A model generated the notes under the pieces. The model searched no databases. It was given only the letters and a program-made list of their open reading frames with translations, and was not told the DNA's origin. From IMG/VR virus record IMGVR_UViG_3300047202_000060: a stretch of 64,000 nt of DNA; one strand, 5' to 3'. Shown here one piece after another: positions 1-64,000 of this stretch. Positions within the stretch are counted from its first letter, which is position 1. Each line of letters starts with the position of its first letter. The position numbers and the translations under genes are program-made. The DNA is from a virus. Taxonomy: Duplodnaviria; Heunggongvirae; Uroviricota; Caudoviricetes.

Positions 1-137
1 CTACTGTGGGGGGGGGTTGGACTAGGGTTCTCTGGGGTTCGCTCTGAGATATAACAATTAGTGTTAGTTCGTTAATTAATGATAATGGAACATAAGACTT
101 ATATAGTTGAACCGCGTATTATTCTAGTGGTGTTATC

Positions 138-473
138 ATGTCCTCAGAAAAACAAAAACTCTGGAAGAAAAAAGACTTTCAAGAATACAAAGAAGAATAT
201 AGAAATTACATGAAGAGATATATTCGAGAGTTAAAACATTGGGCTGTCGATAAACTTGGACGAAAATGCTCTGAATGTGGTTTGGTGTCAGAATTTGACT
301 GTGTTTATGATTTCCACCATTTAGAAGAGAATAATAGTTGGAGTAAAGGATTTCAGCGTTCCGCTTCGAATTTGCGGGTCAAAGAACTCTTAAAATGGAA
401 AAAGGCAGACAGTATTCCAGAGGACGTAAAACTTCTTTGTGCTAACTGCCATAGAATTAAACACTCTGATTAA
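138..473 (+). CDS. HNH endonuclease, free-standing, one of only two sizeable plus-strand genes
   Basis: HNH signature DFHHL..N..CANCHRIKH; GGTG 6 nt before ATG; TTATATA box about 33 nt upstream. Confidence 0.6.
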   Translation: MSSEKQKLWKKKDFQEYKEEYRNYMKRYIRELKHWAVDKLGRKCSECGLVSEFDCVYDFHHLEENNSWSKGFQRSASNLRVKELLKWKKADSIPEDVKLLCANCHRIKHSD

Positions 474-487
474 TTAGTCCAGCGCGC

Positions 488-522
488 TATATAAGGGTTT
501 GCCTAGAACGAACGTCCTCAGT
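488..522 (-). promoter_or_regulatory. class I conserved inter-operon element (TATA-like box plus conserved arm), degenerate copy
   Basis: ctatataagggtttgcctagaacgaacgtcctcag; matches consensus cgtccTTATAAAcgtttgcctagaacaccCATGCTCA. Confidence 0.35.
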
Positions 523-538
523 TAATCAACTGATTAAA
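523..538. repeat. 16-bp palindrome TTAATCAACTGATTAA
   Basis: perfect inverted repeat TTAATCA/TGATTAA with 2-nt spacer; one of 17 copies. Confidence 0.6.
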
Positions 539-586
539 ATTCCGCTAAAAACGGGGGTCGCGCCACAACTTTACTGTTCGGAAAAC

Positions 587-823
587 TTAAGTGAAATCTA
601 CTTTAACTTTGTTCGGGTTCCAGAAGGGACAAATACAACCACAAAAGAATAAACGCCCCCCGTTTCCTTTAATTGGGTTCACTATGTCAGATATATGCCC
701 TATGCCTTTAAGATGTTCTGGGTCATCTAGGTTAGGAGATGACTTTGGTTCTGTGCATTTAAAGTGTAACTTTCCAATGTTCTGTCTGTTGCCACAGTTG
801 AAACAACCTTTCTCTTGCGTCAT
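587..823 (-). CDS. small Cys-rich protein with KVKVDFT junction tail
   Basis: ends in junction cassette; CxxC pairs; antisense ORF 591..827 judged spurious. Confidence 0.45.
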   Translation of the reverse strand: MTQEKGCFNCGNRQNIGKLHFKCTEPKSSPNLDDPEHLKGIGHISDIVNPIKGNGGRLFFCGCICPFWNPNKVKVDFT

Positions 824-1281
824 GTGAAGAGCACCTTTTCCTTCCTATTTAAATGTCGTTCTGTCCATTCGTCACATTCACGGTCTATTTGCCGAACGTA
901 GAATATTTCTCCCTTCTCTTTCCAATTCAAGTGAATTTCACCTTTTCTTTTGCGTTAGGGAATCTCTGAGCCTTACAGTCATTATGAAGTCCGTTCGGTA
1001 TGTGAAGAGAAATTAAGCAAAGTTTTCGTGTTCCTATGTCGAAGCTGTGAGGACATTCAGCTTTATCAATACAGCTAGGCAATTTTTGAACTTGTGCTTT
1101 CGTGATTATTGTTATGCTTTCAACCCCTCTCTAAATTGTCCGTGTGCGAACGGTTGACCGTGATGCTCTAGGTTAGGCAGACTTGAATAAACACGCCTAA
1201 GTTTGCGGACGTTCAACGGCAAACCCCCGTAACTTTCCGCTTTGCGAGTTTACGCCGAACCTGTGAGAGTTTTCGCATCTT

Positions 1282-1297
1282 TTAATCATCTGATTAA
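1282..1297. repeat. 16-bp palindrome TTAATCATCTGATTAA
   Basis: inverted repeat copy. Confidence 0.55.
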
Positions 1298-1310
1298 TTG
1301 ATACGTCCCC

Positions 1311-1347
1311 GTCCCTTATAAATCTTTGCCACGAAAGACCGTTCTCG
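1311..1347 (-). promoter_or_regulatory. class I element copy overlapping 3' end of ORF 1316..1564
   Basis: gtcccttataaatctttgccacgaaagaccgttctcg; encodes the C-terminal VFRGKDL-stop of that ORF. Confidence 0.35.
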
Positions 1348-1564
1348 AAATACCGTTTTGTATCGTACAACTCACAAGTTTAAGCCCATATTCAGCTTCT
1401 AATTGCCTAGCCCTCTTCATTACGCCGTCCTTATAGGTTTTCACGCCTAGAATGAGCAGACAGTCTTTCATCCATCCCTCATAAACTATTAAGTTTTCCC
1501 CCTCGATTTTAGTCCCGAATCCTATACGCTCAAGTTTGCGCGCCAGCTTTGCCAAATCCGTCAT
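1316..1564 (-). CDS. hypothetical protein
   Basis: 82-aa ORF, start overlaps stop of upstream gene (ATGA). Confidence 0.5.
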   Translation of the reverse strand: MTDLAKLARKLERIGFGTKIEGENLIVYEGWMKDCLLILGVKTYKDGVMKRARQLEAEYGLKLVSCTIQNGISRTVFRGKDL

Positions 1565-1791
1565 GTAAACGCCACCTTTTCTTCTAATATCCGATTAGCC
1601 CAAGAGTTAAACTCTCTATGCCACATTTCGTCTGAAATTAACTGTGGATTTTCTTTCCAATGTGGAAAAACTTTATGATGTTGTTTTTGCCACTTTTCAG
1701 CGTGTTTTCCGCATAAAAAGATGAGAGGATTAGCAGAAAATCTTTCACCTTCATTATTACAGAAAAAACATTTTGTAAAAGTGTTAATCAT
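1561..1791 (-). CDS. small Zn-binding protein, EKVAFT tail
   Basis: CFFCNN...LCGKH cysteine pairs; junction cassette at 3' end. Confidence 0.55.
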   Translation of the reverse strand: MINTFTKCFFCNNEGERFSANPLIFLCGKHAEKWQKQHHKVFPHWKENPQLISDEMWHREFNSWANRILEEKVAFT

Positions 1792-2006
1792 GTAAAATCA
1801 ACCTTCTCAGGCGTTGTGTATTTCACCTTTCGAATTATGTCCGCATGGGTAAAATATTTCATACATTCTTTTTTTGCCACACACACGGTAAAAACGTCTG
1901 GGACTGTTGAAACTGATTCAATTTTTAGTATTGTGCCTACGGGAACGTAAGGGTTATCTGATTTAAGTAACCTAACGTAATCGCCAGCTTTTAGCGTTTG
2001 ATTCAA
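1788..2006 (-). CDS. hypothetical protein, TTG start, EKVDFT tail
   Basis: TTGA overlap with upstream stop; junction cassette at both ends. Confidence 0.55.
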   Translation of the reverse strand: MNQTLKAGDYVRLLKSDNPYVPVGTILKIESVSTVPDVFTVCVAKKECMKYFTHADIIRKVKYTTPEKVDFT

Positions 2007-2314
2007 GTGAAATCAACCTTTTCGGGTTTTACTTTTGTTTTCCAATTCGGGTGAGCCTTTAAGAAGTCAAAAACAGAAGCGCACCATCTAGGCAAATTTT
2101 CTGCAAATACACACGGAATTAACTTATCTCTGTTCTCTCTGGGGCTAATCGGGAGTTTCCTATAATCTTCCCATTTTGGAACACATTTTTTGACTCGTTT
2201 GCAATGCAAACAACAGAGGGTATTTGAATGAGAACACATCTTCGTGTCCGTAGGTTCATTATCGAAGAATCCGCTATTGCATGGTTTGATAAATTTCGGC
2301 TCTTTTTCAGTCAT
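2003..2314 (-). CDS. Cys-rich hypothetical protein, EKVDFT tail
   Basis: multiple C/H pairs; junction cassettes at 2003 and 2311. Confidence 0.55.
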   Translation of the reverse strand: MTEKEPKFIKPCNSGFFDNEPTDTKMCSHSNTLCCLHCKRVKKCVPKWEDYRKLPISPRENRDKLIPCVFAENLPRWCASVFDFLKAHPNWKTKVKPEKVDFT

Positions 2315-2471
2315 GTGAACGTCACTTTTTCCTTCGTCCGTTTGACCTCTTCGACTGTCAGAATGCCCCCTTCGTCCATTGCGTTCGAAAGGAGAACGTC
2401 CCGAACGTCATTCTCGCTAGGGGGGTCATCCCCTTCGTATGTGACTAGGAACCTTTTCTTTGCCATATTTA

Positions 2472-2834
2472 TCACCTATTCCAATAAACCTCTCTCATAG
2501 TGTTTCCGATTCGTTTTATATCATCATAAGTTTTCACGTTGAACGAAAAACTTCCATCTTTGTTTTGTTTGACTAGAATCAAAATGCCCCCTTCTTGCAA
2601 ACGATTAACTTGATGAATCCTAAGTTGGGAAAATCCCCCAAATTCTTTTTTAGCTTCAACCGTGAATAATTCGCCCTCTTCTTGAATCCAAAAGTCACAG
2701 CCTAGATTCTTTTTATTTCTAAGTTTTCCATTGATGTCCGCGTATGTTTTGCCGTCATTATATTCGTCAATAACAGTAAAGCCTAGCTCTTTACACCAAT
2801 TTTTCGCAGGGTCGGTTGACTTGTCATTTTGCAT
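2472..2834 (-). CDS. hypothetical protein
   Basis: 120-aa ORF with normal composition; degenerate class I-like element TTTAGGACGCG 10 nt upstream. Confidence 0.5.
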   Translation of the reverse strand: MQNDKSTDPAKNWCKELGFTVIDEYNDGKTYADINGKLRNKKNLGCDFWIQEEGELFTVEAKKEFGGFSQLRIHQVNRLQEGGILILVKQNKDGSFSFNVKTYDDIKRIGNTMREVYWNR

Positions 2835-2867
2835 TTTTATCGCGTCCTAAATCGACTAAGTTTTCCC

Positions 2868-3356
2868 TCATAGGTTTTCGATTAATTCTTTTGCTTTCTC
2901 TTTGTCTTTCATTCGTGCAAAAAAGTGAATTGTTCTATGGCATTTCCAGCAAAGAGGAACGAAATCCTTTATATGTTTGAAGGTGTAATATGGGTGTTCA
3001 ACGTGTGGTTTGCCGTGTATTTCGTGATATTCAATAGTGTGGGTTCTTCCAAATAAATTGCCCTCTTCGTTACACAAAACGCAAGTTTTTCCCAAAATTT
3101 CTACAACCATAATTCGATATTTTTCCCTTCTACCTTTGAGATATTGAAGGTTTGCTTTTCGGTATTCTGGGTTATTTGCCATTTTTTCAAGTCGGGTTTG
3201 AGTCAATTTCTTATAACGGTCTTTGTGTTTTTGGTAATAGTCTTTTCGGTAGTCTAACATTCTTTGTTTATTCTTTTGGTAATAGTCTGCCGAATATTTC
3301 CTCATATATTTGGGGTCTTTGCGTATTCCTGTTTTCGTCATTTTGATGAACCTCAT
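2868..3356 (-). CDS. HNH endonuclease family A with YYQKHK basic repeats
   Basis: VLCNEEG...YHEIHGKPH...DFVPLCWKCHRTIH; repeat N-terminus RKDYYQKHKDRYKK. Confidence 0.65.
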   Translation of the reverse strand: MRFIKMTKTGIRKDPKYMRKYSADYYQKNKQRMLDYRKDYYQKHKDRYKKLTQTRLEKMANNPEYRKANLQYLKGRREKYRIMVVEILGKTCVLCNEEGNLFGRTHTIEYHEIHGKPHVEHPYYTFKHIKDFVPLCWKCHRTIHFFARMKDKEKAKELIENL

Positions 3357-3393
3357 ATTATATAGTGTTAGTTCATCTATTTAAGTCTTTCGG

Positions 3394-4086
3394 TTATTCG
3401 TCTTTGTCCTTTGCTTTTGCCTTTGCCTTTTGGGCTTTTTGTTCAGTTAAGAATGCTTCCACGCTTCCATTGAGTTCATCGAGCATATTTACGGTGTCTA
3501 GCATTTCGTTATAGCGTTCGTGTCCCTTCATGCTCTCAATATGACTGTTGCAAATTTCTACTGCCTTTCTACATCTCCACAACGTACTCTGAGCCATGCG
3601 TTTGTCTTTCACTCCGTCCTCTGCCATCTTTACGTGTTCCATTATGAAGTTTAGAATGAACTCTGCTTTCTTGTCCTTATAGTTTTCGAAGCCCTCTGGG
3701 GTCGTGAAAATCGGTATGATACGAATACGAGAATCAATATCATCAAACCCTTTTGTTTTCGCTTGAGCCTTTATCCCCTCAATTTCGGCAACTGCAATAT
3801 CCAACTTATCTCCATTCAAAAACCAAGATGACTCAAGATGTTTTACCGCATCAAGTTTGAACTTTAAGGTAAAGGCAATTTTGTTTCTGATAACCCTAGC
3901 CAACTTATTGAACCGTTCGTTTGCATCTCTTTGTTCTTTTGTCAACTTTTTCTTTTGTGCGTCTGTGAGATAGTGCTCACTATAAAGGTCATATTCCAGA
4001 CTCCAAATCGTGGAGCCATAAAGACCTAATTGTTCGAGTGCTTTCTCATCGATTATTAGCTTGTTCGACTTTTTCTGTTCAGACAT
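3394..4086 (-). CDS. hypothetical coiled-coil protein with KAKAKAKDKDE tail
   Basis: 230-aa ORF with normal composition. Confidence 0.5.
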   Translation of the reverse strand: MSEQKKSNKLIIDEKALEQLGLYGSTIWSLEYDLYSEHYLTDAQKKKLTKEQRDANERFNKLARVIRNKIAFTLKFKLDAVKHLESSWFLNGDKLDIAVAEIEGIKAQAKTKGFDDIDSRIRIIPIFTTPEGFENYKDKKAEFILNFIMEHVKMAEDGVKDKRMAQSTLWRCRKAVEICNSHIESMKGHERYNEMLDTVNMLDELNGSVEAFLTEQKAQKAKAKAKDKDE

Positions 4087-4099
4087 ATTTGTTCACTAA

Positions 4100-4115
4100 T
4101 TAATCATATGATTAA
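4100..4115. repeat. 16-bp palindrome TTAATCATATGATTAA
   Basis: inverted repeat copy flanking class I element. Confidence 0.55.
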
Positions 4116-4119
4116 CCGA

Positions 4120-4152
4120 CTTATAAAGTTTTCCTAAGAAACTCTATGCTCA
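4120..4152 (-). promoter_or_regulatory. class I element copy overlapping 3' end of HNH gene
   Basis: cttataaagttttcctaagaaactctatgctca; encodes NEHRVS-stop of HNH 4134..4814. Confidence 0.4.
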
Positions 4153-4814
4153 TTTAGTTCATTAATCATTTGATTAACTAATTTGAATATTTCTTCCTTC
4201 TTCTTATTGCCCAAGTTCAAAAGATAATGAGTAACATTATGACATCTACAGCATAGAGGTATAAAATCTTCTAAATGCCTCATAATGTAAGCGTAAGTGT
4301 AAGTATGAAGTTTTCCATGAATCTCATGGTAATGAATTATTCTTTTTGAATTACCACAAATCGAACAAATTTTTCCCAATTTTATTTGAACAATATTTTT
4401 CTGTTCTGAATGGTGTTCTCTTTGATATTTTTCTATTCTTTCTTTGTTTTTTCGATTATATTCTTTCTCGTATTCTTTATGTTCCAGATGCCACATTCTA
4501 CTTCTTTCCTTAGCCTTTTCTCTATGTACTTCTCGATATTGTTTAGCCCATTTATTTATTTGGTTTTTGTGTTGTTCATAATATTCTTTTTTTTGTTGTT
4601 TTACTTCTGGGAGTTGTCGGCGTTCTTTCTCACGGTTAAGAATTTTCTCACGATTTTTCTCATAATATCCTTTGCTTCTATTTCTTTCTTGTTCCAGATG
4701 TTCAAGACGATATTGTTTGGCGTATTCTTTATGTTGTTCCTTATGGGTTTGATTATATTGTTTACCATATTGTTTCATATATTGTTTTTCTTGCGTTGAA
4801 TCCTTATACGGCAT
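4134..4814 (-). CDS. HNH endonuclease family A with long K/Y/H-rich repeat N-terminus
   Basis: ICSICG...YHEIHGKLH...DFIPLCCRCHNVTH; start moved from 4844 to the Met 34 nt downstream of TTATAAA box at about 4849. Confidence 0.6.
   Translation of the reverse strand: MPYKDSTQEKQYMKQYGKQYNQTHKEQHKEYAKQYRLEHLEQERNRSKGYYEKNREKILNREKERRQLPEVKQQKKEYYEQHKNQINKWAKQYREVHREKAKERSRMWHLEHKEYEKEYNRKNKERIEKYQREHHSEQKNIVQIKLGKICSICGNSKRIIHYHEIHGKLHTYTYAYIMRHLEDFIPLCCRCHNVTHYLLNLGNKKKEEIFKLVNQMINELNEHRVS
4162..4177. repeat. 16-bp palindrome TTAATCATTTGATTAA (inside HNH 3' coding region, encodes NQMIN)
   Basis: inverted repeat copy. Confidence 0.5.
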
Positions 4815-4846
4815 TCGACTCACCACTAATATAGAACAACACACTC

Positions 4847-4870
4847 ACTTATAAACCTTTCGGTTTGGCT
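4847..4870 (-). promoter_or_regulatory. TATA/BRE-like promoter (cacTTATAAAcctttcggtttgg variant)
   Basis: same variant recurs at 11264 and 15588 upstream of HNH-B genes. Confidence 0.4.
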
Positions 4871-4902
4871 TAACAAAAAAAGAGAAAATAACTGTGGTTG
4901 GT

Positions 4903-5061
4903 TTATGGAATTTCAACTAAAGGGGCATAAACACTTTGATTATATGTATATTTTTTGCCACATTTATTGCATTTCCACTCAACCCAAGTAAAGTGCATTT
5001 TCCGTTCTAATTCATTTCCACAGTTTGGGCATTGCTTATGTTTAATAGCAAAAACTGCCAT
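4903..5061 (-). CDS. small Zn-ribbon protein (52 aa), missed by the 60-aa ORF cutoff
   Basis: MAVFAIKHKQCPNCG...CNKCGKKY; downstream of class I element at 5109. Confidence 0.35.
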   Translation of the reverse strand: MAVFAIKHKQCPNCGNELERKMHFTWVEWKCNKCGKKYTYNQSVYAPLVEIP

Positions 5062-5108
5062 TGGGTTATCCTTCTTGTTTAATTACTATAATTACTATAT
5101 CGCCGACC

Positions 5109-5141
5109 TATATAAAGTTTTGCCCAGAACTACCATGTTCA
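5109..5141 (-). promoter_or_regulatory. class I element copy
   Basis: tatataaagttttgcccagaactaccatgttca, directly after stop of 5143..5436. Confidence 0.4.
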
Positions 5142-5142
5142 T

Positions 5143-5436
5143 TTAATCGGAACCGCAAAGAACACAAGATTTTCCTAGTAACTCGATAACTTTTTGTCTA
5201 AGTTTCAGTCTTGCGTCCTTCCTTCTTTTTACTAATTCTGGGTTCTTCCTTCGCTCTCGTTCTTGTTCTCTTTTGTATTTTTGCATTTTAGGCAAATCTT
5301 TGTAATAAAGTCTATGATGATTTTTGTTTGTTAATTCTTTTCGACATTTTTCAGAACAAACCCTTTGTGTGTTCGATATTTTAGGAAAAATCCTATTACA
5401 TCTCGGACAATAACCATATCCATAATGGTTTCTCAA
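5143..5436 (-). pseudogene. truncated HNH-family paralog: Zn ribbon plus basic repeat retained, nuclease core missing
   Basis: same N-terminal architecture as 31404..31958 and 41223..41687, stops right after LLGKSCVLCGSD where the HNH core would begin. Confidence 0.4.
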
Positions 5437-6701
5437 AGTGGTTCACCACACGGTTTGATATTTTTCTCTCTAAGTTTTTGTTTTTTTTCGGCGATAATTT
5501 TTAGAATCTTATCTTTCTTTTCATTCTTCAATCTATTCTTTAGCGAAGAGAAAACTTTGTGATGAACTTCATAATCCAAATCAAGTTCTTTCAAAGCCTC
5601 AGTTGTTTTTTTGCTCGGATTTAAAAGAATATATTCCTTCATTTTCAAATAAGGGGTTTCACCTTTGCCCCCGATGTCTATTCCTTCCTCTTTAATTATT
5701 TTTTCTAAACCATAATTTTGCATTATGGCATTAAAGAATCTCGGATAATAGTTTTGTAACCATTCAAGATAACCGCTTTGTCTAGCTTGAGGACACGACC
5801 AACAGCCCGTTCGAATCTGATAAAATGTTCCACTATTCAGCTTATAGAATCCCGTTTTTTCACAATTCGTGTTAGCATAAAGTTTGTTATAGTGAAACTT
5901 CATTAACCATTGAAATTTCCAAACATCTTCAATTGTCCAATATGCAATAGGATAAGCACGAAACATTTTATGAGTTTTTGAATAGAAATAACTTCCTCTA
6001 CTGTAAATGAGAGATGACCTATACATATTTTCTTCGAGTCTTAATCCCAGAATTGCAACGTCATAATGCTTAGTAATTTGTTTCATAGGTTTCTTTTTAA
6101 GCAGATAACAACATTTCAAAGTTGCGGTAGATTTTTCTTTTGAGGCAGACGCACGACTGTAAAGAGGCAAACCATATTTTTGAACTACTGTCCTAAATGA
6201 AATACCCCTCTCAGGTGTCGCTCTGATAATTTTGACCCCTAACTCACTTTCTAATTCTTGAATCCTCTTTCGCGTTTCTGGAAATTCCACTAGAGTATCG
6301 CCCCAGATAACTTGAACCCGTTCGTCTATTATTGCGTCTTTGAAAAGTTGCACACAACATTCGCTGTCTATGCCCCCAGAATAAGCGATATAGATTTTCT
6401 TTCCTTTGTTTTCGTCAAGAATCTTTTGAACAAGAGTTTTAGAAAAACAGTATTTCTCTTCGAATGTAGAAGCAAACAGCTTTTTCCGCGCGTCAATTTT
6501 TTCGTGATATTTTTTATTGCCACAAACACAAGTCTGATAAGAATGTTGACAGTCTTTGCACACGGGGACATCTGAATATTCAAGTCCCTCTCTTTTTAAG
6601 AATCCTCTTCTTTCGGAATTATTCATTTTATGATAATTTGACTGAATCCAAAAATCCTTTTTGCCTTTCCAATTTATCCGTTCGTCTTTCCAGCTAGACA
6701 T
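5433..6701 (-). CDS. PP-loop ATP pyrophosphatase, PAPS-reductase/DndC-like family, with N-terminal Cys cluster
   Basis: SGGIDS PP-loop motif in IAYSGGIDSECCVQ; CKDCQHSYQTCVCG N-terminal; 422 aa. Confidence 0.6.
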   Translation of the reverse strand: MSSWKDERINWKGKKDFWIQSNYHKMNNSERRGFLKREGLEYSDVPVCKDCQHSYQTCVCGNKKYHEKIDARKKLFASTFEEKYCFSKTLVQKILDENKGKKIYIAYSGGIDSECCVQLFKDAIIDERVQVIWGDTLVEFPETRKRIQELESELGVKIIRATPERGISFRTVVQKYGLPLYSRASASKEKSTATLKCCYLLKKKPMKQITKHYDVAILGLRLEENMYRSSLIYSRGSYFYSKTHKMFRAYPIAYWTIEDVWKFQWLMKFHYNKLYANTNCEKTGFYKLNSGTFYQIRTGCWSCPQARQSGYLEWLQNYYPRFFNAIMQNYGLEKIIKEEGIDIGGKGETPYLKMKEYILLNPSKKTTEALKELDLDYEVHHKVFSSLKNRLKNEKKDKILKIIAEKKQKLREKNIKPCGEPL

Positions 6702-6737
6702 TTTCTAATCACCCGTTGATAAATAAGAATACAAACG

Positions 6738-6763
6738 AGTATTTAAAGGTTATGGTTTGAACC
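6738..6763 (-). promoter_or_regulatory. class II promoter element (aaccataaccTTTAAATA in gene orientation)
   Basis: gagtatttaaaggttatggtttgaacc; GGGTGAT SD 6 nt before ATG at 6701. Confidence 0.4.
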
Positions 6764-6923
6764 CCAAATATTCTAATTCTTCGGGGGAATATTGTTTTAG
6801 CCATTTTTTAAAATGACGTTTAGCGTGACAATTTTTGTCAAGTAAAATAATTTCACCATTCAAATATCTTGTTTGAATGTTTTCAAAGTTCTCAACTCCA
6901 ATAAAAAGGGGTAGTTTTGGGTT

Positions 6924-7820
6924 TTAGCTCTCTTCCTTCTGCTTTTTCAGCTTCTCGACATCTATCTCGTCCGAATCTTCGAAGAAGCTACGGAACAGGT
7001 TCCTTTCCTCTTTTGCGGTGTAAAGTGAGCTTGCAATGTCTATGATGTCCTCTTCCGACATCTTTGCTTTATAGAGTTTGCCGTAGTTTATTAGGTTTCC
7101 TGTCGTGAGGGGCGTTCGAAGTTTTCCGTTCTCGTATTCGGTTCGGGTCTTTTTGCCAATTTCAACGAACTTCGATGCAAATTCGTATGCTTTGCCATCA
7201 TTGCCAGCGAATTTCTTTATCAAATCACGCTCTTTCTGGGGGCTAAGGTAGTCAATTATCAAACCTTCGAAGCGTCTAATCGTTGCAATGTTTTCGATGA
7301 ACGTCCCAGAGTAGCCCGATTTTTCGCTAGGGTTATACGAGATGACTAGGTAGTGCTGTGCTGTGCGCTGAAATTCCTTCTTGTATTCTGGAATCCAGAC
7401 CGAACCCCTAAAGTCCGCTAGGCTTTCCAGAAGTGAAATTATCGATGGTTCCGCATAGTTGAACCCGTCTATGTAAAGTAAACCCTTCGGCGAATTGAGC
7501 CATTGAATTATTATTCCTTCTCTTGTTTCCGTGTTGCCTTTGCTCAATGTGTCACACGCCAGCAAATCCCATTTTGTCACATCTCTCGTGAGCACAATTT
7601 CGAAAAGTGGAACCTCTAACAACTCTGCCAATTTATGAACCAAAGTTGTTTTGCCCGTCCCCGTTTCGCCGACTAATCGCAAGTTTCCGACAACCTCAAG
7701 AATCGCCCGTGACTTTTCAATGTAGTTATGTTCGTCCACGAACTCTATGCCTTTGACGTAGATGCCAGCACCTTCAAGTGCTGATTCAACCTTCGCATGG
7801 ATTTTTTCAAATTCAGACAT
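6924..7820 (-). CDS. MoxR/CobS-like AAA+ ATPase
   Basis: Walker A GETGTGKTT; AAA_5-like layout; paired with the vWA gene upstream. Confidence 0.7.
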   Translation of the reverse strand: MSEFEKIHAKVESALEGAGIYVKGIEFVDEHNYIEKSRAILEVVGNLRLVGETGTGKTTLVHKLAELLEVPLFEIVLTRDVTKWDLLACDTLSKGNTETREGIIIQWLNSPKGLLYIDGFNYAEPSIISLLESLADFRGSVWIPEYKKEFQRTAQHYLVISYNPSEKSGYSGTFIENIATIRRFEGLIIDYLSPQKERDLIKKFAGNDGKAYEFASKFVEIGKKTRTEYENGKLRTPLTTGNLINYGKLYKAKMSEEDIIDIASSLYTAKEERNLFRSFFEDSDEIDVEKLKKQKEES

Positions 7821-7852
7821 TTTTATTACCTATCTGAGTATAACGTCCGCGT

Positions 7853-7890
7853 CCTTAATAAACCTTTGCACAGAAAGTACGTGTTCATTC
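7853..7890 (-). promoter_or_regulatory. class I element copy (TTAATAAA variant)
   Basis: ccttaataaacctttgcacagaaagtacgtgttcattc; box about 34 nt upstream of ATG 7820. Confidence 0.4.
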
Positions 7891-7893
7891 AAG

Positions 7894-7909
7894 TTAATCA
7901 TCTGATTAA
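7894..7909. repeat. 16-bp palindrome TTAATCATCTGATTAA
   Basis: inverted repeat copy. Confidence 0.55.
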
Positions 7910-7958
7910 AATTCCAGAAAAATCGAGTTCCGCCGAACCGCAAGTTGCCCTAAAAAAC

Positions 7959-8393
7959 TTAGATAGTCTTTTGTTTTACAAATTCTTGAATTTCGTTTAA
8001 TTCCATTTTACAAATCTGATGAAGAAAGTGAAAACCTTTATGGCAAATATGGCAGAGAGGAATAAAATCCTCTTTGTGGTTTGCATAATACGATAAGCTA
8101 ATCGGGTGTTTTTTCCAATGAATTTCGTGAAGCATTAACCCCTGTTTCGAATCACATGATAAACACTTATCTGGAAATAATGCTTTTACCTTTTCACGAA
8201 ATAGCTTTTTCCTTTTGGATTCTTTTTCACGATTTTTTGAATAGTATGTTTGGTTTCTAAGTTTTCCAGCTTCGTGATTTTCTACGTAGTTGTTTCTGTG
8301 TCTTGCGTTTATTTTTTCTTTGTTTCGTGCGTGATAATCTCTTTGGGCTTTCCTTTGTTTTTCTTTGTCTTTATATGGCAATTCCATCACCAC
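7959..8393 (-). CDS. HNH endonuclease family A
   Basis: CLSCDS...LHEIHWKKH...DFIPLCHICHKGFH; basic N-terminus. Confidence 0.65.
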   Translation of the reverse strand: MVMELPYKDKEKQRKAQRDYHARNKEKINARHRNNYVENHEAGKLRNQTYYSKNREKESKRKKLFREKVKALFPDKCLSCDSKQGLMLHEIHWKKHPISLSYYANHKEDFIPLCHICHKGFHFLHQICKMELNEIQEFVKQKTI

Positions 8394-8417
8394 AACCTTT
8401 ATATAATACTATTCTAC

Positions 8418-8439
8418 TATTTAAAGGTTATGGTTTGGC
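8418..8439 (-). promoter_or_regulatory. class II promoter element
   Basis: ctatttaaaggttatggtttggc, 25 nt upstream of ATG 8393. Confidence 0.4.
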
Positions 8440-10205
8440 TATTTCTGGGTTTCCACGTTAAGGTAAACTTGAAGGAAGGCTTTTGGTAACTCAGAAATTT
8501 CCTTAATACGGGTTCGTGAAACCTTTAAGTTACGAACTTTGTTTGCAAAAGTTTCCACATTATCAGCATCACAGAATCCAATAAAGCATACTTCAATTCC
8601 ACTACGGGTGTACTGTTCGATTAAGTTCTCTGCTTTTTGCTCGTCATCACCGTTAAAACAGAAATCGCTTGCTATTACAAGAATCTTTCTGCGTTCGCCC
8701 TTTATGGAATTGAACATTTTTAAATGTGCCTCAAGCAAAACGGAAACTTCAGTTCCCCCAGCATTTACGGAAATCGCCCCGATTCTTGCTCGTGTGTTTT
8801 CGAATGTTTCGAAATGTGACTTTACTCGTTGACTATCAGCACCGAACGCGGAAATTGAGAAACCATAATCATCAACGTAATGACCGAAAACTTCGTTAAG
8901 AATTGTCGTTATTTTCTGTGCTTGGTTTCTATCAACTGAACCCGAATAATCGAATAGAAAAGCTATAGCTACTTGTTCTTTTTCGAACTTCGTGGTCGTT
9001 CGCAAATACACATTACGAACGGTTCCGCGAAAAGAGTTAGTGTAGATTCGTGGAACTATCGGTGACATCATTTTGCCCCTTTTCTGGAATATCTCCCGTG
9101 ACACTCGTGGTTTCATTCTAGTTTTCAAAAGGTTAAGTAATTCTGTAATTTCTGGTTTACACTCATCGAGTAACTTTGAGTATGCTTCAAAGTCAGGCTC
9201 AGGACTAGGTATTTCGATTCCCGTGCCTTCGCCAGCACCCGAACCTTTCTGTAAATCTTCAAGATGTTTCTTTTTGTCCTCTTCTTGTTGTTCTTCCTTC
9301 TCTGCTTGTTCCAGAAGTTGTTTCAATTTATCCGAAATTTTGCCCTTTATGTTTCCCCCTCTACGAGAAACAACGTATTCTTTTGTGGTATAGTCAGCTT
9401 TAAGGTGTTTAGCTACTAAATCATAAATTGCTTGGCATGAACGAATGATGTCCAACTTAACGCGCTGATATTTGGTTCCCTCTAGGATTTTCAGGGCTTC
9501 CTCTGTGTCCTTTCGAGTATCGGGGCTAAGTTTGTCCCACAATTCTGTGCATTTAGCTTCATATAGACCTTCATTGCACAAAATTGCAACCATGTAAACC
9601 CCTTCTTGTTGTCCAGCTTGAATTGGCATGGTTATATTTGTGTTTTCTCCCAAGCTTTCACCTTTCGGGAGAATTGAAGATGTCCGTATCTGAGGCTTTT
9701 CTATCGTGTTGTCAATCATATCCTTCAATATCAAGTTCGCCAAAAGAAGCCTTTTTCCGACATCGAACCTATATCTGAGGATAATAAAGTGATTAATGCG
9801 TTTATCTTCGACCAAATTGCAAACTTCATGAGCCAGCTTATAGTAACCACGCTGGCGTTTGATTTTCGTTGTCCAATTGTTGAAAAACTCCCAATTTGGC
9901 TTTGTAAGGATTAAATGACCGCATTCGTGAGCCATATCTCCGTCCAGAATCTTTCTGAACAATCTCGGAGAAGTTTTCACGAAATCGGGATAACTTTGCA
10001 AACTTAGAGAAATTTCAAAATTTTCCATGTTAAAAGCAGAAGTTGGTTGTTCTGGAATATACTTGACACGAATCCGTTTGTCCTTTGTTATGGCAATGGC
10101 TAAGTTTCGCATCTCATCGAGAATTTTTGAGAATGCCCCATTATCTTTCTGTGGTTTCTTCTTTTGGTAACTCATTCTCTCACGCCACAATAAGAAGCTA
10201 ACCAC
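8439..10205 (-). CDS. vWA-domain protein (CobT/NorD-like) with N-terminal HExxH motif
   Basis: MIDAS motif DYSGSVD in AIAFLFDYSGSVD; MAHECGHLIL HExxH; 588 aa; follows the AAA+ gene. Confidence 0.65.
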   Translation of the reverse strand: MVSFLLWRERMSYQKKKPQKDNGAFSKILDEMRNLAIAITKDKRIRVKYIPEQPTSAFNMENFEISLSLQSYPDFVKTSPRLFRKILDGDMAHECGHLILTKPNWEFFNNWTTKIKRQRGYYKLAHEVCNLVEDKRINHFIILRYRFDVGKRLLLANLILKDMIDNTIEKPQIRTSSILPKGESLGENTNITMPIQAGQQEGVYMVAILCNEGLYEAKCTELWDKLSPDTRKDTEEALKILEGTKYQRVKLDIIRSCQAIYDLVAKHLKADYTTKEYVVSRRGGNIKGKISDKLKQLLEQAEKEEQQEEDKKKHLEDLQKGSGAGEGTGIEIPSPEPDFEAYSKLLDECKPEITELLNLLKTRMKPRVSREIFQKRGKMMSPIVPRIYTNSFRGTVRNVYLRTTTKFEKEQVAIAFLFDYSGSVDRNQAQKITTILNEVFGHYVDDYGFSISAFGADSQRVKSHFETFENTRARIGAISVNAGGTEVSVLLEAHLKMFNSIKGERRKILVIASDFCFNGDDEQKAENLIEQYTRSGIEVCFIGFCDADNVETFANKVRNLKVSRTRIKEISELPKAFLQVYLNVETQK

Positions 10206-10206
10206 A

Positions 10207-10240
10207 CTTATAAACCTTTCTTAAGAAACAACATACTCAT
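10207..10240 (-). promoter_or_regulatory. class I element copy
   Basis: cttataaacctttcttaagaaacaacatactcat upstream of vWA gene start 10205. Confidence 0.4.
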
Positions 10241-10245
10241 TCTGC

Positions 10246-10261
10246 TTAATCAACTGATTAA
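10246..10261. repeat. 16-bp palindrome TTAATCAACTGATTAA
   Basis: inverted repeat copy. Confidence 0.6.
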
Positions 10262-10312
10262 AAAAACGCCAAAAACGATGGATGTTAACGGGCGTGAAGG
10301 AGCGTGAAGTCA

Positions 10313-10328
10313 TTAATCAACTGATTAA
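10313..10328. repeat. 16-bp palindrome TTAATCAACTGATTAA
   Basis: inverted repeat copy. Confidence 0.6.
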
Positions 10329-10693
10329 ATGAATTAGCCTCATATCTGGTTCCGTTTGGCAAAAGCATCCATTGTGAAAGACGTGCTGGAAAAGTCAGTA
10401 CGTTAATTCTAGGGAAAAACTTATAAGCAACCACGCCTATATATTCACAAAGCTTCACAAGAGGTTTGAAAATGTTTCCGTTTGACACAATAAGTTTCAT
10501 TTTGGCTCTCATCGTACTTGCAAAGGTCGCTAGAACTTTCCGTCACCCTATAGGTTTACCACCAAAGTCAATTAATTATGAGCCAGAAGATTAAACTAAA
10601 AATACCCCATACATACGCCCATTTTTTTTCTAAATTTTGATTTTGGACAGCATGATGTTCTCTTTCCTTTCCCCTAGCCTTTTCCCTGATTAT

Positions 10694-10709
10694 TTAATCA
10701 CTTGATTAA
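10694..10709. repeat. 16-bp palindrome TTAATCACTTGATTAA
   Basis: inverted repeat copy. Confidence 0.55.
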
Positions 10710-10803
10710 AAAAGCTTCGACTTCAGACTTCAGTCCCCATCGCATTCGCCCTAGCATCAAGAACGTTTTTTTCCCTAGCCTATTTACCTGTTAAATGGAA
10801 GTG

Positions 10804-11235
10804 TCAAAGTAGGGGTATATAACCTAGCCACTCATAAACTTTGTTGTTTATTTCTGTCATACCTTCACCTGTCCAGACATTATGCCATATAGATGTATGA
10901 AGTTCTTCTGGAATGTAGATAACAAAATTCTTATCTATATGATGGGCTTCTAAATCAGCAAACGGTTCGTTTAACGAAATAAAACCTAAACCACGTCTTT
11001 TGTGCTGATGTTTTATCCATATTTCTCTAGTTTGTTCTGGATGATTTTTTATCCAAGTTTTTGCTTGCTTTTTCACTTTCTCTTTATTAAGTTGATAATA
11101 TTTTTTATAACGTTTTTTCGCTTGTTCTTTATGTGTTTGAGCATATTTTACATTTTCAATTTTTTTTCTTAATATTACATCTGGACGTTTGCGATATTCT
11201 TGCATATATTCTTTTCTTTGTTTTTTCGTCCACAT
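10804..11235 (-). CDS. HNH endonuclease family B (HHID..IPxELHxxIWHN type) with basic repeat N-terminus
   Basis: GLGFISLNEPF..EAHHIDKNF..IPEELHTSIWHN..EINNKVYEWLG. Confidence 0.65.
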   Translation of the reverse strand: MWTKKQRKEYMQEYRKRPDVILRKKIENVKYAQTHKEQAKKRYKKYYQLNKEKVKKQAKTWIKNHPEQTREIWIKHQHKRRGLGFISLNEPFADLEAHHIDKNFVIYIPEELHTSIWHNVWTGEGMTEINNKVYEWLGYIPLL

Positions 11236-11263
11236 TTTGAATCAATATATGTAGAGAAAACTA

Positions 11264-11287
11264 ACTTATAAATCTTTCGGTTTGTAG
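11264..11287 (-). promoter_or_regulatory. TATA/BRE-like promoter
   Basis: aacttataaatctttcggtttgtagg, box 30 nt upstream of ATG 11235. Confidence 0.4.
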
Positions 11288-11298
11288 GAGTAGAGGGG

Positions 11299-11490
11299 TC
11301 AAGTAAAGAGAACAACTTCTGGAATCATACGCTCATATTCTGCAATTACAGTATCGACTTTTTTCTTCTTTGCCAAACAAGCCTTAGCCATAGGAAAGTT
11401 TTTTTGTTGTTTTTGCAGTTCGGCAGACCTAGTTAATCTGTTGCTTAATGCTCGAAGTCTATGAAGAGTCTTTCTTGAGAACTTATTCAC
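11299..11490 (-). CDS. hypothetical protein, GTG start, VVLFT tail
   Basis: junction cassette at 11487 gives GTG start; track ORF 11299..11538 trimmed. Confidence 0.45.
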   Translation of the reverse strand: MNKFSRKTLHRLRALSNRLTRSAELQKQQKNFPMAKACLAKKKKVDTVIAEYERMIPEVVLFT

Positions 11491-11789
11491 GTAAACTGCA
11501 CCTTCACTTTTATTCTGTCTATTTGACTGATTCTCCAATGAGCTTTATCCCCTTCTTTAACCCAACCCCAAAGTGTGCCCGAAATTTCAAGCCAAGCCCA
11601 TTCCTCTCCGATTTTGCGTATAGAAGCGCATTTTGGGCATATAATATAAATATATTCATTGCCATTTTTTATCCAAAGTGAATCAAGTTTCTTCTTTGCA
11701 TATTTCGACAAACCTACAAGTTGCAAATAGGAAGAATGTTTTTGTTCCGTCTTTGTTCCACAAATGGGACAAATATTAAGTTCTTTCAT
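11487..11789 (-). CDS. Zn-ribbon protein, KVKVQFT tail
   Basis: CPICG...CPKC; cassette at both ends. Confidence 0.55.
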   Translation of the reverse strand: MKELNICPICGTKTEQKHSSYLQLVGLSKYAKKKLDSLWIKNGNEYIYIICPKCASIRKIGEEWAWLEISGTLWGWVKEGDKAHWRISQIDRIKVKVQFT

Positions 11790-12043
11790 GTAAATTGGAC
11801 AACCTCTTTTAAATCGATCTCTTCACAACCTTCTGCCCGACTTTCCCCATGATGACATTTTTCGCAAGCACAACTACTATGTTCAAACGGACATTTTCCT
11901 GTTACTTTAAATTCTCCCGATTCCGTCCATCCTTCACCTTTACAAGTAAAAATTCTGCCACAGCTACCGCATTTCTTAGTTATAGCGTGTGGATATTGCT
12001 TCAAGTGAAACTCACCTTCTCCTTCTGAAAGCCTTTTTGACAA
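11786..12043 (-). CDS. Cys-rich small protein, EVVQFT tail (real start may be TTG at about 12005)
   Basis: CGSCG...CPFEHSSCACEKCHHG; cassette at 11787 and 12001. Confidence 0.5.
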   Translation of the reverse strand: MSKRLSEGEGEFHLKQYPHAITKKCGSCGRIFTCKGEGWTESGEFKVTGKCPFEHSSCACEKCHHGESRAEGCEEIDLKEVVQFT

Positions 12044-12198
12044 TCATATATATCATAATTATGACTAAGAGAATTACGTATTTCCTTTTTTCCACAATTA
12101 CGACAAATACAATATCCTTTTTGTTCCAAATATGAAGGTATCTTGCATTTTCCCTCGCAATGAAATGGTTTACGGCAAGTGCAACATATTCTTCTCAT
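12001..12198 (-). CDS. Cys-rich small protein, EKVSFT tail
   Basis: CCTCRKPFHCEGKC...CICRNCG. Confidence 0.5.
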   Translation of the reverse strand: MRRICCTCRKPFHCEGKCKIPSYLEQKGYCICRNCGKKEIRNSLSHNYDIYDCQKGFQKEKVSFT

Positions 12199-12566
12199 GT
12201 GAATTCTACTTTCTCCTTAGAGCACAAAGTTTGAAGTTGTTTATATCCTTCACAGATTTCTAGCGTCATGTCAATAATTTCGAATCCTGTCGGGTTTCCT
12301 AACGGGTCTTCCACTTGAATACCTCGCCCATAACAAGTACCCGAAGCTATTATGTGTTCGTCTTTCCAGATTTCATAATCGTATTGATAACTGTCGTTTT
12401 CTTTGTCAATATCTCCGAATCCCCCAATTGGAAGAATAATATCTAACTTTTTATCCCAGAGTTTTTCCCGTTTAAGAATGAACATGATGTTTCCCCTTAT
12501 AGTCTTGTCTGAAATTTCTTCGAATATATCTTCAAGTTCAGCTTCAAACTCAGGTTCTTTAGTCAC
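12195..12566 (-). CDS. hypothetical protein, paralog of 13462..13818, GTG start, EKVEFT tail
   Basis: EFEAELEDIFE...FILKREKLWD...YDYEIWK shared with 13462..13818. Confidence 0.55.
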   Translation of the reverse strand: MTKEPEFEAELEDIFEEISDKTIRGNIMFILKREKLWDKKLDIILPIGGFGDIDKENDSYQYDYEIWKDEHIIASGTCYGRGIQVEDPLGNPTGFEIIDMTLEICEGYKQLQTLCSKEKVEFT

Positions 12567-12802
12567 GTAAACTCAACCTTTTCTTTAGAGGTTTTTGTGT
12601 CTCTTTGTCTTAGCCATTTTTCAAAATAGAAATTCCAACTATGCCGACTTGTAGAGGCACTAGAGAGAGAAGTAAAGTCTCTCATAAAGTCTTTTCTTTC
12701 CTCAGACTTTTCCCATTCTTCTTCGTGAATAGAACAAAGAAAGACATTATCTGGAATTATATATGTTTGATCTTTCTCATATTTACAAACGGGACATGTC
12801 AT
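12563..12802 (-). CDS. small Zn-finger protein, EKVEFT tail
   Basis: MTCPVCKYE...CSIHEEEW. Confidence 0.5.
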   Translation of the reverse strand: MTCPVCKYEKDQTYIIPDNVFLCSIHEEEWEKSEERKDFMRDFTSLSSASTSRHSWNFYFEKWLRQRDTKTSKEKVEFT

Positions 12803-13056
12803 GTGAATTGAACCTCTTCTTTAGCTACTCTTTTATCCCAGAGATTAGGTAGTTCCCTGATAAAAACAGCCCATGTTGCATGATGTCCATTTTTGCCATT
12901 CGGATATTTCTTTACAATCTCTTTTCCATACTTGTGATTGAAACTTAACCACTTTACGTGACATTTTGCACATAAAGCTCTTTTTATAACGTCATCTTCC
13001 TCATTGTATTCTGGAATTGTAACACCACACTTTAGGCAATCCGTTCTCAATTTCAT
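12799..13056 (-). CDS. Zn-ribbon protein, EEVQFT tail; track ORF trimmed to cassette ATG
   Basis: MKLRTDCLKCG...CAKCH; ATG inside cassette at 13054-13056 overlapping upstream stop. Confidence 0.5.
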   Translation of the reverse strand: MKLRTDCLKCGVTIPEYNEEDDVIKRALCAKCHVKWLSFNHKYGKEIVKKYPNGKNGHHATWAVFIRELPNLWDKRVAKEEVQFT

Positions 13057-13307
13057 GTAAATTGTACCTTCTCTTGTTCTGTATTTTTGAGAAGTTTCAT
13101 TATCAAGCCTAAAGCTATCTTTGCTGTTTTCGCATTTTTTACTACTTCGTTTTTTCTGAAAACTCTCAGAAACATTTTGTCCCAAACAATATAACAATAC
13201 GTGCAAAGAAAACAAACTTCTTCTGTCGGGGGTTCTTTCAAATGTCCGTAGCAAAGTTTGTGAGGGGGTAGTTCTGTTATTTCTTGTCCGCATCTGTCAC
13301 AATTCAT
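13053..13307 (-). CDS. Zn-ribbon protein, EKVQFT tail
   Basis: MNCDRCGQE...CFLCTYC. Confidence 0.5.
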   Translation of the reverse strand: MNCDRCGQEITELPPHKLCYGHLKEPPTEEVCFLCTYCYIVWDKMFLRVFRKNEVVKNAKTAKIALGLIMKLLKNTEQEKVQFT

Positions 13308-13465
13308 GTGAACAACACCTTCTCTTTTCGTTCGGGTTCTTTTCTACACAGAATCTTATAGAGAAAATCGGGGTTGTTAGCACCACATCCGCGTTCGTGA
13401 CAAGTTTTATAGCAGAAGTTTGCACACCCAGAGCAATGGCATTTTTCACAGTCAGGATTATTCAA
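13304..13465 (-). CDS. unannotated 53-aa Cys-rich protein with TTG start and EKVLFT tail
   Basis: LNNPDCEKCHCSGCANFCYKTCHERGCG...KEKVLFT; TTGA overlap at 13462, ATGA overlap at 13304. Confidence 0.45.
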   Translation of the reverse strand: MNNPDCEKCHCSGCANFCYKTCHERGCGANNPDFLYKILCRKEPERKEKVLFT

Positions 13466-13818
13466 GTAAATTCTACCTTCTCCTTACAGCAAAGTTCTAT
13501 AAGTTCTTTATATCCCGTCATCACTTCCAGAGTCATATCTTGAATTTCTGAAATGTTAAAATCTGTTATCACAGTCCCGTAACAAGTTCCAGCGCAAACA
13601 CATTTATTGCCTTTCCAAATTTCATAGTCAGACTGATAAGCGTCATTCGTGACATCTATATCTTTGAATGCCCCAATAGGAAAGATTATTTCAAATCGAC
13701 TGTCCCAGAGATGTTCACGTTTCAAAATAAATATGATATTTTTTTCTACTGAAACGTCTGAATATCTCTCGAAAATATCCGAAAGTTCTGCCTCAAACTC
13801 TGCCTCTTCAGGTATCAT
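13462..13818 (-). CDS. hypothetical protein, paralog of 12195..12566, EKVEFT tail
   Basis: EFEAELSDIFE...FILKREHLWD...SDYEIWK. Confidence 0.55.
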   Translation of the reverse strand: MIPEEAEFEAELSDIFERYSDVSVEKNIIFILKREHLWDSRFEIIFPIGAFKDIDVTNDAYQSDYEIWKGNKCVCAGTCYGTVITDFNISEIQDMTLEVMTGYKELIELCCKEKVEFT

Positions 13819-14096
13819 GTAAAATCAACCTTCTCTTTTATTGTGAATTTCGTACTCATAAAACTCTTCCATCTTTTAGACCACGTTCTAGTAAAGTCCG
13901 ACATCTTCACTTCTCCTTTACTGTGGTAGAAATGATTCCACAACAACAAACAATCGGGGCAAAGAATTACTTGTTCTAAGTTTCTTCCAATTTCGTCAAC
14001 GGGAGCAACTATTCTTTTGTCATCAGTAAATTTTCCACACTTTCCACATTTGACAATTTTTTGAGGAACCCATTTAGGATAAGGGGGGCTAGTCAT
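13815..14096 (-). CDS. Zn-ribbon protein, EKVDFT tail
   Basis: CGKCGKF...CPDC. Confidence 0.5.
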   Translation of the reverse strand: MTSPPYPKWVPQKIVKCGKCGKFTDDKRIVAPVDEIGRNLEQVILCPDCLLLWNHFYHSKGEVKMSDFTRTWSKRWKSFMSTKFTIKEKVDFT

Positions 14097-14374
14097 GTGA
14101 ATTGAACGACCTCTCTATCAGATTCTACCCATGCGGATTTATTACCAATATAAAGAAATATTCTTCCGCAAACAACTGTGAAAACAAAATCTATATCTGA
14201 ACGGTTTGTGAGAGATGTTTCATCTGTTGACTTCTGGAAACAATCTTCACACACGAAATAAGACCACTTGCCCCTAGTGAAATGTTCGGGCAGACCTTTG
14301 TGTATAGTTTTGCTATTTTCAGGCTCATCTTTTCTTGAAATTTTGTCAGAACCGCAGAAAGGGCATCTTGTCAT
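14093..14374 (-). CDS. Zn-ribbon protein, paralog of 17790..18065, EVVQFT tail
   Basis: MTRCPFCGSDK...YFVCEDCFQK vs MNRCPICGSTN...YYICQDCFES. Confidence 0.55.
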   Translation of the reverse strand: MTRCPFCGSDKISRKDEPENSKTIHKGLPEHFTRGKWSYFVCEDCFQKSTDETSLTNRSDIDFVFTVVCGRIFLYIGNKSAWVESDREVVQFT

Positions 14375-14646
14375 GTGAAGTTCACCTGTTCAGACTTTAC
14401 TATTACCCATATTTCGCTAATATCGTATGCAAGAAGGTCTTTTCCTAAACGAATGAGATATTGAACGTATGTAGAATTTACGTCCTTAATGTCTGTCAAT
14501 GAGCCTATGCTTTCGACAAATCCTATTTTGCCTTTGTTTTCGCCCTTCATTATTCGCACGTTATCGCCCTCTCTCAGTTTAACCCGTTGCTTAACGAGTT
14601 GGTCAATCTTAGCACGATAACGCTTGTCACCTTCCATTGCAGACAC
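14371..14646 (-). CDS. KOW-like small protein, EQVNFT tail
   Basis: GDNVRIMKGENKGKIGFV resembles KOW motif. Confidence 0.4.
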   Translation of the reverse strand: MSAMEGDKRYRAKIDQLVKQRVKLREGDNVRIMKGENKGKIGFVESIGSLTDIKDVNSTYVQYLIRLGKDLLAYDISEIWVIVKSEQVNFT

Positions 14647-14670
14647 CTAGTTACACTAGCTACATCGTGC

Positions 14671-14704
14671 TATTAAAACCTTTGCCTAGAACAACCATGC
14701 TTAG
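14671..14704 (-). promoter_or_regulatory. class I element copy
   Basis: tattaaaacctttgcctagaacaaccatgcttag; contains stop of 14701..14970. Confidence 0.4.
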
Positions 14705-14970
14705 TAAGATTCCATATCGTAAAGTTGCCTAATGGGGTTGTCGTTCGGTATTGTGATTTTCGTAGTCATAGTGACGTGTAAGTGAGGGTTACACTTGTAG
14801 CTATCGACTTTCTCTTGCCAATGTTCGTTCGGGTCTGCCTTTGACTTTTTGCTCCAACTGTTCAAAATCCCCATTGCCTCATAGTAATAGCTAGATTTCA
14901 TTTGACAGTTTGAACATCTGCCGTCTGAACCAAAATGGTGTTCTCGACAAACTTTGGTTATTTCGCTCAT
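14701..14970 (-). CDS. Cys-rich hypothetical protein
   Basis: CREHHFGSDGRCSNCQ. Confidence 0.5.
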   Translation of the reverse strand: MSEITKVCREHHFGSDGRCSNCQMKSSYYYEAMGILNSWSKKSKADPNEHWQEKVDSYKCNPHLHVTMTTKITIPNDNPIRQLYDMESY

Positions 14971-15008
14971 TAGTAAATCACTTTGTTGTTAATAGAATAA
15001 CGCCGACT

Positions 15009-15043
15009 CTTATAAATCTTTAGGTAAAATCACCATGCTCGAT
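15009..15043 (-). promoter_or_regulatory. class I element copy encoding C-terminus of HNH-B gene
   Basis: cttataaatctttaggtaaaatcaccatgctcgat encodes IEHGDFT-stop. Confidence 0.4.
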
Positions 15044-15556
15044 TAACCATTCGAACGCTTTATCGTTTATCTCAGTCATTCTCTGTCCTGTATGAATATT
15101 ATGCCATATTGAACGATGTAATTCTTTAGGAATATAGACAACTAACTCGAAGTCTATATGATGCGCTTCTGAACCGACAAATAAATCATTAAGAGGATTA
15201 AATCCTAAATTTCGTTCTCTCTTTGAGTGTTGCTTTCGCCAATATCCCTTAAATTGCTCTGAGTGTTCAAGACGATATTCTCTCTTATAATTTGGGTGTT
15301 TAATACACCATTTTTTCTTACGTTCTCTCTCATATTCTGGGTGAGTTTGAGAATATTGTTTGTTGTATTCATTTATTTGTTTCTTGCGATTTAATTTGGA
15401 TTTTTTGTTAATTTCTCTTGCACGTTCTGGATTTTCTATTTGCCATCTTATCGCAGTTGCACTTAATTGAGTTTTGTGGACTTGACGATATTGTTTGTCA
15501 TGTTCTTTATTTCGCTTATGCCATTCCATCATATAGTTAGGGTCTTTACGTAGCAT
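15020..15556 (-). CDS. HNH endonuclease family B with basic repeats; start moved from 15574
   Basis: NLGFNPLNDLF..EAHHIDFELVVYIPKELHRSIWHN..AFEWLIEHGDFT; TTATAAA box at about 15590. Confidence 0.6.
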   Translation of the reverse strand: MLRKDPNYMMEWHKRNKEHDKQYRQVHKTQLSATAIRWQIENPERAREINKKSKLNRKKQINEYNKQYSQTHPEYERERKKKWCIKHPNYKREYRLEHSEQFKGYWRKQHSKRERNLGFNPLNDLFVGSEAHHIDFELVVYIPKELHRSIWHNIHTGQRMTEINDKAFEWLIEHGDFT

Positions 15557-15587
15557 TCTATTCACAAATAACAATAATGTGTTTCAG

Positions 15588-15609
15588 GCTTATAAATGTT
15601 TCGGTTAGC
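15588..15609 (-). promoter_or_regulatory. TATA/BRE-like promoter
   Basis: ggcttataaatgtttcggttagc. Confidence 0.4.
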
Positions 15610-15868
15610 AAACGTAACCTTTTAACTTCTCTTTCCTCTCAACGGGGTTTTCTACCATTTCTTCCGAAAATTCCAATTCATCCAAAGCCTGTTTTTCTGC
15701 ATTATATCGCGTACAAAAAATCGGGGTCGGGTTGTTGGCAATGAATAGAATCGCTGTTCCCTTCATTCTGTCAAGTTCTTCTTTCGGGTTCTTCTTTCTC
15801 TTCGAAGGTTCTATGTAAATTGACGACTCAATTGTTGGCATTTTACTTTCTCCAATGAATAACTCCAC
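15605..15868 (-). CDS. hypothetical protein
   Basis: 87-aa ORF. Confidence 0.4.
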   Translation of the reverse strand: MELFIGESKMPTIESSIYIEPSKRKKNPKEELDRMKGTAILFIANNPTPIFCTRYNAEKQALDELEFSEEMVENPVERKEKLKGYVC

Positions 15869-16242
15869 GTATGCAGATTAATTTTTCATCGTCAGGTATT
15901 TGTTTCATGTCTAGGATTTCCTTTATCCTTTCTATCTGTGCTTTATATGTTGGCATTTCATTCACCGCTAAGTTTTGCTTCCTGATTCCACGCTAGGTTG
16001 AACATTATTCTTTCGTCTTTGTCCAGCTTTTTCTCTGCTTGAACGTAAGCTGTCTGCTTGTCCTTTGCGTTCTCGAACCAATTGCGTTTTGTCGTCACGA
16101 TTTTATATTTAGGTTGTGGCATTATGTTTTCTCCCGTACTTCTTTAAGATTCGCTTTTTTATCTTTTCTGCATAATAAACAGCGACAACCATCGTACACA
16201 TAAATGCTACTGTGAGAAGTCCAGCTAAGATTTCTGTTTGCA

Positions 16243-16515
16243 TTATTTGTCCCTCTTTGCTTTTCCGCTTAAGTATTCTTCTTTCGTGGAAGTGAGATAA
16301 GACTCAAGTGTGTGGATAACCGTAACCGTTTTAACGACTCTCTGGTTACTTTCGAGATATTTTATCTTTTCAAGAACAGCTTTTCGCAACTCTTTTGGAT
16401 TTTTCCCGTAAGCATAAGTAGAAAATTCGTAGTCACTTCCCCCGTCTGCTTTTGGAATTAAGAAACGTATTTTTGCTTGCCACTTCTCATAAGTTTCTGT
16501 AATCATTTCAACCAT
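16243..16515 (-). CDS. hypothetical protein, first gene after class I element
   Basis: ATG 33 nt downstream of TTTATAA box. Confidence 0.5.
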   Translation of the reverse strand: MVEMITETYEKWQAKIRFLIPKADGGSDYEFSTYAYGKNPKELRKAVLEKIKYLESNQRVVKTVTVIHTLESYLTSTKEEYLSGKAKRDK

Positions 16516-16534
16516 CTGAGAAAGTATAGTATCG

Positions 16535-16573
16535 CCGTCCCTTATAAACGTTTGCCTAGAACACCCATGCTCG
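16535..16573 (-). promoter_or_regulatory. class I element, near-consensus copy
   Basis: ccgtcccttataaacgtttgcctagaacacccatgctcg. Confidence 0.45.
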
Positions 16574-16584
16574 TTTCGGGGTAG

Positions 16585-16600
16585 TTAAACAGTTGATTAA
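16585..16600. repeat. imperfect 16-bp palindrome TTAAACAGTTGATTAA
   Basis: one mismatch in left arm. Confidence 0.4.
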
Positions 16601-16825
16601 AATTTCTCAGGACAAGCCCCCCGCCCAACCTCGGCTTGGTATAGACGGTCTAGGTAAACTCTACCTTCTCTCGCTCACAACATATTTTTTTAAGTAAAAT
16701 CCATTCCCTATGATTGAGGGGTTCGTTTATCGTTCTTTCAATCATATTGTCAAAATATTCTACGTCATTTTTGTGTTTCTCAATGAAAAAACGAATTGTC
16801 CCTTCTGTAAGTCCATAAGTATTTT

Positions 16826-17122
16826 TCAAGTAAAGTTTACCTTCTCTGGGGTAACTTTGTGCTTTTCGTTAGGCAAATATTCCAGCGAAGTTATCAGTAT
16901 TTCTTTATCACAGTAATTCGCCAAATCTTGAAAGTGTTCTAGTTTGCTCTCGTCTATTTCGTCAAACGAACATGCCTCACGATTGCCGTCATCGTCTATA
17001 TAATCTGTTTCGAGAAGCATACAACAAAGTGGACAATCGGAAGAGCCAGCTACGATTCCTCTAAACTGAATCGCTAATGGGTCTTTAGATTCTTTAAGCC
17101 ATCTCAGACTTACTTTCTGCAT
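16826..17122 (-). CDS. hypothetical Cys-rich protein, EKVNFT tail
   Basis: CPLCCMLLETDY; cassette at 16840. Confidence 0.5.
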   Translation of the reverse strand: MQKVSLRWLKESKDPLAIQFRGIVAGSSDCPLCCMLLETDYIDDDGNREACSFDEIDESKLEHFQDLANYCDKEILITSLEYLPNEKHKVTPEKVNFT

Positions 17123-17194
17123 ATTGTTTTTCCCTCTCTATAATTATCTGGTATTCTTTCGCAGTTTTGAAATAGTAGTTGCTTATCTCTTCGC

Positions 17195-17428
17195 TCAAGT
17201 AAATTGCACCTTCTCAGGTACTATATCGTTTTTTAGTTCTCCTTTCCAAACAAGCCAAGTCGGATTATGTTCATTCGGATATTTTTCTTCTAATCTTTTT
17301 TGATTTTTTGCAAAAAACTTGTGCCAATAATTAACACATCTTTTGCAAAGAAAGGAATCAACGTGTCTGTCTTCTTTTTCGTTTGTCAAAAATTTTGCAC
17401 TACAATGCTCACAAGTTTTTTTTCTCAT
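17195..17428 (-). CDS. Zn-finger protein, EKVQFT tail
   Basis: CEHCSAKF...CKRCVNYWH. Confidence 0.5.
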   Translation of the reverse strand: MRKKTCEHCSAKFLTNEKEDRHVDSFLCKRCVNYWHKFFAKNQKRLEEKYPNEHNPTWLVWKGELKNDIVPEKVQFT

Positions 17429-17789
17429 TCCAACTTTTCTCCATTTCGATAATTGTCTGCCACTCTTTTGCCGTCTTGAAATAATAGCTACTTACTTCTT
17501 CGCTCAAGTAAATTGCACGACCTCTTTTCTAGGCACTTTACCCTTAATATCGCACACCGAATAGCTATCACATTTTTGACATTTACGTTCTGAATATTCT
17601 GTGCATACAATCACTTTCACAACGGTTATACCCGTTTTCAAGTTAGCTTGCATCTGCATTCTTCTCAACTGAACGACACCTTTTCTTTGTTCTCTAAGAT
17701 GTAGATTAAGGCTTGAGCAATTATTTCCTGATTAGTTTGAACATTTCCTGTCGGAATAGATTTTAGATTTCTGATTATTTGTTCTCGGT

Positions 17790-18065
17790 TCAAGTGAATT
17801 GCACAATCTCCTTTAGCGGTTTTCCAATCGGAATCCAGATTTGGTTTCCCCTAAGAAATAAATAAGATTGTCCATTAACAAACGCACAAACAAATTCGCC
17901 TTTATAATTGTTTCTCTTCCAACTTTCAAAACAGTCTTGGCAAATGTAATACATCCATCCATCTTTAACATAATGACGGGGCAATCCCGTATAAAGTGTG
18001 TTCTCTTTTTTCTCTACAATTTTCTCTTCCAAGTTTGTAGAACCACAAATAGGGCATCTGTTCAT
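17790..18065 (-). CDS. Zn-ribbon protein, paralog of 14093..14374, EIVQFT tail
   Basis: see 14093..14374. Confidence 0.55.
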   Translation of the reverse strand: MNRCPICGSTNLEEKIVEKKENTLYTGLPRHYVKDGWMYYICQDCFESWKRNNYKGEFVCAFVNGQSYLFLRGNQIWIPIGKPLKEIVQFT

Positions 18066-18222
18066 CCTATTATTCTCCTTTTTAATCCAAAATTAATGAA
18101 AGGCATATTTAGAAGGTAAAAAACGAATAGAAGAAACTCGGATTGAGTATAATAAGCAATACTATCGCTCACAATTAGAATCCATTCTTGATATACTTTC
18201 CAGAAATTCATTTTTCTCGCCT

Positions 18223-19083
18223 TTAGAGAAAGACCCGTTCAGCGTGAATATGTCCGTTTCCTTTACTGTCAAACTCGTAAGGTTTGCCCGACTGAACGAA
18301 TGCTGGAAAGTAGATTTTCATAGATTGTTCCGTGTTTTCTTTGTCAATCCACAGAAACTCACCTTTACGCAAACCCATAAGAGCGTTAACCACTCGTTCA
18401 CCCTTTTCTGTCCCGAACATACGCTTTAGCTTCTGCCTGTCGTTATCACCTGAGATTGAGCCAATAAGCATATATTTTGTACGCTCCACTATTCGAGTAG
18501 AAATATCGCTTAAACGTTGTCCTATTCCTATGAAGAATTGTCCGTAATTTCGACTTTCAGACCAAATCTTAAGCCAAAACTCAGATCGCTTATAGGAACC
18601 GAACAAGTTCTGAATCTCTTCAAGAACGTAAATTCGACTAAGTTTTGGTTGTCCGTTATTTTCGTTCATTGACTCTCGTTGAATATAGTAATCTTGCCCG
18701 ACCAAGTTTTCTATCAAGCTAACATTCATTGTTGTTGACACGAATCCCAAATCAAGCAGAACAATTTTTTCGTCCTCTGGAATACTAGGCTTCTTTGTTA
18801 CATCAACATAAGGTATTCGGTCAAATTTTTGCTTCCAAACGTTAGCAGAATCTCCTATACGAAGTATAACTTTTCCATCTTTGTATTTTTGTGAATTCAT
18901 TATGAATCTAACTATATGCATTGCAACAGTTGTCTTACCTGTGCCCCCCAAACCAATTATGAGCAGTTTTCCGTTCTCAGTCAAACTTTGCATTATGTTT
19001 TCAAGTAACTTTTCGCTCATTTTTTGAGCGTCAGATTGCTCAGATATTTCTATTGCAATTTTATTTTCGGTTTCTTCCGTCAT
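18223..19083 (-). CDS. P-loop NTPase (possible DNA-translocating or packaging-type ATPase)
   Basis: Walker A IIGLGGTGKTT; hydrophobic-D Walker B candidate VLLDLGF; 286 aa. Confidence 0.5.
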   Translation of the reverse strand: MTEETENKIAIEISEQSDAQKMSEKLLENIMQSLTENGKLLIIGLGGTGKTTVAMHIVRFIMNSQKYKDGKVILRIGDSANVWKQKFDRIPYVDVTKKPSIPEDEKIVLLDLGFVSTTMNVSLIENLVGQDYYIQRESMNENNGQPKLSRIYVLEEIQNLFGSYKRSEFWLKIWSESRNYGQFFIGIGQRLSDISTRIVERTKYMLIGSISGDNDRQKLKRMFGTEKGERVVNALMGLRKGEFLWIDKENTEQSMKIYFPAFVQSGKPYEFDSKGNGHIHAERVFL

Positions 19084-19089
19084 CTTTTA

Positions 19090-19278
19090 TCAAACCCATC
19101 TAATTTCGATTTCGACTTTGCAATTAGGACACCATTCGTGAGTTACATATATGTTTTTGTTAAGTGAATGTGGAAACCCGTTTTTCATTTCGAAAGCTGG
19201 AAGATCGTAATAGCATTTAGGGCAAATTAATTTTTTTGGTTCGTCTTTATATTGATATATTACTTCCATTTTAATCAC
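19090..19278 (-). CDS. Zn-ribbon protein
   Basis: CPKCYYD...CPNCK. Confidence 0.45.
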   Translation of the reverse strand: MIKMEVIYQYKDEPKKLICPKCYYDLPAFEMKNGFPHSLNKNIYVTHEWCPNCKVEIEIRWV

Positions 19279-19545
19279 CTAAAGTGGAATTGCTGTCGGA
19301 TAACCAGCAGAAGTTAATATTACGTTCATAATGTGTATTAGTACAAAAGCTAACATCGTTCCCCCAACAAGCCAAAAAACTGCAAGCTTCTTTGTGCGAA
19401 ACATGGAAAATCGCTCGTTATAGGCATCTCTAATAAGCATCTGTTTACGTAGTTTTTCTTCACGCTTCTGCACTTCATACTGAATATTAAAAGAAGTATC
19501 TGGACTAACACTCAAATCACGCATCTTTATTTTCTTCTTTGCCAT
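19279..19545 (-). CDS. small membrane protein
   Basis: C-terminal hydrophobic helix LAVFWLVGGTMLAFVLIHIMNVIL. Confidence 0.5.
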   Translation of the reverse strand: MAKKKIKMRDLSVSPDTSFNIQYEVQKREEKLRKQMLIRDAYNERFSMFRTKKLAVFWLVGGTMLAFVLIHIMNVILTSAGYPTAIPL

Positions 19546-19582
19546 ATTGTCAATCTACCCTAAGTTAATAATGGCATTTGTT

Positions 19583-19616
19583 CTATATAAACGTTTGCCC
19601 AAAATACCCATGCTCA
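19583..19616 (-). promoter_or_regulatory. class I element copy abutting junction cassette
   Basis: ctatataaacgtttgcccaaaatacccatgctca. Confidence 0.4.
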
Positions 19617-19829
19617 AGTAAACTGAACCTTCTCTTTGTCTTTCATTAGAAATTTTGAAAACTCTTTTTGCCATTCACTATCAGGTTTTCCACGAAGACT
19701 TGGTATTTTCTTATGCCATATTTTTTCGCATTCTGGACAAATATGAGTTGACGATACTATTCCACTATGATAAGAGAAATGTTCATTTACTCTTTCTCCT
19801 CTTCCGCATCTTCCGCAATATTCAGTCAC
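19614..19829 (-). CDS. Zn-ribbon protein, GTG start, EKVQFT tail
   Basis: CGRCGRGE...CPEC. Confidence 0.5.
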   Translation of the reverse strand: MTEYCGRCGRGERVNEHFSYHSGIVSSTHICPECEKIWHKKIPSLRGKPDSEWQKEFSKFLMKDKEKVQFT

Positions 19830-20002
19830 GTAAACTCGACCTTCACTTTCTCAAATGGCATTCGCGCAAAAGGACATTCAATTTCGCTGTCTGGAATATT
19901 TTCATATTGCATACACTTTTTCCCCTCTTTATGAGGACAATTAGGGGCAGTATTCTTGAAGTCACCACAATCAGGTATTAGCTCATGAAGAATACCCTTC
20001 AA
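19826..20002 (-). CDS. unannotated 58-aa Cys-rich protein, TTG start, EKVKVEFT tail
   Basis: LKGILHELIPDCGDF...CPHKEGKKC...ECPFARMPFEKVKVEFT. Confidence 0.4.
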   Translation of the reverse strand: MKGILHELIPDCGDFKNTAPNCPHKEGKKCMQYENIPDSEIECPFARMPFEKVKVEFT

Positions 20003-20274
20003 GTAAATGCTACCTTTTCAGTTTTCTTCTTTTCCTTTTCTTCCTCATGGCGTTCGTCATCCAATTCTCCCAAATAAGAATCAATAGTATCCCAATTAAT
20101 ACCTATAGTTGCATCATGCTTATTTTCCATTCTATCGAGAATTTCTTCTGCTTCCTTCTTAGAGATTTTTATTCCACGTTCTTTTGCTTGTTCCAGAACA
20201 TCTGGAACCGACCAAATAATCACGCAAACGTGTTCGTTCGGGTCAATACGTTTTATCTCGTCTTTGCCTAACAT
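19999..20274 (-). CDS. acidic hypothetical protein, EKVAFT tail
   Basis: 91-aa ORF. Confidence 0.5.
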   Translation of the reverse strand: MLGKDEIKRIDPNEHVCVIIWSVPDVLEQAKERGIKISKKEAEEILDRMENKHDATIGINWDTIDSYLGELDDERHEEEKEKKKTEKVAFT

Positions 20275-20403
20275 TTTCCCTCAATACCCCTTCTAGTTCT
20301 GCTTTTATGCCTTTCCAAACTTGTTGAAGTTCAGGTCTGCCGTTCCAAAATTCTATGCGTTCTTCGGCATACTTTATTCGTTTAGCAACGTATTCGATTA
20401 TTG

Positions 20404-20676
20404 TCACGTAAATTGCACGATCTCCTTTTCTCTTTCTTTGTTGTTCGTTAAGTCAGTTTCAATTTTCATACCAAAAAATTCTATCTCTTCTTGTGCCTTT
20501 CTCAGCAAAATATCCAAGTTATCTGCAACCTTTGATTCTATCATGCCTCTTTCGTCCCCAAAAGAATAGACAAATCTGTTTATGCCTTTCTCAATCTGAA
20601 TCCAATGTTCATGTGTTCGAGAACCATTCTTATTCCAAAGAGGTTCTTGTGCAAGATAAACTGTGTTATATATCAT
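20404..20676 (-). CDS. hypothetical protein, EIVQFT tail
   Basis: 90-aa ORF. Confidence 0.5.
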   Translation of the reverse strand: MIYNTVYLAQEPLWNKNGSRTHEHWIQIEKGINRFVYSFGDERGMIESKVADNLDILLRKAQEEIEFFGMKIETDLTNNKEREKEIVQFT

Positions 20677-20897
20677 GTGAAAGACACCTTCTCTTTAACT
20701 GTTATTCCCCGAAATTCAAGATACATTTCTTCCCATTTTGAGTCCCATGAATCAGGAAAAGAATCAATTATTGACATAAAGTGATTAATCCAATATGCGT
20801 GACACTTCGGACAAACTCTTATAAGGTTTTCACTTGTACTTCCCATAGAAATTAACTTGACAGATTTTTTATGACATCTACCACACTTCTCGCTCAT
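20673..20897 (-). CDS. Zn-ribbon protein, EKVSFT tail
   Basis: CGRCHKK...CPKCH. Confidence 0.5.
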   Translation of the reverse strand: MSEKCGRCHKKSVKLISMGSTSENLIRVCPKCHAYWINHFMSIIDSFPDSWDSKWEEMYLEFRGITVKEKVSFT

Positions 20898-21145
20898 GTG
20901 AATTGTACCCTCATATTTTGTTTTGACCTTTCAAGAATCTTTTTACACATCTCCATAAAACAATCGAGATGAACCCATACGCTTTCATAATTGACTTCGA
21001 CCCTTACTGAATCCTCATCTTTTTTAATCCATTTTCTGCAATGAGCGCAACAATTTCCAGCAAATTCATAGTCAGCTTGCCCTTTCGTCAAATCGATTTC
21101 TATCTCGTTCATTTCTACCACTTTTTCTTGTTCTCTTCTAGGCAT
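20894..21145 (-). CDS. hypothetical protein with CxxC/HxxC, MRVQFT tail
   Basis: CCAHCRKW...HLDC. Confidence 0.5.
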   Translation of the reverse strand: MPRREQEKVVEMNEIEIDLTKGQADYEFAGNCCAHCRKWIKKDEDSVRVEVNYESVWVHLDCFMEMCKKILERSKQNMRVQFT

Positions 21146-21306
21146 TTCTTCTTAACGGGACAATCTCGATATATCTCTGGAAGACAGCACAAGAGAGAGA
21201 AACATCTTTCGTATTTCTTTGGTATTTCCATAAAGATGTAGATGTCACCGACACTTATAAAGGTTTGTTAAGAATAAACATACACAAAAAAAAGAAAATG
21301 GGAAAA

Positions 21307-22203
21307 TTATGGAGATGTCGAATTGCTTGGAAGTTGGAAGAACGGAATTACACCGCTTCCGTAATAGGTCGGTAGTTTGCCGTCCCATTGTTGCAAATAG
21401 AGGTATTGAAGATACTCTGGGCTAACATTTAGTTGCTGTGCGATTAATTGTAATGCTTGAGCGTCTGCATTTGCCTTTGTCAAAGTTGCATATGCGTATG
21501 CGTCTGCCGAAATTCTTGTCATGTTTGCTTGTGCTTCTTGTTTGAGAATTTCTTGTTCTTGCTGATAGCGAATTATTTCAAGATTGTTCTTCTCTTCGTT
21601 TGCTTTTTGCTCGGCTGTCACTTTGTTCTCAATTGCTTCGTTGAACTTTGCTGAAAATTCAAAGTTTTCTAGCTGAACATCGATAACGGTTATGTGATAT
21701 TGCGAAATTCGTGAACGAAGTGTATCTAAGAAGAGAATCTTTACTGCATCTCGTTTTTGAAGCAATTCCTCTGCTTTGAAACTAGAGACTGAGGCTTTTA
21801 GACTTTCTTGCATGTTGTTGATTATTACTCGTGTTTCCCAATCGGTGCGAAGTGTTCTGTAAATGTCTTCTACAAATCCCGATTCGATATGATAGTTTAT
21901 CGAAACTGTAGTCATAACCTCTTGCAAATCGTTTGTTCCACATGACATGTTTGCTAACTCTGCCTTATGAATCTGCAAGTCTATGTTCACTATGTCCTGT
22001 CCAAACCACGGATTAACCCAATGAATGCCTTCACCTGTCGTACCCGTGATTTGTCCAAATTGTGTAGAAACACCTATGTAACCACTCGGTACTGTTCTGA
22101 TTCCAAGAATAGCGGTTCCAATCAAAAGCATACAAAGAACTACAAAGATAAGAATTCGAACGATACTCCATTCGCCGTCTTTATTCTTTAATATATTTCT
22201 CAT
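21307..22203 (-). CDS. SPFH/band-7 (prohibitin/HflK-like) membrane protein
   Basis: N-terminal TM helix, then PSGYIGV...band-7 core, long coiled-coil tail. Confidence 0.7.
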   Translation of the reverse strand: MRNILKNKDGEWSIVRILIFVVLCMLLIGTAILGIRTVPSGYIGVSTQFGQITGTTGEGIHWVNPWFGQDIVNIDLQIHKAELANMSCGTNDLQEVMTTVSINYHIESGFVEDIYRTLRTDWETRVIINNMQESLKASVSSFKAEELLQKRDAVKILFLDTLRSRISQYHITVIDVQLENFEFSAKFNEAIENKVTAEQKANEEKNNLEIIRYQQEQEILKQEAQANMTRISADAYAYATLTKANADAQALQLIAQQLNVSPEYLQYLYLQQWDGKLPTYYGSGVIPFFQLPSNSTSP

Positions 22204-22237
22204 TTATTCTCGACCTTACTGAAAGTAAGGTATCAGC

Positions 22238-22274
22238 GTTCCTTATAAAGTTTTGCCTAGAAAGAACATACTCA
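22238..22274 (-). promoter_or_regulatory. class I element copy
   Basis: cgttccttataaagttttgcctagaaagaacatactca. Confidence 0.4.
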
Positions 22275-22328
22275 TAATACGTCACGTAGCAACCCCTTGT
22301 TGATGGACGGGGGCAAAGTGATACTTAT

Positions 22329-22344
22329 TTAATCAACTGATTAA
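22329..22344. repeat. 16-bp palindrome TTAATCAACTGATTAA
   Basis: inverted repeat copy. Confidence 0.6.
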
Positions 22345-22472
22345 AATTCCTCTTTTTTGACATGTCTAATGCGATAGGCATGGACAAACTTTACAGAAAT
22401 TTAAAGGAATATGCCCTATTGTGGATAACTCTATTAAAAAAGAGAAAAGTGAGCACGACTCAAAAGACGTGC

Positions 22473-23912
22473 TTATGGCGTAAAGGTCACGGTTATTGAG
22501 GGAACACCGTTAACCCTGATTCCTAGTTCATGTATCGTTGTGTAATAACGATTAGAACCATCGGAATATTGCACTTGTGTTGATACGTCTTGACGAAGCG
22601 TTCCTGTCACGGTGAAAGTATCTGTTCCGTAGATTTGCACGATTCTGTTATAGACATCACTTGGCAGTTGGAAGCTAACCGAAGAGGGTACATCTCCCGT
22701 ATAAATCATAGAGAACGTATTAGCATATCGCATATCGAGAGAGCAAATTACCATCGTGACACTTATAGTGTACTGTGGCGGTGGAATCGGTATCGGATTG
22801 AAGACAGCAATAACACTAATATCATGTATCATAGTTATGTCTGCTGGATTTATTGTTGCAATTCCATAGGAATCAATTACCCAATGGTCAAAATACCATC
22901 CTTCACTTGGATAAGCTGTTACGGTTATCTCTGTTCCTTCAACATAGCTATGAACACCTATTGGGTCGGCTGTCCCGAATCCAGATTGAGTACCGTCACA
23001 TGCTTCCACGGTAACTGTCAACGTGTAGTATTTCGGTGGTGGTGGTGGAATCGGAATCTCGCAGAAAACAGCTTCTAGCGTATGATTTGAGCATTGCTCT
23101 TGTGGATTGCACATCTCTATGCTTATTGGATTTGTTGTGTTGCTCACGTAGTTTCCATCGAGAACCCATCTCTTGAAATAGTTTCCAGAATCGGGAATAG
23201 CTGTTACAGTTGCTATATCGCCAGCGTCATAGAGATATACGCCTACTGTCGGATTAGTTATGCCGTTTCCCTGAGTGGTGATTGTCAAAGAATACTTTGG
23301 AATAATCTGTATTTCTTCAAACCACACTTCCAAGTTTTCTGGGTTAGTCATATTGATTGTTATTGGATTGTCCGTTGTTTTCTTGCCCTCAAATTCAAAA
23401 TGGTCAAATTCATATCCGTTGTTCGGGGTAGCCAAGATTGTCAGTACGGTGTTCTCCAAATAATAACCTTCTGTACAGTTAACCGTACCATCTCCCGTTT
23501 GATGAATATTGATCGTCAGCTTGTATGTTGGAATCTTCTCAAAGTTCGGTGTCAATTCTATATCAGTTGTTATGTGAAGTTGAATCGGATTGTTTGTGTT
23601 TTCAGATGTCCATCCCAAAGCTTTGACAAACCATCTATCAAAGTAATATTCGGTATCTGGTATTGCGGTGACGTTTACGATAGTACCATAACCATAATGG
23701 TATGTACCAGAATCGGGACTTGTTTCTCCATGACTAGCTGACTTAATCTGTAGTTTATACGTTGTTTGTGTAAGAAGTGTTACATCATAGCCAGAATGTG
23801 TTCTAGTAGAACCCCCTTCATTGATAATCATAGCAAATGCTGGTGCTATTGTCATTGCGATTGCTAGAAAGAACGCTATTAGAATTGCGAACATTATTCT
23901 TTTCTGTTTCAT
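22473..23912 (-). CDS. secreted or membrane-anchored repeat glycoprotein (four tandem ~90-aa beta-rich repeats)
   Basis: signal peptide MFAILIAFFLAIAMTIAPAFA; repeated GxYxYxxG..VTAxPxxGYxFxxW..NPI motif; five N-x-S/T sequons; PPPPP linkers. Confidence 0.5.
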   Translation of the reverse strand: MKQKRIMFAILIAFFLAIAMTIAPAFAMIINEGGSTRTHSGYDVTLLTQTTYKLQIKSASHGETSPDSGTYHYGYGTIVNVTAIPDTEYYFDRWFVKALGWTSENTNNPIQLHITTDIELTPNFEKIPTYKLTINIHQTGDGTVNCTEGYYLENTVLTILATPNNGYEFDHFEFEGKKTTDNPITINMTNPENLEVWFEEIQIIPKYSLTITTQGNGITNPTVGVYLYDAGDIATVTAIPDSGNYFKRWVLDGNYVSNTTNPISIEMCNPQEQCSNHTLEAVFCEIPIPPPPPKYYTLTVTVEACDGTQSGFGTADPIGVHSYVEGTEITVTAYPSEGWYFDHWVIDSYGIATINPADITMIHDISVIAVFNPIPIPPPQYTISVTMVICSLDMRYANTFSMIYTGDVPSSVSFQLPSDVYNRIVQIYGTDTFTVTGTLRQDVSTQVQYSDGSNRYYTTIHELGIRVNGVPSITVTFTP

Positions 23913-23945
23913 TTTCTCAACCTTACTAGAATACTAGAGCAATCA

Positions 23946-23980
23946 CCTTAATAAACCTTTGCTTAGAAACATCATGCTCA
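23946..23980 (-). promoter_or_regulatory. class I element copy
   Basis: ccttaataaacctttgcttagaaacatcatgctca, about 37 nt upstream of 23912. Confidence 0.4.
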
Positions 23981-23990
23981 TTTGGGGCAG

Positions 23991-24006
23991 TTAATCACCA
24001 GATTAA
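23991..24006. repeat. imperfect palindrome TTAATCACCAGATTAA
   Basis: degenerate inverted repeat. Confidence 0.3.
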
Positions 24007-24380
24007 TTAGGGAAATGAGGGGTTAATTGAGAGGATTTCCTCACCGACTTCGGCTCGTTCCCAAGCTATCTTTTCAGCGTCTATTCGCCTTTTAGCCTTA
24101 ACTTCAAACTTGCGTTTGCTAGTTACGACTGTCCATTTCATTTTGGGTCTTTCTCCATTTATGATTAGAGAGAATTATCCACGCTATAAAACAACCTTCA
24201 AAAACAAGCATTCCTAAAATTCCGAAAGTTAAAACCGCGCTTGCAGTTGGGTTTATCAAGTAAAGTTTACCTTCTCCTTATTCTCGATTATATAAATTAG
24301 CGCAACGGCAAGTATTCGTTGATTTTCTTGAACATTTCCAGAAGGAATTTCTTTAAGCAACTTTACTATTTCTGCTTTGG

Positions 24381-24605
24381 TCACTTCTTGAACCTCTTTC
24401 GCAAGTAGTTTATCCCTATGACAATCATACCTAGAACAATTAGAATGCCTATGACAATCGCAACCACGTTAGCAACTAATGAGCCTATTAAAACAGCTAG
24501 GAGAAGAGCATCAATTGAGATTTTGCTAGTCATATCCAGAATTACAAATGTGAGTAAAGAGCCGATGAACATGCCAAAGAGTCTATGTTTCAGTTTTGTT
24601 TCCAT
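24381..24605 (-). CDS. small membrane protein (two TM helices)
   Basis: hydrophobic stretches. Confidence 0.45.
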   Translation of the reverse strand: METKLKHRLFGMFIGSLLTFVILDMTSKISIDALLLAVLIGSLVANVVAIVIGILIVLGMIVIGINYLRKRFKK

Positions 24606-25029
24606 TTTTACAACTTCCTATCCACATTGAAAAAGCAATTTTAAATCTCAAAAATCTGTGAAGTGTTTTGTGACATTGATAACACAAAGGAATAAAGTCT
24701 TTTATGTGTTCCAAAATATATCTAGGCGAATTAATGTGGGGGTTCAAAGTTATGTCGTGAAAACATATTCGCTTTGGAGTTTCTCCACAAATAACACATT
24801 TTGTTCCCAGAACCTTTTTTATTTTTGTTCTGAGGTCATCTCTGTGTATTTTTGCGTGTTGACAAATTTGTATCTTGTTGTCTTTGTAATATTTCTGTTT
24901 TTCTTTATGAGTCTGATTTTTATGAGTGTCCCTATATTCTTTCATTTTCTTCAAAATAATGGTTCTGTTTTTGTAATAGGATTTTAGAGTTACAGTATTA
25001 TGTCTTAGTCTTTTCTCTTCTTGATTCAT
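24583..25029 (-). CDS. HNH endonuclease family A
   Basis: VLGTKCVICGE...NSPRYILEHIKDFIPLCYQCHKTLH; basic N-terminus. Confidence 0.6.
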   Translation of the reverse strand: MNQEEKRLRHNTVTLKSYYKNRTIILKKMKEYRDTHKNQTHKEKQKYYKDNKIQICQHAKIHRDDLRTKIKKVLGTKCVICGETPKRICFHDITLNPHINSPRYILEHIKDFIPLCYQCHKTLHRFLRFKIAFSMWIGSCKNGNKTET

Positions 25030-25216
25030 ATTTTCGCCTTTTTTTCTAACCAGAGAGAAAAAGATACAGCTAAGGCATAAGATTTGGCATTGCCTATTCC
25101 CTTTCGAAAATCTGAACTGACAAATTCTTGAAAGAGTTTATCAAAATCTGGAATTACTTTTCCCATTGCTTGAATTTCTTCGGCAACTATCTTCTTTGCT
25201 CGGCGTTCGTCAGTAT

Positions 25217-25651
25217 TTATAGTTTAATCCCCCTTTTATCTGCCTCAATCCATTCGTGACATTTTTGACATACAGTAACTATTATTAACGGATAATCGTA
25301 GTCTGGGTGATGGTGTTCGAGATTTATGGTTTGTCTGTCATCTTCGGGGCAAAGTTCACATTCCTTTTCTAAAGGAACATTTCTCTTTGCCTTTAATCGT
25401 GCATTCTGTTTAAGATGGTTTCGTTTTGCATAAGCGTTAGCTAATTCCCGAACTTTATATGGGTTTTCTTCTTTCCACTTTGCTCGTCCTTTTCGATAAA
25501 TTTCTGGATTAGCTAATCTATACTGTTTTTCCTCTTCCTTATGCTCGGCGTATCGCTTTTTTCTATATGCTCTTTCCTGTGGTTTATGGGTTAATCTGTA
25601 TAATCTATGTCTTTCTCGTTCTTTTGCCCTAAATTCTTCGTCCGCGTTCAA
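25217..25651 (-). CDS. HNH endonuclease-like (divergent) with basic repeat N-terminus
   Basis: CELCPEDDRQTINLEHHHPDYDYP...VCQKCHEWIE. Confidence 0.5.
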   Translation of the reverse strand: MNADEEFRAKERERHRLYRLTHKPQERAYRKKRYAEHKEEEKQYRLANPEIYRKGRAKWKEENPYKVRELANAYAKRNHLKQNARLKAKRNVPLEKECELCPEDDRQTINLEHHHPDYDYPLIIVTVCQKCHEWIEADKRGIKL

Positions 25652-25854
25652 TATTCAACAGCCTCATGTTCTGTTTCTTCAATTGTTGTATTTCCGTTTT
25701 CGTCTGCAACAATCGCGCAAAGTTTTCCGTTTTGGTTAGTATAAGCAATTATTCTTTTTGCCATTTTAATATCCCTTCTTAGTCATCCATGCAAATATGA
25801 AACCGATAACCACAATCGCAATGAGAGCAACGACAAACAAATAGGCTATGTTCA

Positions 25855-26121
25855 TTATGCTTCCCTTCCAAGTTTGAGTTTTATGTATTGAATTGCGTCC
25901 TCAAGTTTTGCTCTGAACGTCCAATAGGCAAGCCTTACGTTTAGCTTGAATTTCTTTATCCATTCGGGTTCGTAACCGTCCATCGTGTATTCTGCATCTA
26001 GGTCGGGTTCAAACATATCTTTTTCGTCAGCATCGCAAAACGGGCAACTAGCACCGCTAGGATAATCGAAGTTATGCTCTTCGCAATGAAGCCAATGATG
26101 TCCTTCATATATGTCTGGCAT
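25855..26121 (-). CDS. hypothetical Cys/His protein
   Basis: HWLHCEEH...CPFCD. Confidence 0.4.
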   Translation of the reverse strand: MPDIYEGHHWLHCEEHNFDYPSGASCPFCDADEKDMFEPDLDAEYTMDGYEPEWIKKFKLNVRLAYWTFRAKLEDAIQYIKLKLGREA

Positions 26122-26241
26122 TTTAAAATCTCCTAAACAATTTCAAGTAATCTGCTAAATCGCTGAGTTTTGCTCGAAGTACCCAATACTTATATGTGAA
26201 CCATTTTCTGAACGACTTGTAATAATATCTGAATTTATTGT

Positions 26242-26487
26242 TCATTGTCTATTCCTCTTTTTGTCAGTAACCCAACTAAATGTCCAGCCAACTACCCAGA
26301 GCATAATGAATATCGGGAAGAAAAGTAGAACCCATTTCCTCTTTTTTGCCTCTTCTATTCGTTGTCTTTCGCGTTCCTCAACCGCTTTGCGAACTTTAGC
26401 TTTTTGCCATCTGTAACGTTCTTCTGCTTTTCGCTGTTCGCGTTCAAGAAGCCTAGCACCAATCTCTTCTGGGTCAGACATTTTCAT
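26242..26487 (-). CDS. small protein with C-terminal TM helix
   Basis: WVLLFFPIFIMLWVVGWTF. Confidence 0.45.
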   Translation of the reverse strand: MKMSDPEEIGARLLEREQRKAEERYRWQKAKVRKAVEERERQRIEEAKKRKWVLLFFPIFIMLWVVGWTFSWVTDKKRNRQ

Positions 26488-26510
26488 TCACTTTACCCTA
26501 TACTATAACA

Positions 26511-26549
26511 CCGTCCTATTTAAACCTTGTGGTAGAACGTTCATACTCA
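26511..26549 (-). promoter_or_regulatory. class I element copy (TGGTAGAAC variant)
   Basis: ccgtcctatttaaaccttgtggtagaacgttcatactcaa, box 29 nt upstream of ATG 26487. Confidence 0.4.
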
Positions 26550-26610
26550 ATTATGGTCTGCCACATTTTCGGGGTCTTGAAGTAATACTCACTTATCTCT
26601 TCCGTCATTG

Positions 26611-26626
26611 TTAATCACTTGATTAA
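26611..26626. repeat. 16-bp palindrome TTAATCACTTGATTAA
   Basis: inverted repeat copy at 3' end of KaiC-like gene. Confidence 0.55.
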
Positions 26627-27558
26627 ATTACCTTTACCAGACCGTCTTTGGAGATGTCATACCGCTTATAGTGAGCGTCATATTTACACATACGACATTT
26701 GAGTATGCGGAAGAAATAGACTGTTTCGCCTTGTTTTGCACCTGTGTCTTGTTTGATTGCCCCGTCCCAAGAGGAAACCTTTTTGTAGTCCAATTCGGTC
26801 ACTATATCAACAATATGGCTTAAAGCTAGTCCACCAGCCAAATTCATGCCATCTGCGTCCTCTGTTGAACGCTGACTAATTATTACTGAAGTCACGCCCC
26901 GTCTTTGGTTGTATCTGCAAAGTTCGCTAAGTCTGTTCTTTATCTGTCCTCTAGTATCTTCCAGCATCGAGAGGCTATCAACCGCTAGGAAAGTAACTTT
27001 GTCAGTTTCAACTAATGAGCGATATGCAGTTATGAAAGTGTCCCAATCTCTGAGCATCGCATTCTTCACGTTGTCCAAGATGTAGAGGTTAGACTTTACT
27101 CTGTCCCAATCCAGACCTAGAAGTTTCGCCGTTTCCATGAACCGTGTCTGCAAATCGTACCGCGCGTTATCGCTTTGCCAGATTTCTTCAGCCGTTGCAA
27201 AGCAGACTTTGTTTCCGTCATTCGCCAGCTTCAGAATTAGCTCACGAATGAACAGAGATTTTCCAGAGTTAGGCAGACCGCTTAGAAGAACATTCGACCC
27301 GAAAGGAATTCCGTTTATCGGTTTGTCATCTTTGTCTAGGAACATGTTGTCTAGAAAAGTTCCCGTCCTAATTGCCGTCAAAGTTTTCGCGTTAGCATCG
27401 TTCGAAGTTGGTCTATCAACTAGAGCGTTTTTGGTAACTTCTAGAGGTTTGTTGAATGGTTCCTCTTCACCTTTTGCTTGGCTCATAATTTCGGTCATTC
27501 GCCTAATTGTGGCTTCTGCCCTTTCTCTAAGTTCTTTATTCTTTTCTTCTTCAGACAT
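26623..27558 (-). CDS. RecA-superfamily ATPase (KaiC/RadB/DnaB-C-like)
   Basis: Walker A LLSGLPNSGKS; Walker B FLAVDSLSMLED; 311 aa. Confidence 0.55.
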   Translation of the reverse strand: MSEEEKNKELRERAEATIRRMTEIMSQAKGEEEPFNKPLEVTKNALVDRPTSNDANAKTLTAIRTGTFLDNMFLDKDDKPINGIPFGSNVLLSGLPNSGKSLFIRELILKLANDGNKVCFATAEEIWQSDNARYDLQTRFMETAKLLGLDWDRVKSNLYILDNVKNAMLRDWDTFITAYRSLVETDKVTFLAVDSLSMLEDTRGQIKNRLSELCRYNQRRGVTSVIISQRSTEDADGMNLAGGLALSHIVDIVTELDYKKVSSWDGAIKQDTGAKQGETVYFFRILKCRMCKYDAHYKRYDISKDGLVKVI

Positions 27559-27871
27559 TTATATCACCAATTTCTGTTATCGTGATTTTTCCTCTATTAA
27601 ATCTGTCCTTTACTGTGTAAACTGTAACTAGAACCCAATACGCAATTGTCGGAAGAGAAAACCCGAACGAAACCCAATAGCTAGTTTGTCCACTTTGAAT
27701 GAATTCGATATAGGCTTGCTGAACGCAGAGCATCGCGCTTAAAGTCAGCAATGCCCCTAGCCAATCGTAACCCTTCAAGATGTTTTTGTTTTTCAATACG
27801 GCTCTAATCAGCAAACTTGTGCCAACTAGAAACAGTACGTTAGAAATGTTAAAGAGAAGAGGGGCTATCAT
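27551..27871 (-). CDS. membrane protein (three TM helices)
   Basis: hydrophobic profile. Confidence 0.45.
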   Translation of the reverse strand: MIAPLLFNISNVLFLVGTSLLIRAVLKNKNILKGYDWLGALLTLSAMLCVQQAYIEFIQSGQTSYWVSFGFSLPTIAYWVLVTVYTVKDRFNRGKITITEIGDINV

Positions 27872-28077
27872 TTCAATCCCCTAATATTGGTAAATTTGAA
27901 AAATCTCCAATTAATCTTTTTGTCCTCAAAGTCTATCTGCAAATAGATAAACTGTTCTACCTTCGGATTTGGAACTATATCTAATTGGAAGTAAAAAGCT
28001 AGATTAGAAAGTATTGCGTAAAACCTTTCGCCTAAACGAAAAGTTCCTGTAAATTTTGCTTCGAACATTTTAACCAC
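27868..28077 (-). CDS. hypothetical protein
   Basis: 69-aa ORF. Confidence 0.35.
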   Translation of the reverse strand: MVKMFEAKFTGTFRLGERFYAILSNLAFYFQLDIVPNPKVEQFIYLQIDFEDKKINWRFFKFTNIRGLK

Positions 28078-28318
28078 TTCTCCGCATGGGTCTTAATAGA
28101 TGTATAACTGCCACAACAAATAGAAAGAGAACAGTCCCCATGATTATAGCAAATTCTCTAGTCATATCAATCACAGTCTAAGAGTTTTTCGTATTACTTC
28201 TTGAACTTCGGGTTTAGTTATCCAAGTAATAAAAGCCATAAATGTCCCAAGACTAGACATGCCGATAATTATTGACCAATCCCTAATTTCTCTTTTCCAA
28301 TTTATTTTTCTCTTCATA

Positions 28319-28519
28319 TCAATCACTTTTTTCCTTTTTGTTCTTATCCTCTAATTCTTCAAGTATTCTATAAACGATATTGAAGTCTTCTTCCGTTATA
28401 ATTCTTGTTTCCTTTGCAAACTTAAAGTACACTCCTCTTGACCAACTTAAACGCTCTTTAAGTTGTTCCTTAATTTTTTCAATTTCCTCTCGTTTCATTT
28501 CAATCACTTCGGAAGCCAA
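28319..28519 (-). CDS. hypothetical charged helical protein
   Basis: 66-aa ORF. Confidence 0.35.
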   Translation of the reverse strand: MASEVIEMKREEIEKIKEQLKERLSWSRGVYFKFAKETRIITEEDFNIVYRILEELEDKNKKEKSD

Positions 28520-28875
28520 TCTCGAAGCATTTCTGGATAACTCATCCAGAAGTTATTCATCTTTTCTATTATTTTGACTAGAACCTTATACATTTCTGTT
28601 GCTTTCTCAACGGCATTTTCGTTTGCAAATCCATCTCTGAATATTTCCTTCTCTTCTGTATTTTGCTTTAGAGATGGAGTTTCAATCCATTGTGCAACAT
28701 TAACTACAACTACGTGTGCAACAGTATAATCTTTGGTAACTTCGGTTATCAAACGCACTTCAAAATGATTCGACATTCGTTCATGAATTATTGTTTGCTT
28801 AGATTTCACCATGCTAGTCATCTTCTCTGTGCTTTTTCTTGTTCTTTCGTCCTTTCCACTCAGGATTCGGAACAA
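28504..28875 (-). CDS. hypothetical protein
   Basis: 123-aa ORF. Confidence 0.4.
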   Translation of the reverse strand: MFRILSGKDERTRKSTEKMTSMVKSKQTIIHERMSNHFEVRLITEVTKDYTVAHVVVVNVAQWIETPSLKQNTEEKEIFRDGFANENAVEKATEMYKVLVKIIEKMNNFWMSYPEMLRDWLPK

Positions 28876-29115
28876 ACATTGTGGTTAATTCGTCTTTACC
28901 GTATCTTTGCATTGGTTGAGTAACCCAAATCTTCTCATCCCGAGTATTTATCTTTTTCTTATCTTTTTCTCTGTCCATTTCAATCACCATTCAAAATAGA
29001 TTGTAATTCCTCTTTTGAAACCTTAGCAATTTTTCTAATTGCCTCTTCCGAATAACCTATTTTTCGGAGTTTTGCAAATTCTTGTTTGTTCATCTCTATC
29101 ATTAGCTAGTTAGTA

Positions 29116-29745
29116 TTATTTGTTACTTATAAACTTTGCCCCAGAACTATCGTGCTCGATTAACCACTCGAACGCTTTATCGTTTATCTCGAACATACCA
29201 CGACCAGACCAGATATTATGACGAATTGAATTATGAAGTTTTTCGGGAATATAGACTACACACTCAAAGTCAATATGGTGTCCGTGGGAACCTTCGAATG
29301 GTTCATTAAGAAAATCGTGCCCTAGACCACGGCGTTTATACTTTTGTTTTCTAGTTTGTTTTCCTCTCCATTCTGGATGGTTTTTACGCCAATTTGTCGT
29401 CCTTTGGTCACACTCTTCTTTATGAGCGTTATAATATTGGGTTTTAGATTTTTTATCATGAAGTTTTAATTCTTCTGGGGTTAATCTTTTTAGTGGATGT
29501 GGACGATAACTCTTTTTATGATTTCTCTTATTAGATTCTCTAACCTTTTCGGGATTATTTTTTCGCCAATTTCTCAGCATAATCCTTTTTTGTTCTGGAT
29601 GATTCCTCTTCCATTTTATACTCCGTTGTTTGCATTCTTCTTTGTGAGTTTCATAATAGTGTTTTGTCCATTGCCTTTTATGTTGTTTTAGTTCTTCTTC
29701 TGTAAAGATTTTTCTAACAAATTGACCTTTAGAATTTCTACCCAT
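29116..29745 (-). CDS. HNH endonuclease family B with basic repeats
   Basis: GLGHDFLNEPF..HGHHIDFECVVYIPEKLHNSIRHN..AFEWLIEHDSSGAKFISNK; C-terminus encoded by class I element. Confidence 0.65.
   Translation of the reverse strand: MGRNSKGQFVRKIFTEEELKQHKRQWTKHYYETHKEECKQRSIKWKRNHPEQKRIMLRNWRKNNPEKVRESNKRNHKKSYRPHPLKRLTPEELKLHDKKSKTQYYNAHKEECDQRTTNWRKNHPEWRGKQTRKQKYKRRGLGHDFLNEPFEGSHGHHIDFECVVYIPEKLHNSIRHNIWSGRGMFEINDKAFEWLIEHDSSGAKFISNK
29126..29158 (-). promoter_or_regulatory. class I element copy inside HNH-B 3' end
   Basis: cttataaactttgccccagaactatcgtgctcg. Confidence 0.4.
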
Positions 29746-29775
29746 GATTTCACAACAAATAAAGAGGGAAAAGTT

Positions 29776-29795
29776 GCTTATAAAGGTTATGGTTC
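29776..29795 (-). promoter_or_regulatory. class II promoter element
   Basis: gcttataaaggttatggttcc, 32 nt upstream of 29745. Confidence 0.4.
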
Positions 29796-30120
29796 CTTCT
29801 TATCCCCAATTATTGGAATACCCCGTTTGCGAAGTTTTTGTTTCTCATTTTCTACAGCTTCAAAATCAACAATTCCAGCAAGCCATCCTTCCTCATAACC
29901 TTCCTCATACGCTGTCCATTCGCGTTCTTCTGCTGTTTCTTTGCTCATAGATGTCCATCCGAAGGTATATCTGGGTCTTTCTTTTCGACCCGTTCCACAG
30001 TTATCTTGGCTCTTAGAGCCGTTCCTTCTACCATAAGAAAGGTAGAGTGTCTTAGGTCGTCAGCATTAGCGTTCGATATTTCTATCGTTCCACTTGCCGT
30101 GACCCGATATTTTTTATACT

Positions 30121-30516
30121 TCAACCGAATATTGCTCCTAGTCCAGCACCTACGATAACGACTACTATGAAGCTAGTCACTAGACAAAGTATGATACCGA
30201 AGATTGCAGAGATCACTAACGGAACAATTGTCAAAGTCATCATGTTTGTATAGTTTGAACCCGTGAATACTATTCCCAAGAGCCAATCGTAGAACATCTT
30301 TGACCAAATCCAATAGAGATAAACGCCGACAAATGGAATAAATGAAGCAAATGCTATGAAGCCTGTGACTATTGTGAGAACAAGTCCAGCTAAGAATCCC
30401 GTGAGAGGAGCATTCGGACAGATGAGAGCACCGATTATTCCGACTACAATTGCCAGAATTATCGTTAAAACCCACGAACTTCCATAGGTTTTTGTTACGA
30501 TACTTTTTTTATCCAT
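30121..30516 (-). CDS. polytopic membrane protein
   Basis: four hydrophobic helices. Confidence 0.5.
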   Translation of the reverse strand: MDKKSIVTKTYGSSWVLTIILAIVVGIIGALICPNAPLTGFLAGLVLTIVTGFIAFASFIPFVGVYLYWIWSKMFYDWLLGIVFTGSNYTNMMTLTIVPLVISAIFGIILCLVTSFIVVVIVGAGLGAIFG

Positions 30517-30545
30517 ATTTTTTCACTATTCCTATACTATATCAG

Positions 30546-30583
30546 CGTCCTATATAAACGTTTACTAAGAAACACCATGCTCA
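30546..30583 (-). promoter_or_regulatory. class I element, near-consensus
   Basis: cgtcctatataaacgtttactaagaaacaccatgctca; provides TGA stop of 30581..30898 and box 34 nt upstream of 30516. Confidence 0.45.
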
Positions 30584-30898
30584 GGGATTCCAATACTTAT
30601 CATCAACACTATCTAATAAAGTAGAAACATAATCGTCTATTATTCTCTCGATAACATAATGAATCATTTCGTGATTAATGGTACTGACTACGTGTTTAGG
30701 TGTTGTTTTTCCGTAAATATACATACCGTTTTTAGTATCAGTAGTACCAAGAGAAGAACAATAAAAGTTATTCCATTCCCATCTTGAAACAGAAACCCTC
30801 TTTGTCCTAAATCGTTTTCTTGCAATCTCAAGCGTCACAAACCCATCGAAAATATCTACCCTTTTAGGATAATAGAAGTGAAATTCCCTTCGACCCAA
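30581..30898 (-). CDS. mini HExxH metalloprotease-like protein (paralog set of four)
   Basis: TINHEMIHYVIER. Confidence 0.45.
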   Translation of the reverse strand: MGRREFHFYYPKRVDIFDGFVTLEIARKRFRTKRVSVSRWEWNNFYCSSLGTTDTKNGMYIYGKTTPKHVVSTINHEMIHYVIERIIDDYVSTLLDSVDDKYWNP

Positions 30899-30901
30899 AG
30901 T

Positions 30902-31435
30902 TTAACTCTTCCTTATATATTTTTGCATCTCTTCTGTTGTTCCCTTTCGAATCTCACCGTTCTTTTCCATTATTGAGTACGCCCAGACATCAAGTTGCAT
31001 TAAATCAACTTTGTTTCCCAAGCACCATTCAAGAGCCGAGAAAACAATTGGTCTTTCCATACTGTCATATTCGTCAGATTCCAAAAGCCAGCGTTTGCCT
31101 TTAGGATATTCATAGGCATACTTCTCATCCCAGATATTGCGAATAACAACTTTCCATCTTTTAGGAAGAGGAATATCTTTCGGCAAGTAAGCAAACTTTG
31201 TTCCTTCCATCCCGATAAACATCGTTCGGTTAATCGGATTCCAATAGCATCGAGTAATATCTCCCTTTCTGTTACGTCCTTCATGAGTATATTTCTCCCA
31301 GAGTCTAGCTTCAAACAAGCGTACCTCAATCACATCTTCTTTTGTCACCGACTTAAAAGCTTTTATTGCATCCTCTTTAGAGAGACTTGAGGGAACGAGA
31401 ACGTTATGAATATTCAGAGTAACCATACTTATCAT
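30902..31435 (-). CDS. hypothetical protein
   Basis: 177 aa; ATG 28 nt downstream of TTTATAA box lying inside upstream HNH ORF; antisense ORF 31000..31329 judged spurious. Confidence 0.5.
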   Translation of the reverse strand: MISMVTLNIHNVLVPSSLSKEDAIKAFKSVTKEDVIEVRLFEARLWEKYTHEGRNRKGDITRCYWNPINRTMFIGMEGTKFAYLPKDIPLPKRWKVVIRNIWDEKYAYEYPKGKRWLLESDEYDSMERPIVFSALEWCLGNKVDLMQLDVWAYSIMEKNGEIRKGTTEEMQKYIRKS

Positions 31436-31958
31436 CTTTGTAAGAAGAATAGTTATCGTCCCTTATAAACGTTGTCCCAGAACCATCGTGTTCGTTTTCT
31501 GGGTGATGAAGTTCTCTATGACATCTGCAACAGAGAAGTTGTATTTTACCATCTAAAACCAATTTAAGAAAAACTTTTGTCATATATAAATTACAATCAT
31601 CATGTTTTTCCTTAGTTTTTGGGTCAAGATGGTGAAATTCGAATACTGCCAAACAACCAATATATCCACATTTTTGACATTTGCCACCGAGTAATTTTAT
31701 CAACTCTTTTTTTCGTTTGTGTTTTCTCCCGATAACATATTCTCTAACCCATTTTTTGTTTCTTTTCTGCCAACATCTTTGTGATTCACGAACTTTCTCC
31801 AAATTGTTTAAACGATATTTTCTTCTATTTTGTGCAACTTTTTCTTTATTATTTTCATTCCACTTCTTTGACCTACAATTTTTAGAACAATATTGTTGTA
31901 TTCTATGATAATATGGATTCTGAATAAATTCTGTGCCACACACTTTACATTTTGGCAT
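31404..31958 (-). CDS. HNH endonuclease family A with N-terminal Zn ribbon and basic repeats
   Basis: MPKCKVCG...CSKNC; LLGGKCQKCGY...FHHLDP...LLCCRCHRELH; NEHDGSGTTFIRDD encoded by class I element. Confidence 0.6.
   Translation of the reverse strand: MPKCKVCGTEFIQNPYYHRIQQYCSKNCRSKKWNENNKEKVAQNRRKYRLNNLEKVRESQRCWQKRNKKWVREYVIGRKHKRKKELIKLLGGKCQKCGYIGCLAVFEFHHLDPKTKEKHDDCNLYMTKVFLKLVLDGKIQLLCCRCHRELHHPENEHDGSGTTFIRDDNYSSYKDDKYGYSEYS
31457..31494 (-). promoter_or_regulatory. class I element copy embedded in-frame in HNH ORF
   Basis: cgtcccttataaacgttgtcccagaaccatcgtgttcg. Confidence 0.4.
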
Positions 31959-32008
31959 AATAGAATGTATGTCGAACTACTATATAAGTCTTATGTTTTG
32001 CTCAATAA

Positions 32009-32542
32009 TCAACTAACGTAATCCTTACTTGCATCCGAATATCCGCAATTTTTACATTGAAACCCATATCGAGTTATAATCATTGTTCCTTTACACTTAG
32101 GACACGCCCTCGTCCAAACATCAACATTGAAAATATTAGACTTATTAGATTTTCTTTGCCGTGATGGTATTTGTTGCTTATCGAAGTCGCCTAACGCAAA
32201 CTTCTTGTGTGCATCCGATTCTTCTTGTTTCTCTAATACATTAGTATGAGAACCATAAAAAATTTTACAATGTTCCTTCCACTCTTTATCTGTCATACTT
32301 TCTGGGTCTTGTTTATTAGTAGATGAATCGCTTACTTCAAATATATAAGTGAAAAATGCTATTACAAAACATCCAACACCTAACCATGTAAAAACATCAG
32401 AAATATGTATTTTGTTTTGGGCATCTCTAAATCCAGCTTCCGAATTTACTGCACTATTTACATCCCAAGATACCATAGCTATCATAGCTATAAGGAAGCA
32501 CAACATCCCCAGACCACATATTATTGGTGTTATTTTCATCAT
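32009..32542 (-). CDS. membrane protein with C-terminal Zn ribbon
   Basis: two N-terminal TM helices; CPKCKGT...CKNCGY. Confidence 0.5.
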   Translation of the reverse strand: MMKITPIICGLGMLCFLIAMIAMVSWDVNSAVNSEAGFRDAQNKIHISDVFTWLGVGCFVIAFFTYIFEVSDSSTNKQDPESMTDKEWKEHCKIFYGSHTNVLEKQEESDAHKKFALGDFDKQQIPSRQRKSNKSNIFNVDVWTRACPKCKGTMIITRYGFQCKNCGYSDASKDYVS

Positions 32543-32667
32543 CTATCTCTCCTATGTGCGCTTGCTTTCATTTCTCGTGCTATGTAGATGTCTAAGCATT
32601 CTTTGTAGTGACCGCATGAACCGTCACAGGTAGATTTCAAATCTCCTAAACATTTAGGATTATCCAT
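32539..32667 (-). CDS. unannotated 42-aa Cys-rich leader ORF
   Basis: MDNPKCLGDLKSTCDGSCGHYKEC; AGGAGA SD for next gene inside its 3' end. Confidence 0.3.
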   Translation of the reverse strand: MDNPKCLGDLKSTCDGSCGHYKECLDIYIAREMKASAHRRDR

Positions 32668-32696
32668 ATCATTCACTACCTAGAAGTATAGCTCCC

Positions 32697-32731
32697 CCCT
32701 ATATAAAGTTTGCCCCAGAAACACCACGCCC
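32697..32731 (-). promoter_or_regulatory. class I element copy preceded by poly-G
   Basis: cctatataaagtttgccccagaaacaccacgccc. Confidence 0.4.
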
Positions 32732-32797
32732 AAAACCCTATGGGTATCGCTGGTTTGCATGGACTTTCCCATCACCTCACCCATACTTTGCTCTTTT

Positions 32798-32813
32798 TTA
32801 ATCAGTTGATTAA
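32798..32813. repeat. 16-bp palindrome TTAATCAGTTGATTAA
   Basis: inverted repeat copy. Confidence 0.55.
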
Positions 32814-32916
32814 ATATACGATTCCCGTGTATGTCGCTTCCAAACTACTTCGAACTTTTTCGTTCACCGCAACCTTTATAAGTCGCCATCTCAACCAGCT
32901 TATTTAGTGATAGAGA

Positions 32917-33240
32917 ATGCTTCGATATTGGATAAATCGTTGGCGAAAAATCGGATTGAAAGTTAGCAAACGATTCGAAGGAAGAACAAAAGAGATGCAA
33001 ATTCTTGGTTCTATTATCGGAAAAAAATGTAAAATATGTGGAAGAATGAAAAATATAAGATACCACGAAATTCATGGAAAAAAACACGAACATTCTACAA
33101 GATATATTCTTAATCACGCTTTAGATTTTGTTCCTTTATGCCAAAGGTGTCATAGTACACTTCATTATGCTAAAAGAGTTGAGAAATTGCCCGAAATTCG
33201 CCGAAAGAGATTAGTTCGATTGCTTTCGATTTTAACTTGA
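32917..33240 (+). CDS. HNH endonuclease family A, plus-strand insertion
   Basis: CKICGRMKNIRYHEIHGKKHEHS..LDFVPLCQRCHSTLH. Confidence 0.6.
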   Translation: MLRYWINRWRKIGLKVSKRFEGRTKEMQILGSIIGKKCKICGRMKNIRYHEIHGKKHEHSTRYILNHALDFVPLCQRCHSTLHYAKRVEKLPEIRRKRLVRLLSILT

Positions 33241-33690
33241 TGGACTTTTAACGATGGCAGGAACGCCCGCCTTTCAATCTGCCCCGAAATTTACTCTGAT
33301 TGTCAAGTTCGATTCAGTTCGGTAGTCAGATGGCTCTCACCCAACCCCTCGACAGGGTAGCTTGGATTTTTAATCAGGTGATTAATAGTTGAACTTTCAG
33401 TTGTAAAAAAAGTGTAACTAAAAAGGTCACGCAAAAAAACCCCAGAAAAAAAACCTTGAGGCTCACTCGACTTTTACATAAAGCGCACATAGGCGAAAAA
33501 TGACATAAAATTTGTTTTTGGTAGCCAGTTTTTTTTCGGCGGCTTTTGGCACGGGTTCCGAGCCGTTTTCGTTTCTCCGTTTCAGCGGTCTCTCAAACCA
33601 AATTACTAAGATTCTCGGAAAAGAAAATAATGGAAAACGTCTTTTTTGCCAGCGGTTTTTAGCCTCTAGGGGAAGCTCTAGGTAGGGGAG
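33241..33690. other. 450-nt ORF-free region with GC-rich islands and poly-A/T runs; candidate origin or non-coding RNA locus
   Basis: no ORF of 60 aa or more on either strand; strand switch; GC islands gccagttttttttcggcggcttttggcacggg and ttgccagcggtttttagcc. Confidence 0.3.
33370..33385. repeat. 16-bp palindrome TTAATCAGGTGATTAA
   Basis: inverted repeat copy. Confidence 0.55.
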
Positions 33691-33975
33691 TCATTGCCAT
33701 ATTTCCCTTAATATCTCGTGGTAGTACAATCCGAGACTCTCTAAGTATCTGTCGTATTTTTTAGGTTTTGTCTTGCTCATGTTAGTAATTATCCAATGAA
33801 GAAACTCATGGTTGAGAACACAACACATATCTTCTACACTAAGCCATTTTTCTTGGTCGGTAATCTCCATTTTTGCAGAACCTTTCTTAACCCATATCTT
33901 GGCGCGCCTGTGATTTTTAGGCGTACTCTTTCTCACTTTAATAACGAGATTGTCTAGGTTTATCTCTTCGGTCAA
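33691..33975 (-). CDS. mini HExxH metalloprotease-like protein
   Basis: VLNHEFLHWIITN; junction cassette at 33965. Confidence 0.45.
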   Translation of the reverse strand: MTEEINLDNLVIKVRKSTPKNHRRAKIWVKKGSAKMEITDQEKWLSVEDMCCVLNHEFLHWIITNMSKTKPKKYDRYLESLGLYYHEILREIWQ

Positions 33976-34135
33976 GTAAATTGCACAGTCTCCTTAAATT
34001 TATCCCTCAAAAAAAGTGAGAGTGCTTTATCGGTATTTTCATTATAGATTTTTTCATATTTCTTTATCCACTCTTCACATTCTTTAGTTGTCATAGCTAC
34101 TCCTTTTTTGTATTTTTTAGTGTAATATTTCCAAC

Positions 34136-34516
34136 TCAAGTAAACTGCACCTTTTCCCGAACAAACTCTTCTTTTGAAGACATCTTTAGGACTTTGGAAA
34201 ATCCTCTAACAGAATGTGGTCTGTTTGAAATCCCATTAGGAACAATACTTTCTATCATTATTTCACCACAAACAGTTTCTACTAATGGCTTTCCGTTTTC
34301 CTTTGCTGTATATTCAATATAAAGCCTAAACTTTGAGTTCTTTTGCCAAGCCTTATATAGACTCGAAACATCGTCCATATCGAGAAAGATTTCCCATTCG
34401 TCACAACCAACAGGGACGGGAAAACTCATCGCTTTCTTAATTGACATCTCTACTGCTACAACACTATCAAATTTCTTCTTACCCTGAGCCAGATAAGCCT
34501 TTGTAAGTTTACTCAA
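34136..34516 (-). CDS. hypothetical protein, EKVQFT tail
   Basis: 126-aa ORF. Confidence 0.5.
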   Translation of the reverse strand: MSKLTKAYLAQGKKKFDSVVAVEMSIKKAMSFPVPVGCDEWEIFLDMDDVSSLYKAWQKNSKFRLYIEYTAKENGKPLVETVCGEIMIESIVPNGISNRPHSVRGFSKVLKMSSKEEFVREKVQFT

Positions 34517-34646
34517 GTGAACTGCACCTTTATACGCCGTCTAAATTTCTTTGCTTGTTTTATCCATTTCCTTCTTCTACAAAGTAACCGCATATATTCT
34601 TCTACATCATCAAAAACATCAATATATGAATCATTAGGGATTTCTC

Positions 34647-34895
34647 TCATGTGAATTGCACCTTCTCCTTCTCTGGTGGAAATGCCAATTCAAAACTTTT
34701 CAAATATTTTATCGTTGTATAATTAAGATGATGACATTTTGGACATTCATAAATAAAGATTGATTCCCAATTACGACCTACCTCTTCTCCAATGGCAACC
34801 ATCTTTTCACTATCATAAGGACAAATACAAAACTCATCCATATCTACATTCAAGTAAACTGCACCTTCACAGGTTTCTTCTGTTCTTCTTTCCAC
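34647..34895 (-). CDS. Zn-ribbon protein, EKVQFT tail
   Basis: CICPYD...CPKCHH. Confidence 0.5.
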   Translation of the reverse strand: MERRTEETCEGAVYLNVDMDEFCICPYDSEKMVAIGEEVGRNWESIFIYECPKCHHLNYTTIKYLKSFELAFPPEKEKVQFT

Positions 34896-35059
34896 TCTTT
34901 AGCTAAATATTTCCATTTCATAATACGTGAAGCTCGTTGTCTTTCTTTATACCATACTATTGCCTTTCTTTTTCGTTCTCTTTCATTCCTTTTAGCCACT
35001 ATTACCATTGCACAAGTCAAACCACAAACTATAGCTACCATAGAAAGCAAAACTATCAT
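34850..35059 (-). CDS. small TM protein, VKVQFT tail
   Basis: N-terminal hydrophobic helix then basic tail. Confidence 0.45.
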   Translation of the reverse strand: MIVLLSMVAIVCGLTCAMVIVAKRNERERKRKAIVWYKERQRASRIMKWKYLAKEWKEEQKKPVKVQFT

Positions 35060-35250
35060 GAGAATTTCACCTTTTCCTTTTCTTTTAGATTCTCATAACA
35101 TCGCCTTGCTTTTCTACGAGTTAACCCACCTTTATATCTTGCCTTGCAAACTTTACAGAAGCATTTTCTAAGAGGCGTATCAACAGAGCATAATTTGTCT
35201 CCATTGCATTCGAAAGTTCTTCCACAGTCCCAACAAATCATTTCAATCAT
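35056..35250 (-). CDS. Zn-ribbon protein, EKVKFS tail
   Basis: CWDCGRTFEC...CFCKVC. Confidence 0.5.
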   Translation of the reverse strand: MIEMICWDCGRTFECNGDKLCSVDTPLRKCFCKVCKARYKGGLTRRKARRCYENLKEKEKVKFS

Positions 35251-35501
35251 GTGAACTCAACCTTCTCTGAGTCTCCTAGCGTTAAGAAAACGTGATTATT
35301 TTTCGGCTCAAACATTGTGCCGTCCATTTTTCTATTCCAGACACACACCAATGATTCTTTACTTATAGAGTCACATCTTCGAACGAATTGAGCACCGCAT
35401 TCATTACAAAGCATATTCACTTCTTTCTTGCATATATCTCGTGAGTGACATATAGGACATCTAGTGAAGTTTAGTTTTAACTCTATTGGTATTTTACTCA
35501 A
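35247..35501 (-). CDS. Zn-ribbon protein, EKVEFT tail
   Basis: CPICHSRDIC...CNECG. Confidence 0.5.
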   Translation of the reverse strand: MSKIPIELKLNFTRCPICHSRDICKKEVNMLCNECGAQFVRRCDSISKESLVCVWNRKMDGTMFEPKNNHVFLTLGDSEKVEFT

Positions 35502-35746
35502 GTGAACGACACCTTCATGGGTCTATTTATTCTTTTCACAGTCACCTTTAGACCTAGATAATTCGATAAATACATTGAGTGTTCATACGCATCATCATCA
35601 CAAAATTGGGCGGTATTAAGTTTTCCTTGTATTTGATAGAAAAAAACGAACTCTGCCTCTTTAGGGCATTGGTCGTTATGACCGTGCATTGCTATACATC
35701 TAACTGGTCCATTTTTTCTTATGCTATCAATAATTGTTCCTATCAA
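35498..35746 (-). CDS. hypothetical protein, MKVSFT tail
   Basis: 82-aa ORF. Confidence 0.5.
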   Translation of the reverse strand: MIGTIIDSIRKNGPVRCIAMHGHNDQCPKEAEFVFFYQIQGKLNTAQFCDDDAYEHSMYLSNYLGLKVTVKRINRPMKVSFT

Positions 35747-36036
35747 GTGAATTGCACCTTTTCCTGTTTTTTATCTAAGGTTGTTATAACTGGAATAGTT
35801 TCTGTTGGTGCTCGAACATCTGGATATTCTTTACTCTCGACAACTACGTATAAAATTGCCCTCATATAGTTGTGCGTTATTTCGACAACTTTAGCATCTG
35901 CTGGGAACCTGTTCTCTATAATCATGAAATTGTCTTTGCCATTATGACTAACAAAACTTTGCATTGAACGTTTGGTAGGCTTTAATCCCATATCTTCACA
36001 AGAACAATCTAAGAAAGGCATAAAAACTCTTCTCAT
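35743..36036 (-). CDS. hypothetical protein, EKVQFT tail
   Basis: 97-aa ORF. Confidence 0.5.
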   Translation of the reverse strand: MRRVFMPFLDCSCEDMGLKPTKRSMQSFVSHNGKDNFMIIENRFPADAKVVEITHNYMRAILYVVVESKEYPDVRAPTETIPVITTLDKKQEKVQFT

Positions 36037-36236
36037 GTGAACTGCACCTTAACAATTTTACTATCAAGAACACACCATTTATACATCTCACATTTTTCAG
36101 TACATGGCATATACTTTGATGGGTAACATTTATATCGTCCTTCCTTTTGGGCTTTAACCCATATTTGAGCATCTTTCTCATTCATGTGAACTGGACCTTC
36201 TCCCTTTTGCCCATAAGTGCTATATAAACCGTGCAA
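36033..36236 (-). CDS. hypothetical protein, VKVQFT tail
   Basis: 67-aa ORF; further cassette copies at about 36345 and 36525 mark unlisted ORFs under 60 aa. Confidence 0.45.
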   Translation of the reverse strand: MHGLYSTYGQKGEGPVHMNEKDAQIWVKAQKEGRYKCYPSKYMPCTEKCEMYKWCVLDSKIVKVQFT

Positions 36237-36616
36237 TGTTCTTTTAATCTACAAGAGTTTATACAGTATTTTTCCTTATCACTCGAATCATGTACTGTGC
36301 ATCCAGAAATACGCCAATCATTTTTTACAACTTTATAATGTATCAAGTAAATTGTACCTTCTCATTTTCTTCTATTTTTATCAAATGCTTCTTTTCTTTT
36401 TCTCCATAATGGTTAATTTGAGCCTTTGTTCCATGAGCACAAAATAATCTGCCAAACTTATCAGACTTTATTACGCATCCTTTGACAGTAAATGTGCAAC
36501 AAGTACATCTATAAGTTGTCATGTAAATTGAACCTTCTCTCTTTGATAATGTTTAGCAAGCCGTCTAAACCAGCGAAGCCGCCTGAAAATAAGTGGGTAG
36601 TTTATATCCTTTCTCA

Positions 36617-36853
36617 TCATGAAAATTGCACCTTTACTCCTAATACAATTACCTCTTTTACTTCTCTAGCTGTTACAGTTATTCCTTTCCACTCTGGGTG
36701 CTCAATTACTCGAACAAAAAGAATTGTCTCATCCGTGCTCATAAATGGACTAATTATATAACGAGAACCTATGGAAGTTACTTTGCCATGAAGTGTTTCT
36801 TCGCCACGCTCAAACACTACTACATCGCCAGTTTTTATCTTATCTATTTTCAT
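36617..36853 (-). CDS. hypothetical protein, VKVQFS tail
   Basis: 78-aa ORF. Confidence 0.45.
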   Translation of the reverse strand: MKIDKIKTGDVVVFERGEETLHGKVTSIGSRYIISPFMSTDETILFVRVIEHPEWKGITVTAREVKEVIVLGVKVQFS

Positions 36854-37168
36854 GTGAATTGAACCTTCTCCCTTTCTTTTATGACATCATAAAATCTTAT
36901 TGCGGCTCACATTCTACAAAGTTCGAAGTCATCTCTTTTGCCATCACAGCCGTTTGAGTCGAAGCATTCGCTGACATATGGACAGATGCCATTCTTCTTG
37001 AAAAATTCTAGTTCTTCATACTTATTCATGTGAACTGCACCTTTATTAATTCAGTTTTCTCTCTTTGTTTTTTCTGCATCCAAACTGCAAGCGCAACGTA
37101 CCAAGATGCTTTTCTAACTATATATGCGTCATAGAATGCTGAACCTTTAACAAAACATCTAGGGTCGC

Positions 37169-37363
37169 TCATGTAAATTCAACCACTTCTTTTGTGCATT
37201 GTTCAAACGAATATTCTTTCTGGCATTTCATACACCAGATTTTTCTAGGAATAACAAGATTTAAACCAGAACCGTCATTTAATGGTCTAAGGAAATACCC
37301 ACCTACCCCTTGAAGTCCTTCCTCATCGCCACACTTGGGACATTTCCACTTGTTGCCGCTCAT
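37169..37363 (-). CDS. Zn-ribbon protein, EVVEFT tail
   Basis: CPKCGDEE...CMKCQ. Confidence 0.5.
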   Translation of the reverse strand: MSGNKWKCPKCGDEEGLQGVGGYFLRPLNDGSGLNLVIPRKIWCMKCQKEYSFEQCTKEVVEFT

Positions 37364-37629
37364 GTAAACTCTACCTTCTCTTTTCCAGATATTAAGTCAC
37401 AAACCTCAAACTCTTTATTAGCTTTTCTCAAAGTTTTTATAAGGGGTCTATAGTGTTCTTCACAGAGATAAACCCATATAGCATAAAGAACAATTTGACG
37501 GTCCGCATCATAAACGTAATCAAATACTACTCTATATCTAGCTTTCTTTCCACATTTAGCAGACCCACATTTAGATTTTTTCTCATCATTGTCTGGTTCT
37601 CTTTTCACATCATACATTTGCGTAATCAT
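37360..37629 (-). CDS. hypothetical protein, EKVEFT tail
   Basis: 89-aa ORF. Confidence 0.5.
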   Translation of the reverse strand: MITQMYDVKREPDNDEKKSKCGSAKCGKKARYRVVFDYVYDADRQIVLYAIWVYLCEEHYRPLIKTLRKANKEFEVCDLISGKEKVEFT

Positions 37630-37768
37630 TCTCTAACAAACCCCGCGCCCTTACATCTTCTACAGGGAACCCTAATCCACCTATCAGGTTGACTTGCAGT
37701 TAGAAAAGGATTTCTCATAATGAGATAACCTATTCCCTTACAACATGGACATTCCCTTAATGGTCTCA

Positions 37769-38017
37769 TCATGTAAACGTCACCTTCTCCTTAGCTTTCC
37801 AACGCGCCTTTTCCTGTTCTGCTCCTTCGGCTACCCCGTCATCATGCCCTGAGTCATAGCCGTTAGTATATCCTTCTTCCTTTCCCTTATCATATCCCTC
37901 TTGAAATGCTTCTTTCTTAGACTCTATAATCGCCAAATCTACTAGGTCTTGCAAATCTTGGTCTAAGTTGTCCATGATTTGTTTTAATGTCTTGGACTTT
38001 CGAAGATGGATACTCAT
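37769..38017 (-). CDS. acidic Gly/Tyr-rich hypothetical protein, EKVTFT tail; start trimmed from 38047
   Basis: ATG 31 nt downstream of TATATAAA box. Confidence 0.45.
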   Translation of the reverse strand: MSIHLRKSKTLKQIMDNLDQDLQDLVDLAIIESKKEAFQEGYDKGKEEGYTNGYDSGHDDGVAEGAEQEKARWKAKEKVTFT

Positions 38018-38046
38018 TTTACATCTGGGAATACTAAGGCGAACCA

Positions 38047-38081
38047 CCTATATAAACTTTGCGCTAGAACCACCTTACTCA
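38047..38081 (-). promoter_or_regulatory. class I element copy
   Basis: cctatataaactttgcgctagaaccaccttactca. Confidence 0.4.
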
Positions 38082-38181
38082 TTTTTCCGCAACCTTTATA
38101 AGGTAGAGTTGACTACTTGTGCGTTAGTGCGGGCATTAAGATTTTTTTTCAATGCATGGTCCCCGCCACACGAACGAATTT

Positions 38182-38197
38182 TTAATCATCTGATTAA
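38182..38197. repeat. 16-bp palindrome TTAATCATCTGATTAA
   Basis: inverted repeat copy. Confidence 0.55.
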
Positions 38198-38250
38198 AAG
38201 AATTCATGGTTAATGCCTATTTACACCTTTCGCAACCTTAATAAGCAACC

Positions 38251-38694
38251 TCATAAAATATTAACAATGTGATTCTTTTTCTCAAGAACAAACTTGACTA
38301 CAAAATGCCACTTCTTTGCAATTACATCATAGACATAGAATGACTTATGAATGTTATCAAGAGCCTTTTTAGTTTCACGCCCTTCAATGTTATTCAGCAC
38401 TTGATGAAGAACTTCATGCTCAAGAATCTCTTCTGCACATTCCGCATAATCCTCACATTCTGGACGAGCAAAAAGTTTTATTTGAAAAAATCCCGTATAG
38501 CCACCCGCAACACAATCCTTAAAATATATATTAATTTCGGATTTATTACAAATCCCTACATAGATTCCTACAGAGTTTTCTTTTGTTATAGCAGATTTGA
38601 TTTTTAGCCAATAATCTCGAAAAGCGGGTAAGGAAACACGTATAAAATCAAATAGAACCCGTTTCTTTCTCTTTAAATCTGTCATTTCTACCAA
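38251..38694 (-). CDS. mini HExxH metalloprotease-like protein
   Basis: EILEHEVLHQVLNN. Confidence 0.45.
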   Translation of the reverse strand: MVEMTDLKRKKRVLFDFIRVSLPAFRDYWLKIKSAITKENSVGIYVGICNKSEINIYFKDCVAGGYTGFFQIKLFARPECEDYAECAEEILEHEVLHQVLNNIEGRETKKALDNIHKSFYVYDVIAKKWHFVVKFVLEKKNHIVNIL

Positions 38695-38711
38695 AGAAAG
38701 AAAAGAAAAAC

Positions 38712-38732
38712 AAGTATTTAAAGGTTATGGTT
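38712..38732 (-). promoter_or_regulatory. class II promoter element
   Basis: agtatttaaaggttatggttg. Confidence 0.4.
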
Positions 38733-39027
38733 GATATTCATCTAATTTTGCGGCTCTAAATGTAATAGCTATTTTTGCAGTTTTACTATACGCTTTTTCT
38801 ACATTTACTTTTGCTGGAATAAACACAAAACTTCTACGTCTTTGCGGGTCTGCTGGTGAAGGATTATTCAATTCTTCAATTAAAATACCGCCCGTGAACG
38901 TCAATATTTCTAATTTATATCCACAATGAGGACAACAAACAGGTGGATTAGCATTTTGAAGTGTAGCTCTTCCGTGACTAATGGCTATTCTTCTTTCTTC
39001 TTTTACCGTGTATGTTTCTTTAGGCAT
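38725..39027 (-). CDS. Zn-ribbon protein
   Basis: CCPHCGYKLE. Confidence 0.45.
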   Translation of the reverse strand: MPKETYTVKEERRIAISHGRATLQNANPPVCCPHCGYKLEILTFTGGILIEELNNPSPADPQRRRSFVFIPAKVNVEKAYSKTAKIAITFRAAKLDEYQP

Positions 39028-39686
39028 TATGGTTCACGCCGTTTCTCTTTGCCTCTTGACTTATACTTGCCACCTTCACGGATTGACTTACGTTTTAACT
39101 TTCGTATTTTATCTTCCTCTTCCTCGAATTCTTTCCAATCTTCCATACTTGCTCGTTCCCAAGCATCCATTTCGTCTTGTAACTCTTTACTCATTGGTCC
39201 ATCTTTTGTCATTCGTTCCTTCATCTTTTTTGGACCTAAAGGACAATCTTCCATACCACACCATTTAAGATGGTCTGGATTACCCATTTGATGATTTTGA
39301 TAACAGCAAGGATTACATTCTTGACAAGCTAATTCACTACCGAACCACGCACAATGAGCATGAATTGGTTTAAAGAGTTCTCCTTCTTCTGTCTTTAACG
39401 CTTCTAATCCTTTTTTTAATTCCTTTTTCTCTCTAGGAGAAATTTCTTCTCGTGGCTGATTTAGATAATCGATCAATTCTTGGTTAAATTTAACTGGATA
39501 TATTTCTTGCTTAGTTGGAATTAACGGCTGTGGAAATTGAAGAGTTAACATTGGTGCTGATGTAGGACATTGATGAACAAGCCCATAATGGTAAACTGCC
39601 CCGCAATTTTGGCATTTTAACATATGCTTCGGGTCACGACATCCAGTTCCACAATTAGTGTCGCTCAAGTTGGATTCAACACCCAA
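39027..39686 (-). CDS. Cys-rich multi-Zn-finger protein with basic tail
   Basis: CGTGCRD...CQNCG...CQECNPCC...; KKELKKG. Confidence 0.5.
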   Translation of the reverse strand: MGVESNLSDTNCGTGCRDPKHMLKCQNCGAVYHYGLVHQCPTSAPMLTLQFPQPLIPTKQEIYPVKFNQELIDYLNQPREEISPREKKELKKGLEALKTEEGELFKPIHAHCAWFGSELACQECNPCCYQNHQMGNPDHLKWCGMEDCPLGPKKMKERMTKDGPMSKELQDEMDAWERASMEDWKEFEEEEDKIRKLKRKSIREGGKYKSRGKEKRREP

Positions 39687-39963
39687 TCATCAGTAAGATA
39701 TGCCATAAAGAATAATGTGTTGTCAATATCTTCGTCCGTAATTTCTTCATCAGACATTAAAACTCTTCCTCTCCGACCATAGCATTCATCAACATATGCC
39801 AAATACACTTTTGACATATAGCGTAATCATTTTTATACATACATTGTGGACATGTTTTTCGTGCTATTTTATTAGCTTTTTCCTGTTGCTCTTTTTTTGT
39901 TAAAGGAATATACGATTTCATGTCAAATCACACTTAAGTTATGACAAAACGCCTATTTAAAGG

Positions 39964-40596
39964 TTACGGAACTTTGTCTTCTGGATTCCAATGAGTTTGT
40001 TCATATTTTAAAAGCCAACTTTTATAACTTTCTTCTGTTCTACGCATTTTCTTTGTTTGTGATGTTGATTGATGGTTTATTACAATGTGAATTGCTGGTG
40101 CGTGTACTATATCTATTTCTCCATCTTTATCAAAAACTCTCCTATGATCTGTTGACCAATGCACGGTTTCTGTTTTTCTAATACACGCATATCTTAGATG
40201 TAATGCATAAGGTTTATACATTAGCCAATGCATACGATAGACTTTTTCATTAAAGTTTTCAAGTGTTTTACGAACGTCATCTCCCCATTCAACTATATAT
40301 TCATCTGAATCTATAATTAGACCCCAATCTCCATTATTGAGATATTTAAGAGATTCCGTCCGAGACTCGTGTTGATGCATAACGGACAATTGAATATAAG
40401 AAACTTTAGATTTGGAAATTTTGGCAAATTCTTCTATTACTTTATCTGTTCCATCATCTGAGTGGTCTGGACCTTCAATACCGTGCCATCTGCCGTCAAA
40501 ACACATTATCTCGTCCACTTTACCATCTATACTTTGAAGACACGGTAATATAACTTCTGAACATTGATATGTCATAATTATTGCTACAAGTTTCAT
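39964..40596 (-). CDS. glycosyltransferase family 2-like
   Basis: N-terminal KLVAIIMTYQCSE; acidic DSDEY motif; 210 aa. Confidence 0.5.
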   Translation of the reverse strand: MKLVAIIMTYQCSEVILPCLQSIDGKVDEIMCFDGRWHGIEGPDHSDDGTDKVIEEFAKISKSKVSYIQLSVMHQHESRTESLKYLNNGDWGLIIDSDEYIVEWGDDVRKTLENFNEKVYRMHWLMYKPYALHLRYACIRKTETVHWSTDHRRVFDKDGEIDIVHAPAIHIVINHQSTSQTKKMRRTEESYKSWLLKYEQTHWNPEDKVP

Positions 40597-40865
40597 TAGT
40601 CAATTACCCCTTTTATATGTAATTTTCGATGCATACAATCACCATACATGTGATTTGCTTCTCTTGGTTCTATTTCTACTCGTATATCTTTTCTTCCATT
40701 AAATTGATTTTCAAGTGCCTTTTTATGGTGGGTTGCTATCTGTTCTTTTAAATCAACAGAATAAAGTTGTGGAATCCAAATTACATCTTTTCCCTCATAT
40801 TCTCTAAACCAAACCCAAACAAGCCAAATAGGAATTTTAGTCGTAGTAAAGTCGCTTCCTATCAA
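40596..40865 (-). CDS. hypothetical protein
   Basis: 89-aa ORF. Confidence 0.4.
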   Translation of the reverse strand: MIGSDFTTTKIPIWLVWVWFREYEGKDVIWIPQLYSVDLKEQIATHHKKALENQFNGRKDIRVEIEPREANHMYGDCMHRKLHIKGVID

Positions 40866-41223
40866 CGCCTAACTCTAGTAAAGCTTTCTTTACAACATCT
40901 ACGAATTCCAAGTTTTGACGCGCTCTAGGACATTTCTCTTGTATCTCATTCCAATAATGGTCCCAGCCGTGTTCCAGACTAAAGAGTATTAATGCCGCGC
41001 AAGCTAAAGTGTTTGAACGAGACATTCCAGCCATACACCTAATAATCACTCTTTCTCCGCACCCCAATAAGTTTGCAATCAGAATAATCTTTCGTTTTAC
41101 AACCTCAATCGTGTTTTCTGCTGAATCATTTAAATCTCTCACATCTACGATAATTGTACCTTCTGGTGTGTAACTTTCGAGCATATTGCAAGTTCCTAGA
41201 TTGTTCCATATCCAATATACCAT
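40837..41223 (-). CDS. dual-specificity (CX5R) protein phosphatase-like
   Basis: P-loop IRCMAGMSRSNT matches HCxxGxxRS signature. Confidence 0.6.
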   Translation of the reverse strand: MVYWIWNNLGTCNMLESYTPEGTIIVDVRDLNDSAENTIEVVKRKIILIANLLGCGERVIIRCMAGMSRSNTLACAALILFSLEHGWDHYWNEIQEKCPRARQNLEFVDVVKKALLELGVDRKRLYYD

Positions 41224-41687
41224 TATTTCTCATTCCTCACTTTAGATTCTCTTAATCTCGTTATATCATTCCAAGAAAGACCCAAAAATCTCATACAAAA
41301 ATGGGTGAAACTATGACAAGACTTGCATAGTGGAGCAAAATCTTCTTGATGGTTTATTATGTATAATCTTGAAGAACTATGAGGATTTCCGTGTATTTCG
41401 TGAGCGTGTATTCTGTAATTATTTGGACTATACCCACAAATCAAGCATTTATTCCCCAAAAGCGAGACAATTTTTTTATTATACTTCTCGTTAGTTCTTC
41501 TTGCATTTATACGATGCCGCTCTAAATAACGAATTCTATGATTGGCATCGTAAGATTCTGTCCTCTTTCTTTTACAATCTTTACAAAGATATTCATAATT
41601 TCGTTTTCTGTATTCTGTCCAGTTTGTTCCTAAGATAAGGGCACACCCACAATCCTTGCATTTGTCTTCACGCCATTTATTTGCCAT
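41223..41687 (-). CDS. HNH endonuclease family A with N-terminal Zn ribbon
   Basis: CKDCGC...CKDCKRK; LLGNKCLICGY..HAHEIHGNPH..DFAPLCKSCHSFTH. Confidence 0.6.
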   Translation of the reverse strand: MANKWREDKCKDCGCALILGTNWTEYRKRNYEYLCKDCKRKRTESYDANHRIRYLERHRINARRTNEKYNKKIVSLLGNKCLICGYSPNNYRIHAHEIHGNPHSSSRLYIINHQEDFAPLCKSCHSFTHFCMRFLGLSWNDITRLRESKVRNEK

Positions 41688-41718
41688 CTAAACATCACCA
41701 TTATATAATACACAGATG

Positions 41719-41745
41719 GAGTATTTAAGTCTTACGGTTTAAGCC
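41719..41745 (-). promoter_or_regulatory. class II promoter element
   Basis: gagtatttaagtcttacggtttaagcc, box 34 nt upstream of 41687. Confidence 0.4.
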
Positions 41746-41969
41746 GCTTCCCGTGGAGAATTTAAATAGTCTTTTAACGCACTATTTTGGTTAATGTCCT
41801 TCTGAGTATAGCCATAGTAGGTGTCAAATACCAAACCTGTTCTACATGTGGGATTAATGCACATCCACTTACAATCGACTCTACGACCTTCTTTTTCCTC
41901 ATTAACTCTAATAAGGAATGAGTCACATTTTGGGCACTTAAGTAATATAGGGTCTTCTTCATCACTCAT
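41739..41969 (-). CDS. Zn-ribbon protein
   Basis: CPKCDSF...CINPTC; overlapping same-strand ORF 41774..41965 judged spurious. Confidence 0.5.
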   Translation of the reverse strand: MSDEEDPILLKCPKCDSFLIRVNEEKEGRRVDCKWMCINPTCRTGLVFDTYYGYTQKDINQNSALKDYLNSPREAA

Positions 41970-42098
41970 CTTTTAATTGCTCCTTCCAACACCTTTTACA
42001 TAACCATGAAAATGCATGATTCTCTGGAATCCAAGTGATATAAATCTCTTGTATAAGAATATCGTTTCCGCAACGATCACAAGATTTAATACAAACAC

Positions 42099-42338
42099 TC
42101 ATGGGTATCTCTTCTTAAATTCTTCTTCCCATTGTTTACGTTTTTCTATTTTCTTTGCGTGTTGCTTACAGTATTCACCATTAGGACCATAACCACGTTT
42201 ACGACTACATTGAAAATAATGCCAACCCGACCAATCGACTACTTCCTCTATACATCGAGTAGGGTCTTCTGGAATACCTTTAGGATTACCACCCCATTTG
42301 TCATAAACTCGTTTCTTTTGTTCAGACATATTTTTCAC
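42099..42338 (-). CDS. hypothetical basic protein
   Basis: 79-aa ORF, box 23 nt upstream. Confidence 0.45.
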   Translation of the reverse strand: MKNMSEQKKRVYDKWGGNPKGIPEDPTRCIEEVVDWSGWHYFQCSRKRGYGPNGEYCKQHAKKIEKRKQWEEEFKKRYP

Positions 42339-42359
42339 TACATATTAGATAGGTATAAA

Positions 42360-42394
42360 CCTTAATAAACTTTGTGGTAGAAAGCCCATATTCA
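42360..42394 (-). promoter_or_regulatory. class I element copy
   Basis: ccttaataaactttgtggtagaaagcccatattca; supplies TGA stop of 42392..42658. Confidence 0.4.
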
Positions 42395-42658
42395 TTTGCC
42401 CCTTCTATATTTTCTTTTCCAAAAAATCTGTACTAAACATAACACCATACTTGCAATGCAAAGGAATGATGAAATCAAAGCTCCTAGACCATAATTTCCA
42501 ATAGCAAAAAGGATATAACCTATAGTTAGTGCGAATAAGAAATTTATAGACAGACCACTAAGATTCTTTCTATTTTTGTATGCTGTAATGATTTGTGGTA
42601 TATTAGCCACAAAAAAGAGAACATTCCCTATATCTATGAGTGTTAGAAACGGAATCAA
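42392..42658 (-). CDS. small membrane protein (three TM helices)
   Basis: hydrophobic profile. Confidence 0.45.
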   Translation of the reverse strand: MIPFLTLIDIGNVLFFVANIPQIITAYKNRKNLSGLSINFLFALTIGYILFAIGNYGLGALISSFLCIASMVLCLVQIFWKRKYRRGK

Positions 42659-43077
42659 ATTTTCTCCTCTCTCGTTATATCTTTCAAAATTTCCTCAAGT
42701 TCTCTCTTAGTATGAATTATTTTATTACAAAGCGACTCTAGGAATATATTTTTAAGAGCGACAGGACACAGAAGTATCGTATATAAACCAAGTTGCCTAG
42801 CATATTCTAATTCCATCATCGTGCCACCGCAGAAGGTTTCTAAATCTGTAACAACCAAAAGGATGTCACATTCCCTGATCTTTCGAAAATCATATGCCGT
42901 AATTACGCCTTTATACTCTTCGGTATAATTTGGCGGTATTATCGGGCTATCCCCAAATCCAGCACCAAATACTTCAATCTTATATTTAGCAAACATTTTC
43001 TTGAATTTGGCAATTCGTTCAAAGGCTTCTGTAACACACACATCAATAGCACTTGCGTAGTATAAATGGAAGGTCAT
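42655..43077 (-). CDS. nucleoside 2-deoxyribosyltransferase-like (Rcl/DNPH1-like fold) protein
   Basis: VFGAGFGD...CDILLVVTDL...GGTMMELEYARQLG resembles NDT signature; weak. Confidence 0.4.
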   Translation of the reverse strand: MTFHLYYASAIDVCVTEAFERIAKFKKMFAKYKIEVFGAGFGDSPIIPPNYTEEYKGVITAYDFRKIRECDILLVVTDLETFCGGTMMELEYARQLGLYTILLCPVALKNIFLESLCNKIIHTKRELEEILKDITREEKI

Positions 43078-43304
43078 TTCTTATTCCTCAAAAGTTTTTC
43101 TATTTCCTTTTGGCATTCCAGACACTTTACTTTGAAATCTTCTGTAGTTAACCATTGATTTAACCAATTACATCTTCGTTTCCAAATTCCTTTTACTAAC
43201 TTGTCTTCAAAACAACATGGGGGAACAGAACCTTTTGCAGTTTTCCAGAGTTCTGTTGCTTCTTCTACCCTTCCTTTCTCAATTCTTTCACGTATTGTGG
43301 TCAT
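43074..43304 (-). CDS. hypothetical Cys-containing protein
   Basis: 76-aa ORF. Confidence 0.4.
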   Translation of the reverse strand: MTTIRERIEKGRVEEATELWKTAKGSVPPCCFEDKLVKGIWKRRCNWLNQWLTTEDFKVKCLECQKEIEKLLRNKK

Positions 43305-44278
43305 TTTCGATTCCTCAATCTTCTAAAGAATGCAACTATTCTATTCTCTTTGTATTCAGCTTCTACTATCTTTTTTACTATTGTATTAGTCTCTTTCTGT
43401 TCAATATGATGATCTTGACAATAATCGCAGTAAAGACGGTAAAAATCATATTCGGGGGCACTACACATATGTTTTTCCATTTCCTTTTTAATGTATGTCG
43501 CAACTACTGGCATAGCATCACGTTTTATTGAGAATTTTTCTCCCAAATCTGCATAGGCTTTATCAACCGCACCCATAGCTTCACTCAAAGGCAAAGGTGG
43601 ATATACTGGTCTGCCTTTCTCAAGTTTAGGTTGTCCCCTCGACTTAGCAGTATCCAATTTTTCTTTAGCATATAACGGGTTTCCTTCGGCAGTAAGTGTT
43701 TTCAAAACAACTCCTTCTCTGTGTTCTTTTTTACAAAGTTCCAGCATTTCATCTCTATAATTGTAAAGTGATTCCATACTGGTAAATCGTCCTTCTCCAA
43801 AGAGTTGAACACACTTCATACCATAATGGAAACAAATTTGATGAATCTGTTGATAATTAAGAAAATGATTTCCGTCAAAAATATCGAAGACTATATATTC
43901 TGTTTCTATATGATTTTCTATTCGTGTTGGAGACAATCCTTTTCTCAGAAGTTCTCCAAAAACTGTATGAGTTGGATTTTCTATAAGATATTCCAAAATT
44001 GCTTGTCGTTCCTTAGAATACTGAAAATCTCTTGTAATAGAATCTTCTGCTTTTTCCCTATTTCGACTAGAAACAACTAAATATCTTATTATTGGCTTAT
44101 GAAAGATTTTTCTCAATGATGTTTTCAGTCCAGTTATTGGCTTCATCCAGATAGCTAGACATGAACCATCACGCTTTTCGGTCCAGTAAATATAATGACC
44201 TAGAAGCACTCTACCTTCATTTGGAAGATGCTGAATTTTCTCTAATTCCATATAACGCCAAACTTTCATGAGTACCAC
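43301..44278 (-). CDS. ATP-dependent polynucleotide ligase, Rnl1-like RNA ligase candidate
   Basis: motif I KRDGS in TEKRDGSCL (compare T4 Rnl1 KEDGSL), motif IV REGVVLK, motif V LYAKEK. Confidence 0.6.
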   Translation of the reverse strand: MVLMKVWRYMELEKIQHLPNEGRVLLGHYIYWTEKRDGSCLAIWMKPITGLKTSLRKIFHKPIIRYLVVSSRNREKAEDSITRDFQYSKERQAILEYLIENPTHTVFGELLRKGLSPTRIENHIETEYIVFDIFDGNHFLNYQQIHQICFHYGMKCVQLFGEGRFTSMESLYNYRDEMLELCKKEHREGVVLKTLTAEGNPLYAKEKLDTAKSRGQPKLEKGRPVYPPLPLSEAMGAVDKAYADLGEKFSIKRDAMPVVATYIKKEMEKHMCSAPEYDFYRLYCDYCQDHHIEQKETNTIVKKIVEAEYKENRIVAFFRRLRNRK

Positions 44279-44568
44279 ATTTCTTTCTTCATTATCATCA
44301 TTTGTTTAAAGTGACAAGAAGTACATTCCCAAATTGTAAGATAGATTATTATACTGTGTTCGGGTGAATCAAATGTTTCGCTTATCTGGGCATCAATAAC
44401 CTTGCTATAAACATGACCATCACATCTGAAAATGGCATTACCTAGAGATTCCAATATATAGAGAAATCTATCTCTCAATGTGGCTGGACGTTCAATCTTA
44501 CAGAAAATAACTTCGCTAGGCTGAGAGAAGATAGCTTTATTTCTTCTCATAATCATTTCTTTGAACAT
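44266..44568 (-). CDS. hypothetical protein
   Basis: 100-aa ORF. Confidence 0.4.
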   Translation of the reverse strand: MFKEMIMRRNKAIFSQPSEVIFCKIERPATLRDRFLYILESLGNAIFRCDGHVYSKVIDAQISETFDSPEHSIIIYLTIWECTSCHFKQMMIMKKEMWYS

Positions 44569-44570
44569 AT

Positions 44571-45278
44571 TTACTTTTCCTTCTTTTTGGTTTCTTTCAT
44601 TTTCTTTTTAAGTTCGGCTATATGAGCGTCTTTCTTCTTTATATCTTCTATAAGTTTCGCGGTTTCAGGGTCAATCAACGGTATCATTTCTTCTTTTGTT
44701 GGCATTAAAGTTTGCGGTGTCTTTATTTGAGCCAAACTTGCTCGGCGTTCAGCTTCCATTACGGCACGTACCTTCTTCTGTTGCTCATATAATTCCGCTT
44801 TTCTAGTTTCCTGAAAGTCTGCTTTGGTCTTTTCCAAAATTTCATGTCTGTAAATATCTGCATTAGTTATAGTATCTGGAATTACTCTCATATTATCAGG
44901 CACACCCATTTCAAGTTTTCGTTCACGTTTTTGAGTTGCTTGGGTAGCCCTAGTTTGATAATTACGACACTTTTGACACATTGATTCTTGTGGAACCATA
45001 ACATTTTCAACTTCTGTATTCGACTCCATTTTTAATCTCCTTTCCTTTTCTTCGAAACTTCTAGTTGAACCTTCTATCTTTGTGCCCATATTATTCCATT
45101 CGGCTGGAATAGTTCTATGAAATATTTTATTACATTTAGGACAAGCAAAAACACCATCAGAAGGTTTCATCAACACAGTTCTATCATCAGAACAAGTATG
45201 TTTCTTGAAAACGTAAACCTTCAACATAGATACCCAATAATCTTGTCCACATGACATACATTTTTGTTTTTGTTTCAT
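44571..45278 (-). CDS. Zn-ribbon plus coiled-coil protein
   Basis: CMSCG...CPKCNK; C-terminal lysine-rich coiled coil. Confidence 0.5.
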   Translation of the reverse strand: MKQKQKCMSCGQDYWVSMLKVYVFKKHTCSDDRTVLMKPSDGVFACPKCNKIFHRTIPAEWNNMGTKIEGSTRSFEEKERRLKMESNTEVENVMVPQESMCQKCRNYQTRATQATQKRERKLEMGVPDNMRVIPDTITNADIYRHEILEKTKADFQETRKAELYEQQKKVRAVMEAERRASLAQIKTPQTLMPTKEEMIPLIDPETAKLIEDIKKKDAHIAELKKKMKETKKKEK

Positions 45279-45307
45279 ATTAAATCACTATTAAGATAAT
45301 AACTTAC

Positions 45308-45343
45308 CTCTATTTAAACTTTGCGTAAGAAAGACTATGCTCA
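45308..45343 (-). promoter_or_regulatory. class I element copy abutting junction cassette
   Basis: cctctatttaaactttgcgtaagaaagactatgctca, box 32 nt upstream of 45278. Confidence 0.4.
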
Positions 45344-45516
45344 AGTAAACTGCACCTTCACTTTAGCATTTTTAGGTCCGAAATAATATTTCTCAAACAT
45401 TATCTTTACACACCTGTCCATCTTCAATCTTTTACCCTCTCCAAATGAATGAATTACAGCTTCGACATATCTCGTATGCCATTTTATCTTTTTCATAAGC
45501 ATAGCAATCGATTCTG

Positions 45517-45837
45517 TCATGTAAATTGCACCTTCTCTCTATCATGCATAAACCTGTAATATTCATGAGCAAGCCATACAAACCATCTCATACAAGCTCT
45601 ACAATTGCTACCGCATTTTGTAGTAGGCGGTGCAACGCCATTATACGATTTTGTTTGCCCCATCGTCCCGCCATTCTCGGAGTCCATATCCTTTCTTGGG
45701 TTTAATGAAGACAAGTGGACCATGTGTAAAAGACATTTCTCTAGCTTCCCGCTGTACTCTTGGTATAAATTGAATTTTATCTTGTACACTCCATTCTGTT
45801 TTTTGGTTGGTTTGAATATCTTTCTTGAGAAGACCAT
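45517..45837 (-). CDS. hypothetical Cys-containing protein, EKVQFT tail; N-terminal extent uncertain
   Basis: overlaps 45641..46387 by about 197 nt in another frame; internal Met at about 45663. Confidence 0.4.
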   Translation of the reverse strand: MVFSRKIFKPTKKQNGVYKIKFNLYQEYSGKLEKCLLHMVHLSSLNPRKDMDSENGGTMGQTKSYNGVAPPTTKCGSNCRACMRWFVWLAHEYYRFMHDREKVQFT

Positions 45838-46387
45838 CAGCTATAATTTCGCCGCAACATATTTCACCATATTGAATAAGTTTATCGGTTACAGTCTGCA
45901 TCAATTCCTTGTATTCTTCTGGTGTAAATATCATTGAAAGATTAAGTGCTGTTCCAGTTATATGTACTGGAATATCCTTTTCATTAAAAAGAATCTTCGT
46001 TCTCTCTTGCCATTTTCTCCACCACCATTGAACCCATACATGAATAAATTCGGCTATTTCTTTAGTACCTTGTAAGTCTTCATGTAATCCATATAAACGA
46101 TTTGTAATTAATATAGAAAGAACATCTTCCAAATCACGAACTTCTGCAAAAGAGTGTTCTCCCTGATGGATTTTTAATTCTTGATTTTCGGATTCATCTA
46201 ATTTTTGGTGATTTCTCTCAAGATAACCTATATAATTTCGAAAATCTTGAATGCAAATTTCATAAACTTTGCGATCTTCGCCATTAAGACTTAATGATGG
46301 ACAAATCTTATCCAACTCGTTAAAAATCAAAGTATTAATCCAGAAGGTCATATCTGGGCTAAGAGTCATTAATACCGCCTCTTCCAA
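45641..46387 (-). CDS. hypothetical protein
   Basis: 248 aa with normal composition; antisense ORF 45605..45937 judged spurious. Confidence 0.5.
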   Translation of the reverse strand: MEEAVLMTLSPDMTFWINTLIFNELDKICPSLSLNGEDRKVYEICIQDFRNYIGYLERNHQKLDESENQELKIHQGEHSFAEVRDLEDVLSILITNRLYGLHEDLQGTKEIAEFIHVWVQWWWRKWQERTKILFNEKDIPVHITGTALNLSMIFTPEEYKELMQTVTDKLIQYGEICCGEIIADGLLKKDIQTNQKTEWSVQDKIQFIPRVQREAREMSFTHGPLVFIKPKKGYGLREWRDDGANKIV

Positions 46388-46662
46388 AAAGTTCTTTCTA
46401 ATCTATCTCTTTGGGTAGAATCGAATGTAGAATTATTTTTAGGTTGCAAAAGAATACTTGGGTCTGCATATCCAAAAATATTATCAAATTTATCAGAAAT
46501 CAGTTTTCCCTCAAGTTTATTTATAGCACTATGAATTGTCTCATGAGTAATACCCATTATAATCAAGTCTTCAATCCATTTATTAACATCACCAATATAG
46601 ATTGTCTCTCTACTATCTGTCAACATTATCCAACCATTATTCAAAAATTGAATATCATTCAT
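46369..46662 (-). CDS. mini HExxH metalloprotease-like protein
   Basis: IMGITHETIHSAINKLEG. Confidence 0.45.
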   Translation of the reverse strand: MNDIQFLNNGWIMLTDSRETIYIGDVNKWIEDLIIMGITHETIHSAINKLEGKLISDKFDNIFGYADPSILLQPKNNSTFDSTQRDRLERTFWKRRY

Positions 46663-46920
46663 TTAGACATCTCCTATTATTTTACCTAGTCTTTTACGAA
46701 CTTCCTTTGAGATATGAATTGTGCAACCATTAAGATTCTCTTCTACTTGCCCGTCTTTGTAATAGTATCGAATAACAGACCAATCAGTTACTTCAATACC
46801 ATTCCCATCTGGTTTAATTTCATAACGCTTTAATGAACCAACTTTTCCAATACCATGACTTTTTAGAAACTTGTTTGCCTCTTTAACTGTTTCGTTTGAT
46901 TCAATATTCATTTCATTCAT
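46663..46920 (-). CDS. hypothetical protein
   Basis: 85-aa ORF. Confidence 0.4.
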   Translation of the reverse strand: MNEMNIESNETVKEANKFLKSHGIGKVGSLKRYEIKPDGNGIEVTDWSVIRYYYKDGQVEENLNGCTIHISKEVRKRLGKIIGDV

Positions 46921-47173
46921 TTTTCCTCATCAACCATTTTCTTACTTTTTCAGATTCTTTATTTCTTATAGATTCAAGACGTTTATCAAACTGTTCATCA
47001 TTATCCCACCAATCGTCAGTAAACCTTCGACAAAATACACAGTAATGTTCAAAGTAATATGGATACATCAATTTATATATTCCTATTTTAGAATATACTT
47101 TACTGAGCGAGAAACTCCCTATTCTCCCATGATGGTCAACAGAAGATAGAAAAACCAATATTGGATTTCTCAT
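46913..47173 (-). CDS. hypothetical protein
   Basis: 86-aa ORF. Confidence 0.4.
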   Translation of the reverse strand: MRNPILVFLSSVDHHGRIGSFSLSKVYSKIGIYKLMYPYYFEHYCVFCRRFTDDWWDNDEQFDKRLESIRNKESEKVRKWLMRKNE

Positions 47174-47676
47174 TACTCAACATCTCCATTCTCTTGTATT
47201 TTTATATCCTCGTATTCAGCTACTCTCTTTCTCCAATATCTTTTCTCAGTTATAAAGAATATCTTGAGGTCTTTTCTACCCAAACTCCATCCGCGCCGCT
47301 CAAATTCTGCTTCCATAAGTGAAAGTAAACCATAAAGTCGTTCGTAACTGGAATAACTTCTCGGCATCTCAAACATCTTCGTCAATACTTCTCGAACAAA
47401 AGAAGATACTTCCTTATCAAGTGGATTCCATATCTTTGTTTTATGTTCATCTGGCGTATGATATGTTCGATGAGTATGTTTCAACATCCACGTACATATG
47501 AAGTTTATATCGCCGTCCCGTTTGAGAGGATTTTCTTTTCCTCTAATCTTTAGCCACGAAAAAAGCATATCCATAAGAACAGAATTTTCATCTGGACTTC
47601 TCCAAGCTGGGTATCCCCTTATTTCGCGTAAAAGCGCGTCATACAAAGGACGTTGATTTCTGTCAATATAGGGCAT
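47173..47676 (-). CDS. hypothetical protein
   Basis: 167 aa; GGTGG SD inside preceding 45-aa leader ORF. Confidence 0.5.
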   Translation of the reverse strand: MPYIDRNQRPLYDALLREIRGYPAWRSPDENSVLMDMLFSWLKIRGKENPLKRDGDINFICTWMLKHTHRTYHTPDEHKTKIWNPLDKEVSSFVREVLTKMFEMPRSYSSYERLYGLLSLMEAEFERRGWSLGRKDLKIFFITEKRYWRKRVAEYEDIKIQENGDVE

Positions 47677-47840
47677 TTAAACCACCCAAACTCCATCTCT
47701 ATATATTCGAATTTGCCTTGCGTAATTAATTCCTAGAAAACTCTTCCATAAAAGCATCACAGTTACATTACCAACGAAATGAGTTTCGGAATGTTTCTTT
47801 GTTAGAGTCATATTTTTAATCACTTATTACTATATTAGTT

Positions 47841-47877
47841 GTCCTATTTAAAGTTTGCGATAGAAAGAACGTGTTCA
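47841..47877 (-). promoter_or_regulatory. class I element copy
   Basis: gtcctatttaaagtttgcgatagaaagaacgtgttca. Confidence 0.4.
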
Positions 47878-47898
47878 ATTTTCAGGCGAAAAAAGTAA

Positions 47899-47914
47899 TT
47901 AATCAACTGATTAA
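47899..47914. repeat. 16-bp palindrome TTAATCAACTGATTAA
   Basis: inverted repeat copy. Confidence 0.6.
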
Positions 47915-47978
47915 AATTCTGATTTCTATGACCTTTCTCACGAGTTCACCATGCTTTCTCCATGCGTTATAATAATAG

Positions 47979-48272
47979 TCATAGAATAAATTCGGTTCGC
48001 TTTGCTCTCTCTTGCTTGTGATATTTTCTATGGCACTTTTTATGAGCCAACACTTTATACTCTGGAACATAAGTAACATGATGAATTTCTACTTTGTCTT
48101 TGCCATGTAAAGGAAAATCTTTGGCTCTAAAAGGTTCCCTACAAAAGTAACAATGAGTACCGTCAACATTAAGCATAAGTTGAATAATTTCTATCATTCG
48201 CTCTTTGAAAAGGAAAGTACGATATGCTTTGTTCAGTCTCTTCTTTCTCGATTTTGTTTTCCTCAACAGCAT
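47979..48272 (-). CDS. HNH endonuclease, short form
   Basis: CYFCREPF...IHHVTYVPEY..HKKCHRKYH. Confidence 0.5.
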   Translation of the reverse strand: MLLRKTKSRKKRLNKAYRTFLFKERMIEIIQLMLNVDGTHCYFCREPFRAKDFPLHGKDKVEIHHVTYVPEYKVLAHKKCHRKYHKQERAKRTEFIL

Positions 48273-48907
48273 TCTTCCAATATCTTAAATGCGTATCTAA
48301 TTGGAAGTGAAAGAGTTATATCTGCTGGCAAACTTCGATATTCGAATCCATGCACTTTAATCTCGAATTCTCCCAAGTTTCTTCCCGCTAAGAAAATTAT
48401 TCTCTCAAAACGCTTATCCATAGCCTTGACAATTTTTACTATTGAAAGCTGAACTCTTTTGCCATCTATAGTATAACGACTAAAGTGAATGTGTAATCCA
48501 GCAGTACCATAACCCGAATCCAATCCAGTAGCGTGACTTCCACTTGTTCCTTCATAGATATTCGCCGTCAAGTCTAAAAGAGTATTATAGTGATATTTTA
48601 TCGATAGTCGGTTTATGAATTTTTCGTCAACGATTCGTTTATGAAGATTCTCAAAATGCATATTCAATTTATATGCTTTCTCTTCCAACTCTATAAAGCG
48701 AGTTTGAAAATCTTTCAAAAGAGCTTCGGGAGTTGTTTGTGGTTCTGTCCTAATTTCCACAAGAAAGCCAAACTCGTCGTAGGGAAATCCGTAAAGGGCT
48801 GGCTCAACTACTTCATCGGTACGATTATCAATTAGCCAGTATTCTCGTTCTATTCCTATCTTATCAATATATTTATTCAATTTCTTCTTCTTTATTTGGT
48901 TCTTCAT
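48263..48907 (-). CDS. hypothetical protein (possible ligase or esterase fold, unassigned)
   Basis: GTAGLHIHFS; no confident family. Confidence 0.4.
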   Translation of the reverse strand: MKNQIKKKKLNKYIDKIGIEREYWLIDNRTDEVVEPALYGFPYDEFGFLVEIRTEPQTTPEALLKDFQTRFIELEEKAYKLNMHFENLHKRIVDEKFINRLSIKYHYNTLLDLTANIYEGTSGSHATGLDSGYGTAGLHIHFSRYTIDGKRVQLSIVKIVKAMDKRFERIIFLAGRNLGEFEIKVHGFEYRSLPADITLSLPIRYAFKILEECC

Positions 48908-49199
48908 CTTCTTTTACTCCTCTATATTTATATTCGGTTTCTACTGGATTATCTCCAAGTCGTACTTTGTCTGAAAGAATATCTTCCATAGTTAATTTCG
49001 GACTATCGCCAACTTCCCAATCCTTCTCTGCAATTTTGTCCCAGCATACTCTACAGATTCCAACTTTCTCTTTAGGAAGTTGAACAAATATAACGCAAAC
49101 TTCATCAGGAGTTTTACATCGTTTGTGAATCTTGAGTTTCTGAACGTCACACATATTTAGTTCCCCTGATTTTTCTTCTCTCTCCACGGCATAGGACAA
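48873..49199 (-). CDS. hypothetical acidic protein
   Basis: 108-aa ORF. Confidence 0.4.
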   Translation of the reverse strand: MSYAVEREEKSGELNMCDVQKLKIHKRCKTPDEVCVIFVQLPKEKVGICRVCWDKIAEKDWEVGDSPKLTMEDILSDKVRLGDNPVETEYKYRGVKEDEEPNKEEEIE

Positions 49200-49414
49200 T
49201 TAGGATTTCGACAATATAACCATTGTTTTAATTCTTCGTTTGGTGCATCGTTCCATTCTGATAATTCTTGACCACATTCAGGACATTTAGGATTTTTCTG
49301 CAACATCTTTTTTCTCCGTCCATTCTCTGCAACTTCCCCACCATCTATGAGTACACTTTTCATTCCCACAAGTTGCACAGCAATTATATGGTCTAAAGCG
49401 AATTGAACGATCAT
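49157..49414 (-). CDS. Zn-ribbon protein
   Basis: CPECGQE...CRNPNCP. Confidence 0.45.
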   Translation of the reverse strand: MIVQFALDHIIAVQLVGMKSVLIDGGEVAENGRRKKMLQKNPKCPECGQELSEWNDAPNEELKQWLYCRNPNCPMPWREKKNQGN

Positions 49415-49538
49415 TCATTCTGGTCCCTTTCCTATATATTCAACAGGATATATTGCCCATCCTGTCCATTCTTTAGCAACACGTTTCACCCATTCCTCAT
49501 AATCCTTATCACGCTGTTTAGCCAATTCATCAGATTGT

Positions 49539-49796
49539 CTATTCATTTTCTACTACCTTCTTTGGTCGCCCACGCTTTGTCTTTAGTTCAGCCCCCATCA
49601 TCTTTGGGTATTGTTTGATATAGCATTTCATATTAAACATTGCCAAACAGACACGGAAAGTACATCCACATTTAGGACATTCAAGCAAACCCTGTGGACC
49701 TTTATTGTCTTTCTTTAATACCAATTCCGTATTTATGCAATGAGGACACTTTATAGTTACTGGCATTAAATATCCTCTCCCATTGCGTCTTCCCAA
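49539..49796 (-). CDS. Zn-ribbon protein
   Basis: CPHCINT...CPKCGC. Confidence 0.45.
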   Translation of the reverse strand: MGRRNGRGYLMPVTIKCPHCINTELVLKKDNKGPQGLLECPKCGCTFRVCLAMFNMKCYIKQYPKMMGAELKTKRGRPKKVVENE

Positions 49797-49917
49797 GCAT
49801 TGTATCTCTCTTCTAAGAATTCCTGAATATATTCAGATACTTTCTTATATTCTTCATTAGATAGCTTTTTCCTCAATATGGTGTCTATCTCAGTATCTAT
49901 TTCTGTATCTGGTGACA

Positions 49918-50166
49918 TTACTCTTCAACCTCTATTTCTTTGGTACTAAGTTTAATGTATTTGCTAAATGCTTCATGTATATCTCTGATTGCGTCTTGCA
50001 TTATCCACAGATTGTAGGAATCGGCTAATCTCTTTGCCGCCCATCTTCTCAAACTCTCATAATCTCGTATTACCTTTGTCTTATTATAGCAACTAGAACA
50101 TCTACCATTTTGAAGTACCTCTTTGTAATGAAGTTCACATCCGCAATGTGGACATTTATCTGCCAT
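49918..50166 (-). CDS. Zn-ribbon protein
   Basis: CPHCGCE...CSSCYNK. Confidence 0.45.
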   Translation of the reverse strand: MADKCPHCGCELHYKEVLQNGRCSSCYNKTKVIRDYESLRRWAAKRLADSYNLWIMQDAIRDIHEAFSKYIKLSTKEIEVEE

Positions 50167-50186
50167 CTTTATAACCTCTGTAACTA

Positions 50187-50480
50187 TTATACAACCGTCC
50201 TATTAGCGGCAACATCGACTACTTTTCGACCCCATTGAAGTCTATTCCACAAACGTTCGTTTAAATAACCTAATCCAAAACAGAAACCTTCAATTAATAC
50301 GGCTATCCCCAATGAATTTAAAGTATTCTGGATTATTCCTACATTTGGAGCTATTTGGCTAAGGATAGAATCGAAAACTATCAAATCGAAAGATACTTCC
50401 AGTACCTTAGCCGTAACTCCCTTTAGTAAAGTTCGCTTGTGGGTTTCGCAGACCTTATGTTCGTGTTGGCATTCGGACAT
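50187..50480 (-). CDS. hypothetical protein
   Basis: 97-aa ORF. Confidence 0.4.
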   Translation of the reverse strand: MSECQHEHKVCETHKRTLLKGVTAKVLEVSFDLIVFDSILSQIAPNVGIIQNTLNSLGIAVLIEGFCFGLGYLNERLWNRLQWGRKVVDVAANRTVV

Positions 50481-50832
50481 TCTGTTGCCTCTTTTTCCAT
50501 GCTTTAAATGGTCGTTTACTAGCTACGTCTTTCATTATTTCTGAATCCGTTTTTGGTTTAACTTTGCATATTATAACTTCTCCAACTTTGAACCTTTGCC
50601 AATAATGCTCTGGGCATACGTAGAACTTGCCGTAACCTTGTCGGCGGTCAGGTCTATAATCTCGTCTGCAACGCATACATTTACGAAGACCTTTCTTTTT
50701 CTCGGTCAAGATGTAAACCTTTGAATCTCCACTCTTACAGAATGGACATGGTGTTAATCCCAAGTCAGTCAAGTGGCTTTTAAGTCGCAACATATGATGA
50801 CAATTAGGTTCTGGACATGGTGGACATCCCAT
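50455..50832 (-). CDS. multi-Zn-finger protein
   Basis: CPPCPEPNCHH...CPFCKSGD...CMRCRRDY. Confidence 0.45.
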   Translation of the reverse strand: MGCPPCPEPNCHHMLRLKSHLTDLGLTPCPFCKSGDSKVYILTEKKKGLRKCMRCRRDYRPDRRQGYGKFYVCPEHYWQRFKVGEVIICKVKPKTDSEIMKDVASKRPFKAWKKRQQNVRMPTRT

Positions 50833-51004
50833 ATCTATTCACTCCTCTTTGCTTTTTTTGCTGTTTCAGTATCGCACTTAAAGTAGCATTGAATAACAGT
50901 TTCGTCAACGAACTTCTTAATTTCATCTTCTATTGCCCATCTTTCAGGTTGATTTGCTTGTATTCTTTTAGCTATTCGTTCTGCTAGTTTGTCCCACATA
51001 GTTA

Positions 51005-51274
51005 TCACTTTGTTGCTCTATTAGCGGCTGTTAAAGTACCATGTTGTTTGCCATTCCCGTTTTTGACTGTGCAATAAAGACATTCCTCAATAACAAATAA
51101 CTTCCCGTCAATATGTTGTGTGTACTTCATACGTTTATGCCGTCCACAAGTAAGACATGGTTCTTCTGCATCGACTATAATGATTCGTCCACCCATATCC
51201 CTAATTTTCTGTTTTTCGTTTTCGGTTATGTTTTCAAGAGGAATTCGCATACAACTTCTGATTTGTTTAATCAT
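51005..51274 (-). CDS. Zn-ribbon protein
   Basis: CLTCGRH...CLYCTVKN. Confidence 0.45.
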   Translation of the reverse strand: MIKQIRSCMRIPLENITENEKQKIRDMGGRIIIVDAEEPCLTCGRHKRMKYTQHIDGKLFVIEECLYCTVKNGNGKQHGTLTAANRATK

Positions 51275-51370
51275 TTTTCTTCCTCTTTTCTGAATTTATA
51301 TATTTTATACGCAAGATACGTTGGAAATCCAAGTAACATTCCAAATGTCCAAATTACCATAATTATCATT

Positions 51371-51616
51371 TCAATCACCAAGTCTTAGAAGTTCTTCTTT
51401 TGGTTCCTCAGTTTTTTTCTTTGATTGTGCAACCTTCATTGAAATGAAATAGAGCACTTGTCTTCCAATTTCATGTCTTTCACGTTCAGGCAAATTATCC
51501 CAATCATGAAGAACATCTTTAGGAATCCAAATAGATACAAGAACATTTTCGCTTGGAGTTGGGTCTTCAAGTGGCTTTAAAAGCCCAAATCCAACATATT
51601 CTTTTTCATGTGTCAT
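51371..51616 (-). CDS. hypothetical protein
   Basis: ATG 34 nt downstream of TATATAAA box. Confidence 0.45.
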   Translation of the reverse strand: MTHEKEYVGFGLLKPLEDPTPSENVLVSIWIPKDVLHDWDNLPERERHEIGRQVLYFISMKVAQSKKKTEEPKEELLRLGD

Positions 51617-51646
51617 TTTTTCTACCTTGAATATAACTATTCATTC

Positions 51647-51683
51647 GTCCTATATAAACTTTGTGTAAGAAACTCCATACTCA
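51647..51683 (-). promoter_or_regulatory. class I element, near-consensus
   Basis: cgtcctatataaactttgtgtaagaaactccatactca. Confidence 0.45.
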
Positions 51684-51684
51684 A

Positions 51685-52110
51685 CTACCATCTAGGTTTA
51701 TTTCGCTTTGTTGATGGTTCGAGACAAGTATTATTATTTGCTCCCCACAAGGAAATAAAATGAGTCACGTAAGTTCTCTCATAATCTTTGAAATGCACAT
51801 CTTTAAGCCAATCAATATGCATCCTTCTAAAAACCCGAATAATAGAAACTTCTGTAAATTCATGAACATAAGTTCCCAAATCCTGAGCATGTTGCGGTGA
51901 AATTTCTATTTTTTCAATTGGATAATACACTCCCTCTTCCGATGGATAAACAGGTCTAAAATGTTCATTACATTTATGACTTGAACGACAATGAAGACAT
52001 CTTTCCCATTTATATTCGTGACATTCATGAATACAGGAAAATTGAAATCCCCATATATCATACTTATTTTGTTGGTTATTCAACCAATATTCCCTCGGAC
52101 CGTAATGCAT
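51685..52110 (-). CDS. Cys/His-rich hypothetical protein
   Basis: CIHECHEYKWERCLHC. Confidence 0.45.
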   Translation of the reverse strand: MHYGPREYWLNNQQNKYDIWGFQFSCIHECHEYKWERCLHCRSSHKCNEHFRPVYPSEEGVYYPIEKIEISPQHAQDLGTYVHEFTEVSIIRVFRRMHIDWLKDVHFKDYERTYVTHFISLWGANNNTCLEPSTKRNKPRW

Positions 52111-52174
52111 CTATAACATCTTTTCTACAATATGGAAGAAAAACACGATGATAATAAAACGCCCAATCAAACAT

Positions 52175-52954
52175 TTATGATACCGTCCTCTCTGTTTGTA
52201 AATAAATTAAACTCATTTGAATAGACTCATCTGGAAGTTGTTGGTTGTTTAACCATTCAAATGCTTTGTTATTCATTTTTTTCATACCTCTACCCGTTTT
52301 AAGACAATGATATTGGTTATGTAATTCTTTTGGAATAAAAACAACGTGAGATTTATCAATATGATGCCTTACTGCCCCAATAAATGAAATATTAAGAGGA
52401 ATATAGCCTAATCCACGTCTTCTATGTCTTTCTCTTGCTTGTATTTCCGCAAATCGTTCTGGATTGTTAATTATCCATTCCTTATGTTTCTCTCTTATCT
52501 GAGAACGATGTTTCTTTGCCCATTTACTATTTCTTTTTAAAATCATATTTCTTGATAGAGGATTTTTATGATAACGAGTTTTTTCTCGTTCTCTAAATTG
52601 CGGCATATGTTCCCTATTCCATTTTAACGCCTTCTCAATTTGTTCTTCTCTATGATTGTTATAATATTCTTTACGTTGTTTCTTATGAGTTTGATAATAC
52701 TCTCTTTGCCGTAAGTTTATTTGTTTTCTAATTTCTGGATTTCTTCGGCGTTCTCGATGTGCTTCTACATCTCGTTTTTTATTTTCTGAACGGCTACGAT
52801 ATTCTTTATAATATTGTCTATATTCAGGAGATTTCCGTTTTATTCTAGCAATTTCTTTATCTCGTGCTCTGATTTGTTCAAGATGGGTTTGACGATATTT
52901 TCTACAAGAATCTCGATTATGCTCTTTTCTTTCCTCCTCTGATAAAAACATCAT
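52175..52954 (-). CDS. HNH endonuclease family B with very long basic repeat N-terminus
   Basis: GLGYIPLNISF..RHHIDKSHVVFIPKELHNQYHC..AFEWL; repeats REYYQTHKKQRKEYYNNHREE. Confidence 0.6.
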   Translation of the reverse strand: MMFLSEEERKEHNRDSCRKYRQTHLEQIRARDKEIARIKRKSPEYRQYYKEYRSRSENKKRDVEAHRERRRNPEIRKQINLRQREYYQTHKKQRKEYYNNHREEQIEKALKWNREHMPQFREREKTRYHKNPLSRNMILKRNSKWAKKHRSQIREKHKEWIINNPERFAEIQARERHRRRGLGYIPLNISFIGAVRHHIDKSHVVFIPKELHNQYHCLKTGRGMKKMNNKAFEWLNNQQLPDESIQMSLIYLQTERTVS

Positions 52955-53481
52955 TTTATCTCCTTATGTGGGCAAACGCCATAAAACCCTTTAGCAAGAT
53001 TACAATTATGACACAAAACTTGGTATCCTTCGGGATAACCATTTCGCTTGAGCCAAAGATAAAAATCTGTTCCTTTAACCGTCTGTTTTCTATGCTTATT
53101 TCCACCACCATTAATGTGGTCAATTGACAAGAACTTTATCTCGGTTTCGCCACAGCAGATACACTTAGAAACGCCATTGCTATAATGAGTTAACACTTCT
53201 AATCTAATTTTTTGCCTGTTTTTTTGGCAAGTAATTCTTCGTTGTTCTTTATGAGTTTTAGCCCATTCATTATTTTTTCTGCATATTGCTCCCTTATGTT
53301 TCTGATAATATTCTCTTTTTTTCCTACAATATTCTTCACGGTGTTTTATCCACTTCTCTTTTTGTCGTTCCCTGATTTCTTCCCTATGGTTTTCATAATA
53401 CTCTTTTCCCTTTTGATTATAATACTCTTTATGAGACCGTTGATATTTATGTTGGGCTTGATATTTCTCAGGTTCTTCCAA
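52951..53481 (-). CDS. HNH endonuclease with basic repeat N-terminus, coupled (ATGA) to downstream HNH-B gene
   Basis: CICCGETE..IDHINGGGN..VLCHNCNLAKG; repeats KEYYNQKGKEYYENHREE. Confidence 0.6.
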   Translation of the reverse strand: MEEPEKYQAQHKYQRSHKEYYNQKGKEYYENHREEIRERQKEKWIKHREEYCRKKREYYQKHKGAICRKNNEWAKTHKEQRRITCQKNRQKIRLEVLTHYSNGVSKCICCGETEIKFLSIDHINGGGNKHRKQTVKGTDFYLWLKRNGYPEGYQVLCHNCNLAKGFYGVCPHKEIK

Positions 53482-53513
53482 CTCATTTCACCATATTATA
53501 TAATAGTAGTTCT

Positions 53514-53538
53514 AGTATATAAATGTTATGGTTTGGTC
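53514..53538 (-). promoter_or_regulatory. class II promoter element
   Basis: agtatataaatgttatggtttggtc, box 34 nt upstream of 53481. Confidence 0.4.
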
Positions 53539-53544
53539 ATTTTA

Positions 53545-53877
53545 TCACTCAACAAGTACACCGTTCTTTGCCAACTCTTTGATTACATCTTCTCGCGTTT
53601 GAGGTAACACGATTTGCTTGTAATACCATATCCAATCTATCAAAACGTGAAACTTTGCCACTTCAATCAATCGCTGTCGGCGCAATTCATCTGGATAATC
53701 TTTACTATTAAAATGCGCCATAATTGCTTGAACATAATGACGGTTGACCCAATGTGTTCGTCCGTTAGTTCCATTAAATGACCCATCTATCCACTTATGA
53801 ACTTCGTCAAAGTAATTATGTCCAAAAAGTTCTATATCTATTTCACCATGAATTTGGGGTGCTGGCATATCTTTCAC
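53545..53877 (-). CDS. hypothetical protein
   Basis: 110-aa ORF. Confidence 0.45.
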   Translation of the reverse strand: MKDMPAPQIHGEIDIELFGHNYFDEVHKWIDGSFNGTNGRTHWVNRHYVQAIMAHFNSKDYPDELRRQRLIEVAKFHVLIDWIWYYKQIVLPQTREDVIKELAKNGVLVE

Positions 53878-53939
53878 TAAGGGATAATATAGACTAAAAG
53901 CAGTATTTAAAGCTTGCGGAAAAAGATAGGGTGGTAGTT

Positions 53940-54824
53940 TTAACTTTGATGATAACTACCTTTTGGTGAAGGAAACGACATCTTACGTTCCTCTTCTTCC
54001 ATCTTCTGTTTACGTTGTTCCTCACATTTCTTGCTATCAGTTGTCTTGTCAAAAATGAACTGGAAAAAGTTCTCGTCCAAGAATTGGTAGATACTATCAA
54101 TCGGTATGAAAAATCCCATCCAAGTGATTATATCTACACCGAAACCAAGTTGCACACTTGCTACTCTAGCGGTATTTCCTATATACTCATAGGAGTCCGA
54201 CAGAAAAACTGGTCCACCAGAATTGCCGAATATGACGTTAGCAGAAGTCATCCAGTATTCTTTTGCATCTATTTGGTCGCCTTTAGACGATAAGTTTCCA
54301 AACGTGAAGAACGGATTGTGTGCCATCGAGCAACCACAACTTATCATTGAAGTTCCGATTTTTATGTCATCTCCCTTGTCCTTCGGATAGAGTTTCGCAA
54401 TATACTCTACTTTTTCAGAACATTTTACTTTAAGTAGAGCAACATCAAGTGGTTTGTCATAAGCAACTATTTCGGCATCCAAAGTTGTACCACCTACACA
54501 TCGGCTCAACTTCTCATACTTGAAAAGTTCTACACGCACAAGTTCGTTAGCTTCAACTGTGATGTCTTTCTTTGCAATGCTAGACCATTTCTTGACGAAT
54601 TTGATTGCGTCTTCAACAACGTGGTGGCAAGTCACAATGTAAGACTCATATTCTTTGTCTTCATCTGATTTGTCGAGAGTATCTGGGGTTACACTAGAGT
54701 AAATAACAACACCAGTTCCAGCGGCATGTTCCGTCAAAACTCTAACAATAGGATAAAGGATATGCTTATGGATTTCTTTCAGTTTTTCAGCAGATATATC
54801 CATCATAATCACCAATAGATACAT
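53940..54824 (-). CDS. trypsin-like (S1/HtrA-like) serine protease
   Basis: catalytic His context TCHHVV; Ser motif GNSGGPVF; 294 aa. Confidence 0.6.
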   Translation of the reverse strand: MYLLVIMMDISAEKLKEIHKHILYPIVRVLTEHAAGTGVVIYSSVTPDTLDKSDEDKEYESYIVTCHHVVEDAIKFVKKWSSIAKKDITVEANELVRVELFKYEKLSRCVGGTTLDAEIVAYDKPLDVALLKVKCSEKVEYIAKLYPKDKGDDIKIGTSMISCGCSMAHNPFFTFGNLSSKGDQIDAKEYWMTSANVIFGNSGGPVFLSDSYEYIGNTARVASVQLGFGVDIITWMGFFIPIDSIYQFLDENFFQFIFDKTTDSKKCEEQRKQKMEEEERKMSFPSPKGSYHQS

Positions 54825-54855
54825 TAGACAGTTCTGGTATATAAAGGTTATGGTT

Positions 54856-54877
54856 TTATTTATCCAAAGCTTTGCCC
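54856..54877 (-). promoter_or_regulatory. class II promoter element
   Basis: ggtatataaaggttatggtttt, box 33 nt upstream of 54824. Confidence 0.4.
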
Positions 54878-55192
54878 TTGATGGTCAACATTGCACTTAT
54901 TCTGGTCATCATCATCTTCTTCTTCCTTTTCTTCTTCATCATCTTCATCATTTTCTGGTGTCTCTTCACCAAAAGGATTATAATCAGGTGGCGGTGGTGG
55001 AACTGGTTCATCTATATCTTGTTCAAGTTGACCCATAAAATGAAGAGCACAAAGATAAATTTTTACCATTTCAAATCGTCCATGTAATTCTCGTTTAACA
55101 TAACATTCGAATATACTATCAGATGATTTTCCGCAATACTCACAAATTGGACCAGAAACAACTTGACTTTTAGGTTCTTCGTCTTCCGACAT
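54860..55192 (-). CDS. acidic Zn-ribbon protein with poly-D/E tail
   Basis: CEYCGKS..C..CALH; EDDEEEKEEEDDDD. Confidence 0.45.
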   Translation of the reverse strand: MSEDEEPKSQVVSGPICEYCGKSSDSIFECYVKRELHGRFEMVKIYLCALHFMGQLEQDIDEPVPPPPPDYNPFGEETPENDEDDEEEKEEEDDDDQNKCNVDHQGQSFG

Positions 55193-55221
55193 AATAACAC
55201 CAAGAAGGTTAAAGGTAAAAC

Positions 55222-55246
55222 GAGTATATAAACCTTATGGTTACGG
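55222..55246 (-). promoter_or_regulatory. class II promoter element
   Basis: cgagtatataaaccttatggttacgg, box 32 nt upstream of 55192. Confidence 0.4.
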
Positions 55247-56410
55247 ATGAGGATGAGCCTGTTGTGAGTCTGGCTTATAATTCGATTCTGGTATTGGAAC
55301 ATCATTTAAAGTAAGTTGAGTTTTCGATACTCCAATTTTATTGAATATATCAAGCAATGCATTACATAATTTCTCATCATCAAATAGTTCTAAAACTCTT
55401 TTACGCCCAGCTTCCACCATTTTATGATAGAATTCTTTATCTGTTTTTAATCGTTCGATAAGTTCGATTTGTTTAACATAGTCAATTGGTGTAGTATAAA
55501 GTTCTGGAAATATATCATGTACTGAATCAGATGAACCAACACAGGGTATGCAAGTTATTGCACATTCCATAGCAAATCTCGACCAACCGCCATAACCAAT
55601 ATTATTATCCAGACCTATCGAGTTAGTTCTCCAAAGCAAATCCGCATATGGTTCATATTCTAATCGTTCATACACTATACTATTAACTGGAAGTGGTGTA
55701 TTTCTACGGAAATTTTCTACAAAATGTCTATCAAGAGTACCATTGAAAACTGTTACAGGATAATTTTTAGGTCTTATAACATTTTCAAGAGAAGCAGAAA
55801 TTGATGAACTTTTAGGAGAATGAAGCATCATAGCTATATTATTTCCTTTATGATTTTCGGAATATTTTCGTAAATTGTATCTACAAAGTTGTGGAATAAA
55901 CAATTTAAATACTGGTTTAGTAGTATATTTTTGAAGTTGAAAATTATTAGTTACCACGAGATGTGCATCTGGAATTTCAAGTATGCCTGTATCTTTGAAA
56001 AATTCTTCTGGTCCCTGATTGGGTGGATTTGGCATTATTGATGTATCCCACCACATTCCTTTAGGGTCGAACAACCATAAAAATTCATCATCATATTGGG
56101 CAATCATTTTGGCTTCTGGCTTCATAAATGGTTTTACAAATTGTGGCAAAGTCCACCAACTAATGCCTGATGGTTCATGTCTTGTTGACCGTCTTACTAT
56201 ATAAGCAAAAACTACGTCAGCTTGTTTTAGAGGATTCCAATATGGGTCATTTTTGAAATCGGAGTGAATTTTCTTATACAACGGCGCGGCATTTATCGAT
56301 ATTACTTCTATTCCGAGTTTTGCTTTAAACTTTTCAAGAGCGATATTCCATTGAAAGTAATTATAACTGTCGAAATAAGCTACGATACATAATTTCGTTT
56401 CTTCCACCAC
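55241..56410 (-). CDS. hypothetical protein of glycan module, AHPHP tail
   Basis: 389 aa; no confident family. Confidence 0.45.
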   Translation of the reverse strand: MVEETKLCIVAYFDSYNYFQWNIALEKFKAKLGIEVISINAAPLYKKIHSDFKNDPYWNPLKQADVVFAYIVRRSTRHEPSGISWWTLPQFVKPFMKPEAKMIAQYDDEFLWLFDPKGMWWDTSIMPNPPNQGPEEFFKDTGILEIPDAHLVVTNNFQLQKYTTKPVFKLFIPQLCRYNLRKYSENHKGNNIAMMLHSPKSSSISASLENVIRPKNYPVTVFNGTLDRHFVENFRRNTPLPVNSIVYERLEYEPYADLLWRTNSIGLDNNIGYGGWSRFAMECAITCIPCVGSSDSVHDIFPELYTTPIDYVKQIELIERLKTDKEFYHKMVEAGRKRVLELFDDEKLCNALLDIFNKIGVSKTQLTLNDVPIPESNYKPDSQQAHPHP

Positions 56411-57531
56411 CTTTTAAGATATTTTATAATATTAGAAGTTGCATTTCCATTCCCAAAGATATTTTCAATAGAAAGTATAAAACTTCTAGGCTTGTTCAAT
56501 TCATTTGCTATATCTTTACATTCAATCAACTTGTTTGCACCACATTTAATAGTTTCGACCCATACAGTATTTCGTCTGAGCGTCAAACAGGGAACTTTAA
56601 GAAGAAATGCTTCTCTTTGAATACCGCCAGAATCAGTAAGAATGTACTGTGCCCCAAGCATAAGTTTTATCATATCACCATAGCCAAGCGGTTCACAGGT
56701 ATGAATAAGCGTATTTTTAATCAGTTGATTAATTAGACCATTCTCTTCTAAAGCCTTACGAGTCCGTGGATGTATAGGAAAAATAATAGATGTTTTTGAT
56801 TGCACTAGAATATCAATTATCTCTTTAAGACGAACTAAATTATCAATATTTTCGACTCTGTGAAGTGTGACTACATTATAATTTCTTGTTTTATGCAAAT
56901 ATTTTGGTAGATTTTGAAGAAGAACATCATATCCGATGTCTCCTGTAAATACGACTTTGCCGAGAATATGTTCTTTCTTTAAGTTATTTATCGAATCTGT
57001 TGTTGGAGCAAAAAGAATTTCGGAACAGTTGTCAATGATTATTCTATTTATTTCTTCTGGAAAATTGTTCATAGAAAGTTCTCTATGAAAGTTTACCTCA
57101 TCATAGGTTTGTTCTCTAAGTCCAGCCTCGATATGTGCAATTGGAATGTTTAGCTTTTTAGCCGCCAACGCCGCTCCTAATGTAGAGTTTGTATCTCCAA
57201 TAACCAGCACTAAATTTGGCTTATATGCAACTAGAGCCTTTTCAGACTCGACCATAATCTTCGTTAGCTGTTCCATAGGAGAACCAGAACCTACACCGAA
57301 GTTCAAATCTGGATGATTGTCTAGTTCTTCCTCGAAAACCCCAGACATCTCATAGTCGTAATGCTGTCCAGTATTCCACACTTGAAGTTCTAACCAATCC
57401 TCTTTTTTAAGTTGATGAATAACTACCGATGAACGAATTAGCTGAGGACGAGTCCCAATAATAAATGCGAGTTTCATTTTATGGATGTGAATATTATTTC
57501 CCATTTCATTGTTCATGTCATACGCCGCCAT
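56380..57531 (-). CDS. wecB: UDP-N-acetylglucosamine 2-epimerase (non-hydrolysing, WecB-like)
   Basis: GTRPQLIR, NTGQHYDYEMS and DSGGIQREAF match WecB hallmarks; 383 aa. Confidence 0.8.
   Translation of the reverse strand: MAAYDMNNEMGNNIHIHKMKLAFIIGTRPQLIRSSVVIHQLKKEDWLELQVWNTGQHYDYEMSGVFEEELDNHPDLNFGVGSGSPMEQLTKIMVESEKALVAYKPNLVLVIGDTNSTLGAALAAKKLNIPIAHIEAGLREQTYDEVNFHRELSMNNFPEEINRIIIDNCSEILFAPTTDSINNLKKEHILGKVVFTGDIGYDVLLQNLPKYLHKTRNYNVVTLHRVENIDNLVRLKEIIDILVQSKTSIIFPIHPRTRKALEENGLINQLIKNTLIHTCEPLGYGDMIKLMLGAQYILTDSGGIQREAFLLKVPCLTLRRNTVWVETIKCGANKLIECKDIANELNKPRSFILSIENIFGNGNATSNIIKYLKRWWKKRNYVS
56717..56732. repeat. palindrome TTAATCAGTTGATTAA inside epimerase CDS (encodes NQLI)
   Basis: only copy deep inside a long gene. 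Confidence 0.3.
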
Positions 57532-58046
57532 TTATCTCTCATTTCTATATATATTGTTGGTTTGATTTTCAAACCTTTTGGTATCCATACAAAATCTTGT
57601 TCATTAATTTTTTTAAGAGGGTTTTCCGAATATTCCTCATCTGTAAGTACATTTCCAAAAGGTGGATTTCTTCGAATTCCAAAATTAACCTTTTTCTGTA
57701 CTTCTGGGTCATTTAAATGTATTATCCCAAGGTCTGAAAGATGTTCATAAAATGCAATAGCACGAATATTTGTTGGAAGAAGATACATCGAAATATTACA
57801 TTGTCGAGCATAAAAACATAATACTGTAATCAAAAGTCTTCCCCAACCTTGTGAACGGTATCCTTGCTTTATATTTAAAGTTGTAGGTTGAATCTGTCCA
57901 TCCGTTAAATAAACATTAATAGTTCCAATTTCTTCTTTATCCAAAAAGATTTTAATAGTAGAAAATTTAGCAGAACCTACAGTTTGAACTATTGACAGAC
58001 CAACAGGTAAACCGCTAGGATATGAAATATTATAAAGACCTTTCAT
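57513..58046 (-). CDS. GNAT-family acetyltransferase-like
   Basis: QGYRSQGWGRLLI resembles GNAT motif A. Confidence 0.45.
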   Translation of the reverse strand: MKGLYNISYPSGLPVGLSIVQTVGSAKFSTIKIFLDKEEIGTINVYLTDGQIQPTTLNIKQGYRSQGWGRLLITVLCFYARQCNISMYLLPTNIRAIAFYEHLSDLGIIHLNDPEVQKKVNFGIRRNPPFGNVLTDEEYSENPLKKINEQDFVWIPKGLKIKPTIYIEMRDKWRRMT

Positions 58047-58759
58047 TTAGAATCACCTTTTATCTCTAAGCAGTATGAGGCAAATCCAACTTTATGTTTC
58101 CAAAATTGTAGTGTATCCGTTTTACCAGATTTCCAAAGATAATATGCTGTTCCAATTATACCCTTGAAATGTTCATCATTACTTTCCCTTATAAGTTTCT
58201 GAATGTAAAAGTGTAAAAAACCCATTATATTATCTTTGAGATAATCACTATGACCTAAAATAGTAGTATAAACACTAAATTGTCCAACTCTACGAAAAGC
58301 TATGTAACCAACTAACTTTTTCTCTTTAGTAAATATTCCAATCCAAATTTTATAATGAAGCGGACATTTATAGACATTGAGAGAATTGAAACTACATAAA
58401 TCTCTTGTCAATTCTTCAACAGAACTTTGATACCATTTTCCCATTGGTCTGCCTTGACGTTCTGTTTTACTGTGATTTATATCATGGATTTCCTGAATGT
58501 GTTCTGATGGAACAAAAATTTCACAATAATATCCCTTTCTTTCTGTATCTCTGTAGTATTCTCGTGTCCGTTTTGATATTTGTTTCCATAATTCATTCCA
58601 ACTTATTGATATGGGCAACCATGCGGCTGGATTTGTATTTGTTAATTTTATAAAAGGCAAAGCGTCATCAACAAATATTTTGCTACAATTTTGATACTCA
58701 TCCCTCATTAAATCAATAGTTATAGCAGGAATATTTTCTATATTTTCGTTTTCCATCAT
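58043..58759 (-). CDS. hypothetical protein, paralog of 58765..59523
   Basis: ELWKQISKRTREYYR..GYYCEIF..DINHSK..KWYQSSVEEL shared with 58765..59523. Confidence 0.5.
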   Translation of the reverse strand: MMENENIENIPAITIDLMRDEYQNCSKIFVDDALPFIKLTNTNPAAWLPISISWNELWKQISKRTREYYRDTERKGYYCEIFVPSEHIQEIHDINHSKTERQGRPMGKWYQSSVEELTRDLCSFNSLNVYKCPLHYKIWIGIFTKEKKLVGYIAFRRVGQFSVYTTILGHSDYLKDNIMGFLHFYIQKLIRESNDEHFKGIIGTAYYLWKSGKTDTLQFWKHKVGFASYCLEIKGDSK

Positions 58760-58764
58760 ATCAC

Positions 58765-59523
58765 CTATGGATGTGGACGGGCTTGTCTTTCATCTGGATT
58801 GTATTTTTCATTTGATATATAACTCCCCTTTGATATTATTTTATATGGACAAAATCCAGCAGTATGTTTCCAAGCATTTAATCCTTCTCGACCACTATCA
58901 TATATCCAATATGATGTTCCAGCAATACCCTTGAAACGTTCATCGTTAGTTTCTCTTATTAACTTTTGAATATAAAAATGTAAGAAAAACATTATCCCAT
59001 CGTGAAGATAGTCACCGTGACCAAGAATACTTTCATAAGTGCTGAACTGTCCAATTCTGGTTAATGCTATATAACCAACTAATTTCTTCTCTTTAGTAAA
59101 CACTCCAAACCAAACTTTATAGTGGTACAAACATTCTCCCTCATCATATGGAGATTTATAATTTCTAAACTCATTTTTTAATTCTTCAACTGAATGTTGA
59201 TACCAACTTTGCATTGATACACCTTGACGAATAGCTTTACTATGATTTATGTCATAGATGTCTTTACAATATTCTTTAGGATTAAAAAGTTCACAATAAT
59301 ACCCTTTTCTTATACAACGCTTATACTTTCTCATAACCTCTTTTTCTCTATGTTCTCCGCTAGTTCGTTTAGAAGTCAATGTCCACAATTCATCCCAACT
59401 CATTGAAGTTGGTATCCATGCCGCTAACTTTCTTTGATATATTTCAAAAAGAGATGTATGTCCTTCTAACATATGAAGACATTCTTCACCATTGTCTGGC
59501 ATTAAATCAACAACTTCAATCAT
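58765..59523 (-). CDS. hypothetical protein, paralog of 58043..58759, ARPHP tail
   Basis: tandem duplicate of 58043..58759. Confidence 0.5.
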   Translation of the reverse strand: MIEVVDLMPDNGEECLHMLEGHTSLFEIYQRKLAAWIPTSMSWDELWTLTSKRTSGEHREKEVMRKYKRCIRKGYYCELFNPKEYCKDIYDINHSKAIRQGVSMQSWYQHSVEELKNEFRNYKSPYDEGECLYHYKVWFGVFTKEKKLVGYIALTRIGQFSTYESILGHGDYLHDGIMFFLHFYIQKLIRETNDERFKGIAGTSYWIYDSGREGLNAWKHTAGFCPYKIISKGSYISNEKYNPDERQARPHP

Positions 59524-59531
59524 AATATCAC

Positions 59532-60446
59532 CTACGGATGTGGCTTTGGTTGATTTACGTCTGGATTATAATTTTCTGAAAACAAAGAAGGTGTCTCATT
59601 TAAACTATTGCGATATATTTTTCCATCTAAAGAAATATGCCGAAGATAAATATCAGTTGCACAATAGACTTTTAAACCCATTTCACGTATTTTGTCTGTA
59701 AATGGAACAACTATATCATAACCTTGTACACTCATTCTAGCCCCATCAAAAATCACTTTAGGTTTTATCATAAATACATGCCCTGTAATTAAACATTCTA
59801 TAATTGGGTCATTTTTTGCCATATCAGAAAGTTCTTTATCTGAAATATATTTTACCCCTGAACCGCCTCTATTTCCTTTTTCTGCTCCCAAAAAAAGTGG
59901 AGCGGCTAATTTTCCGTGACGGGGATAACGCTGATGATGAACACCGCCAACCCAACCAGCATCTTTCTTCAAGTCAAAAACTTCCAAATATCTAAGTATA
60001 ACATTAGAAGGTGGAAGAGCATCAGACATGAAAACCATAAAATAATCATGTTCCTTTGTCAAATGAGAAAAGAGAAAATGATAAACATCACATAATCGTT
60101 GTGCTCTCATAATAGCTTCTCCCATATTTTCAAGATTATTTTTGCCGCTAGTATATCTTTGATTTGCTTGTGCTTGAGTTAATTTTCCAAATCTTTCCAA
60201 ACCATAATGCTTTTGATACAACTCAAACGAGTGATAATTATATTTGACTTTAATTTCTTCATAATGTTTTTGAAGTTTTTCCCAAGTTGTATCATTGCTA
60301 TCATTTTCAATCCAAACCAAATCAATTAATTCCTTCGGATAATCAAGCGCGAGAAGAGATTCAACATACTGGTCTATTGAGTGATCTTCATTATTGAATG
60401 GAGAACAAATCAATATTAGTTTATCAGGTTTTTTAGTTTCAGACAT
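59532..60446 (-). CDS. GT2-like glycosyltransferase, paralog of 62235..63575, KPHP tail; start trimmed from 60587
   Basis: LILICSPFNNEDHS...WIENDSNDTTW; shared WVGGVHHQRYPRHGK; ATG 10 nt after stop of 60457..61245. Confidence 0.45.
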   Translation of the reverse strand: MSETKKPDKLILICSPFNNEDHSIDQYVESLLALDYPKELIDLVWIENDSNDTTWEKLQKHYEEIKVKYNYHSFELYQKHYGLERFGKLTQAQANQRYTSGKNNLENMGEAIMRAQRLCDVYHFLFSHLTKEHDYFMVFMSDALPPSNVILRYLEVFDLKKDAGWVGGVHHQRYPRHGKLAAPLFLGAEKGNRGGSGVKYISDKELSDMAKNDPIIECLITGHVFMIKPKVIFDGARMSVQGYDIVVPFTDKIREMGLKVYCATDIYLRHISLDGKIYRNSLNETPSLFSENYNPDVNQPKPHP

Positions 60447-60456
60447 ATTTTCACCA

Positions 60457-61245
60457 TTATGGATGTGGATATTGTTTTCCTTCTGATTTTTTAGATTTAG
60501 ACTCAGATTCAAACTTAGATTTAGGTGGAACAAAATTACATGTATGATTACACGGATGCAATAACAATTGACAAATAATTCTTCCATCTTTCGCTGTTAC
60601 ATTTTTTATTTGATCTATTAAAGAAGAAAGTGCACGTCCTTTACAATCACTCAAATAATTAAATTTGGCTGTTCTGAGAATCCAATATGCTTCATAAAGA
60701 CCTAAATCCGCAAGATTTAATGTGTATAAATCTATATTATGATATTTCATTGGAGCATTTGGCAAATAGAATTCTTTAAAAATTTGATAACCTACTACTT
60801 TAGGCGGTGGATAATCTCCACCATGAGAAGCTAATCCATGAATTTGAATACCATTTTCTCTAAGATATTTTATCTCTCTATCCAATATCATCTTATGAGT
60901 CATAGTAGGATTTTGAATACATTCACTTAGAGTATCAAAATGAAGTCCAACTTCATGACCCATATCTTGCAATTGTTTACACTTTAAAATAAAATCTGGT
61001 TCTCTATAATATGGTCTAGTATGTAAAACAAAGAAAGTGGAATGAATACCCATTTCTTGTTCTAATGCTCCAAGTTCTAAACCCCAATCTATACTCATAT
61101 CTAAATCATGACGTAAAATGCAAATTTTGAGGTCTTTTCTATCTTTATATTGTTCCCAATCTTGACATCTTATGATTGTAAAGTTATCATCTATCAATTT
61201 TTGTAAGATTTCTCGACATTCTTTAATATTTAAATACCGATTCAT
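60457..61245 (-). CDS. hypothetical protein (possible carbohydrate esterase), YPHP tail
   Basis: 262 aa; RHDLDMSIDW; weak. Confidence 0.4.
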   Translation of the reverse strand: MNRYLNIKECREILQKLIDDNFTIIRCQDWEQYKDRKDLKICILRHDLDMSIDWGLELGALEQEMGIHSTFFVLHTRPYYREPDFILKCKQLQDMGHEVGLHFDTLSECIQNPTMTHKMILDREIKYLRENGIQIHGLASHGGDYPPPKVVGYQIFKEFYLPNAPMKYHNIDLYTLNLADLGLYEAYWILRTAKFNYLSDCKGRALSSLIDQIKNVTAKDGRIICQLLLHPCNHTCNFVPPKSKFESESKSKKSEGKQYPHP

Positions 61246-61248
61246 TTT

Positions 61249-62226
61249 TTATCCTTCCCTCAATGGGTCATACTCTTCACAATAAGCTAACCCATGAATG
61301 TGAGTTTTCTCATCAGCTATGGTATTTCTACCACCAATAACGTAAAGTTTACCATTTAGAACTGCACATTCTGTTCCATCTCTAGGATAATTACAGGATA
61401 ATTTCTTTTCCCAAGAGTTCTCAATTGGGTCATAAACGTAATTGGATGTATAAAATCCATTGTTCGTATGACAAATTCCTACGGGATTAGGAACAGAAGT
61501 TGGTACTTTTTTAGAATCTGGGTCATAACCACATACGACATATATTTTTCCATTTATAACTGGATTTTCTCTAGTTGTTCCATATACTTTAATTGGTAAC
61601 GGAGTTTTTGTTGTCCAATCATCTGTCGTTAAATCATACATCTCATTTGTATTCAGAGCCACTACATTAACAACAGTTTTACCATCTCTATAATTTTTTT
61701 GTCGAATAACCCCGCCGATTACGTATATCTTAGTACCTATGATTGCACAGGTTCCCCATTTTCTAAGTGTTGGAATCTCTGACTTTTTTATATATGTATC
61801 TGTGGTAATATCGTATTCATAATGTATTTTATTACAAAACAAATGAATTTTGTTATTATATCTTACACCCATTAAACCATGTTCAAATCCAGATGGTAAA
61901 TCAGCTTTTTCTGTCCAACTATCAGATACAGGATTATAAACTTCAACTACAAGAGTCGGTTCATATGTTGTTGTATTTCCACCGAAAACATATATCAACC
62001 CATCCACTTCTATCGCTAATTCTCCCCAACGTGCAGTAGGCATATCTGCTCTTCGTCCCCACGAGTTTGTTTGTGGGTCATAAACAAATGTTTCCTTTCT
62101 TGAATCATTCGAAGAATCGAAATATCCACCGAAAACATATAACTTGCCATCACAAACCGCACAAGTACCATCAGCCTTAAATGGCATTGGCATTGGAGTT
62201 TTTATTGTCCAACATTCGTTTGTCAT
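61249..62226 (-). CDS. Kelch-repeat beta-propeller protein
   Basis: six GK(L/I)YV(F/I)GG blades. Confidence 0.65.
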   Translation of the reverse strand: MTNECWTIKTPMPMPFKADGTCAVCDGKLYVFGGYFDSSNDSRKETFVYDPQTNSWGRRADMPTARWGELAIEVDGLIYVFGGNTTTYEPTLVVEVYNPVSDSWTEKADLPSGFEHGLMGVRYNNKIHLFCNKIHYEYDITTDTYIKKSEIPTLRKWGTCAIIGTKIYVIGGVIRQKNYRDGKTVVNVVALNTNEMYDLTTDDWTTKTPLPIKVYGTTRENPVINGKIYVVCGYDPDSKKVPTSVPNPVGICHTNNGFYTSNYVYDPIENSWEKKLSCNYPRDGTECAVLNGKLYVIGGRNTIADEKTHIHGLAYCEEYDPLREG

Positions 62227-62234
62227 ACCATCAC

Positions 62235-63575
62235 CTACAAAGATATAGGCGGATGAGGAAATGCTCTTTTATCTTCCTCTTTAACCTTTTTCTTAGCCTC
62301 GTCTTCTTTTCGCAATTGTATGCATTCTGGCATTTCTTCAATTCTTCTTTGAGCTTCATTAATACAAACATCTAATCGTTCTTTATTTTCCATTATACTT
62401 CTATAACGATAATAAACAGTATCTTTCCATGTTTCTGTTGTTAAAATTCTACCAGAAAGAGGACATATTTTAGCTTTGAAAAGAGATGGCTTCTTTATCA
62501 TATTAAATGAATTTATTGCTGAGAAAATATTAGTTTTTTTAGCAACTTTTGTAAGAATTATAACAAACTGTTCGTTCTCTTCCAAATCAAACCGTTCAAG
62601 CATTACTTTCTTTTCATCACTTGCTTCAAACTCCAATTCCTCATCTGAAAGTTCTAAGCTCAAATCATGACGATAAATTTTTCCATTACAGGAAATATGT
62701 TCAAAATAAATATAACTATCACAATACATTTTATATCCCATACGTTCCATATCTTGGTCTGCCGCCAATGAGAAATCAGTAGGATATTTTCTGAATTTTA
62801 AACCTTTCTCCACTACGGTTTTTCTAATAAGCCAAATATGAGCAGTTGAGCAAACATCATTAAATATTCCATTACCCTGTCGTTGTCGTTCAAGAATTTC
62901 ATCTTCTAACAAAAACCCAACAACATATGGAAACTTCAGTTTTTCTCTATAATCCAAATAGCACAATGGATTTGCATTTGGTGGAATTTCGGAGAATTTT
63001 ATATATGGACTACATATCCCATAGTTATAAGCATTTGGCGGATGATTAGGATTATCACAAAGACATTTTCTATGACGTGGAAATCGTCTATGCATAACTC
63101 CACCAACCCAACCACAATCAGAATAATCTTCCATAACTTTAAGAAATCGTTTTAGAAAATCAGGCTTACCTAAAGCATCTGGAAACCAAAACATAGTAAA
63201 GTCATTATCTTTTGTTTGGTCAAGCATAAAATTTAGAACTTTCATAAAATGAAAGAGAATTTCACTCATTAATTTTTTATCTTGAACATTTCTTTTACCA
63301 GCCATATGACTTCCAAACTCTTCTTTTGGTATTGGTGGATAATTTCCATCAACTTTTAAAATACTAAATGAATGATAATTATAGCGTTTTTTTATCAGTC
63401 TATAATATGATTTGAGAAGATTCCAACTATTATCGCTACTATTGTTTTCAACCCACAATAGATCAATTAATTCTTTTGAATAATCAAGTTTCAATAAACT
63501 TTCTATATATAGAGGAATTGATTGTTCTTCATTACAAAACGGAGAAACGATCAAAATTCTATAAGGCTCAGACAT
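62235..63575 (-). CDS. GT2-like glycosyltransferase, paralog of 59532..60446, FPHPPISL tail
   Basis: ILIVSPFCNEEQS...WVENNSSDNSW; WVGGVMHRRFPRHRK. Confidence 0.45.
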   Translation of the reverse strand: MSEPYRILIVSPFCNEEQSIPLYIESLLKLDYSKELIDLLWVENNSSDNSWNLLKSYYRLIKKRYNYHSFSILKVDGNYPPIPKEEFGSHMAGKRNVQDKKLMSEILFHFMKVLNFMLDQTKDNDFTMFWFPDALGKPDFLKRFLKVMEDYSDCGWVGGVMHRRFPRHRKCLCDNPNHPPNAYNYGICSPYIKFSEIPPNANPLCYLDYREKLKFPYVVGFLLEDEILERQRQGNGIFNDVCSTAHIWLIRKTVVEKGLKFRKYPTDFSLAADQDMERMGYKMYCDSYIYFEHISCNGKIYRHDLSLELSDEELEFEASDEKKVMLERFDLEENEQFVIILTKVAKKTNIFSAINSFNMIKKPSLFKAKICPLSGRILTTETWKDTVYYRYRSIMENKERLDVCINEAQRRIEEMPECIQLRKEDEAKKKVKEEDKRAFPHPPISL

Positions 63576-64000
63576 TATGTTTTCTCCTTTATCTTTTTAG
63601 CTGGATTTCCGACCCAAACTTCGTTAGCTGGAACATCTTTAGTCACTACAGACCCACAACCTATTAGAGCATTTTCTCCAATTGTTATGCCACAACGAAT
63701 AGTGGAATTTGCACCAATAGATGCTCCTTTCTTTATTATGGTCTTAATTATTTTCCAATACTCAATTTTAGCTTTTGGAAAACGGTCATTAGTAAAAACA
63801 ACGTGGGGACCAACAAAAACTTCGTCTTCAATTGTTACACCTTCAGGTATAAAAACCCCGCATTCGATTTTACAATTATCGCCTATTATAACATTATTAC
63901 CTATCTCGACATAAGAACCAATAACACAATTTTTTCCTATTGTACAATTGAGAAGATTACAATAATGCCAGACTTTTGTACCTTCACCTATTTCCGACAT
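63575..64000 (-). CDS. hexapeptide-repeat (left-handed beta-helix) acetyltransferase
   Basis: tandem [LIV]G hexapeptides NCVIGSYVEIGNNVIIGDNCKIE; ATG exactly at window end. Confidence 0.65.
   Translation of the reverse strand: MSEIGEGTKVWHYCNLLNCTIGKNCVIGSYVEIGNNVIIGDNCKIECGVFIPEGVTIEDEVFVGPHVVFTNDRFPKAKIEYWKIIKTIIKKGASIGANSTIRCGITIGENALIGCGSVVTKDVPANEVWVGNPAKKIKEKT

What the first reader, a model, noticed from the sequence alone, without database searches (positions are those of the whole stretch)
5433..10205. AAA+ ATPase, vWA(HExxH) and PP-loop ATPase gene trio
A MoxR/CobS-like AAA+ ATPase (GETGTGKTT) is directly followed by a 588-aa vWA protein (MIDAS DYSGSVD). That protein carries an N-terminal HExxH motif (MAHECGH). 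The pair is preceded by a 422-aa PP-loop (SGGIDS) PAPS-reductase/DndC-like enzyme with a Cys cluster. CobS/CobT-like pairs are known in large viruses but are of unknown role. The added metalloprotease motif and the adjacent PP-loop enzyme hint at a chaperone-activated modification or processing system, possibly DNA or tRNA modification.
Basis: partly seen in the sequence, partly recalled or inferred. Interest (0 to 1): 0.65.

Follow-up and report, generated by a model that had tools for sequence, protein, structure and literature searches.

The report
Viral CobS/CobT-like chaperone-protease module
A probably archaeal virus carries a known kind of ATP-driven motor-plus-adaptor protein pair whose adaptor keeps an intact protease motif.

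Summary
All three proteins and their motifs are real, but the proposed trio is not a unit. All genes lie on the minus strand. The order is vWA, an HNH endonuclease gene, the AAA+ gene, then the PP-loop gene.

HExxH, a downstream NxxED motif and the full MIDAS are invariant in 24 homologs. Both HExxH and DxSxS occur in 96 of 111 distant full-length relatives.

The vWA protein has the same layout as CobT: a peptidase-like N domain, two linker helices, a disordered "shaft" and a MIDAS vWA domain. It is homologous to the viral "CobT-like / metallopeptidase-vWA" proteins already described next to MoxR/CobS-like ATPases in phages and archaeal viruses.

In ten distinct related loci the AAA+ and vWA genes always travel with a 230-aa protein (window 3394-4086), sometimes with overlapping stop and start codons. 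The PP-loop gene is present in only two loci. It has its own promoter, lacks the operator shared by the other three genes, and sits in a variable gap with homing endonuclease genes. Its homologs occur alone in other mobile elements and in Bacillus phages.

Verdict: a divergent variant of a known viral MoxR/zincin-vWA module with a new partner gene, beside an unrelated PAPS-reductase-like accessory gene. Function is untested.

The parts
8439..10205 (-). CobT-like adaptor with three parts: an N-terminal zincin-like domain (HExxH + NxxED), a linker with a disordered 'shaft', and a C-terminal MIDAS vWA domain. The longest ORF is 588 aa. The likely real start is the ATG at 10175 (578 aa).
9915..9929 (-). 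HExxH motif (HECGH, residues 93-97).
   Evidence: Invariant in 24 homologs. Coordinates checked.
9804..9818 (-). NxxED motif (NLVED, residues 130-134). It is the candidate third metal ligand of a gluzincin site, and an intein insertion site in homologs.
   Evidence: N130, E133 and D134 are invariant. The motif NxxEDxR[IV] recurs in distant relatives. Inteins lie at about residue 129 in P0012, P0016, P0019 and P0149.
9195..9245 (-). Invariant Gly-rich loop GSGAGEGTGIEIPSPEP between the two linker helices. It is an intein site in homologs.
   Evidence: G325, G329, I332, P335 and P337 are invariant. pLDDT is low. Inteins lie at residue 328 in P0005, P0020, P0051 and P0149.
9006..9089 (-). Disordered, conserved segment directly before the vWA domain (residues 373-400). 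It is the positional equivalent of the CobT 'shaft' and the NorD 'finger', which enter the AAA+ pore.
   Evidence: pLDDT is below 50 for residues 373-398. The CobT shaft is Q373-R413, before MIDAS D422 (bioRxiv 10.64898/2026.07.21.739949). This assignment is an inference.
8937..8951 (-). MIDAS DxSxS motif (DYSGS, residues 419-423). T485 and D514 complete the site.
   Evidence: D419, S421, S423, T485 and D514 are invariant. Coordinates checked.
7959..8393 (-). Free-standing HNH-type homing endonuclease gene inserted between the vWA and AAA+ genes. It is not part of the module.
   Evidence: The HNH motif is visible in the translation. Relatives have a LAGLIDADG gene (L001), a different HNH-like gene (L012) or nothing (L013, L014) at this junction.
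6924..7820 (-). MoxR-class (AAA_5) AAA+ ATPase, 298 aa. Walker A is GETGTGKTT (7644-7670). Walker B is the deviant YIDGFNYAE (7449-7475).
   Evidence: Pfam and PHROG hits. PDB phmmer: midasin AAA domains, CbbQ 1.4e-12, NorQ 5e-8, CobS 4e-6. Alignment A5. Comparison with the phage homolog.
5433..6701 (-). Stand-alone enzyme of the PAPS/APS-reductase superfamily (PP-loop), 422 aa. A neighbour, not a member of the module.
   Evidence: Pfam PAPS_reduct. All NCBIfam equivalogs score below cut-off. Family alignment A4 shows SGGxDS, CC...CxxC, an N-terminal Cys4 and a C-terminal PCGEPL. Present in only 2 of 10 loci. Own TATA-like box TTTAAATA at 6740-6747.
3394..4086 (-). p230: a conserved 230-aa alpha/beta-plus-helical protein of unknown fold family. 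It is the third member of the module.
   Evidence: Found next to the AAA+ and vWA genes in all 10 distinct related loci. Its stop or start codon overlaps that of the AAA+ gene in L004, L007 and L015. Alignments A2 and A3. AF2 model, pLDDT 86.
10247..10260 (.). Palindrome TAATCAACTGATTA, 72 nt upstream of the vWA ATG at 10175.
7895..7908 (.). Palindrome TAATCATCTGATTA, 75 nt upstream of the AAA+ start codon.
4101..4114 (.). Palindrome TAATCATATGATTA, 15 nt upstream of the p230 start codon. A second copy at 4163-4176 lies 77 nt upstream.

Best explanation
The functional unit is a three-gene viral module made of the MoxR-class AAA+ ATPase (6924-7820), the CobT-like zincin-vWA adaptor (8439-10205) and p230 (3394-4086). 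The PP-loop gene is an unrelated accessory gene that landed, together with homing-endonuclease genes, in the variable gap between the AAA+ and p230 genes.

Proposed mechanism, inferred by analogy with NorQ/NorD, CobS/CobT and midasin:
1. The AAA+ protein forms a ring.
2. The disordered segment before the adaptor's vWA domain enters the ring pore.
3. The adaptor's MIDAS site grips an acidic residue of a client protein.
4. Nucleotide-dependent movement of the ring twists or pulls the adaptor and remodels the client.
5. The intact HExxH...NxxED (gluzincin-type) site in the adaptor's N domain cleaves the client or a bound partner.

p230 is either that client or a third subunit that occupies the place CobN has in cobaltochelatase. 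The most likely biological role is maturation or assembly of a viral protein complex, as proposed for jumbo phages and shown in part for Acidianus two-tailed virus (ATV).

Shown here: domain identities, motif conservation, synteny, the shared operator, and the independence of the PP-loop gene. Inferred: ring-shaft docking, peptidase activity, the identity of the client, and the role in assembly.
For: Module membership:
- AAA+, vWA and p230 co-occur in all 10 distinct related loci: L001, L004-L007, L012-L015 and L020.
- In the distant relatives the three genes are contiguous. The AAA+ and p230 genes overlap stop and start codons in L004, L007 and L015.
- In the close clade each of the three genes carries the palindrome TAATCA-NN-TGATTA 72-94 nt upstream of its start.

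Adaptor:
- HExxH, NxxED and the full MIDAS are invariant.
- HExxH plus DxSxS occur together in 96 of 111 distant full-length representatives.
- The AF2 topology is one helix, a three-stranded sheet, eight helices, two long linker helices, a short strand, a disordered segment and then vWA. This matches the published description of CobT: an M48C-like N domain, beta0/alpha0'/alpha0, the shaft and VWA.
- The N domain is homologous to that of a T4-like phage 'CobT' (hhalign 92.8%, E 4e-7).
- Full-length structural matches include many viral CobT-like proteins, among them HVTV-1, HCTV-2 and ATV ORF892.
- Inteins sit at three conserved motifs of the adaptor in homologs. This is typical of conserved, functionally important genes.

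Literature:
- MoxR + metallopeptidase-vWA pairs in jumbo phages are proposed to act in virion assembly and processing (PMC7824862).
- ATV p618/p892 interact with each other and with tail proteins (PMC4124505).
- The NorD finger enters the NorQ pore (PMC13036017).
Against: - No experiment exists for any member of this family. Peptidase activity of the HExxH domain has never been shown for viral CobT-like proteins.
- The AAA+ protein lacks the Walker B glutamate (YIDGFNYAE) in 8 of 10 family members, so it may hydrolyse ATP poorly and act as a switch or scaffold rather than a motor.
- p230 gives only generic helical-bundle structural matches, so its role as client or subunit rests on synteny alone.
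- No virion genes were identified next to the module.
- The shared palindrome occurs at 18 sites in the window, so it marks a broad regulon rather than a private operon.
- Only +/-10 kb of each related contig was examined for the PP-loop gene.
Confidence: 0.55

Rival explanations
1. Cobaltochelatase hijack. The viral CobS/CobT-like pair docks onto a host CobN-type subunit and boosts cobalamin (or another metallo-tetrapyrrole) synthesis during infection. This has been proposed for the cobST clusters of tailed bacterial and archaeal viruses.
For: - Liu et al. 2021 (PMC8651126) propose exactly this for the cobST clusters of haloarchaeal and other tailed viruses.
- The adaptor has the same domain order as structurally characterised CobT.
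- Some distant relatives of the adaptor pass Pfam CobT and CobT_C (P0247 and P0259).
- The AAA+ protein matches phrog_249 'porphyrin biosynthesis'.
Against: - The AAA+ protein scores 25 bits against TIGR01650 CobS, whose cut-off is 558.
- It is nearer to CbbQ and NorQ (E 1.4e-12 and 5e-8) than to CobS (4e-6), with weak per-domain matches to midasin.
- The adaptor has no Pfam CobT or CobT_C hit. Against a genuine CobT it aligns only weakly, and only over the vWA domain (hhalign 7.7%).
- In the only alignment obtained, which is not significant in that region, Brucella CobT has no HExxH at the equivalent place, whereas the viral family keeps it invariant.
- The virus carries its own obligatory third gene, p230, instead of relying only on a host subunit.
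- The Walker B glutamate is missing.
Confidence: 0.15
2. AAA+, HExxH-vWA and the PP-loop enzyme form one chaperone-activated modification or processing system acting on DNA or tRNA.
For: - The genes are physically close in the window and, 2.5 kb apart, in L012.
- PAPS-reductase-fold enzymes (DndC, SspD, BrxP) do modify DNA. The protein gives weak PADLOC hits to them, E 1e-10 to 8e-6.
Against: - The PP-loop gene is absent from 8 of 10 loci with the pair.
- Its presence is patchy even among close relatives: present in L012, absent in L013 and L001.
- Homologs occur alone, next to an integrase or an MCM gene in other elements. They also occur in 27 phage records, mostly Bacillus phages, and the two contexts inspected show no AAA+ or vWA neighbour.
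- It has its own TATA-like promoter, preceded by a T-rich stretch after the AAA+ stop codon, and no shared operator.
- It is flanked by HNH genes in a variable gap.
Confidence: 0.04
3. Host-takeover or counter-defence protease. The module is an ATP-gated, MIDAS-targeted metalloprotease that removes a host protein such as an immune factor. The neighbouring PP-loop enzyme is a separate anti-defence gene.
For: - MoxR-vWA modules are components of prokaryotic conflict systems (PMC7159879, listed).
- PAPS-reductase homologs cluster in anti-defence hotspots of phages, and one is reported to help evade Dnd (PMC13551039).
- The surrounding region is rich in mobile HNH genes.
Against: - The module is a conserved syntenic core of this virus group rather than a variable cargo.
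- It is intein-rich, as core genes tend to be.
- It gives no PADLOC hit for the vWA protein and only marginal ones for the AAA+ protein.
Confidence: 0.2

Closest known systems
MoxR AAA+ / metallopeptidase-vWA pair of T4-like 'group 2.2' jumbo phages and Kyanoviridae (Iyer et al. 2021, PMC7824862). An example is the Ochrobactrum phage vB_OspM_OC genes annotated 'CobT' and 'cobalt chelatase subunit'.
   Same: - The gene order is the same: vWA, then AAA+.
- The N-terminal HExxH...NxxEDxRI domain is homologous (hhalign 92.8%).
- Both have a MIDAS DxSGS and an AAA_5 partner (28% identity).
- Function is untested in both.
   Different: - tblastn finds no similarity to any of 50,697 phage records.
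- The adaptor here is about 110 aa shorter.
- The AAA+ protein lacks the Walker B Glu that the phage protein has.
- There is an extra conserved partner, p230, with no phage homolog.
- The host is probably archaeal.
cobST two-gene cluster of tailed archaeal and bacterial viruses (Liu et al. 2021, PMC8651126). Examples are HVTV-1, HCTV-2 and HHTV-2.
   Same: - Foldseek gives full-length matches to the HVTV-1 and HCTV-2 vWA proteins and to the two HHTV-2 proteins that carry the split gene.
- The pair architecture is the same.
   Different: - Sequence similarity is below detection by Pfam CobT and CobT_C.
- The proposed chelatase role is not supported here by the family scores.
Aerobic cobaltochelatase CobS-CobT-CobN (Brucella structures; bioRxiv 10.64898/2026.07.21.739949).
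   Same: - The adaptor's domain order matches: an M48C-like N domain, two linker helices, a disordered shaft directly before the MIDAS vWA domain, and a clade-7 AAA+ partner.
   Different: - The family cut-offs are not met.
- HExxH is retained here, but was not seen in Brucella CobT in the only, non-significant, alignment obtained.
- There is no CobN gene. p230 is present instead.
NorQ/NorD, CbbQ/CbbO and midasin (Rea1): MoxR-class AAA_5 motors with MIDAS vWA adaptors.
   Same: - CbbQ (E 1.4e-12) and NorQ (5e-8) are the best single-domain sequence matches of the AAA+ protein. The midasin matches are weak per domain.
- A pore-inserted finger mechanism is documented for NorQD (PMC13036017).
   Different: - Those adaptors have no zincin domain.
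- Their clients are cellular enzymes or the pre-ribosome.
- Their Walker B motif is intact.
Acidianus two-tailed virus p618 (MoxR) / p892 (vWA).
   Same: - It is an archaeal-virus MoxR-vWA pair with experimental evidence for mutual interaction and a role in virion (tail) development (PMC4124505).
- ORF892 is a Foldseek hit (E 1e-5).
   Different: - The proteins are much larger.
- No peptidase domain is reported (PMC7824862).
- There is no p230 homolog.
Phage and mobile-element 'PAPS reductase' genes (phrog_424), assimilatory APS reductases, and DndC/SspD/BrxP. This comparison concerns the PP-loop neighbour only.
   Same: - PAPS_reduct fold and SGGxDS PP-loop.
- The CC pair aligns with the CC of APS reductases 2goy and 7lhr. 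CC...CxxC is invariant.
- It is 25-30% identical to 'PAPS reductases' of Bacillus phages and to an ORF of a Nitrosopumilaceae virus.
   Different: - It scores below every curated equivalog cut-off: CysH 61 vs 154, DndC 18 vs 290.
- It has an extra N-terminal CxxC...CxC domain.
- The C-terminal tail is PCGEPL rather than ECGLH (the latter from my own knowledge of CysH/APR).
- The substrate is unknown.

Membership tests
MoxR-class AAA+ ATPase (Pfam AAA_5) | Pfam AAA_5 domain above the gathering score | tested here: met
   50.7 bits against a cut-off of 22, E 2.5e-13.
MoxR-class AAA+ ATPase (Pfam AAA_5) | Walker A motif GxxGxGKT | tested here: met
   GETGTGKTT at 7644-7670. G51, T53, G54, G56, K57 and T59 are invariant in A5.
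MoxR-class AAA+ ATPase (Pfam AAA_5) | Walker B motif hhhhDE with a catalytic glutamate | tested here: not met
   The motif is YIDGFNYAE. Gly replaces Glu in 8 of 10 family members. The aligned midasin and phage homologs have DE.
MoxR-class AAA+ ATPase (Pfam AAA_5) | Sensor 1 Asn and an Arg finger | tested here: met
   N163 (ISYNP) and R182/R183 (RRF) are invariant in A5. Their assignment to these roles is by position, which is an inference.
CobS (cobaltochelatase motor subunit, TIGR01650) | Equivalog-level sequence match | tested here: not met
   25.3 bits against a cut-off of 558.55. PDB CobS matches at E 4e-6, weaker than CbbQ and NorQ.
CobT (PF06213 CobT + PF11775 CobT_C) | Pfam CobT and CobT_C domains | tested here: not met
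   Only PF00092 VWA is found at E<=0.01. hhalign against a genuine CobT gives probability 7.7%, over the vWA domain only.
CobT (PF06213 CobT + PF11775 CobT_C) | Architecture: peptidase-M48C-like N domain, linker helices, pore-inserting shaft, MIDAS vWA | tested here: inconclusive
   The secondary-structure order of the AF2 model matches the published description. No direct structural superposition on CobT could be run.
CobT (PF06213 CobT + PF11775 CobT_C) | Works with a CobN catalytic subunit | not testable with these tools
   There is no CobN gene in the window or the related loci. The host is unknown.
vWA / MIDAS domain | DxSxS ... T ... D metal-ion-dependent adhesion site | tested here: met
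   [not shown]
Gluzincin-type metallopeptidase (viral 'metallopeptidase-vWA' N domain; DUF2201_N-like) | HExxH plus a downstream Glu ligand, conserved across the family | tested here: met
   H93, E94, H97, N130, E133 and D134 are invariant. The motif pair recurs in distant relatives and in phage proteins. One distant relative (P0225) gives a weak DUF2201_N hit, E 0.005.
Gluzincin-type metallopeptidase (viral 'metallopeptidase-vWA' N domain; DUF2201_N-like) | Zn binding and peptidase activity | not testable with these tools
   This needs biochemistry.
Assimilatory PAPS/APS reductase (CysH) | PAPS_reduct fold with a PP-loop SGGxDS | tested here: met
   PF01507 at 83.9 bits against a cut-off of 22.5. 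S108, G110, D112 and S113 are invariant.
Assimilatory PAPS/APS reductase (CysH) | Equivalog-level match to CysH or APS reductase | tested here: not met
   NF002537 61.4 against 154. TIGR00434 48 against 165. TIGR02055 47.7 against 235.
Assimilatory PAPS/APS reductase (CysH) | CC...CxxC Fe-S motif (APS-reductase type) and a C-terminal catalytic Cys tail | tested here: inconclusive
   C197, C198, C300 and C303 are invariant. CC aligns with the CC of 2goy and 7lhr. A C-terminal PCGEPL-like tail is present in only about half of the homologs.
DndC / SspD / BrxP DNA-phosphorothioation enzymes | Family-level match and partner genes (DndA/B/D/E, Ssp, BREX) | tested here: not met
   TIGR03183 scores 17.7 against a cut-off of 290. 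PADLOC hits are weak. No partner genes appear in any locus.
Proposed AAA+/vWA/PP-loop trio as one system | Conserved co-occurrence of the three genes | tested here: not met
   The PP-loop gene is present in 2 of 10 distinct loci that carry the pair, and p230 in 10 of 10.

The most novel reading that the evidence does not exclude
A previously undescribed three-subunit machine of uncultured, probably archaeal, viruses. An AAA+ ring that has naturally lost its Walker B glutamate holds a CobT-like adaptor with a catalytically active zincin domain. A virus-specific 230-aa protein takes the place that CobN, NorB or Rubisco occupy in cellular MoxR-vWA systems. If so, viral 'CobT' proteins would be ATP-gated, MIDAS-targeted proteases, and the cellular chelatase adaptor CobT would be an inactivated relative of that protease.
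Probability: 0.25. Interest if true: 0.65.

Novelty: new variant of a known kind. Interest (0 to 1): 0.38.

Why it matters
CobS/CobT-like pairs are among the most widespread "auxiliary" genes of tailed phages and archaeal viruses. They are routinely annotated as cobalamin-synthesis genes without any test.

This lineage argues for a different reading. The protease motif is as conserved as the MIDAS site, inteins target the conserved motifs of the adaptor, and the virus supplies its own third partner. That gives a concrete handle for finding the client: p230 and the residues that could dock on the MIDAS site.

The result also shows that a tempting gene trio in one genome dissolves once related genomes are compared. 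The PAPS-reductase-like gene belongs to the separate, equally unresolved class of mobile-element PAPS reductases.

Tried and rejected
- tblastn of the vWA protein and of p230 against 50,697 phage records found nothing.
- A scan of viral contigs with the PP-loop protein found nothing.
- A profile search of A1 against PDB sequences found only generic integrin I-domains.
- PADLOC gave no defence-system assignment for the vWA protein and only marginal ones for the AAA+ protein.
- The afdb50 fold library was unavailable.
- I considered a Borg-like or plasmid origin for the window. The element is not identified: IMG/VR lists three related contigs as viral, but no capsid, portal or terminase gene was found in the window, and none of the large ORFs screened matched one.
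- I considered that the PP-loop gene might be co-transcribed with the AAA+ gene. I rejected this because a T-rich stretch follows the AAA+ stop codon and the PP-loop gene has its own TATA-like box.

Full report
**1. What is in the sequence**

The window is A+T-rich (32-40% G+C). In this region all genes lie on the minus strand. Read in the direction of transcription, the order is:

- a 588-aa vWA protein (10205..8439);
- a 144-aa HNH-type ORF (8393..7959);
- a 298-aa AAA+ ATPase (7820..6924);
- a 422-aa PP-loop protein (6701..5433);
- an HNH fragment (5436..5143);
- another HNH gene (4844..4134);
- a 230-aa ORF, here called p230 (4086..3394).

The domain assignments are significant:

- AAA_5, E 2.5e-13, and phrog_249 (CobS-type "porphyrin biosynthesis"), E 7e-27;
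- VWA, E 5e-8;
- PAPS_reduct, E 1.8e-23, and phrog_424, E 1e-27.

Two descriptive points need correcting. The transcriptional order is the reverse of what was written. The AAA+ and vWA genes are separated by an HNH gene, so they are not "directly" adjacent. The database gene call for the vWA protein (P0001, 100% identical, 578 aa) starts at the ATG at 10175.

**2. The adaptor (vWA protein)**

The large protein search returned 57 homologs, all from metagenomes or MAGs, on contigs of up to about 148 kb. In an alignment of 24 of them (35-76% identity) the following are invariant:

- H93, E94 and H97 (HExxH);
- N130, E133 and D134 (NxxED);
- a Gly-rich loop (G325, G329, I332, P335, P337);
- the complete MIDAS site (D419, S421, S423, T485, D514).

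An exhaustive profile search found 254 relatives, 64 of them below 1e-30. Of 111 full-length representatives, 96 have HExxH in the first 300 residues together with DxSxS. The more distant ones repeat the pattern HExxH - about 35 aa - NxxEDxR[IV][DE].

HExxH with a downstream Glu is the signature of gluzincin peptidases (my own knowledge of the clan).

The AF2 model (pLDDT 79) has this order of elements: one helix, a three-stranded sheet, eight helices, two long linker helices, a short strand, a disordered conserved stretch (373-398), and then the vWA fold. This is the order reported for Brucella CobT: an M48C-peptidase-like CobT_N, then beta0/alpha0'/alpha0, the "shaft" Q373-R413 that enters the CobS ring, and a VWA domain with MIDAS D422/S424/S426 (bioRxiv 10.64898/2026.07.21.739949).

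Other structural and profile comparisons agree:

- Foldseek against viral models gives full-length matches to many phage and archaeal-virus "CobT-like / VWFA" proteins. Examples are Gordonia GMA2, GMA7 and GMA3, Brevibacterium Cantare, HVTV-1, HCTV-2, HHTV-2, Thermus P74-26 and ATV ORF892.
- hhalign aligns the N domain, including HExxH and NxxEDxRI, with the "CobT" of the T4-like Ochrobactrum phage vB_OspM_OC (92.8%, E 4e-7). That phage protein also lies just upstream of an AAA_5 gene.
- Against a genuine Pfam-positive CobT (Roseobacter phage CRP-810), only the vWA domain aligns, and weakly.

The protein itself has no Pfam CobT or CobT_C hit. It therefore works like a CobT and is a remote relative of it. 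By the curated criteria it is not a member of that family.

**3. The motor (AAA+ protein)**

By whole-sequence E-value the top solved-structure matches are midasin, but that score sums several weak per-domain matches (best about 1e-3). The best single-domain matches are CbbQ (1.4e-12) and NorQ (5e-8). CobS is weaker (4e-6). It scores only 25 bits against the CobS equivalog, whose cut-off is 558.

Walker A, the sensor-1 Asn and the RRF arginines are invariant in ten family members. The Walker B motif is different: it reads YIDGFNYAE, with Gly where the catalytic Glu should be, in eight of the ten. The aligned phage homolog has LDEFD. An invariant Glu lies five residues downstream. Whether this ring is a slow switch or uses a relocated base is unexplained.

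**4. What travels with what**

I fetched the surroundings of homologs from ten distinct genomes and searched them with the window's proteins.

- AAA+ and vWA genes co-occur in 10 of 10 loci. So does p230.
- In the more distant genomes (L004-L007, L015, L020) the three genes are contiguous, as AAA-p230-vWA or p230-AAA-vWA. The AAA+ and p230 genes overlap stop and start codons in L004, L007 and L015.
- In the close clade (window, L001, L012-L014) the order is vWA-AAA-(variable gap)-p230.
- The PP-loop gene is found only in the window and in L012, inside that variable gap. It is missing from L001 and from L013, whose vWA protein is as close to the window's as L012's is.
- The vWA-AAA junction is likewise occupied by an HNH gene (window), a LAGLIDADG gene (L001), a different HNH-like gene (L012) or nothing (L013, L014).

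PP-loop homologs (38-58% identical) occur in other elements, none with AAA+ or vWA neighbours:

- next to an integrase in a 1.2-Mb contig, and next to an MCM helicase;
- at 25-30% identity in 27 phage records, mostly Bacillus phages, and in a Nitrosopumilaceae spindle-shaped virus.

**5. Regulatory signals**

A palindrome, TAATCA-NN-TGATTA, occurs 18 times in the window against 0.6 expected. It lies 72-94 nt upstream of the start codons of the vWA, AAA+ and p230 genes in all five genomes of the close clade. It never lies upstream of the PP-loop gene.

The PP-loop gene instead follows a T-rich stretch after the AAA+ stop codon. It has its own TTTAAATA box about 40 nt before its ATG and a GGGTGA Shine-Dalgarno-like element.

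The palindrome is a genome-wide operator rather than a private one. The evidence it gives is that the three genes share a regulon and the PP-loop gene does not.

**6. p230**

Invariant acidic residues (D13, E31, D33, E150, E194, D197) could serve as MIDAS ligands. That is speculation.

**7. Inteins**

Several vWA homologs are 890-1227 aa long and carry Intein_splicing and LAGLIDADG_3 domains. The insertions map to about residue 129 (the NxxED motif), residue 328 (the Gly-rich loop) and about residues 420-439 (the MIDAS site). One protein carries two inteins.

Inteins characteristically sit in conserved functional sites of important genes (my own knowledge). This supports the functional relevance of all three motifs. 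It also suggests the gene is core to these viruses rather than dispensable cargo.

**8. The PP-loop protein**

It belongs to the PAPS/APS-reductase superfamily but falls below every curated equivalog cut-off (CysH 61 against 154; DndC 18 against 290). The family alignment shows:

- an invariant SGGxDS;
- an invariant CC...CxxC, with the CC pair aligning with the CC of the APS reductases 2goy and 7lhr;
- a nearly invariant N-terminal CxxC...CxC;
- in about half of the members, a C-terminal PCGEPL-like tail that recalls the catalytic ECGLH tail of sulfonucleotide reductases (my own knowledge).

PAPS-reductase homologs are a recurrent, uncharacterised feature of phages, archaeal viruses and plasmids. 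They cluster in variable, anti-defence-rich regions, and one has been reported to help evade Dnd (PMC11437467; PMC13551039). The gene here fits that picture: a stand-alone accessory gene, not an ordinary CysH, and not coupled to the AAA+/vWA pair.

**9. Mechanism and comparison**

Two viral descriptions already cover the pair:

[quoted passage not shown] They proposed virion assembly with proteolytic processing, citing ATV p618/p892 (PMC7824862; PMC4124505).
- Liu et al. reported cobST clusters across tailed viruses and proposed hijacking of host CobN (PMC8651126).

The mechanistic template comes from NorQD, where a finger from the VWA domain enters the pore and a twisting force acts on a linker (PMC13036017), and from CobSTN.

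I favour a chaperone-protease reading over the chelatase reading for five reasons:

- the zincin site is invariant;
- the ATPase is nearer to CbbQ and NorQ than to CobS;
- the curated CobS and CobT criteria fail;
- the virus brings its own third gene;
- in the only alignment obtained, which is not significant in that region, Brucella CobT shows no HExxH.

None of this is experimental.

**10. Origin**

Related contigs are listed as viral in IMG/VR, and one lies in an archaeal MAG. TATA-like boxes, GGTG Shine-Dalgarno-like elements, a KaiC/RadA-like ATPase, a TopoVI-B fusion among the homologs (P0057) and a ribosomal protein S30e gene in L015 point to an archaeal host. No capsid, portal or terminase gene was identified in the window. 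The host assignment is therefore tentative.

**11. Verdict**

The CobS/CobT-like reading and the conservation of HExxH hold, while the three-gene "system" with the PP-loop enzyme does not. What is there is a divergent variant of a known viral MoxR / zincin-vWA module with a new obligatory partner (p230) and a deviant Walker B motif. Next to it lies an independent mobile-element PAPS-reductase-like gene. Interest is moderate.

Noticed in passing
window, 42 sites on the minus strand, e.g. 1561-1576, 12799-12814, 13815-13830, 34136-37784: A stereotyped gene-junction motif, GGTNNANTTYAC[A/T/G]TGA, occurs 42 times against 0.5 expected. It is an SD-like GGTG plus an overlapping start and stop (xTGA). 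It forces the recurrent C-terminal '-V-x-F-T' on dozens of small Cys-rich ORFs. This implies long chains of translationally coupled genes.
   Followed up: partly
window 523, 1283, 4101, 4163, 7895, 10247, 10314, 10695, 22330, 26612, 32799, 33371, 38183, 47900, 56718 (plus 3 sites with one mismatch): The 14-bp palindrome TAATCA-NN-TGATTA occurs 18 times against 0.6 expected. It lies at a fixed distance of about 72-94 nt upstream of several start codons. It is conserved in relatives L001 and L012-L014, with 11-19 copies per 22 kb. It is probably the operator of a virus-encoded regulator.
   Followed up: partly
window 138-473(+), 2868-3356, 4134-4844, 5143-5436, 7959-8393, 10804-11235, 15020-15574: At least six HNH-type endonuclease paralogs lie within 16 kb. 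They have Lys/Arg/Tyr-rich repeat N-termini. There is also one truncated copy (NinG-like Zn ribbon only). They sit at junctions that differ between related genomes, as expected for homing endonucleases.
   Followed up: partly
homologs P0005, P0012, P0016, P0019, P0020, P0051, P0149, P0170, P0172 (loci L001-L003 for P0012): Inteins are inserted at three or four different conserved sites of the vWA gene: the NxxED motif, the Gly-rich loop, the MIDAS site, and one site between residues 101 and 122. P0149 carries two inteins.
   Followed up: yes
window 7449-7475: The AAA+ Walker B motif reads YIDGFNYAE. The catalytic Glu is replaced by Gly in 8 of 10 family members, and an invariant Glu lies 5 residues downstream.
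   Followed up: partly
window 55241-63575: A glycan-related gene cluster: UDP-GlcNAc 2-epimerase (56380-57531), two GT2/Anp1-like glycosyltransferases (59532-60587 and 62235-63575) and a Kelch beta-propeller protein (61249-62226).
   Followed up: no
window 21307-22203, 22473-23912, 26623-27558, 43301-44278, 53940-54824, 18223-19083: Other annotated genes: an SPFH/Band7 protein, a protein with four divergent InlB B-repeats, a KaiC/RadA-like ATPase, an RNA ligase, a trypsin-like protease and a P-loop NTPase (weak nSTAND3/ResIII hits). The last two ATPases are syntenic with the module in most relatives.
   Followed up: no
L015 12411-14225; L012 2977-3813; P0057: Relatives encode a ribosomal protein S30e homolog, a dual-specificity phosphatase and BubE (L015), and a TnpB/Cas12f-like protein (L012). 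One homolog cluster (P0057) joins a vWA fragment to Topo VI-B/HATPase domains. These hint at an archaeal host.
   Followed up: no
window 12195-12566 and 13462-13818: Two paralogous ORFs of about 120 aa (MT/IPE.EFEAEL..IFE...) lie within the array of small coupled genes. Both match single genes in L006 and L013.
   Followed up: no
window 6830-6845: A different palindrome, TTGACAAAAATTGTCA, lies in the AAA-to-PP-loop intergenic region, upstream of the PP-loop TATA-like box.
   Followed up: no

What the first reader, a model, noticed from the sequence alone, without database searches (positions are those of the whole stretch)
6738..55246. A second promoter class (aaccataaccTTTAAATA) suggests temporal classes
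Nine or more units use a different conserved upstream element. These are the PP-loop gene, several HNH genes, the HExxH gene at 38694, the protease and the acidic protein. The element is short, with an AACC repeat before TTTAAATA, and the leader carries an SD. Related variants caaaccgaaaggTTTATAAg sit before HNH genes at 4814, 11235 and 15556. Two promoter architectures in one genome are a classic sign of early and late regulons.
Basis: inference. Interest (0 to 1): 0.55.

Follow-up and report, generated by a model that had tools for sequence, protein, structure and literature searches.

The report
Archaeal-type viral promoters, two classes
The repeated "aaccataaccTTTAAATA" element is real and looks like a textbook strong archaeal promoter (extended TFB-recognition element plus TATA box) that mostly drives selfish nuclease genes in a large uncultivated virus, while the virus's own genes use the same core promoter with extra control sequences. 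So there are two regulatory classes, but an early/late split is not shown.

Summary
AACCRWAANNYTTAWA (≤1 mismatch) occurs 14 times, all on the coding strand, against 1.6 expected. Each copy lies 21-38 nt before a start codon.

It is not a separate architecture. Both classes share one core: an A-rich BRE, an 8-bp TTTAWAWR box, an AT-rich stretch 10-19 nt after the box, then a GGTGA-type ribosome site. This is archaeal promoter anatomy.

- **Class 2:** it matches, in register, the extended BRE (MRCCGAAAAG + TWTATATA) of high-affinity Methanocaldococcus promoters.
- **Class 1:** 23 copies. It replaces the AACC extension with a virus-specific GAGCATG-N4-TTCT module. It is often preceded by a 16-bp palindrome (17 copies), which never precedes class 2.

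Ten of 14 class-2 units carry an HNH-like paralog, against 1 of 24 class-1 units. In a 147-kb relative a LAGLIDADG gene sits at the same VWA/MoxR junction behind the same promoter type, and orthologous core genes keep class 1.

Relatives encode MCM and PolB, and three of their contigs are binned in one archaeal MAG.

My reading is that class 2 is a portable, factor-independent promoter for mobile and accessory genes, and class 1 is operator-controlled. Temporal separation is plausible but untested. I rate it a new member of a known kind.

The parts
55225..55242 (-). Class-2 promoter AACCATAAGG-TTTATATA, before the acidic-tail protein gene 55192-54860
54838..54855 (-). Class-2 promoter AACCATAACC-TTTATATA, before the trypsin-like protease gene (ATG 54806; ORF to 53940)
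53516..53533 (-). Class-2 promoter AACCATAACA-TTTATATA, before HNH-like 53481-52951 and HNH-family 52954-52175
41722..41739 (-). Class-2 promoter AACCGTAAGA-CTTAAATA, before HNH-like 41687-41223
39954..39971 (-). Class-2 promoter TTCCGTAACC-TTTAAATA, before 39921-39757. The stop codon of the upstream gene lies inside the BRE
38715..38732 (-). Class-2 promoter AACCATAACC-TTTAAATA, before the HExxH protein gene (to 38251). The upstream gene's TAA stop lies inside ATAA
31981..31998 (-). Class-2 variant AAACATAAGA-CTTATATA. The ATG of HNH-like 31958-31404 follows the box after 22 nt with no SD (leaderless-like)
29777..29794 (-). Class-2 promoter AACCATAACC-TTTATAAG, before HNH-family (AHHID subtype) 29745-29116
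15589..15606 (-). Class-2 promoter AACCGAAACA-TTTATAAG, before HNH-family gene (ATG 15556) to 15020
11265..11282 (-). Class-2 promoter AACCGAAAGA-TTTATAAG, before HNH-family 11235-10804
8418..8435 (-). Class-2 promoter AACCATAACC-TTTAAATA, before HNH-like 8393-7959, which sits between the VWA and MoxR genes
6740..6757 (-). Class-2 promoter AACCATAACC-TTTAAATA, before PAPS-reductase (PP-loop) 6701-5433 and the HNH-family fragment 5436-5143
4848..4865 (-). Class-2 promoter AACCGAAAGG-TTTATAAG, before HNH-like gene (ATG 4814) to 4134
3378..3395 (-). Class-2 promoter AACCGAAAGA-CTTAAATA, before HNH-like 3356-2868
53904..53925 (-). Intermediate promoter TTCCGCAAGC-TTTAAATA. It has neither the GAGCATG module nor AACC. 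It lies before 53877-53545
51651..51682 (-). Class-1 promoter (GAGTATGGAGTTTCT..ACAAAG-TTTATATA)
47845..47876 (-). Class-1 promoter, with a palindrome 47 nt upstream
45311..45342 (-). Class-1 promoter heading the unit that contains the RNA ligase gene
42362..42393 (-). Class-1 promoter
38049..38080 (-). Class-1 promoter heading a long operon of small ORFs
32700..32731 (-). Class-1 promoter
31462..31493 (-). Class-1 promoter immediately after the HNH-like gene 31958-31404
30551..30582 (-). Class-1 promoter (consensus copy GAGCATGGTGTTTCTTAGTAAACG-TTTATATA-GGACGCTGATATAGTAT)
29126..29157 (-). Class-1 promoter heading the unit with the KaiC/RadA-like ATPase
26517..26548 (-). Class-1 promoter
23948..23979 (-). 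Class-1 promoter before the InlB-B-repeat protein gene 23912-22473
22242..22273 (-). Class-1 promoter before the SPFH/Band-7 gene 22203-21307
21254..21285 (-). Class-1 promoter (degenerate upstream module)
19584..19615 (-). Class-1 promoter heading the unit with the HerA/FtsK-like ATPase 19083-18223
16541..16572 (-). Class-1 promoter
15009..15040 (-). Class-1 promoter immediately after the HNH-family gene 15574-15020
14671..14702 (-). Class-1 promoter
10207..10238 (-). Class-1 promoter before the VWA gene, with palindromes 32 and 99 nt upstream
7855..7886 (-). Class-1 promoter before the MoxR-type AAA gene 7820-6924. The ortholog in L141 is also class 1
5109..5140 (-). Class-1 promoter
4120..4151 (-). 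Class-1 promoter before the conserved 230-aa gene 4086-3394, flanked by palindromes on both sides. The same layout occurs in L141
1315..1346 (-). Class-1 promoter with a palindrome 18 nt after the box, followed by about 230 nt with no ORF of 40 or more codons
488..519 (-). Class-1 promoter
522..537 (.). Palindrome TTAATCANNTGATTAA
1282..1297 (.). Palindrome between the box and the predicted transcription start of promoter 1315-1346
4100..4115 (.). Palindrome 5 nt after the box of promoter 4120-4151
4162..4177 (.). Palindrome 35 nt upstream of the box of promoter 4120-4151
7894..7909 (.). Palindrome upstream of class-1 promoter 7855-7886
10246..10261 (.). Palindrome upstream of class-1 promoter 10207-10238
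10313..10328 (.). Palindrome
10694..10709 (.). Palindrome
16585..16600 (.). Palindrome (1 mismatch) upstream of class-1 promoter 16541-16572
22329..22344 (.). Palindrome upstream of class-1 promoter 22242-22273
23991..24006 (.). Palindrome (1 mismatch) upstream of class-1 promoter 23948-23979
26611..26626 (.). Palindrome upstream of class-1 promoter 26517-26548
32798..32813 (.). Palindrome upstream of class-1 promoter 32700-32731
33370..33385 (.). Palindrome in the 573-nt ORF-free gap 33118-33690
38182..38197 (.). Palindrome upstream of class-1 promoter 38049-38080
47899..47914 (.). Palindrome upstream of class-1 promoter 47845-47876
56717..56732 (.). Palindrome inside the epimerase gene (the only intragenic copy)

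Best explanation
The window is part of a large (contig 140,745 bp) uncultivated virus or virus-like element. Its genes are most likely transcribed by an archaeal host RNA polymerase from BRE/TATA promoters.

This is the plain, high-affinity form of the promoter. It has an extended TFB-recognition element AACC-R-W-AA, with C at -7 and -8 from the box, directly abutting an 8-bp TATA box TTTAWAWR. An AT-rich promoter-proximal stretch follows. Transcription is predicted to start about 22-24 nt after the box, at or just before a GGTGA ribosome-binding site, so leaders are very short. The inference is that host TBP and TFB bind this element without help.

Class 2 drives mainly stand-alone, probably mobile nuclease genes (HNH-like here, LAGLIDADG in a relative) and a few accessory enzymes: PAPS reductase, two proteases and an acidic protein.

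**Class 1.** The virus's conserved genes use the same core. The AACC extension is replaced by a virus-specific module, GAGCATG-N4-TTCT upstream and GGACG downstream of the box. A 16-bp palindrome TTAATCA-NN-TGATTAA often lies 27-47 nt further upstream, and at two promoters a second copy lies over the predicted start site. The inference is that these are operators for one or more unidentified DNA-binding regulators.

**Shown and inferred.**
- Shown: two regulatory classes exist, defined by presence or absence of operator sequences around one shared core.
- Inferred: host TBP/TFB binding, the position of the transcription start, and regulator binding.
- Not shown: that the classes correspond to different times of infection. 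This is possible.
For: **Shared core**
- A BRE+TATA weight matrix gives 40 sites above 12 bits on the coding strand against 6 on the other strand.
- In relatives the counts are 14/0, 6/0, 10/1, 9/1 and 7/0.
- The distance from box end to start codon is 21-38 nt, with one outlier at 47 nt. The SD-like motif starts 19-26 nt after the box.
- Measured from the first base of the box, +8..+13 is GC-rich and +18..+27 is AT-rich. This holds in class 1, class 2 and relatives.

**Match to archaeal consensus**
- TTTAWATA plus a purine-rich BRE is the strong archaeal viral promoter (PMC11065993).
- High-affinity M. jannaschii TBP/TFB sites have MRCCGAAAAG + TWTATATA. C at -7 is the most conserved position, and 19-24 bp of AT-rich DNA lie between the box and an Inr with a G start (PMC2602779). 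Class 2 matches this position for position.
- An AT-rich PPE at -10, the SD motif GGDGRD and a median 5'UTR of 12 nt are reported for Thermococcus (PMC5316973).

**No bacterial signals**
- Sigma-70-like sites: 57 against 54.4 expected. Intrinsic terminators: 15 against 13.2.
- T4-late TATAAATA: 4 against 7.0 expected.

**Archaeal context**
- Three contigs of one 'uncultured archaeon' MAG (L026, L081, L125) carry the palindrome, the same promoters and homologs of window proteins, with the protease at 57% identity.
- L081 encodes a full MCM helicase whose best solved relatives are archaeal MCMs. L125 encodes a family B polymerase.
- Archaeal viruses encode no RNAP of their own (PMC5569661).

**Class distinction**
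- Class 2: 14 hits against 1.6 expected. Class 1: 24 hits, 23 of them on the coding strand, against 0.18. Palindrome: 17 against 0.08.
- A palindrome lies within 150 nt upstream of 11 of 24 class-1 promoters and 0 of 14 class-2 promoters.

**Gene association**
- An HNH-family gene occurs in 10 of 14 class-2 units against 1 of 24 class-1 units, p = 2e-5.
- HNH genes in L011, L008 and L141, and the LAGLIDADG gene in L141, are preceded by CC-ATAA/GWAA-NN-YTTAWATA.
- In L141 the MoxR and 230-aa orthologs keep class 1, including both flanking palindromes.

**Conservation**
- The class-2 motif is found in relatives whose ATPase is only about 50% identical.
- The exact class-1 module (GAGCATG-N4-TTCT) is found only in the closer relative L141. 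L012 has a diverged CATGG-A-rich version of it.
Against: - No transcription start sites, expression data or binding data exist for this element. TSS position, factor binding and timing are all inferred.
- The host is not identified. The archaeal link rests on promoter anatomy, MCM/PolB in relatives and co-binning in one MAG, which can be wrong.
- The spacing would also fit a bacterial '-10-only' promoter with a 25-30 nt leader.
- The predicted leaders are very short, with the SD at the extreme 5' end. This is unusual even for archaea.
- BRE variants form a continuum in relatives (for example aaCC-GCAAAG), so the two classes are not sharply separated outside this genome.
- Four class-2 units have no nuclease gene. 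One HNH paralog (25029-24583) sits inside a class-1 unit.
- The nuclease assignment itself is below significance in every single test.
- No regulator for the palindrome or the class-1 module was found. The 230-aa candidate has no recognisable DNA-binding fold.
Confidence: 0.6

Rival explanations
1. The two elements mark two temporal regulons (early versus late), with class 2 switched on at a different time from class 1 by a dedicated factor.
For: - Two robust classes exist.
- Class membership is conserved for orthologs in L141.
- Only class 1 has palindromic operator-like sites.
- There is precedent in archaeal viruses: HF2 has two classes of intergenic promoter repeats, one heading a late 35-kb transcript (PMC8707807), and SIRV2 early genes share a consensus regulatory sequence (PMC11065993).
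Against: - The core and spacing are the same in both classes.
- The classes are interleaved gene by gene.
- Class 2 has no class-specific sequence beyond a canonical extended BRE, so nothing suggests a dedicated factor.
- Class 2 correlates with selfish nuclease genes rather than with a functional module.
- No structural or late module lies in the window to anchor timing.
Confidence: 0.25
2. Class 2 is only a by-product of gene duplication. The HNH paralogs were copied together with their 5' flank, and the similarity carries no regulatory meaning.
For: - Ten of 14 class-2 units contain a member of one paralogous family.
- Promoter sub-variants partly follow nuclease sub-families: TTTATAAG goes with the AHHID subtype, and CTTAAATA goes with 3356 and 41687.
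Against: - The paralogs are only 18-33% identical in protein, yet the motif matches the 16-position pattern (14 specified positions) with at most one mismatch.
- Similarity stops abruptly outside the 18 nt.
- The same motif precedes unrelated genes: PAPS reductase, protease, HExxH protein, acidic protein, a LAGLIDADG gene in L141, and non-nuclease genes in L007, L009 and L012.
Confidence: 0.08
3. The element belongs to a bacteriophage. TTTAWATA is a -10-type box, as in T4 late TATAAATA, read by a phage sigma-like factor, and AACC is an upstream extension.
For: A box-to-start distance of 29-38 nt would give a normal bacterial leader of 22-32 nt with an SD. Relatives are catalogued as viral contigs in IMG/VR.
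Against: - TATAAATA is not enriched.
- There is no sigma-70 or intrinsic-terminator signal.
- There is no DNA match, and no protein match for two family-conserved ATPases, among 50,697 phage records.
- The conserved AT-rich block 10-19 nt after the box would lie in the transcript without a role.
- Relatives carry MCM, PolB, a Lig1-type ligase and PTH2.
- Related contigs are binned in an archaeal MAG.
Confidence: 0.07

Closest known systems
Extended-BRE/TATA promoters of Methanocaldococcus jannaschii with high TBP/TFB affinity (Li et al. 2008, PMC2602779)
   Same: Class 2 aligns position for position with MRCCGAAAAG + TWTATATA, as AACC-G/A-A/T-AA-NN + TTTAWAWR, with C at -7. There are 19-26 nt between the box and a G-rich start/SD region, and the sequence just before it is AT-rich.
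   Different: - The last two BRE positions are not conserved here.
- ATAA is as common as GAAA at -6..-3.
- The element is in a virus.
- No binding or TSS data exist here.
Halovirus HF2 class I and class II intergenic repeats that carry promoters (PMC8707807)
   Same: This is an archaeal virus with two conserved families of intergenic promoter-bearing repeats. They are conserved in sequence and position among related viruses. The longer class carries extra conserved blocks around the BRE/TATA.
   Different: - HF2 has only 7 + 2 repeats, against about 24 + 14 in 64 kb here.
- The HF2 sequences are unrelated.
- The HF2 classes head long transcripts rather than single nuclease genes.
- The HF2 promoters were verified by reporter assays and primer extension.
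SIRV2 and rudivirus early-gene consensus regulatory sequence with Aca8 operator (PMC11065993)
   Same: A strong BRE + TTTAWATA promoter is embedded in a conserved regulatory sequence in front of many small, poorly conserved genes. Control by a small virus-encoded DNA-binding protein is proposed. This resembles class 1 here.
   Different: The hosts are Sulfolobales, the motif is different, and the regulator is known. Here the regulator is unknown and timing is unmeasured.
Free-standing homing endonuclease genes with their own promoters in large phages (T4 seg/mob genes; own knowledge, not tested here)
   Same: Nuclease genes sit singly between conserved genes, each with a private promoter. Different nuclease families occupy the same intergenic site in related genomes: HNH in the window and LAGLIDADG in L141, both between VWA and MoxR.
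   Different: The promoter type is archaeal. Homing activity and target sites are unknown. The HNH fold is only weakly supported.

Membership tests
Archaeal BRE/TATA core promoter (TBP/TFB dependent) | 8-bp A/T-rich TATA box with consensus TTTAWATA | tested here: met
   All 38 promoter-like sites have TTTAWAWR-type boxes (TTTATAAG 13, TTTATATA 9, TTTAAATA 8, others 8). The consensus is quoted in PMC11065993.
Archaeal BRE/TATA core promoter (TBP/TFB dependent) | A/purine-rich BRE directly upstream of the box. Strong promoters have an extended BRE MRCCGAAAAG with C at -7 | tested here: met
   AA at -4/-3 occurs in all class-2 sites and nearly all class-1 sites. Class 2 has AACC at -10..-7 in 12 of 14 copies. 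The register matches PMC2602779.
Archaeal BRE/TATA core promoter (TBP/TFB dependent) | AT-rich promoter-proximal element around -10 relative to the start site | tested here: met
   AT content is 75-92% at +18..+27 from the box start, after a GC-rich +8..+13. This holds in both classes and in 46 sites from relatives. PPE is described in PMC5316973.
Archaeal BRE/TATA core promoter (TBP/TFB dependent) | Transcription starts on a purine about 22-25 nt after the box (box centred near -27) | not testable with these tools
   There are no transcript data. The geometry is compatible: no credible start codon lies closer than 21 nt, the SD-like G-run begins at 19-26 nt, and one gene (31958) has its ATG 22 nt after the box with no SD.
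Archaeal BRE/TATA core promoter (TBP/TFB dependent) | The host is an archaeon | tested here: inconclusive
   Related contigs L026, L081 and L125 belong to one 'uncultured archaeon' MAG. Relatives encode a canonical MCM, PolB, a Lig1-type ligase and PTH2. No CRISPR, tRNA or integration evidence was found. A protein-based scan of GTDB genomes found nothing.
Bacterial sigma-70 promoter | -35 TTGACA and -10 TATAAT hexamers 16-18 nt apart, enriched upstream of genes | tested here: not met
   There are 57 consensus-like sites against 54.4±7.9 in shuffles. The conserved blocks are 11-13 nt apart, not 17.
T4-type late promoter (gp55-dependent) | TATAAATA at -10 with no conserved upstream sequence | tested here: not met
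   TATAAATA occurs 4 times against 7.0 expected. Here the strongest conservation is upstream of the box.
Temporal promoter classes of a virus (early/late regulons) | Promoter classes with different sequence determinants | tested here: met
   Class-specific flanks and palindrome association are shown.
Temporal promoter classes of a virus (early/late regulons) | Different expression kinetics of the two classes | not testable with these tools
   No expression data are available.
Free-standing homing endonuclease gene cassette | Encodes a homing-type nuclease (HNH, LAGLIDADG or GIY-YIG fold) | tested here: inconclusive
   - There is a conserved CxxC..HEIH..CxxCH motif.
- The profile search against PDB gives T5 SciA at E = 0.018.
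- The AF2 model has pLDDT 85, and its top Foldseek hits are HNH nucleases but with E ≥ 0.12.
- Pfam HNH gives E = 2.
Free-standing homing endonuclease gene cassette | Single-gene insertions between conserved genes, patchy among relatives, with alternative nuclease families at the same site | tested here: met
   - The nuclease genes sit singly between class-1 units.
- Copy number and positions differ among L007, L008, L011, L012 and L141.
- The VWA/MoxR junction holds an HNH gene in the window and a LAGLIDADG gene in L141.
Free-standing homing endonuclease gene cassette | Demonstrated mobility (presence/absence polymorphism, cleavage of the empty site) | tested here: inconclusive
   The other contigs of the same virus (L003-L005, L010) are 99.99-100% identical to the window, so no polymorphism is available.

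The most novel reading that the evidence does not exclude
A family of very large (94-148 kb contigs) uncultivated archaeal viruses runs a two-tier transcription programme. In one tier, a virus-specific operator system controls the virus's own genes through an unknown regulator. That system is the 16-bp palindrome TTAATCA-NN-TGATTAA, with dozens of copies per genome, together with the GAGCATG-TTCT module. In the other tier, selfish nuclease genes of at least two families spread between these viruses carrying a 'universal' host-consensus extended-BRE promoter. That promoter works in any genome of the family and escapes viral control.
Probability: 0.25. Interest if true: 0.65.

Novelty: new member of a known kind. 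Interest (0 to 1): 0.45.

Why it matters
- **Classification.** The promoter anatomy is the clearest evidence in the window that this unclassifiable element is archaeal. It has no DNA match and almost no protein matches among 50,697 phage records. Together with its relatives (94-148 kb contigs with MCM and PolB), it would be among the larger archaeal viruses known.
- **Annotation.** The promoter models give a practical handle for annotating transcription units and true start codons. They also help find small-gene operons and possible non-coding RNAs in this virus family.
- **Experiments.** The models separate probable mobile or accessory genes from operator-controlled core genes. The palindrome and the class-1 module are ready-made baits for finding the regulator.
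- **Limits.** Conserved promoter classes in archaeal viruses are already known (HF2, SIRV2), and class 2 is a textbook extended BRE. The finding is useful rather than surprising.

Tried and rejected
- **Exact 18-mer in IMG/VR.** AACCATAACCTTTAAATA gave two contigs (L001, L002). They share no proteins with the window and show no strand-biased promoters, so they are chance matches.
- **Searches for the window or close relatives that found nothing.**
  - Protein-based searches in IMG/VR with the PAPS reductase, a glycosyltransferase and the 230-aa protein.
  - Megablast of 20 kb against phage records.
  - tblastn of the KaiC-like and HerA-like ATPases against phages.
  - The PAPS reductase hits only distant Bacillus-phage homologs and one Nitrosopumilaceae virus homolog. 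This says nothing about the host.
- **ATPase profile against GTDB genomes.** No relative was found.
- **tRNA and Rfam scans.** Scans of the window, and tRNA scans of 11 loci, found nothing.
- **Pfam/PHROG annotation.** About 115 window ORFs were scanned. Most are ORFans, and no transcription factor, TBP, TFB or RNAP was detected.
- **Coding reading of the palindrome and class-1 module.** Read in frame they give FNQLI(N/K) and NEHGVS*. This was considered because some upstream ORFs run through them: the HNH-like protein 4844-4134 ends ...NQMINELNEHRVS*, and so does ORF 10221-10313. It was rejected as the general explanation, because the frames differ between copies and the copy at 522-537 is bracketed by stop codons.
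- **ORF-free stretch after promoter 1315-1346 as a structured RNA.** The z-score is -1.0, which is not significant.
- **Leaderless mRNAs as a discriminator.** Five promoters have an ATG 21-26 nt after the box, but four have an alternative downstream ATG with an SD. Only 31958 is a clean case.
- **Other contigs of the same virus.** L003-L005 and L010 are identical to the window, so they give no insertion polymorphism.

Full report
**1. The observation**

The window is AT-rich (GC about 36%). Essentially all genes lie on the minus strand.

- AACCTTTAAATA with ≤1 mismatch occurs 8 times against 1.29 expected.
- The generalised AACCRWAANNYTTAWA occurs 14 times, all on the coding strand, against 1.61±1.32 expected. 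No shuffle out of 100 reached that number.
- TTTAAATA alone is not enriched. The information lies in the upstream AACC-RWAA and in the position.

After dropping one intragenic near-match and adding 39954-39971, there are 14 copies. Each has its box end 21-38 nt before a start codon.
- PAPS reductase / PP-loop.
- Trypsin-like protease.
- An HExxH protein.
- A protein with an acidic tail.
- The variants before the ATGs at 4814, 11235 and 15556.

**2. What the other class looks like**

Listing all upstream regions and scanning with a BRE+box weight matrix shows about 40 promoter-like sites on the coding strand and 6 on the other strand.

Besides the 14 class-2 sites there are 23 class-1 sites that fit GAGYAYG-N4-TTCT-N4-MAA-NN-TTTAWA, against 0.18 expected, plus one intermediate site at 53904.

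Aligned on the box, the two consensus sequences are:
- Class 1: TGAGcAtGgt.tTTCT..g.aAA.g-TTTATAaa-GgacG
- Class 2: caAACCatAAc.-TTTAtAta-ct

Both classes share the following:
- the same box variants;
- AA at -4/-3;
- the same distance to the start codon, with an SD-like GGTGA/AGTGA/GGTAG beginning 19-26 nt after the box;
- the same composition profile, counted from the first base of the box: GC-rich at +8..+13 and 75-92% AT at +18..+27.

They are therefore one core promoter with two kinds of flank, not two architectures.

**3. Why I read the core as archaeal**

The anatomy matches published archaeal promoters:
- TTTAWATA preceded by an A/purine-rich BRE is the strong archaeal promoter described for archaeal viruses (PMC11065993).
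- Archaeal promoters have the box centred near -27 and an AT-rich promoter-proximal element at -10. Thermococcus has SD motifs of the GGDGRD type and a median leader of 12 nt (PMC5316973).
- The promoters of Methanocaldococcus jannaschii with the highest TBP/TFB affinity have an extended BRE MRCCGAAAAG next to TWTATATA. C at -7 is the most conserved position. Then 19-24 bp of AT-rich DNA lead to an initiator whose G is the start (PMC2602779).
- Class 2 (AACC-G/A-A/T-AA-NN + box) fits that consensus in exact register. AACC occupies -10..-7 in 12 of 14 copies.

Bacterial signals are absent:
- Sigma-70-like sites: 57 against 54.4 expected. Intrinsic terminators: 15 against 13.2.
- The T4-late box TATAAATA: 4 against 7.0 expected.

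**4. Context and relatives**

Most proteins in the window are ORFans. Nothing matches among 50,697 phage records at the DNA level, nor for two family-conserved ATPases at the protein level.

A KaiC/RadA-like ATPase (26623-27558) has 51 metagenomic homologs. Through these I fetched relatives from 71-136 kb contigs: L007-L009 and L011-L013. The conserved 230-aa protein (3394-4086) led to a 147.6-kb relative, L141.

All of these except the most distant one (L013, which has no matrix hit) show the same core promoter. L007, L008, L009, L011 and L012 show it on the coding strand only. L141 shows it on both strands (24 plus, 18 minus), and it also has genes on both strands.

A scan of GTDB genomes for the palindrome (see section 6) returned mostly single chance hits. 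The exception was three contigs of one 'uncultured archaeon' MAG: L026, L081 and L125. These contigs carry:
- homologs of window proteins: the protease at 57% identity, RNA ligase, epimerase, a glycosyltransferase and the 389-aa protein;
- the same strand-specific promoters;
- a complete MCM helicase, whose best solved relatives are archaeal MCMs, next to the syntenic glycosylation genes, and a family B DNA polymerase.

Other relatives encode a Lig1-type ATP-dependent ligase and a PTH2-type peptidyl-tRNA hydrolase.

This is indirect but consistent evidence for an archaeal host. I put that at about 0.85. Archaeal viruses are not known to encode RNA polymerases (PMC5569661), and none is seen here, so the host machinery must read both classes.

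**5. What distinguishes class 2**

An all-against-all comparison finds one large paralogous family in the window. It has 10 members, plus two more recognised by motif. The conserved motif is CxxC...H(E/D)IH...DF.PLCxxCH.

Evidence on the fold:
- A profile of the family finds the T5 SciA nicking endonuclease, E = 0.018.
- An AlphaFold model (pLDDT 85) finds SciA, Cap5, PacI, Gme-HNH and an HNH-Cascade as its top Foldseek hits, but all with E ≥ 0.12.
- Pfam HNH is not significant.

I call the family HNH-like: probable, not proven.

Association with promoter class:
- Ten of 14 class-2 units contain a member, against 1 of 24 class-1 units (Fisher p = 2e-5).
- On the map the classes are interleaved. 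A class-2 promoter typically drives a single nuclease gene wedged between two class-1 units.
- The promoter often overlaps the stop codon of the gene before it. For example, the TAA stop lies inside CCATAAcc at 38725-38727.

Duplication of a cassette does not explain the motif:
- The paralogs are only 18-33% identical.
- Similarity ends abruptly outside the 18 nt.
- The motif also precedes unrelated genes here and in relatives.

In L011, L008 and L141 the nuclease paralogs, on either strand, are again preceded by CC-ATAA/GWAA-NN-YTTAWATA.

In L141 the junction between the VWA and MoxR genes is occupied by a LAGLIDADG gene behind CCC-ATAAGA-CTTATATA. In the window that junction holds the HNH-like gene 8393-7959. 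Two nuclease families at one site, both behind the same promoter type, is the pattern expected of free-standing homing endonuclease genes.

**6. What distinguishes class 1**

- The class-1 module has fixed spacing and includes a conserved GGACG(cTGA) just after the box.
- A 16-bp palindrome TTAATCA-NN-TGATTAA occurs 17 times against 0.08 expected.
- Eleven of 24 class-1 promoters have a palindrome within 150 nt upstream. Seven of these lie 27-47 nt from the box, that is, just upstream of the GAGCATG block. None of the 14 class-2 promoters has one.
- Two class-1 promoters also have a copy 5-18 nt after the box, over the predicted start site.
- The palindrome is a family trait: 21 copies in 21 kb of L011, and copies in L007, L026 and L141.
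- In L141 the ortholog of the 230-aa gene has the same layout as in the window: palindrome, GAGCATGATGTTTCTTAG, CAAAGG, TTTATATA, GGACG, palindrome, ATG. The MoxR ortholog is also class 1.
- L012 has a diverged version, CATGG-A-rich-G[CT]AAAG-TTTATA. Class-2-type AACC-GWAA promoters are unchanged in all relatives.

From this I infer the following:
- Class 1 carries operators for virus-specific regulators that co-evolve with each virus.
- Class 2 is the generic host-optimal promoter.
- That would suit genes that move between viruses.

**7. Mechanism and its status**

- Shown: the elements, their statistics, their positions, their conservation, and the class/gene-type association.
- Established knowledge of archaeal transcription: TBP binds the box and TFB binds the BRE and orients the complex. 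An extended BRE with C at -7 goes with high affinity.
- Inferred: transcription starts about 22-24 nt after the box, at the G-run of the SD, giving leaders of about 7-15 nt. Class 2 is active without viral factors. Class 1 is modulated, by activation from the upstream site and repression where the palindrome overlaps the start.
- Not shown: any difference in timing.

**8. Rivals**

- A pure temporal-class reading stays possible (0.25).
- Duplication history alone is unlikely (0.08).
- A bacterial -10-type promoter fits the spacing but little else (0.07).

**9. Comparison with known systems, and novelty**

The closest systems are:
- the extended-BRE promoters of M. jannaschii, which match class 2;
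- the two classes of promoter-bearing intergenic repeats of halovirus HF2 (PMC8707807);
- the conserved early-gene regulatory sequence of SIRV2 with its Aca8 operator (PMC11065993), which resembles class 1;
- free-standing homing endonuclease genes with private promoters in large phages.

The finding is a new member of a known kind. Its main value is that it identifies an otherwise unclassifiable large element as archaeal-type and gives usable promoter and operator models for the whole virus family.

Noticed in passing
window, 40 sites, e.g. 36523-36539, 45521-45537, 13057-13073, 17199-17215 (minus strand): A third repeated element, GAGAAGGTNCANTTNAC (≤2 mismatches), occurs 40 times against 0.68 expected, 39 of them on the coding strand. 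Most copies (about two-thirds) end 1 nt before the start codon of the next gene inside operons of small ORFs. It looks like a conserved intercistronic junction: an SD-like AAGGTG, a fixed spacer and an ATGA start/stop overlap. It makes many upstream proteins end in ...EKVQFT.
   Followed up: partly
window, 17 sites listed under parts; L011 (21 copies in 21 kb), L007, L026, L141: The 16-bp palindrome TTAATCA-NN-TGATTAA is conserved across the virus family. It is tied to class-1 promoters. One copy (56717-56732) lies inside the epimerase gene. The binding protein is unknown.
   Followed up: partly
window 10285-10804, with a plus-strand site at 10396-10425: This is an ORF-poor region flanked by three palindromes. 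It holds the only class-1-like promoter on the plus strand (CAGTACGTTAATTCTAGGGAAAAACTTATA). No plus-strand ORF longer than 42 aa lies in the region downstream of the site. It could be an antisense or non-coding transcript.
   Followed up: no
window 1083-1314; L009 8377-9223; L012 7248-8039; L007 753-903: Some promoters are followed by stretches with no ORF of 40 or more codons. In L009 three class-2-type promoters stand in tandem before about 750 nt without a gene. The window stretch shows no significant RNA folding (z = -1.0). These may be non-coding RNAs.
   Followed up: partly
[not shown]
   Followed up: yes
L141 3252-6014 and 6065-6598: The VWA homolog in L141 is 920 aa against 588 aa in the window. 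About 300 extra residues lie between the two aligned parts, which may be an intein or an inserted domain. A LAGLIDADG gene follows it directly.
   Followed up: no
window 55241-64000 (minus strand): This is a promoter-free block of sugar-modification genes: two Anp1/GT2-like glycosyltransferases, a Kelch-repeat protein, a UDP-GlcNAc 2-epimerase, a GNAT, a hexapeptide transferase and, just upstream in L010, a UDP-glucose dehydrogenase-like gene. Several of the families are mainly eukaryotic. The homologous block in L081 lies next to an MCM helicase gene.
   Followed up: partly
window 18223-19083 (minus strand): A 286-aa P-loop ATPase is conserved in all relatives at 33-39% identity. It has weak HerA/FtsK-type matches (PDB E = 0.004) and a weak PHROG 'terminase large subunit' match (E = 3e-8). 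It may be a packaging ATPase. No capsid gene is recognisable in the window.
   Followed up: partly
window 38725-38727, 39964-39966, 3393-3395, 15604-15606: Stop codons of upstream genes lie inside the class-2 BRE: TAA within CCATAAcc or CCGTAAcc, or TAA overlapping tAACC. Gene ends and the next promoter overlap by design.
   Followed up: no
L003, L004, L005, L010: Contigs from one further JGI record (the same sample number as the window's own contig) and two SRA runs are 99.99-100% identical to the window over 4-10.7 kb. The same virus genotype therefore recurs in several datasets.
   Followed up: no
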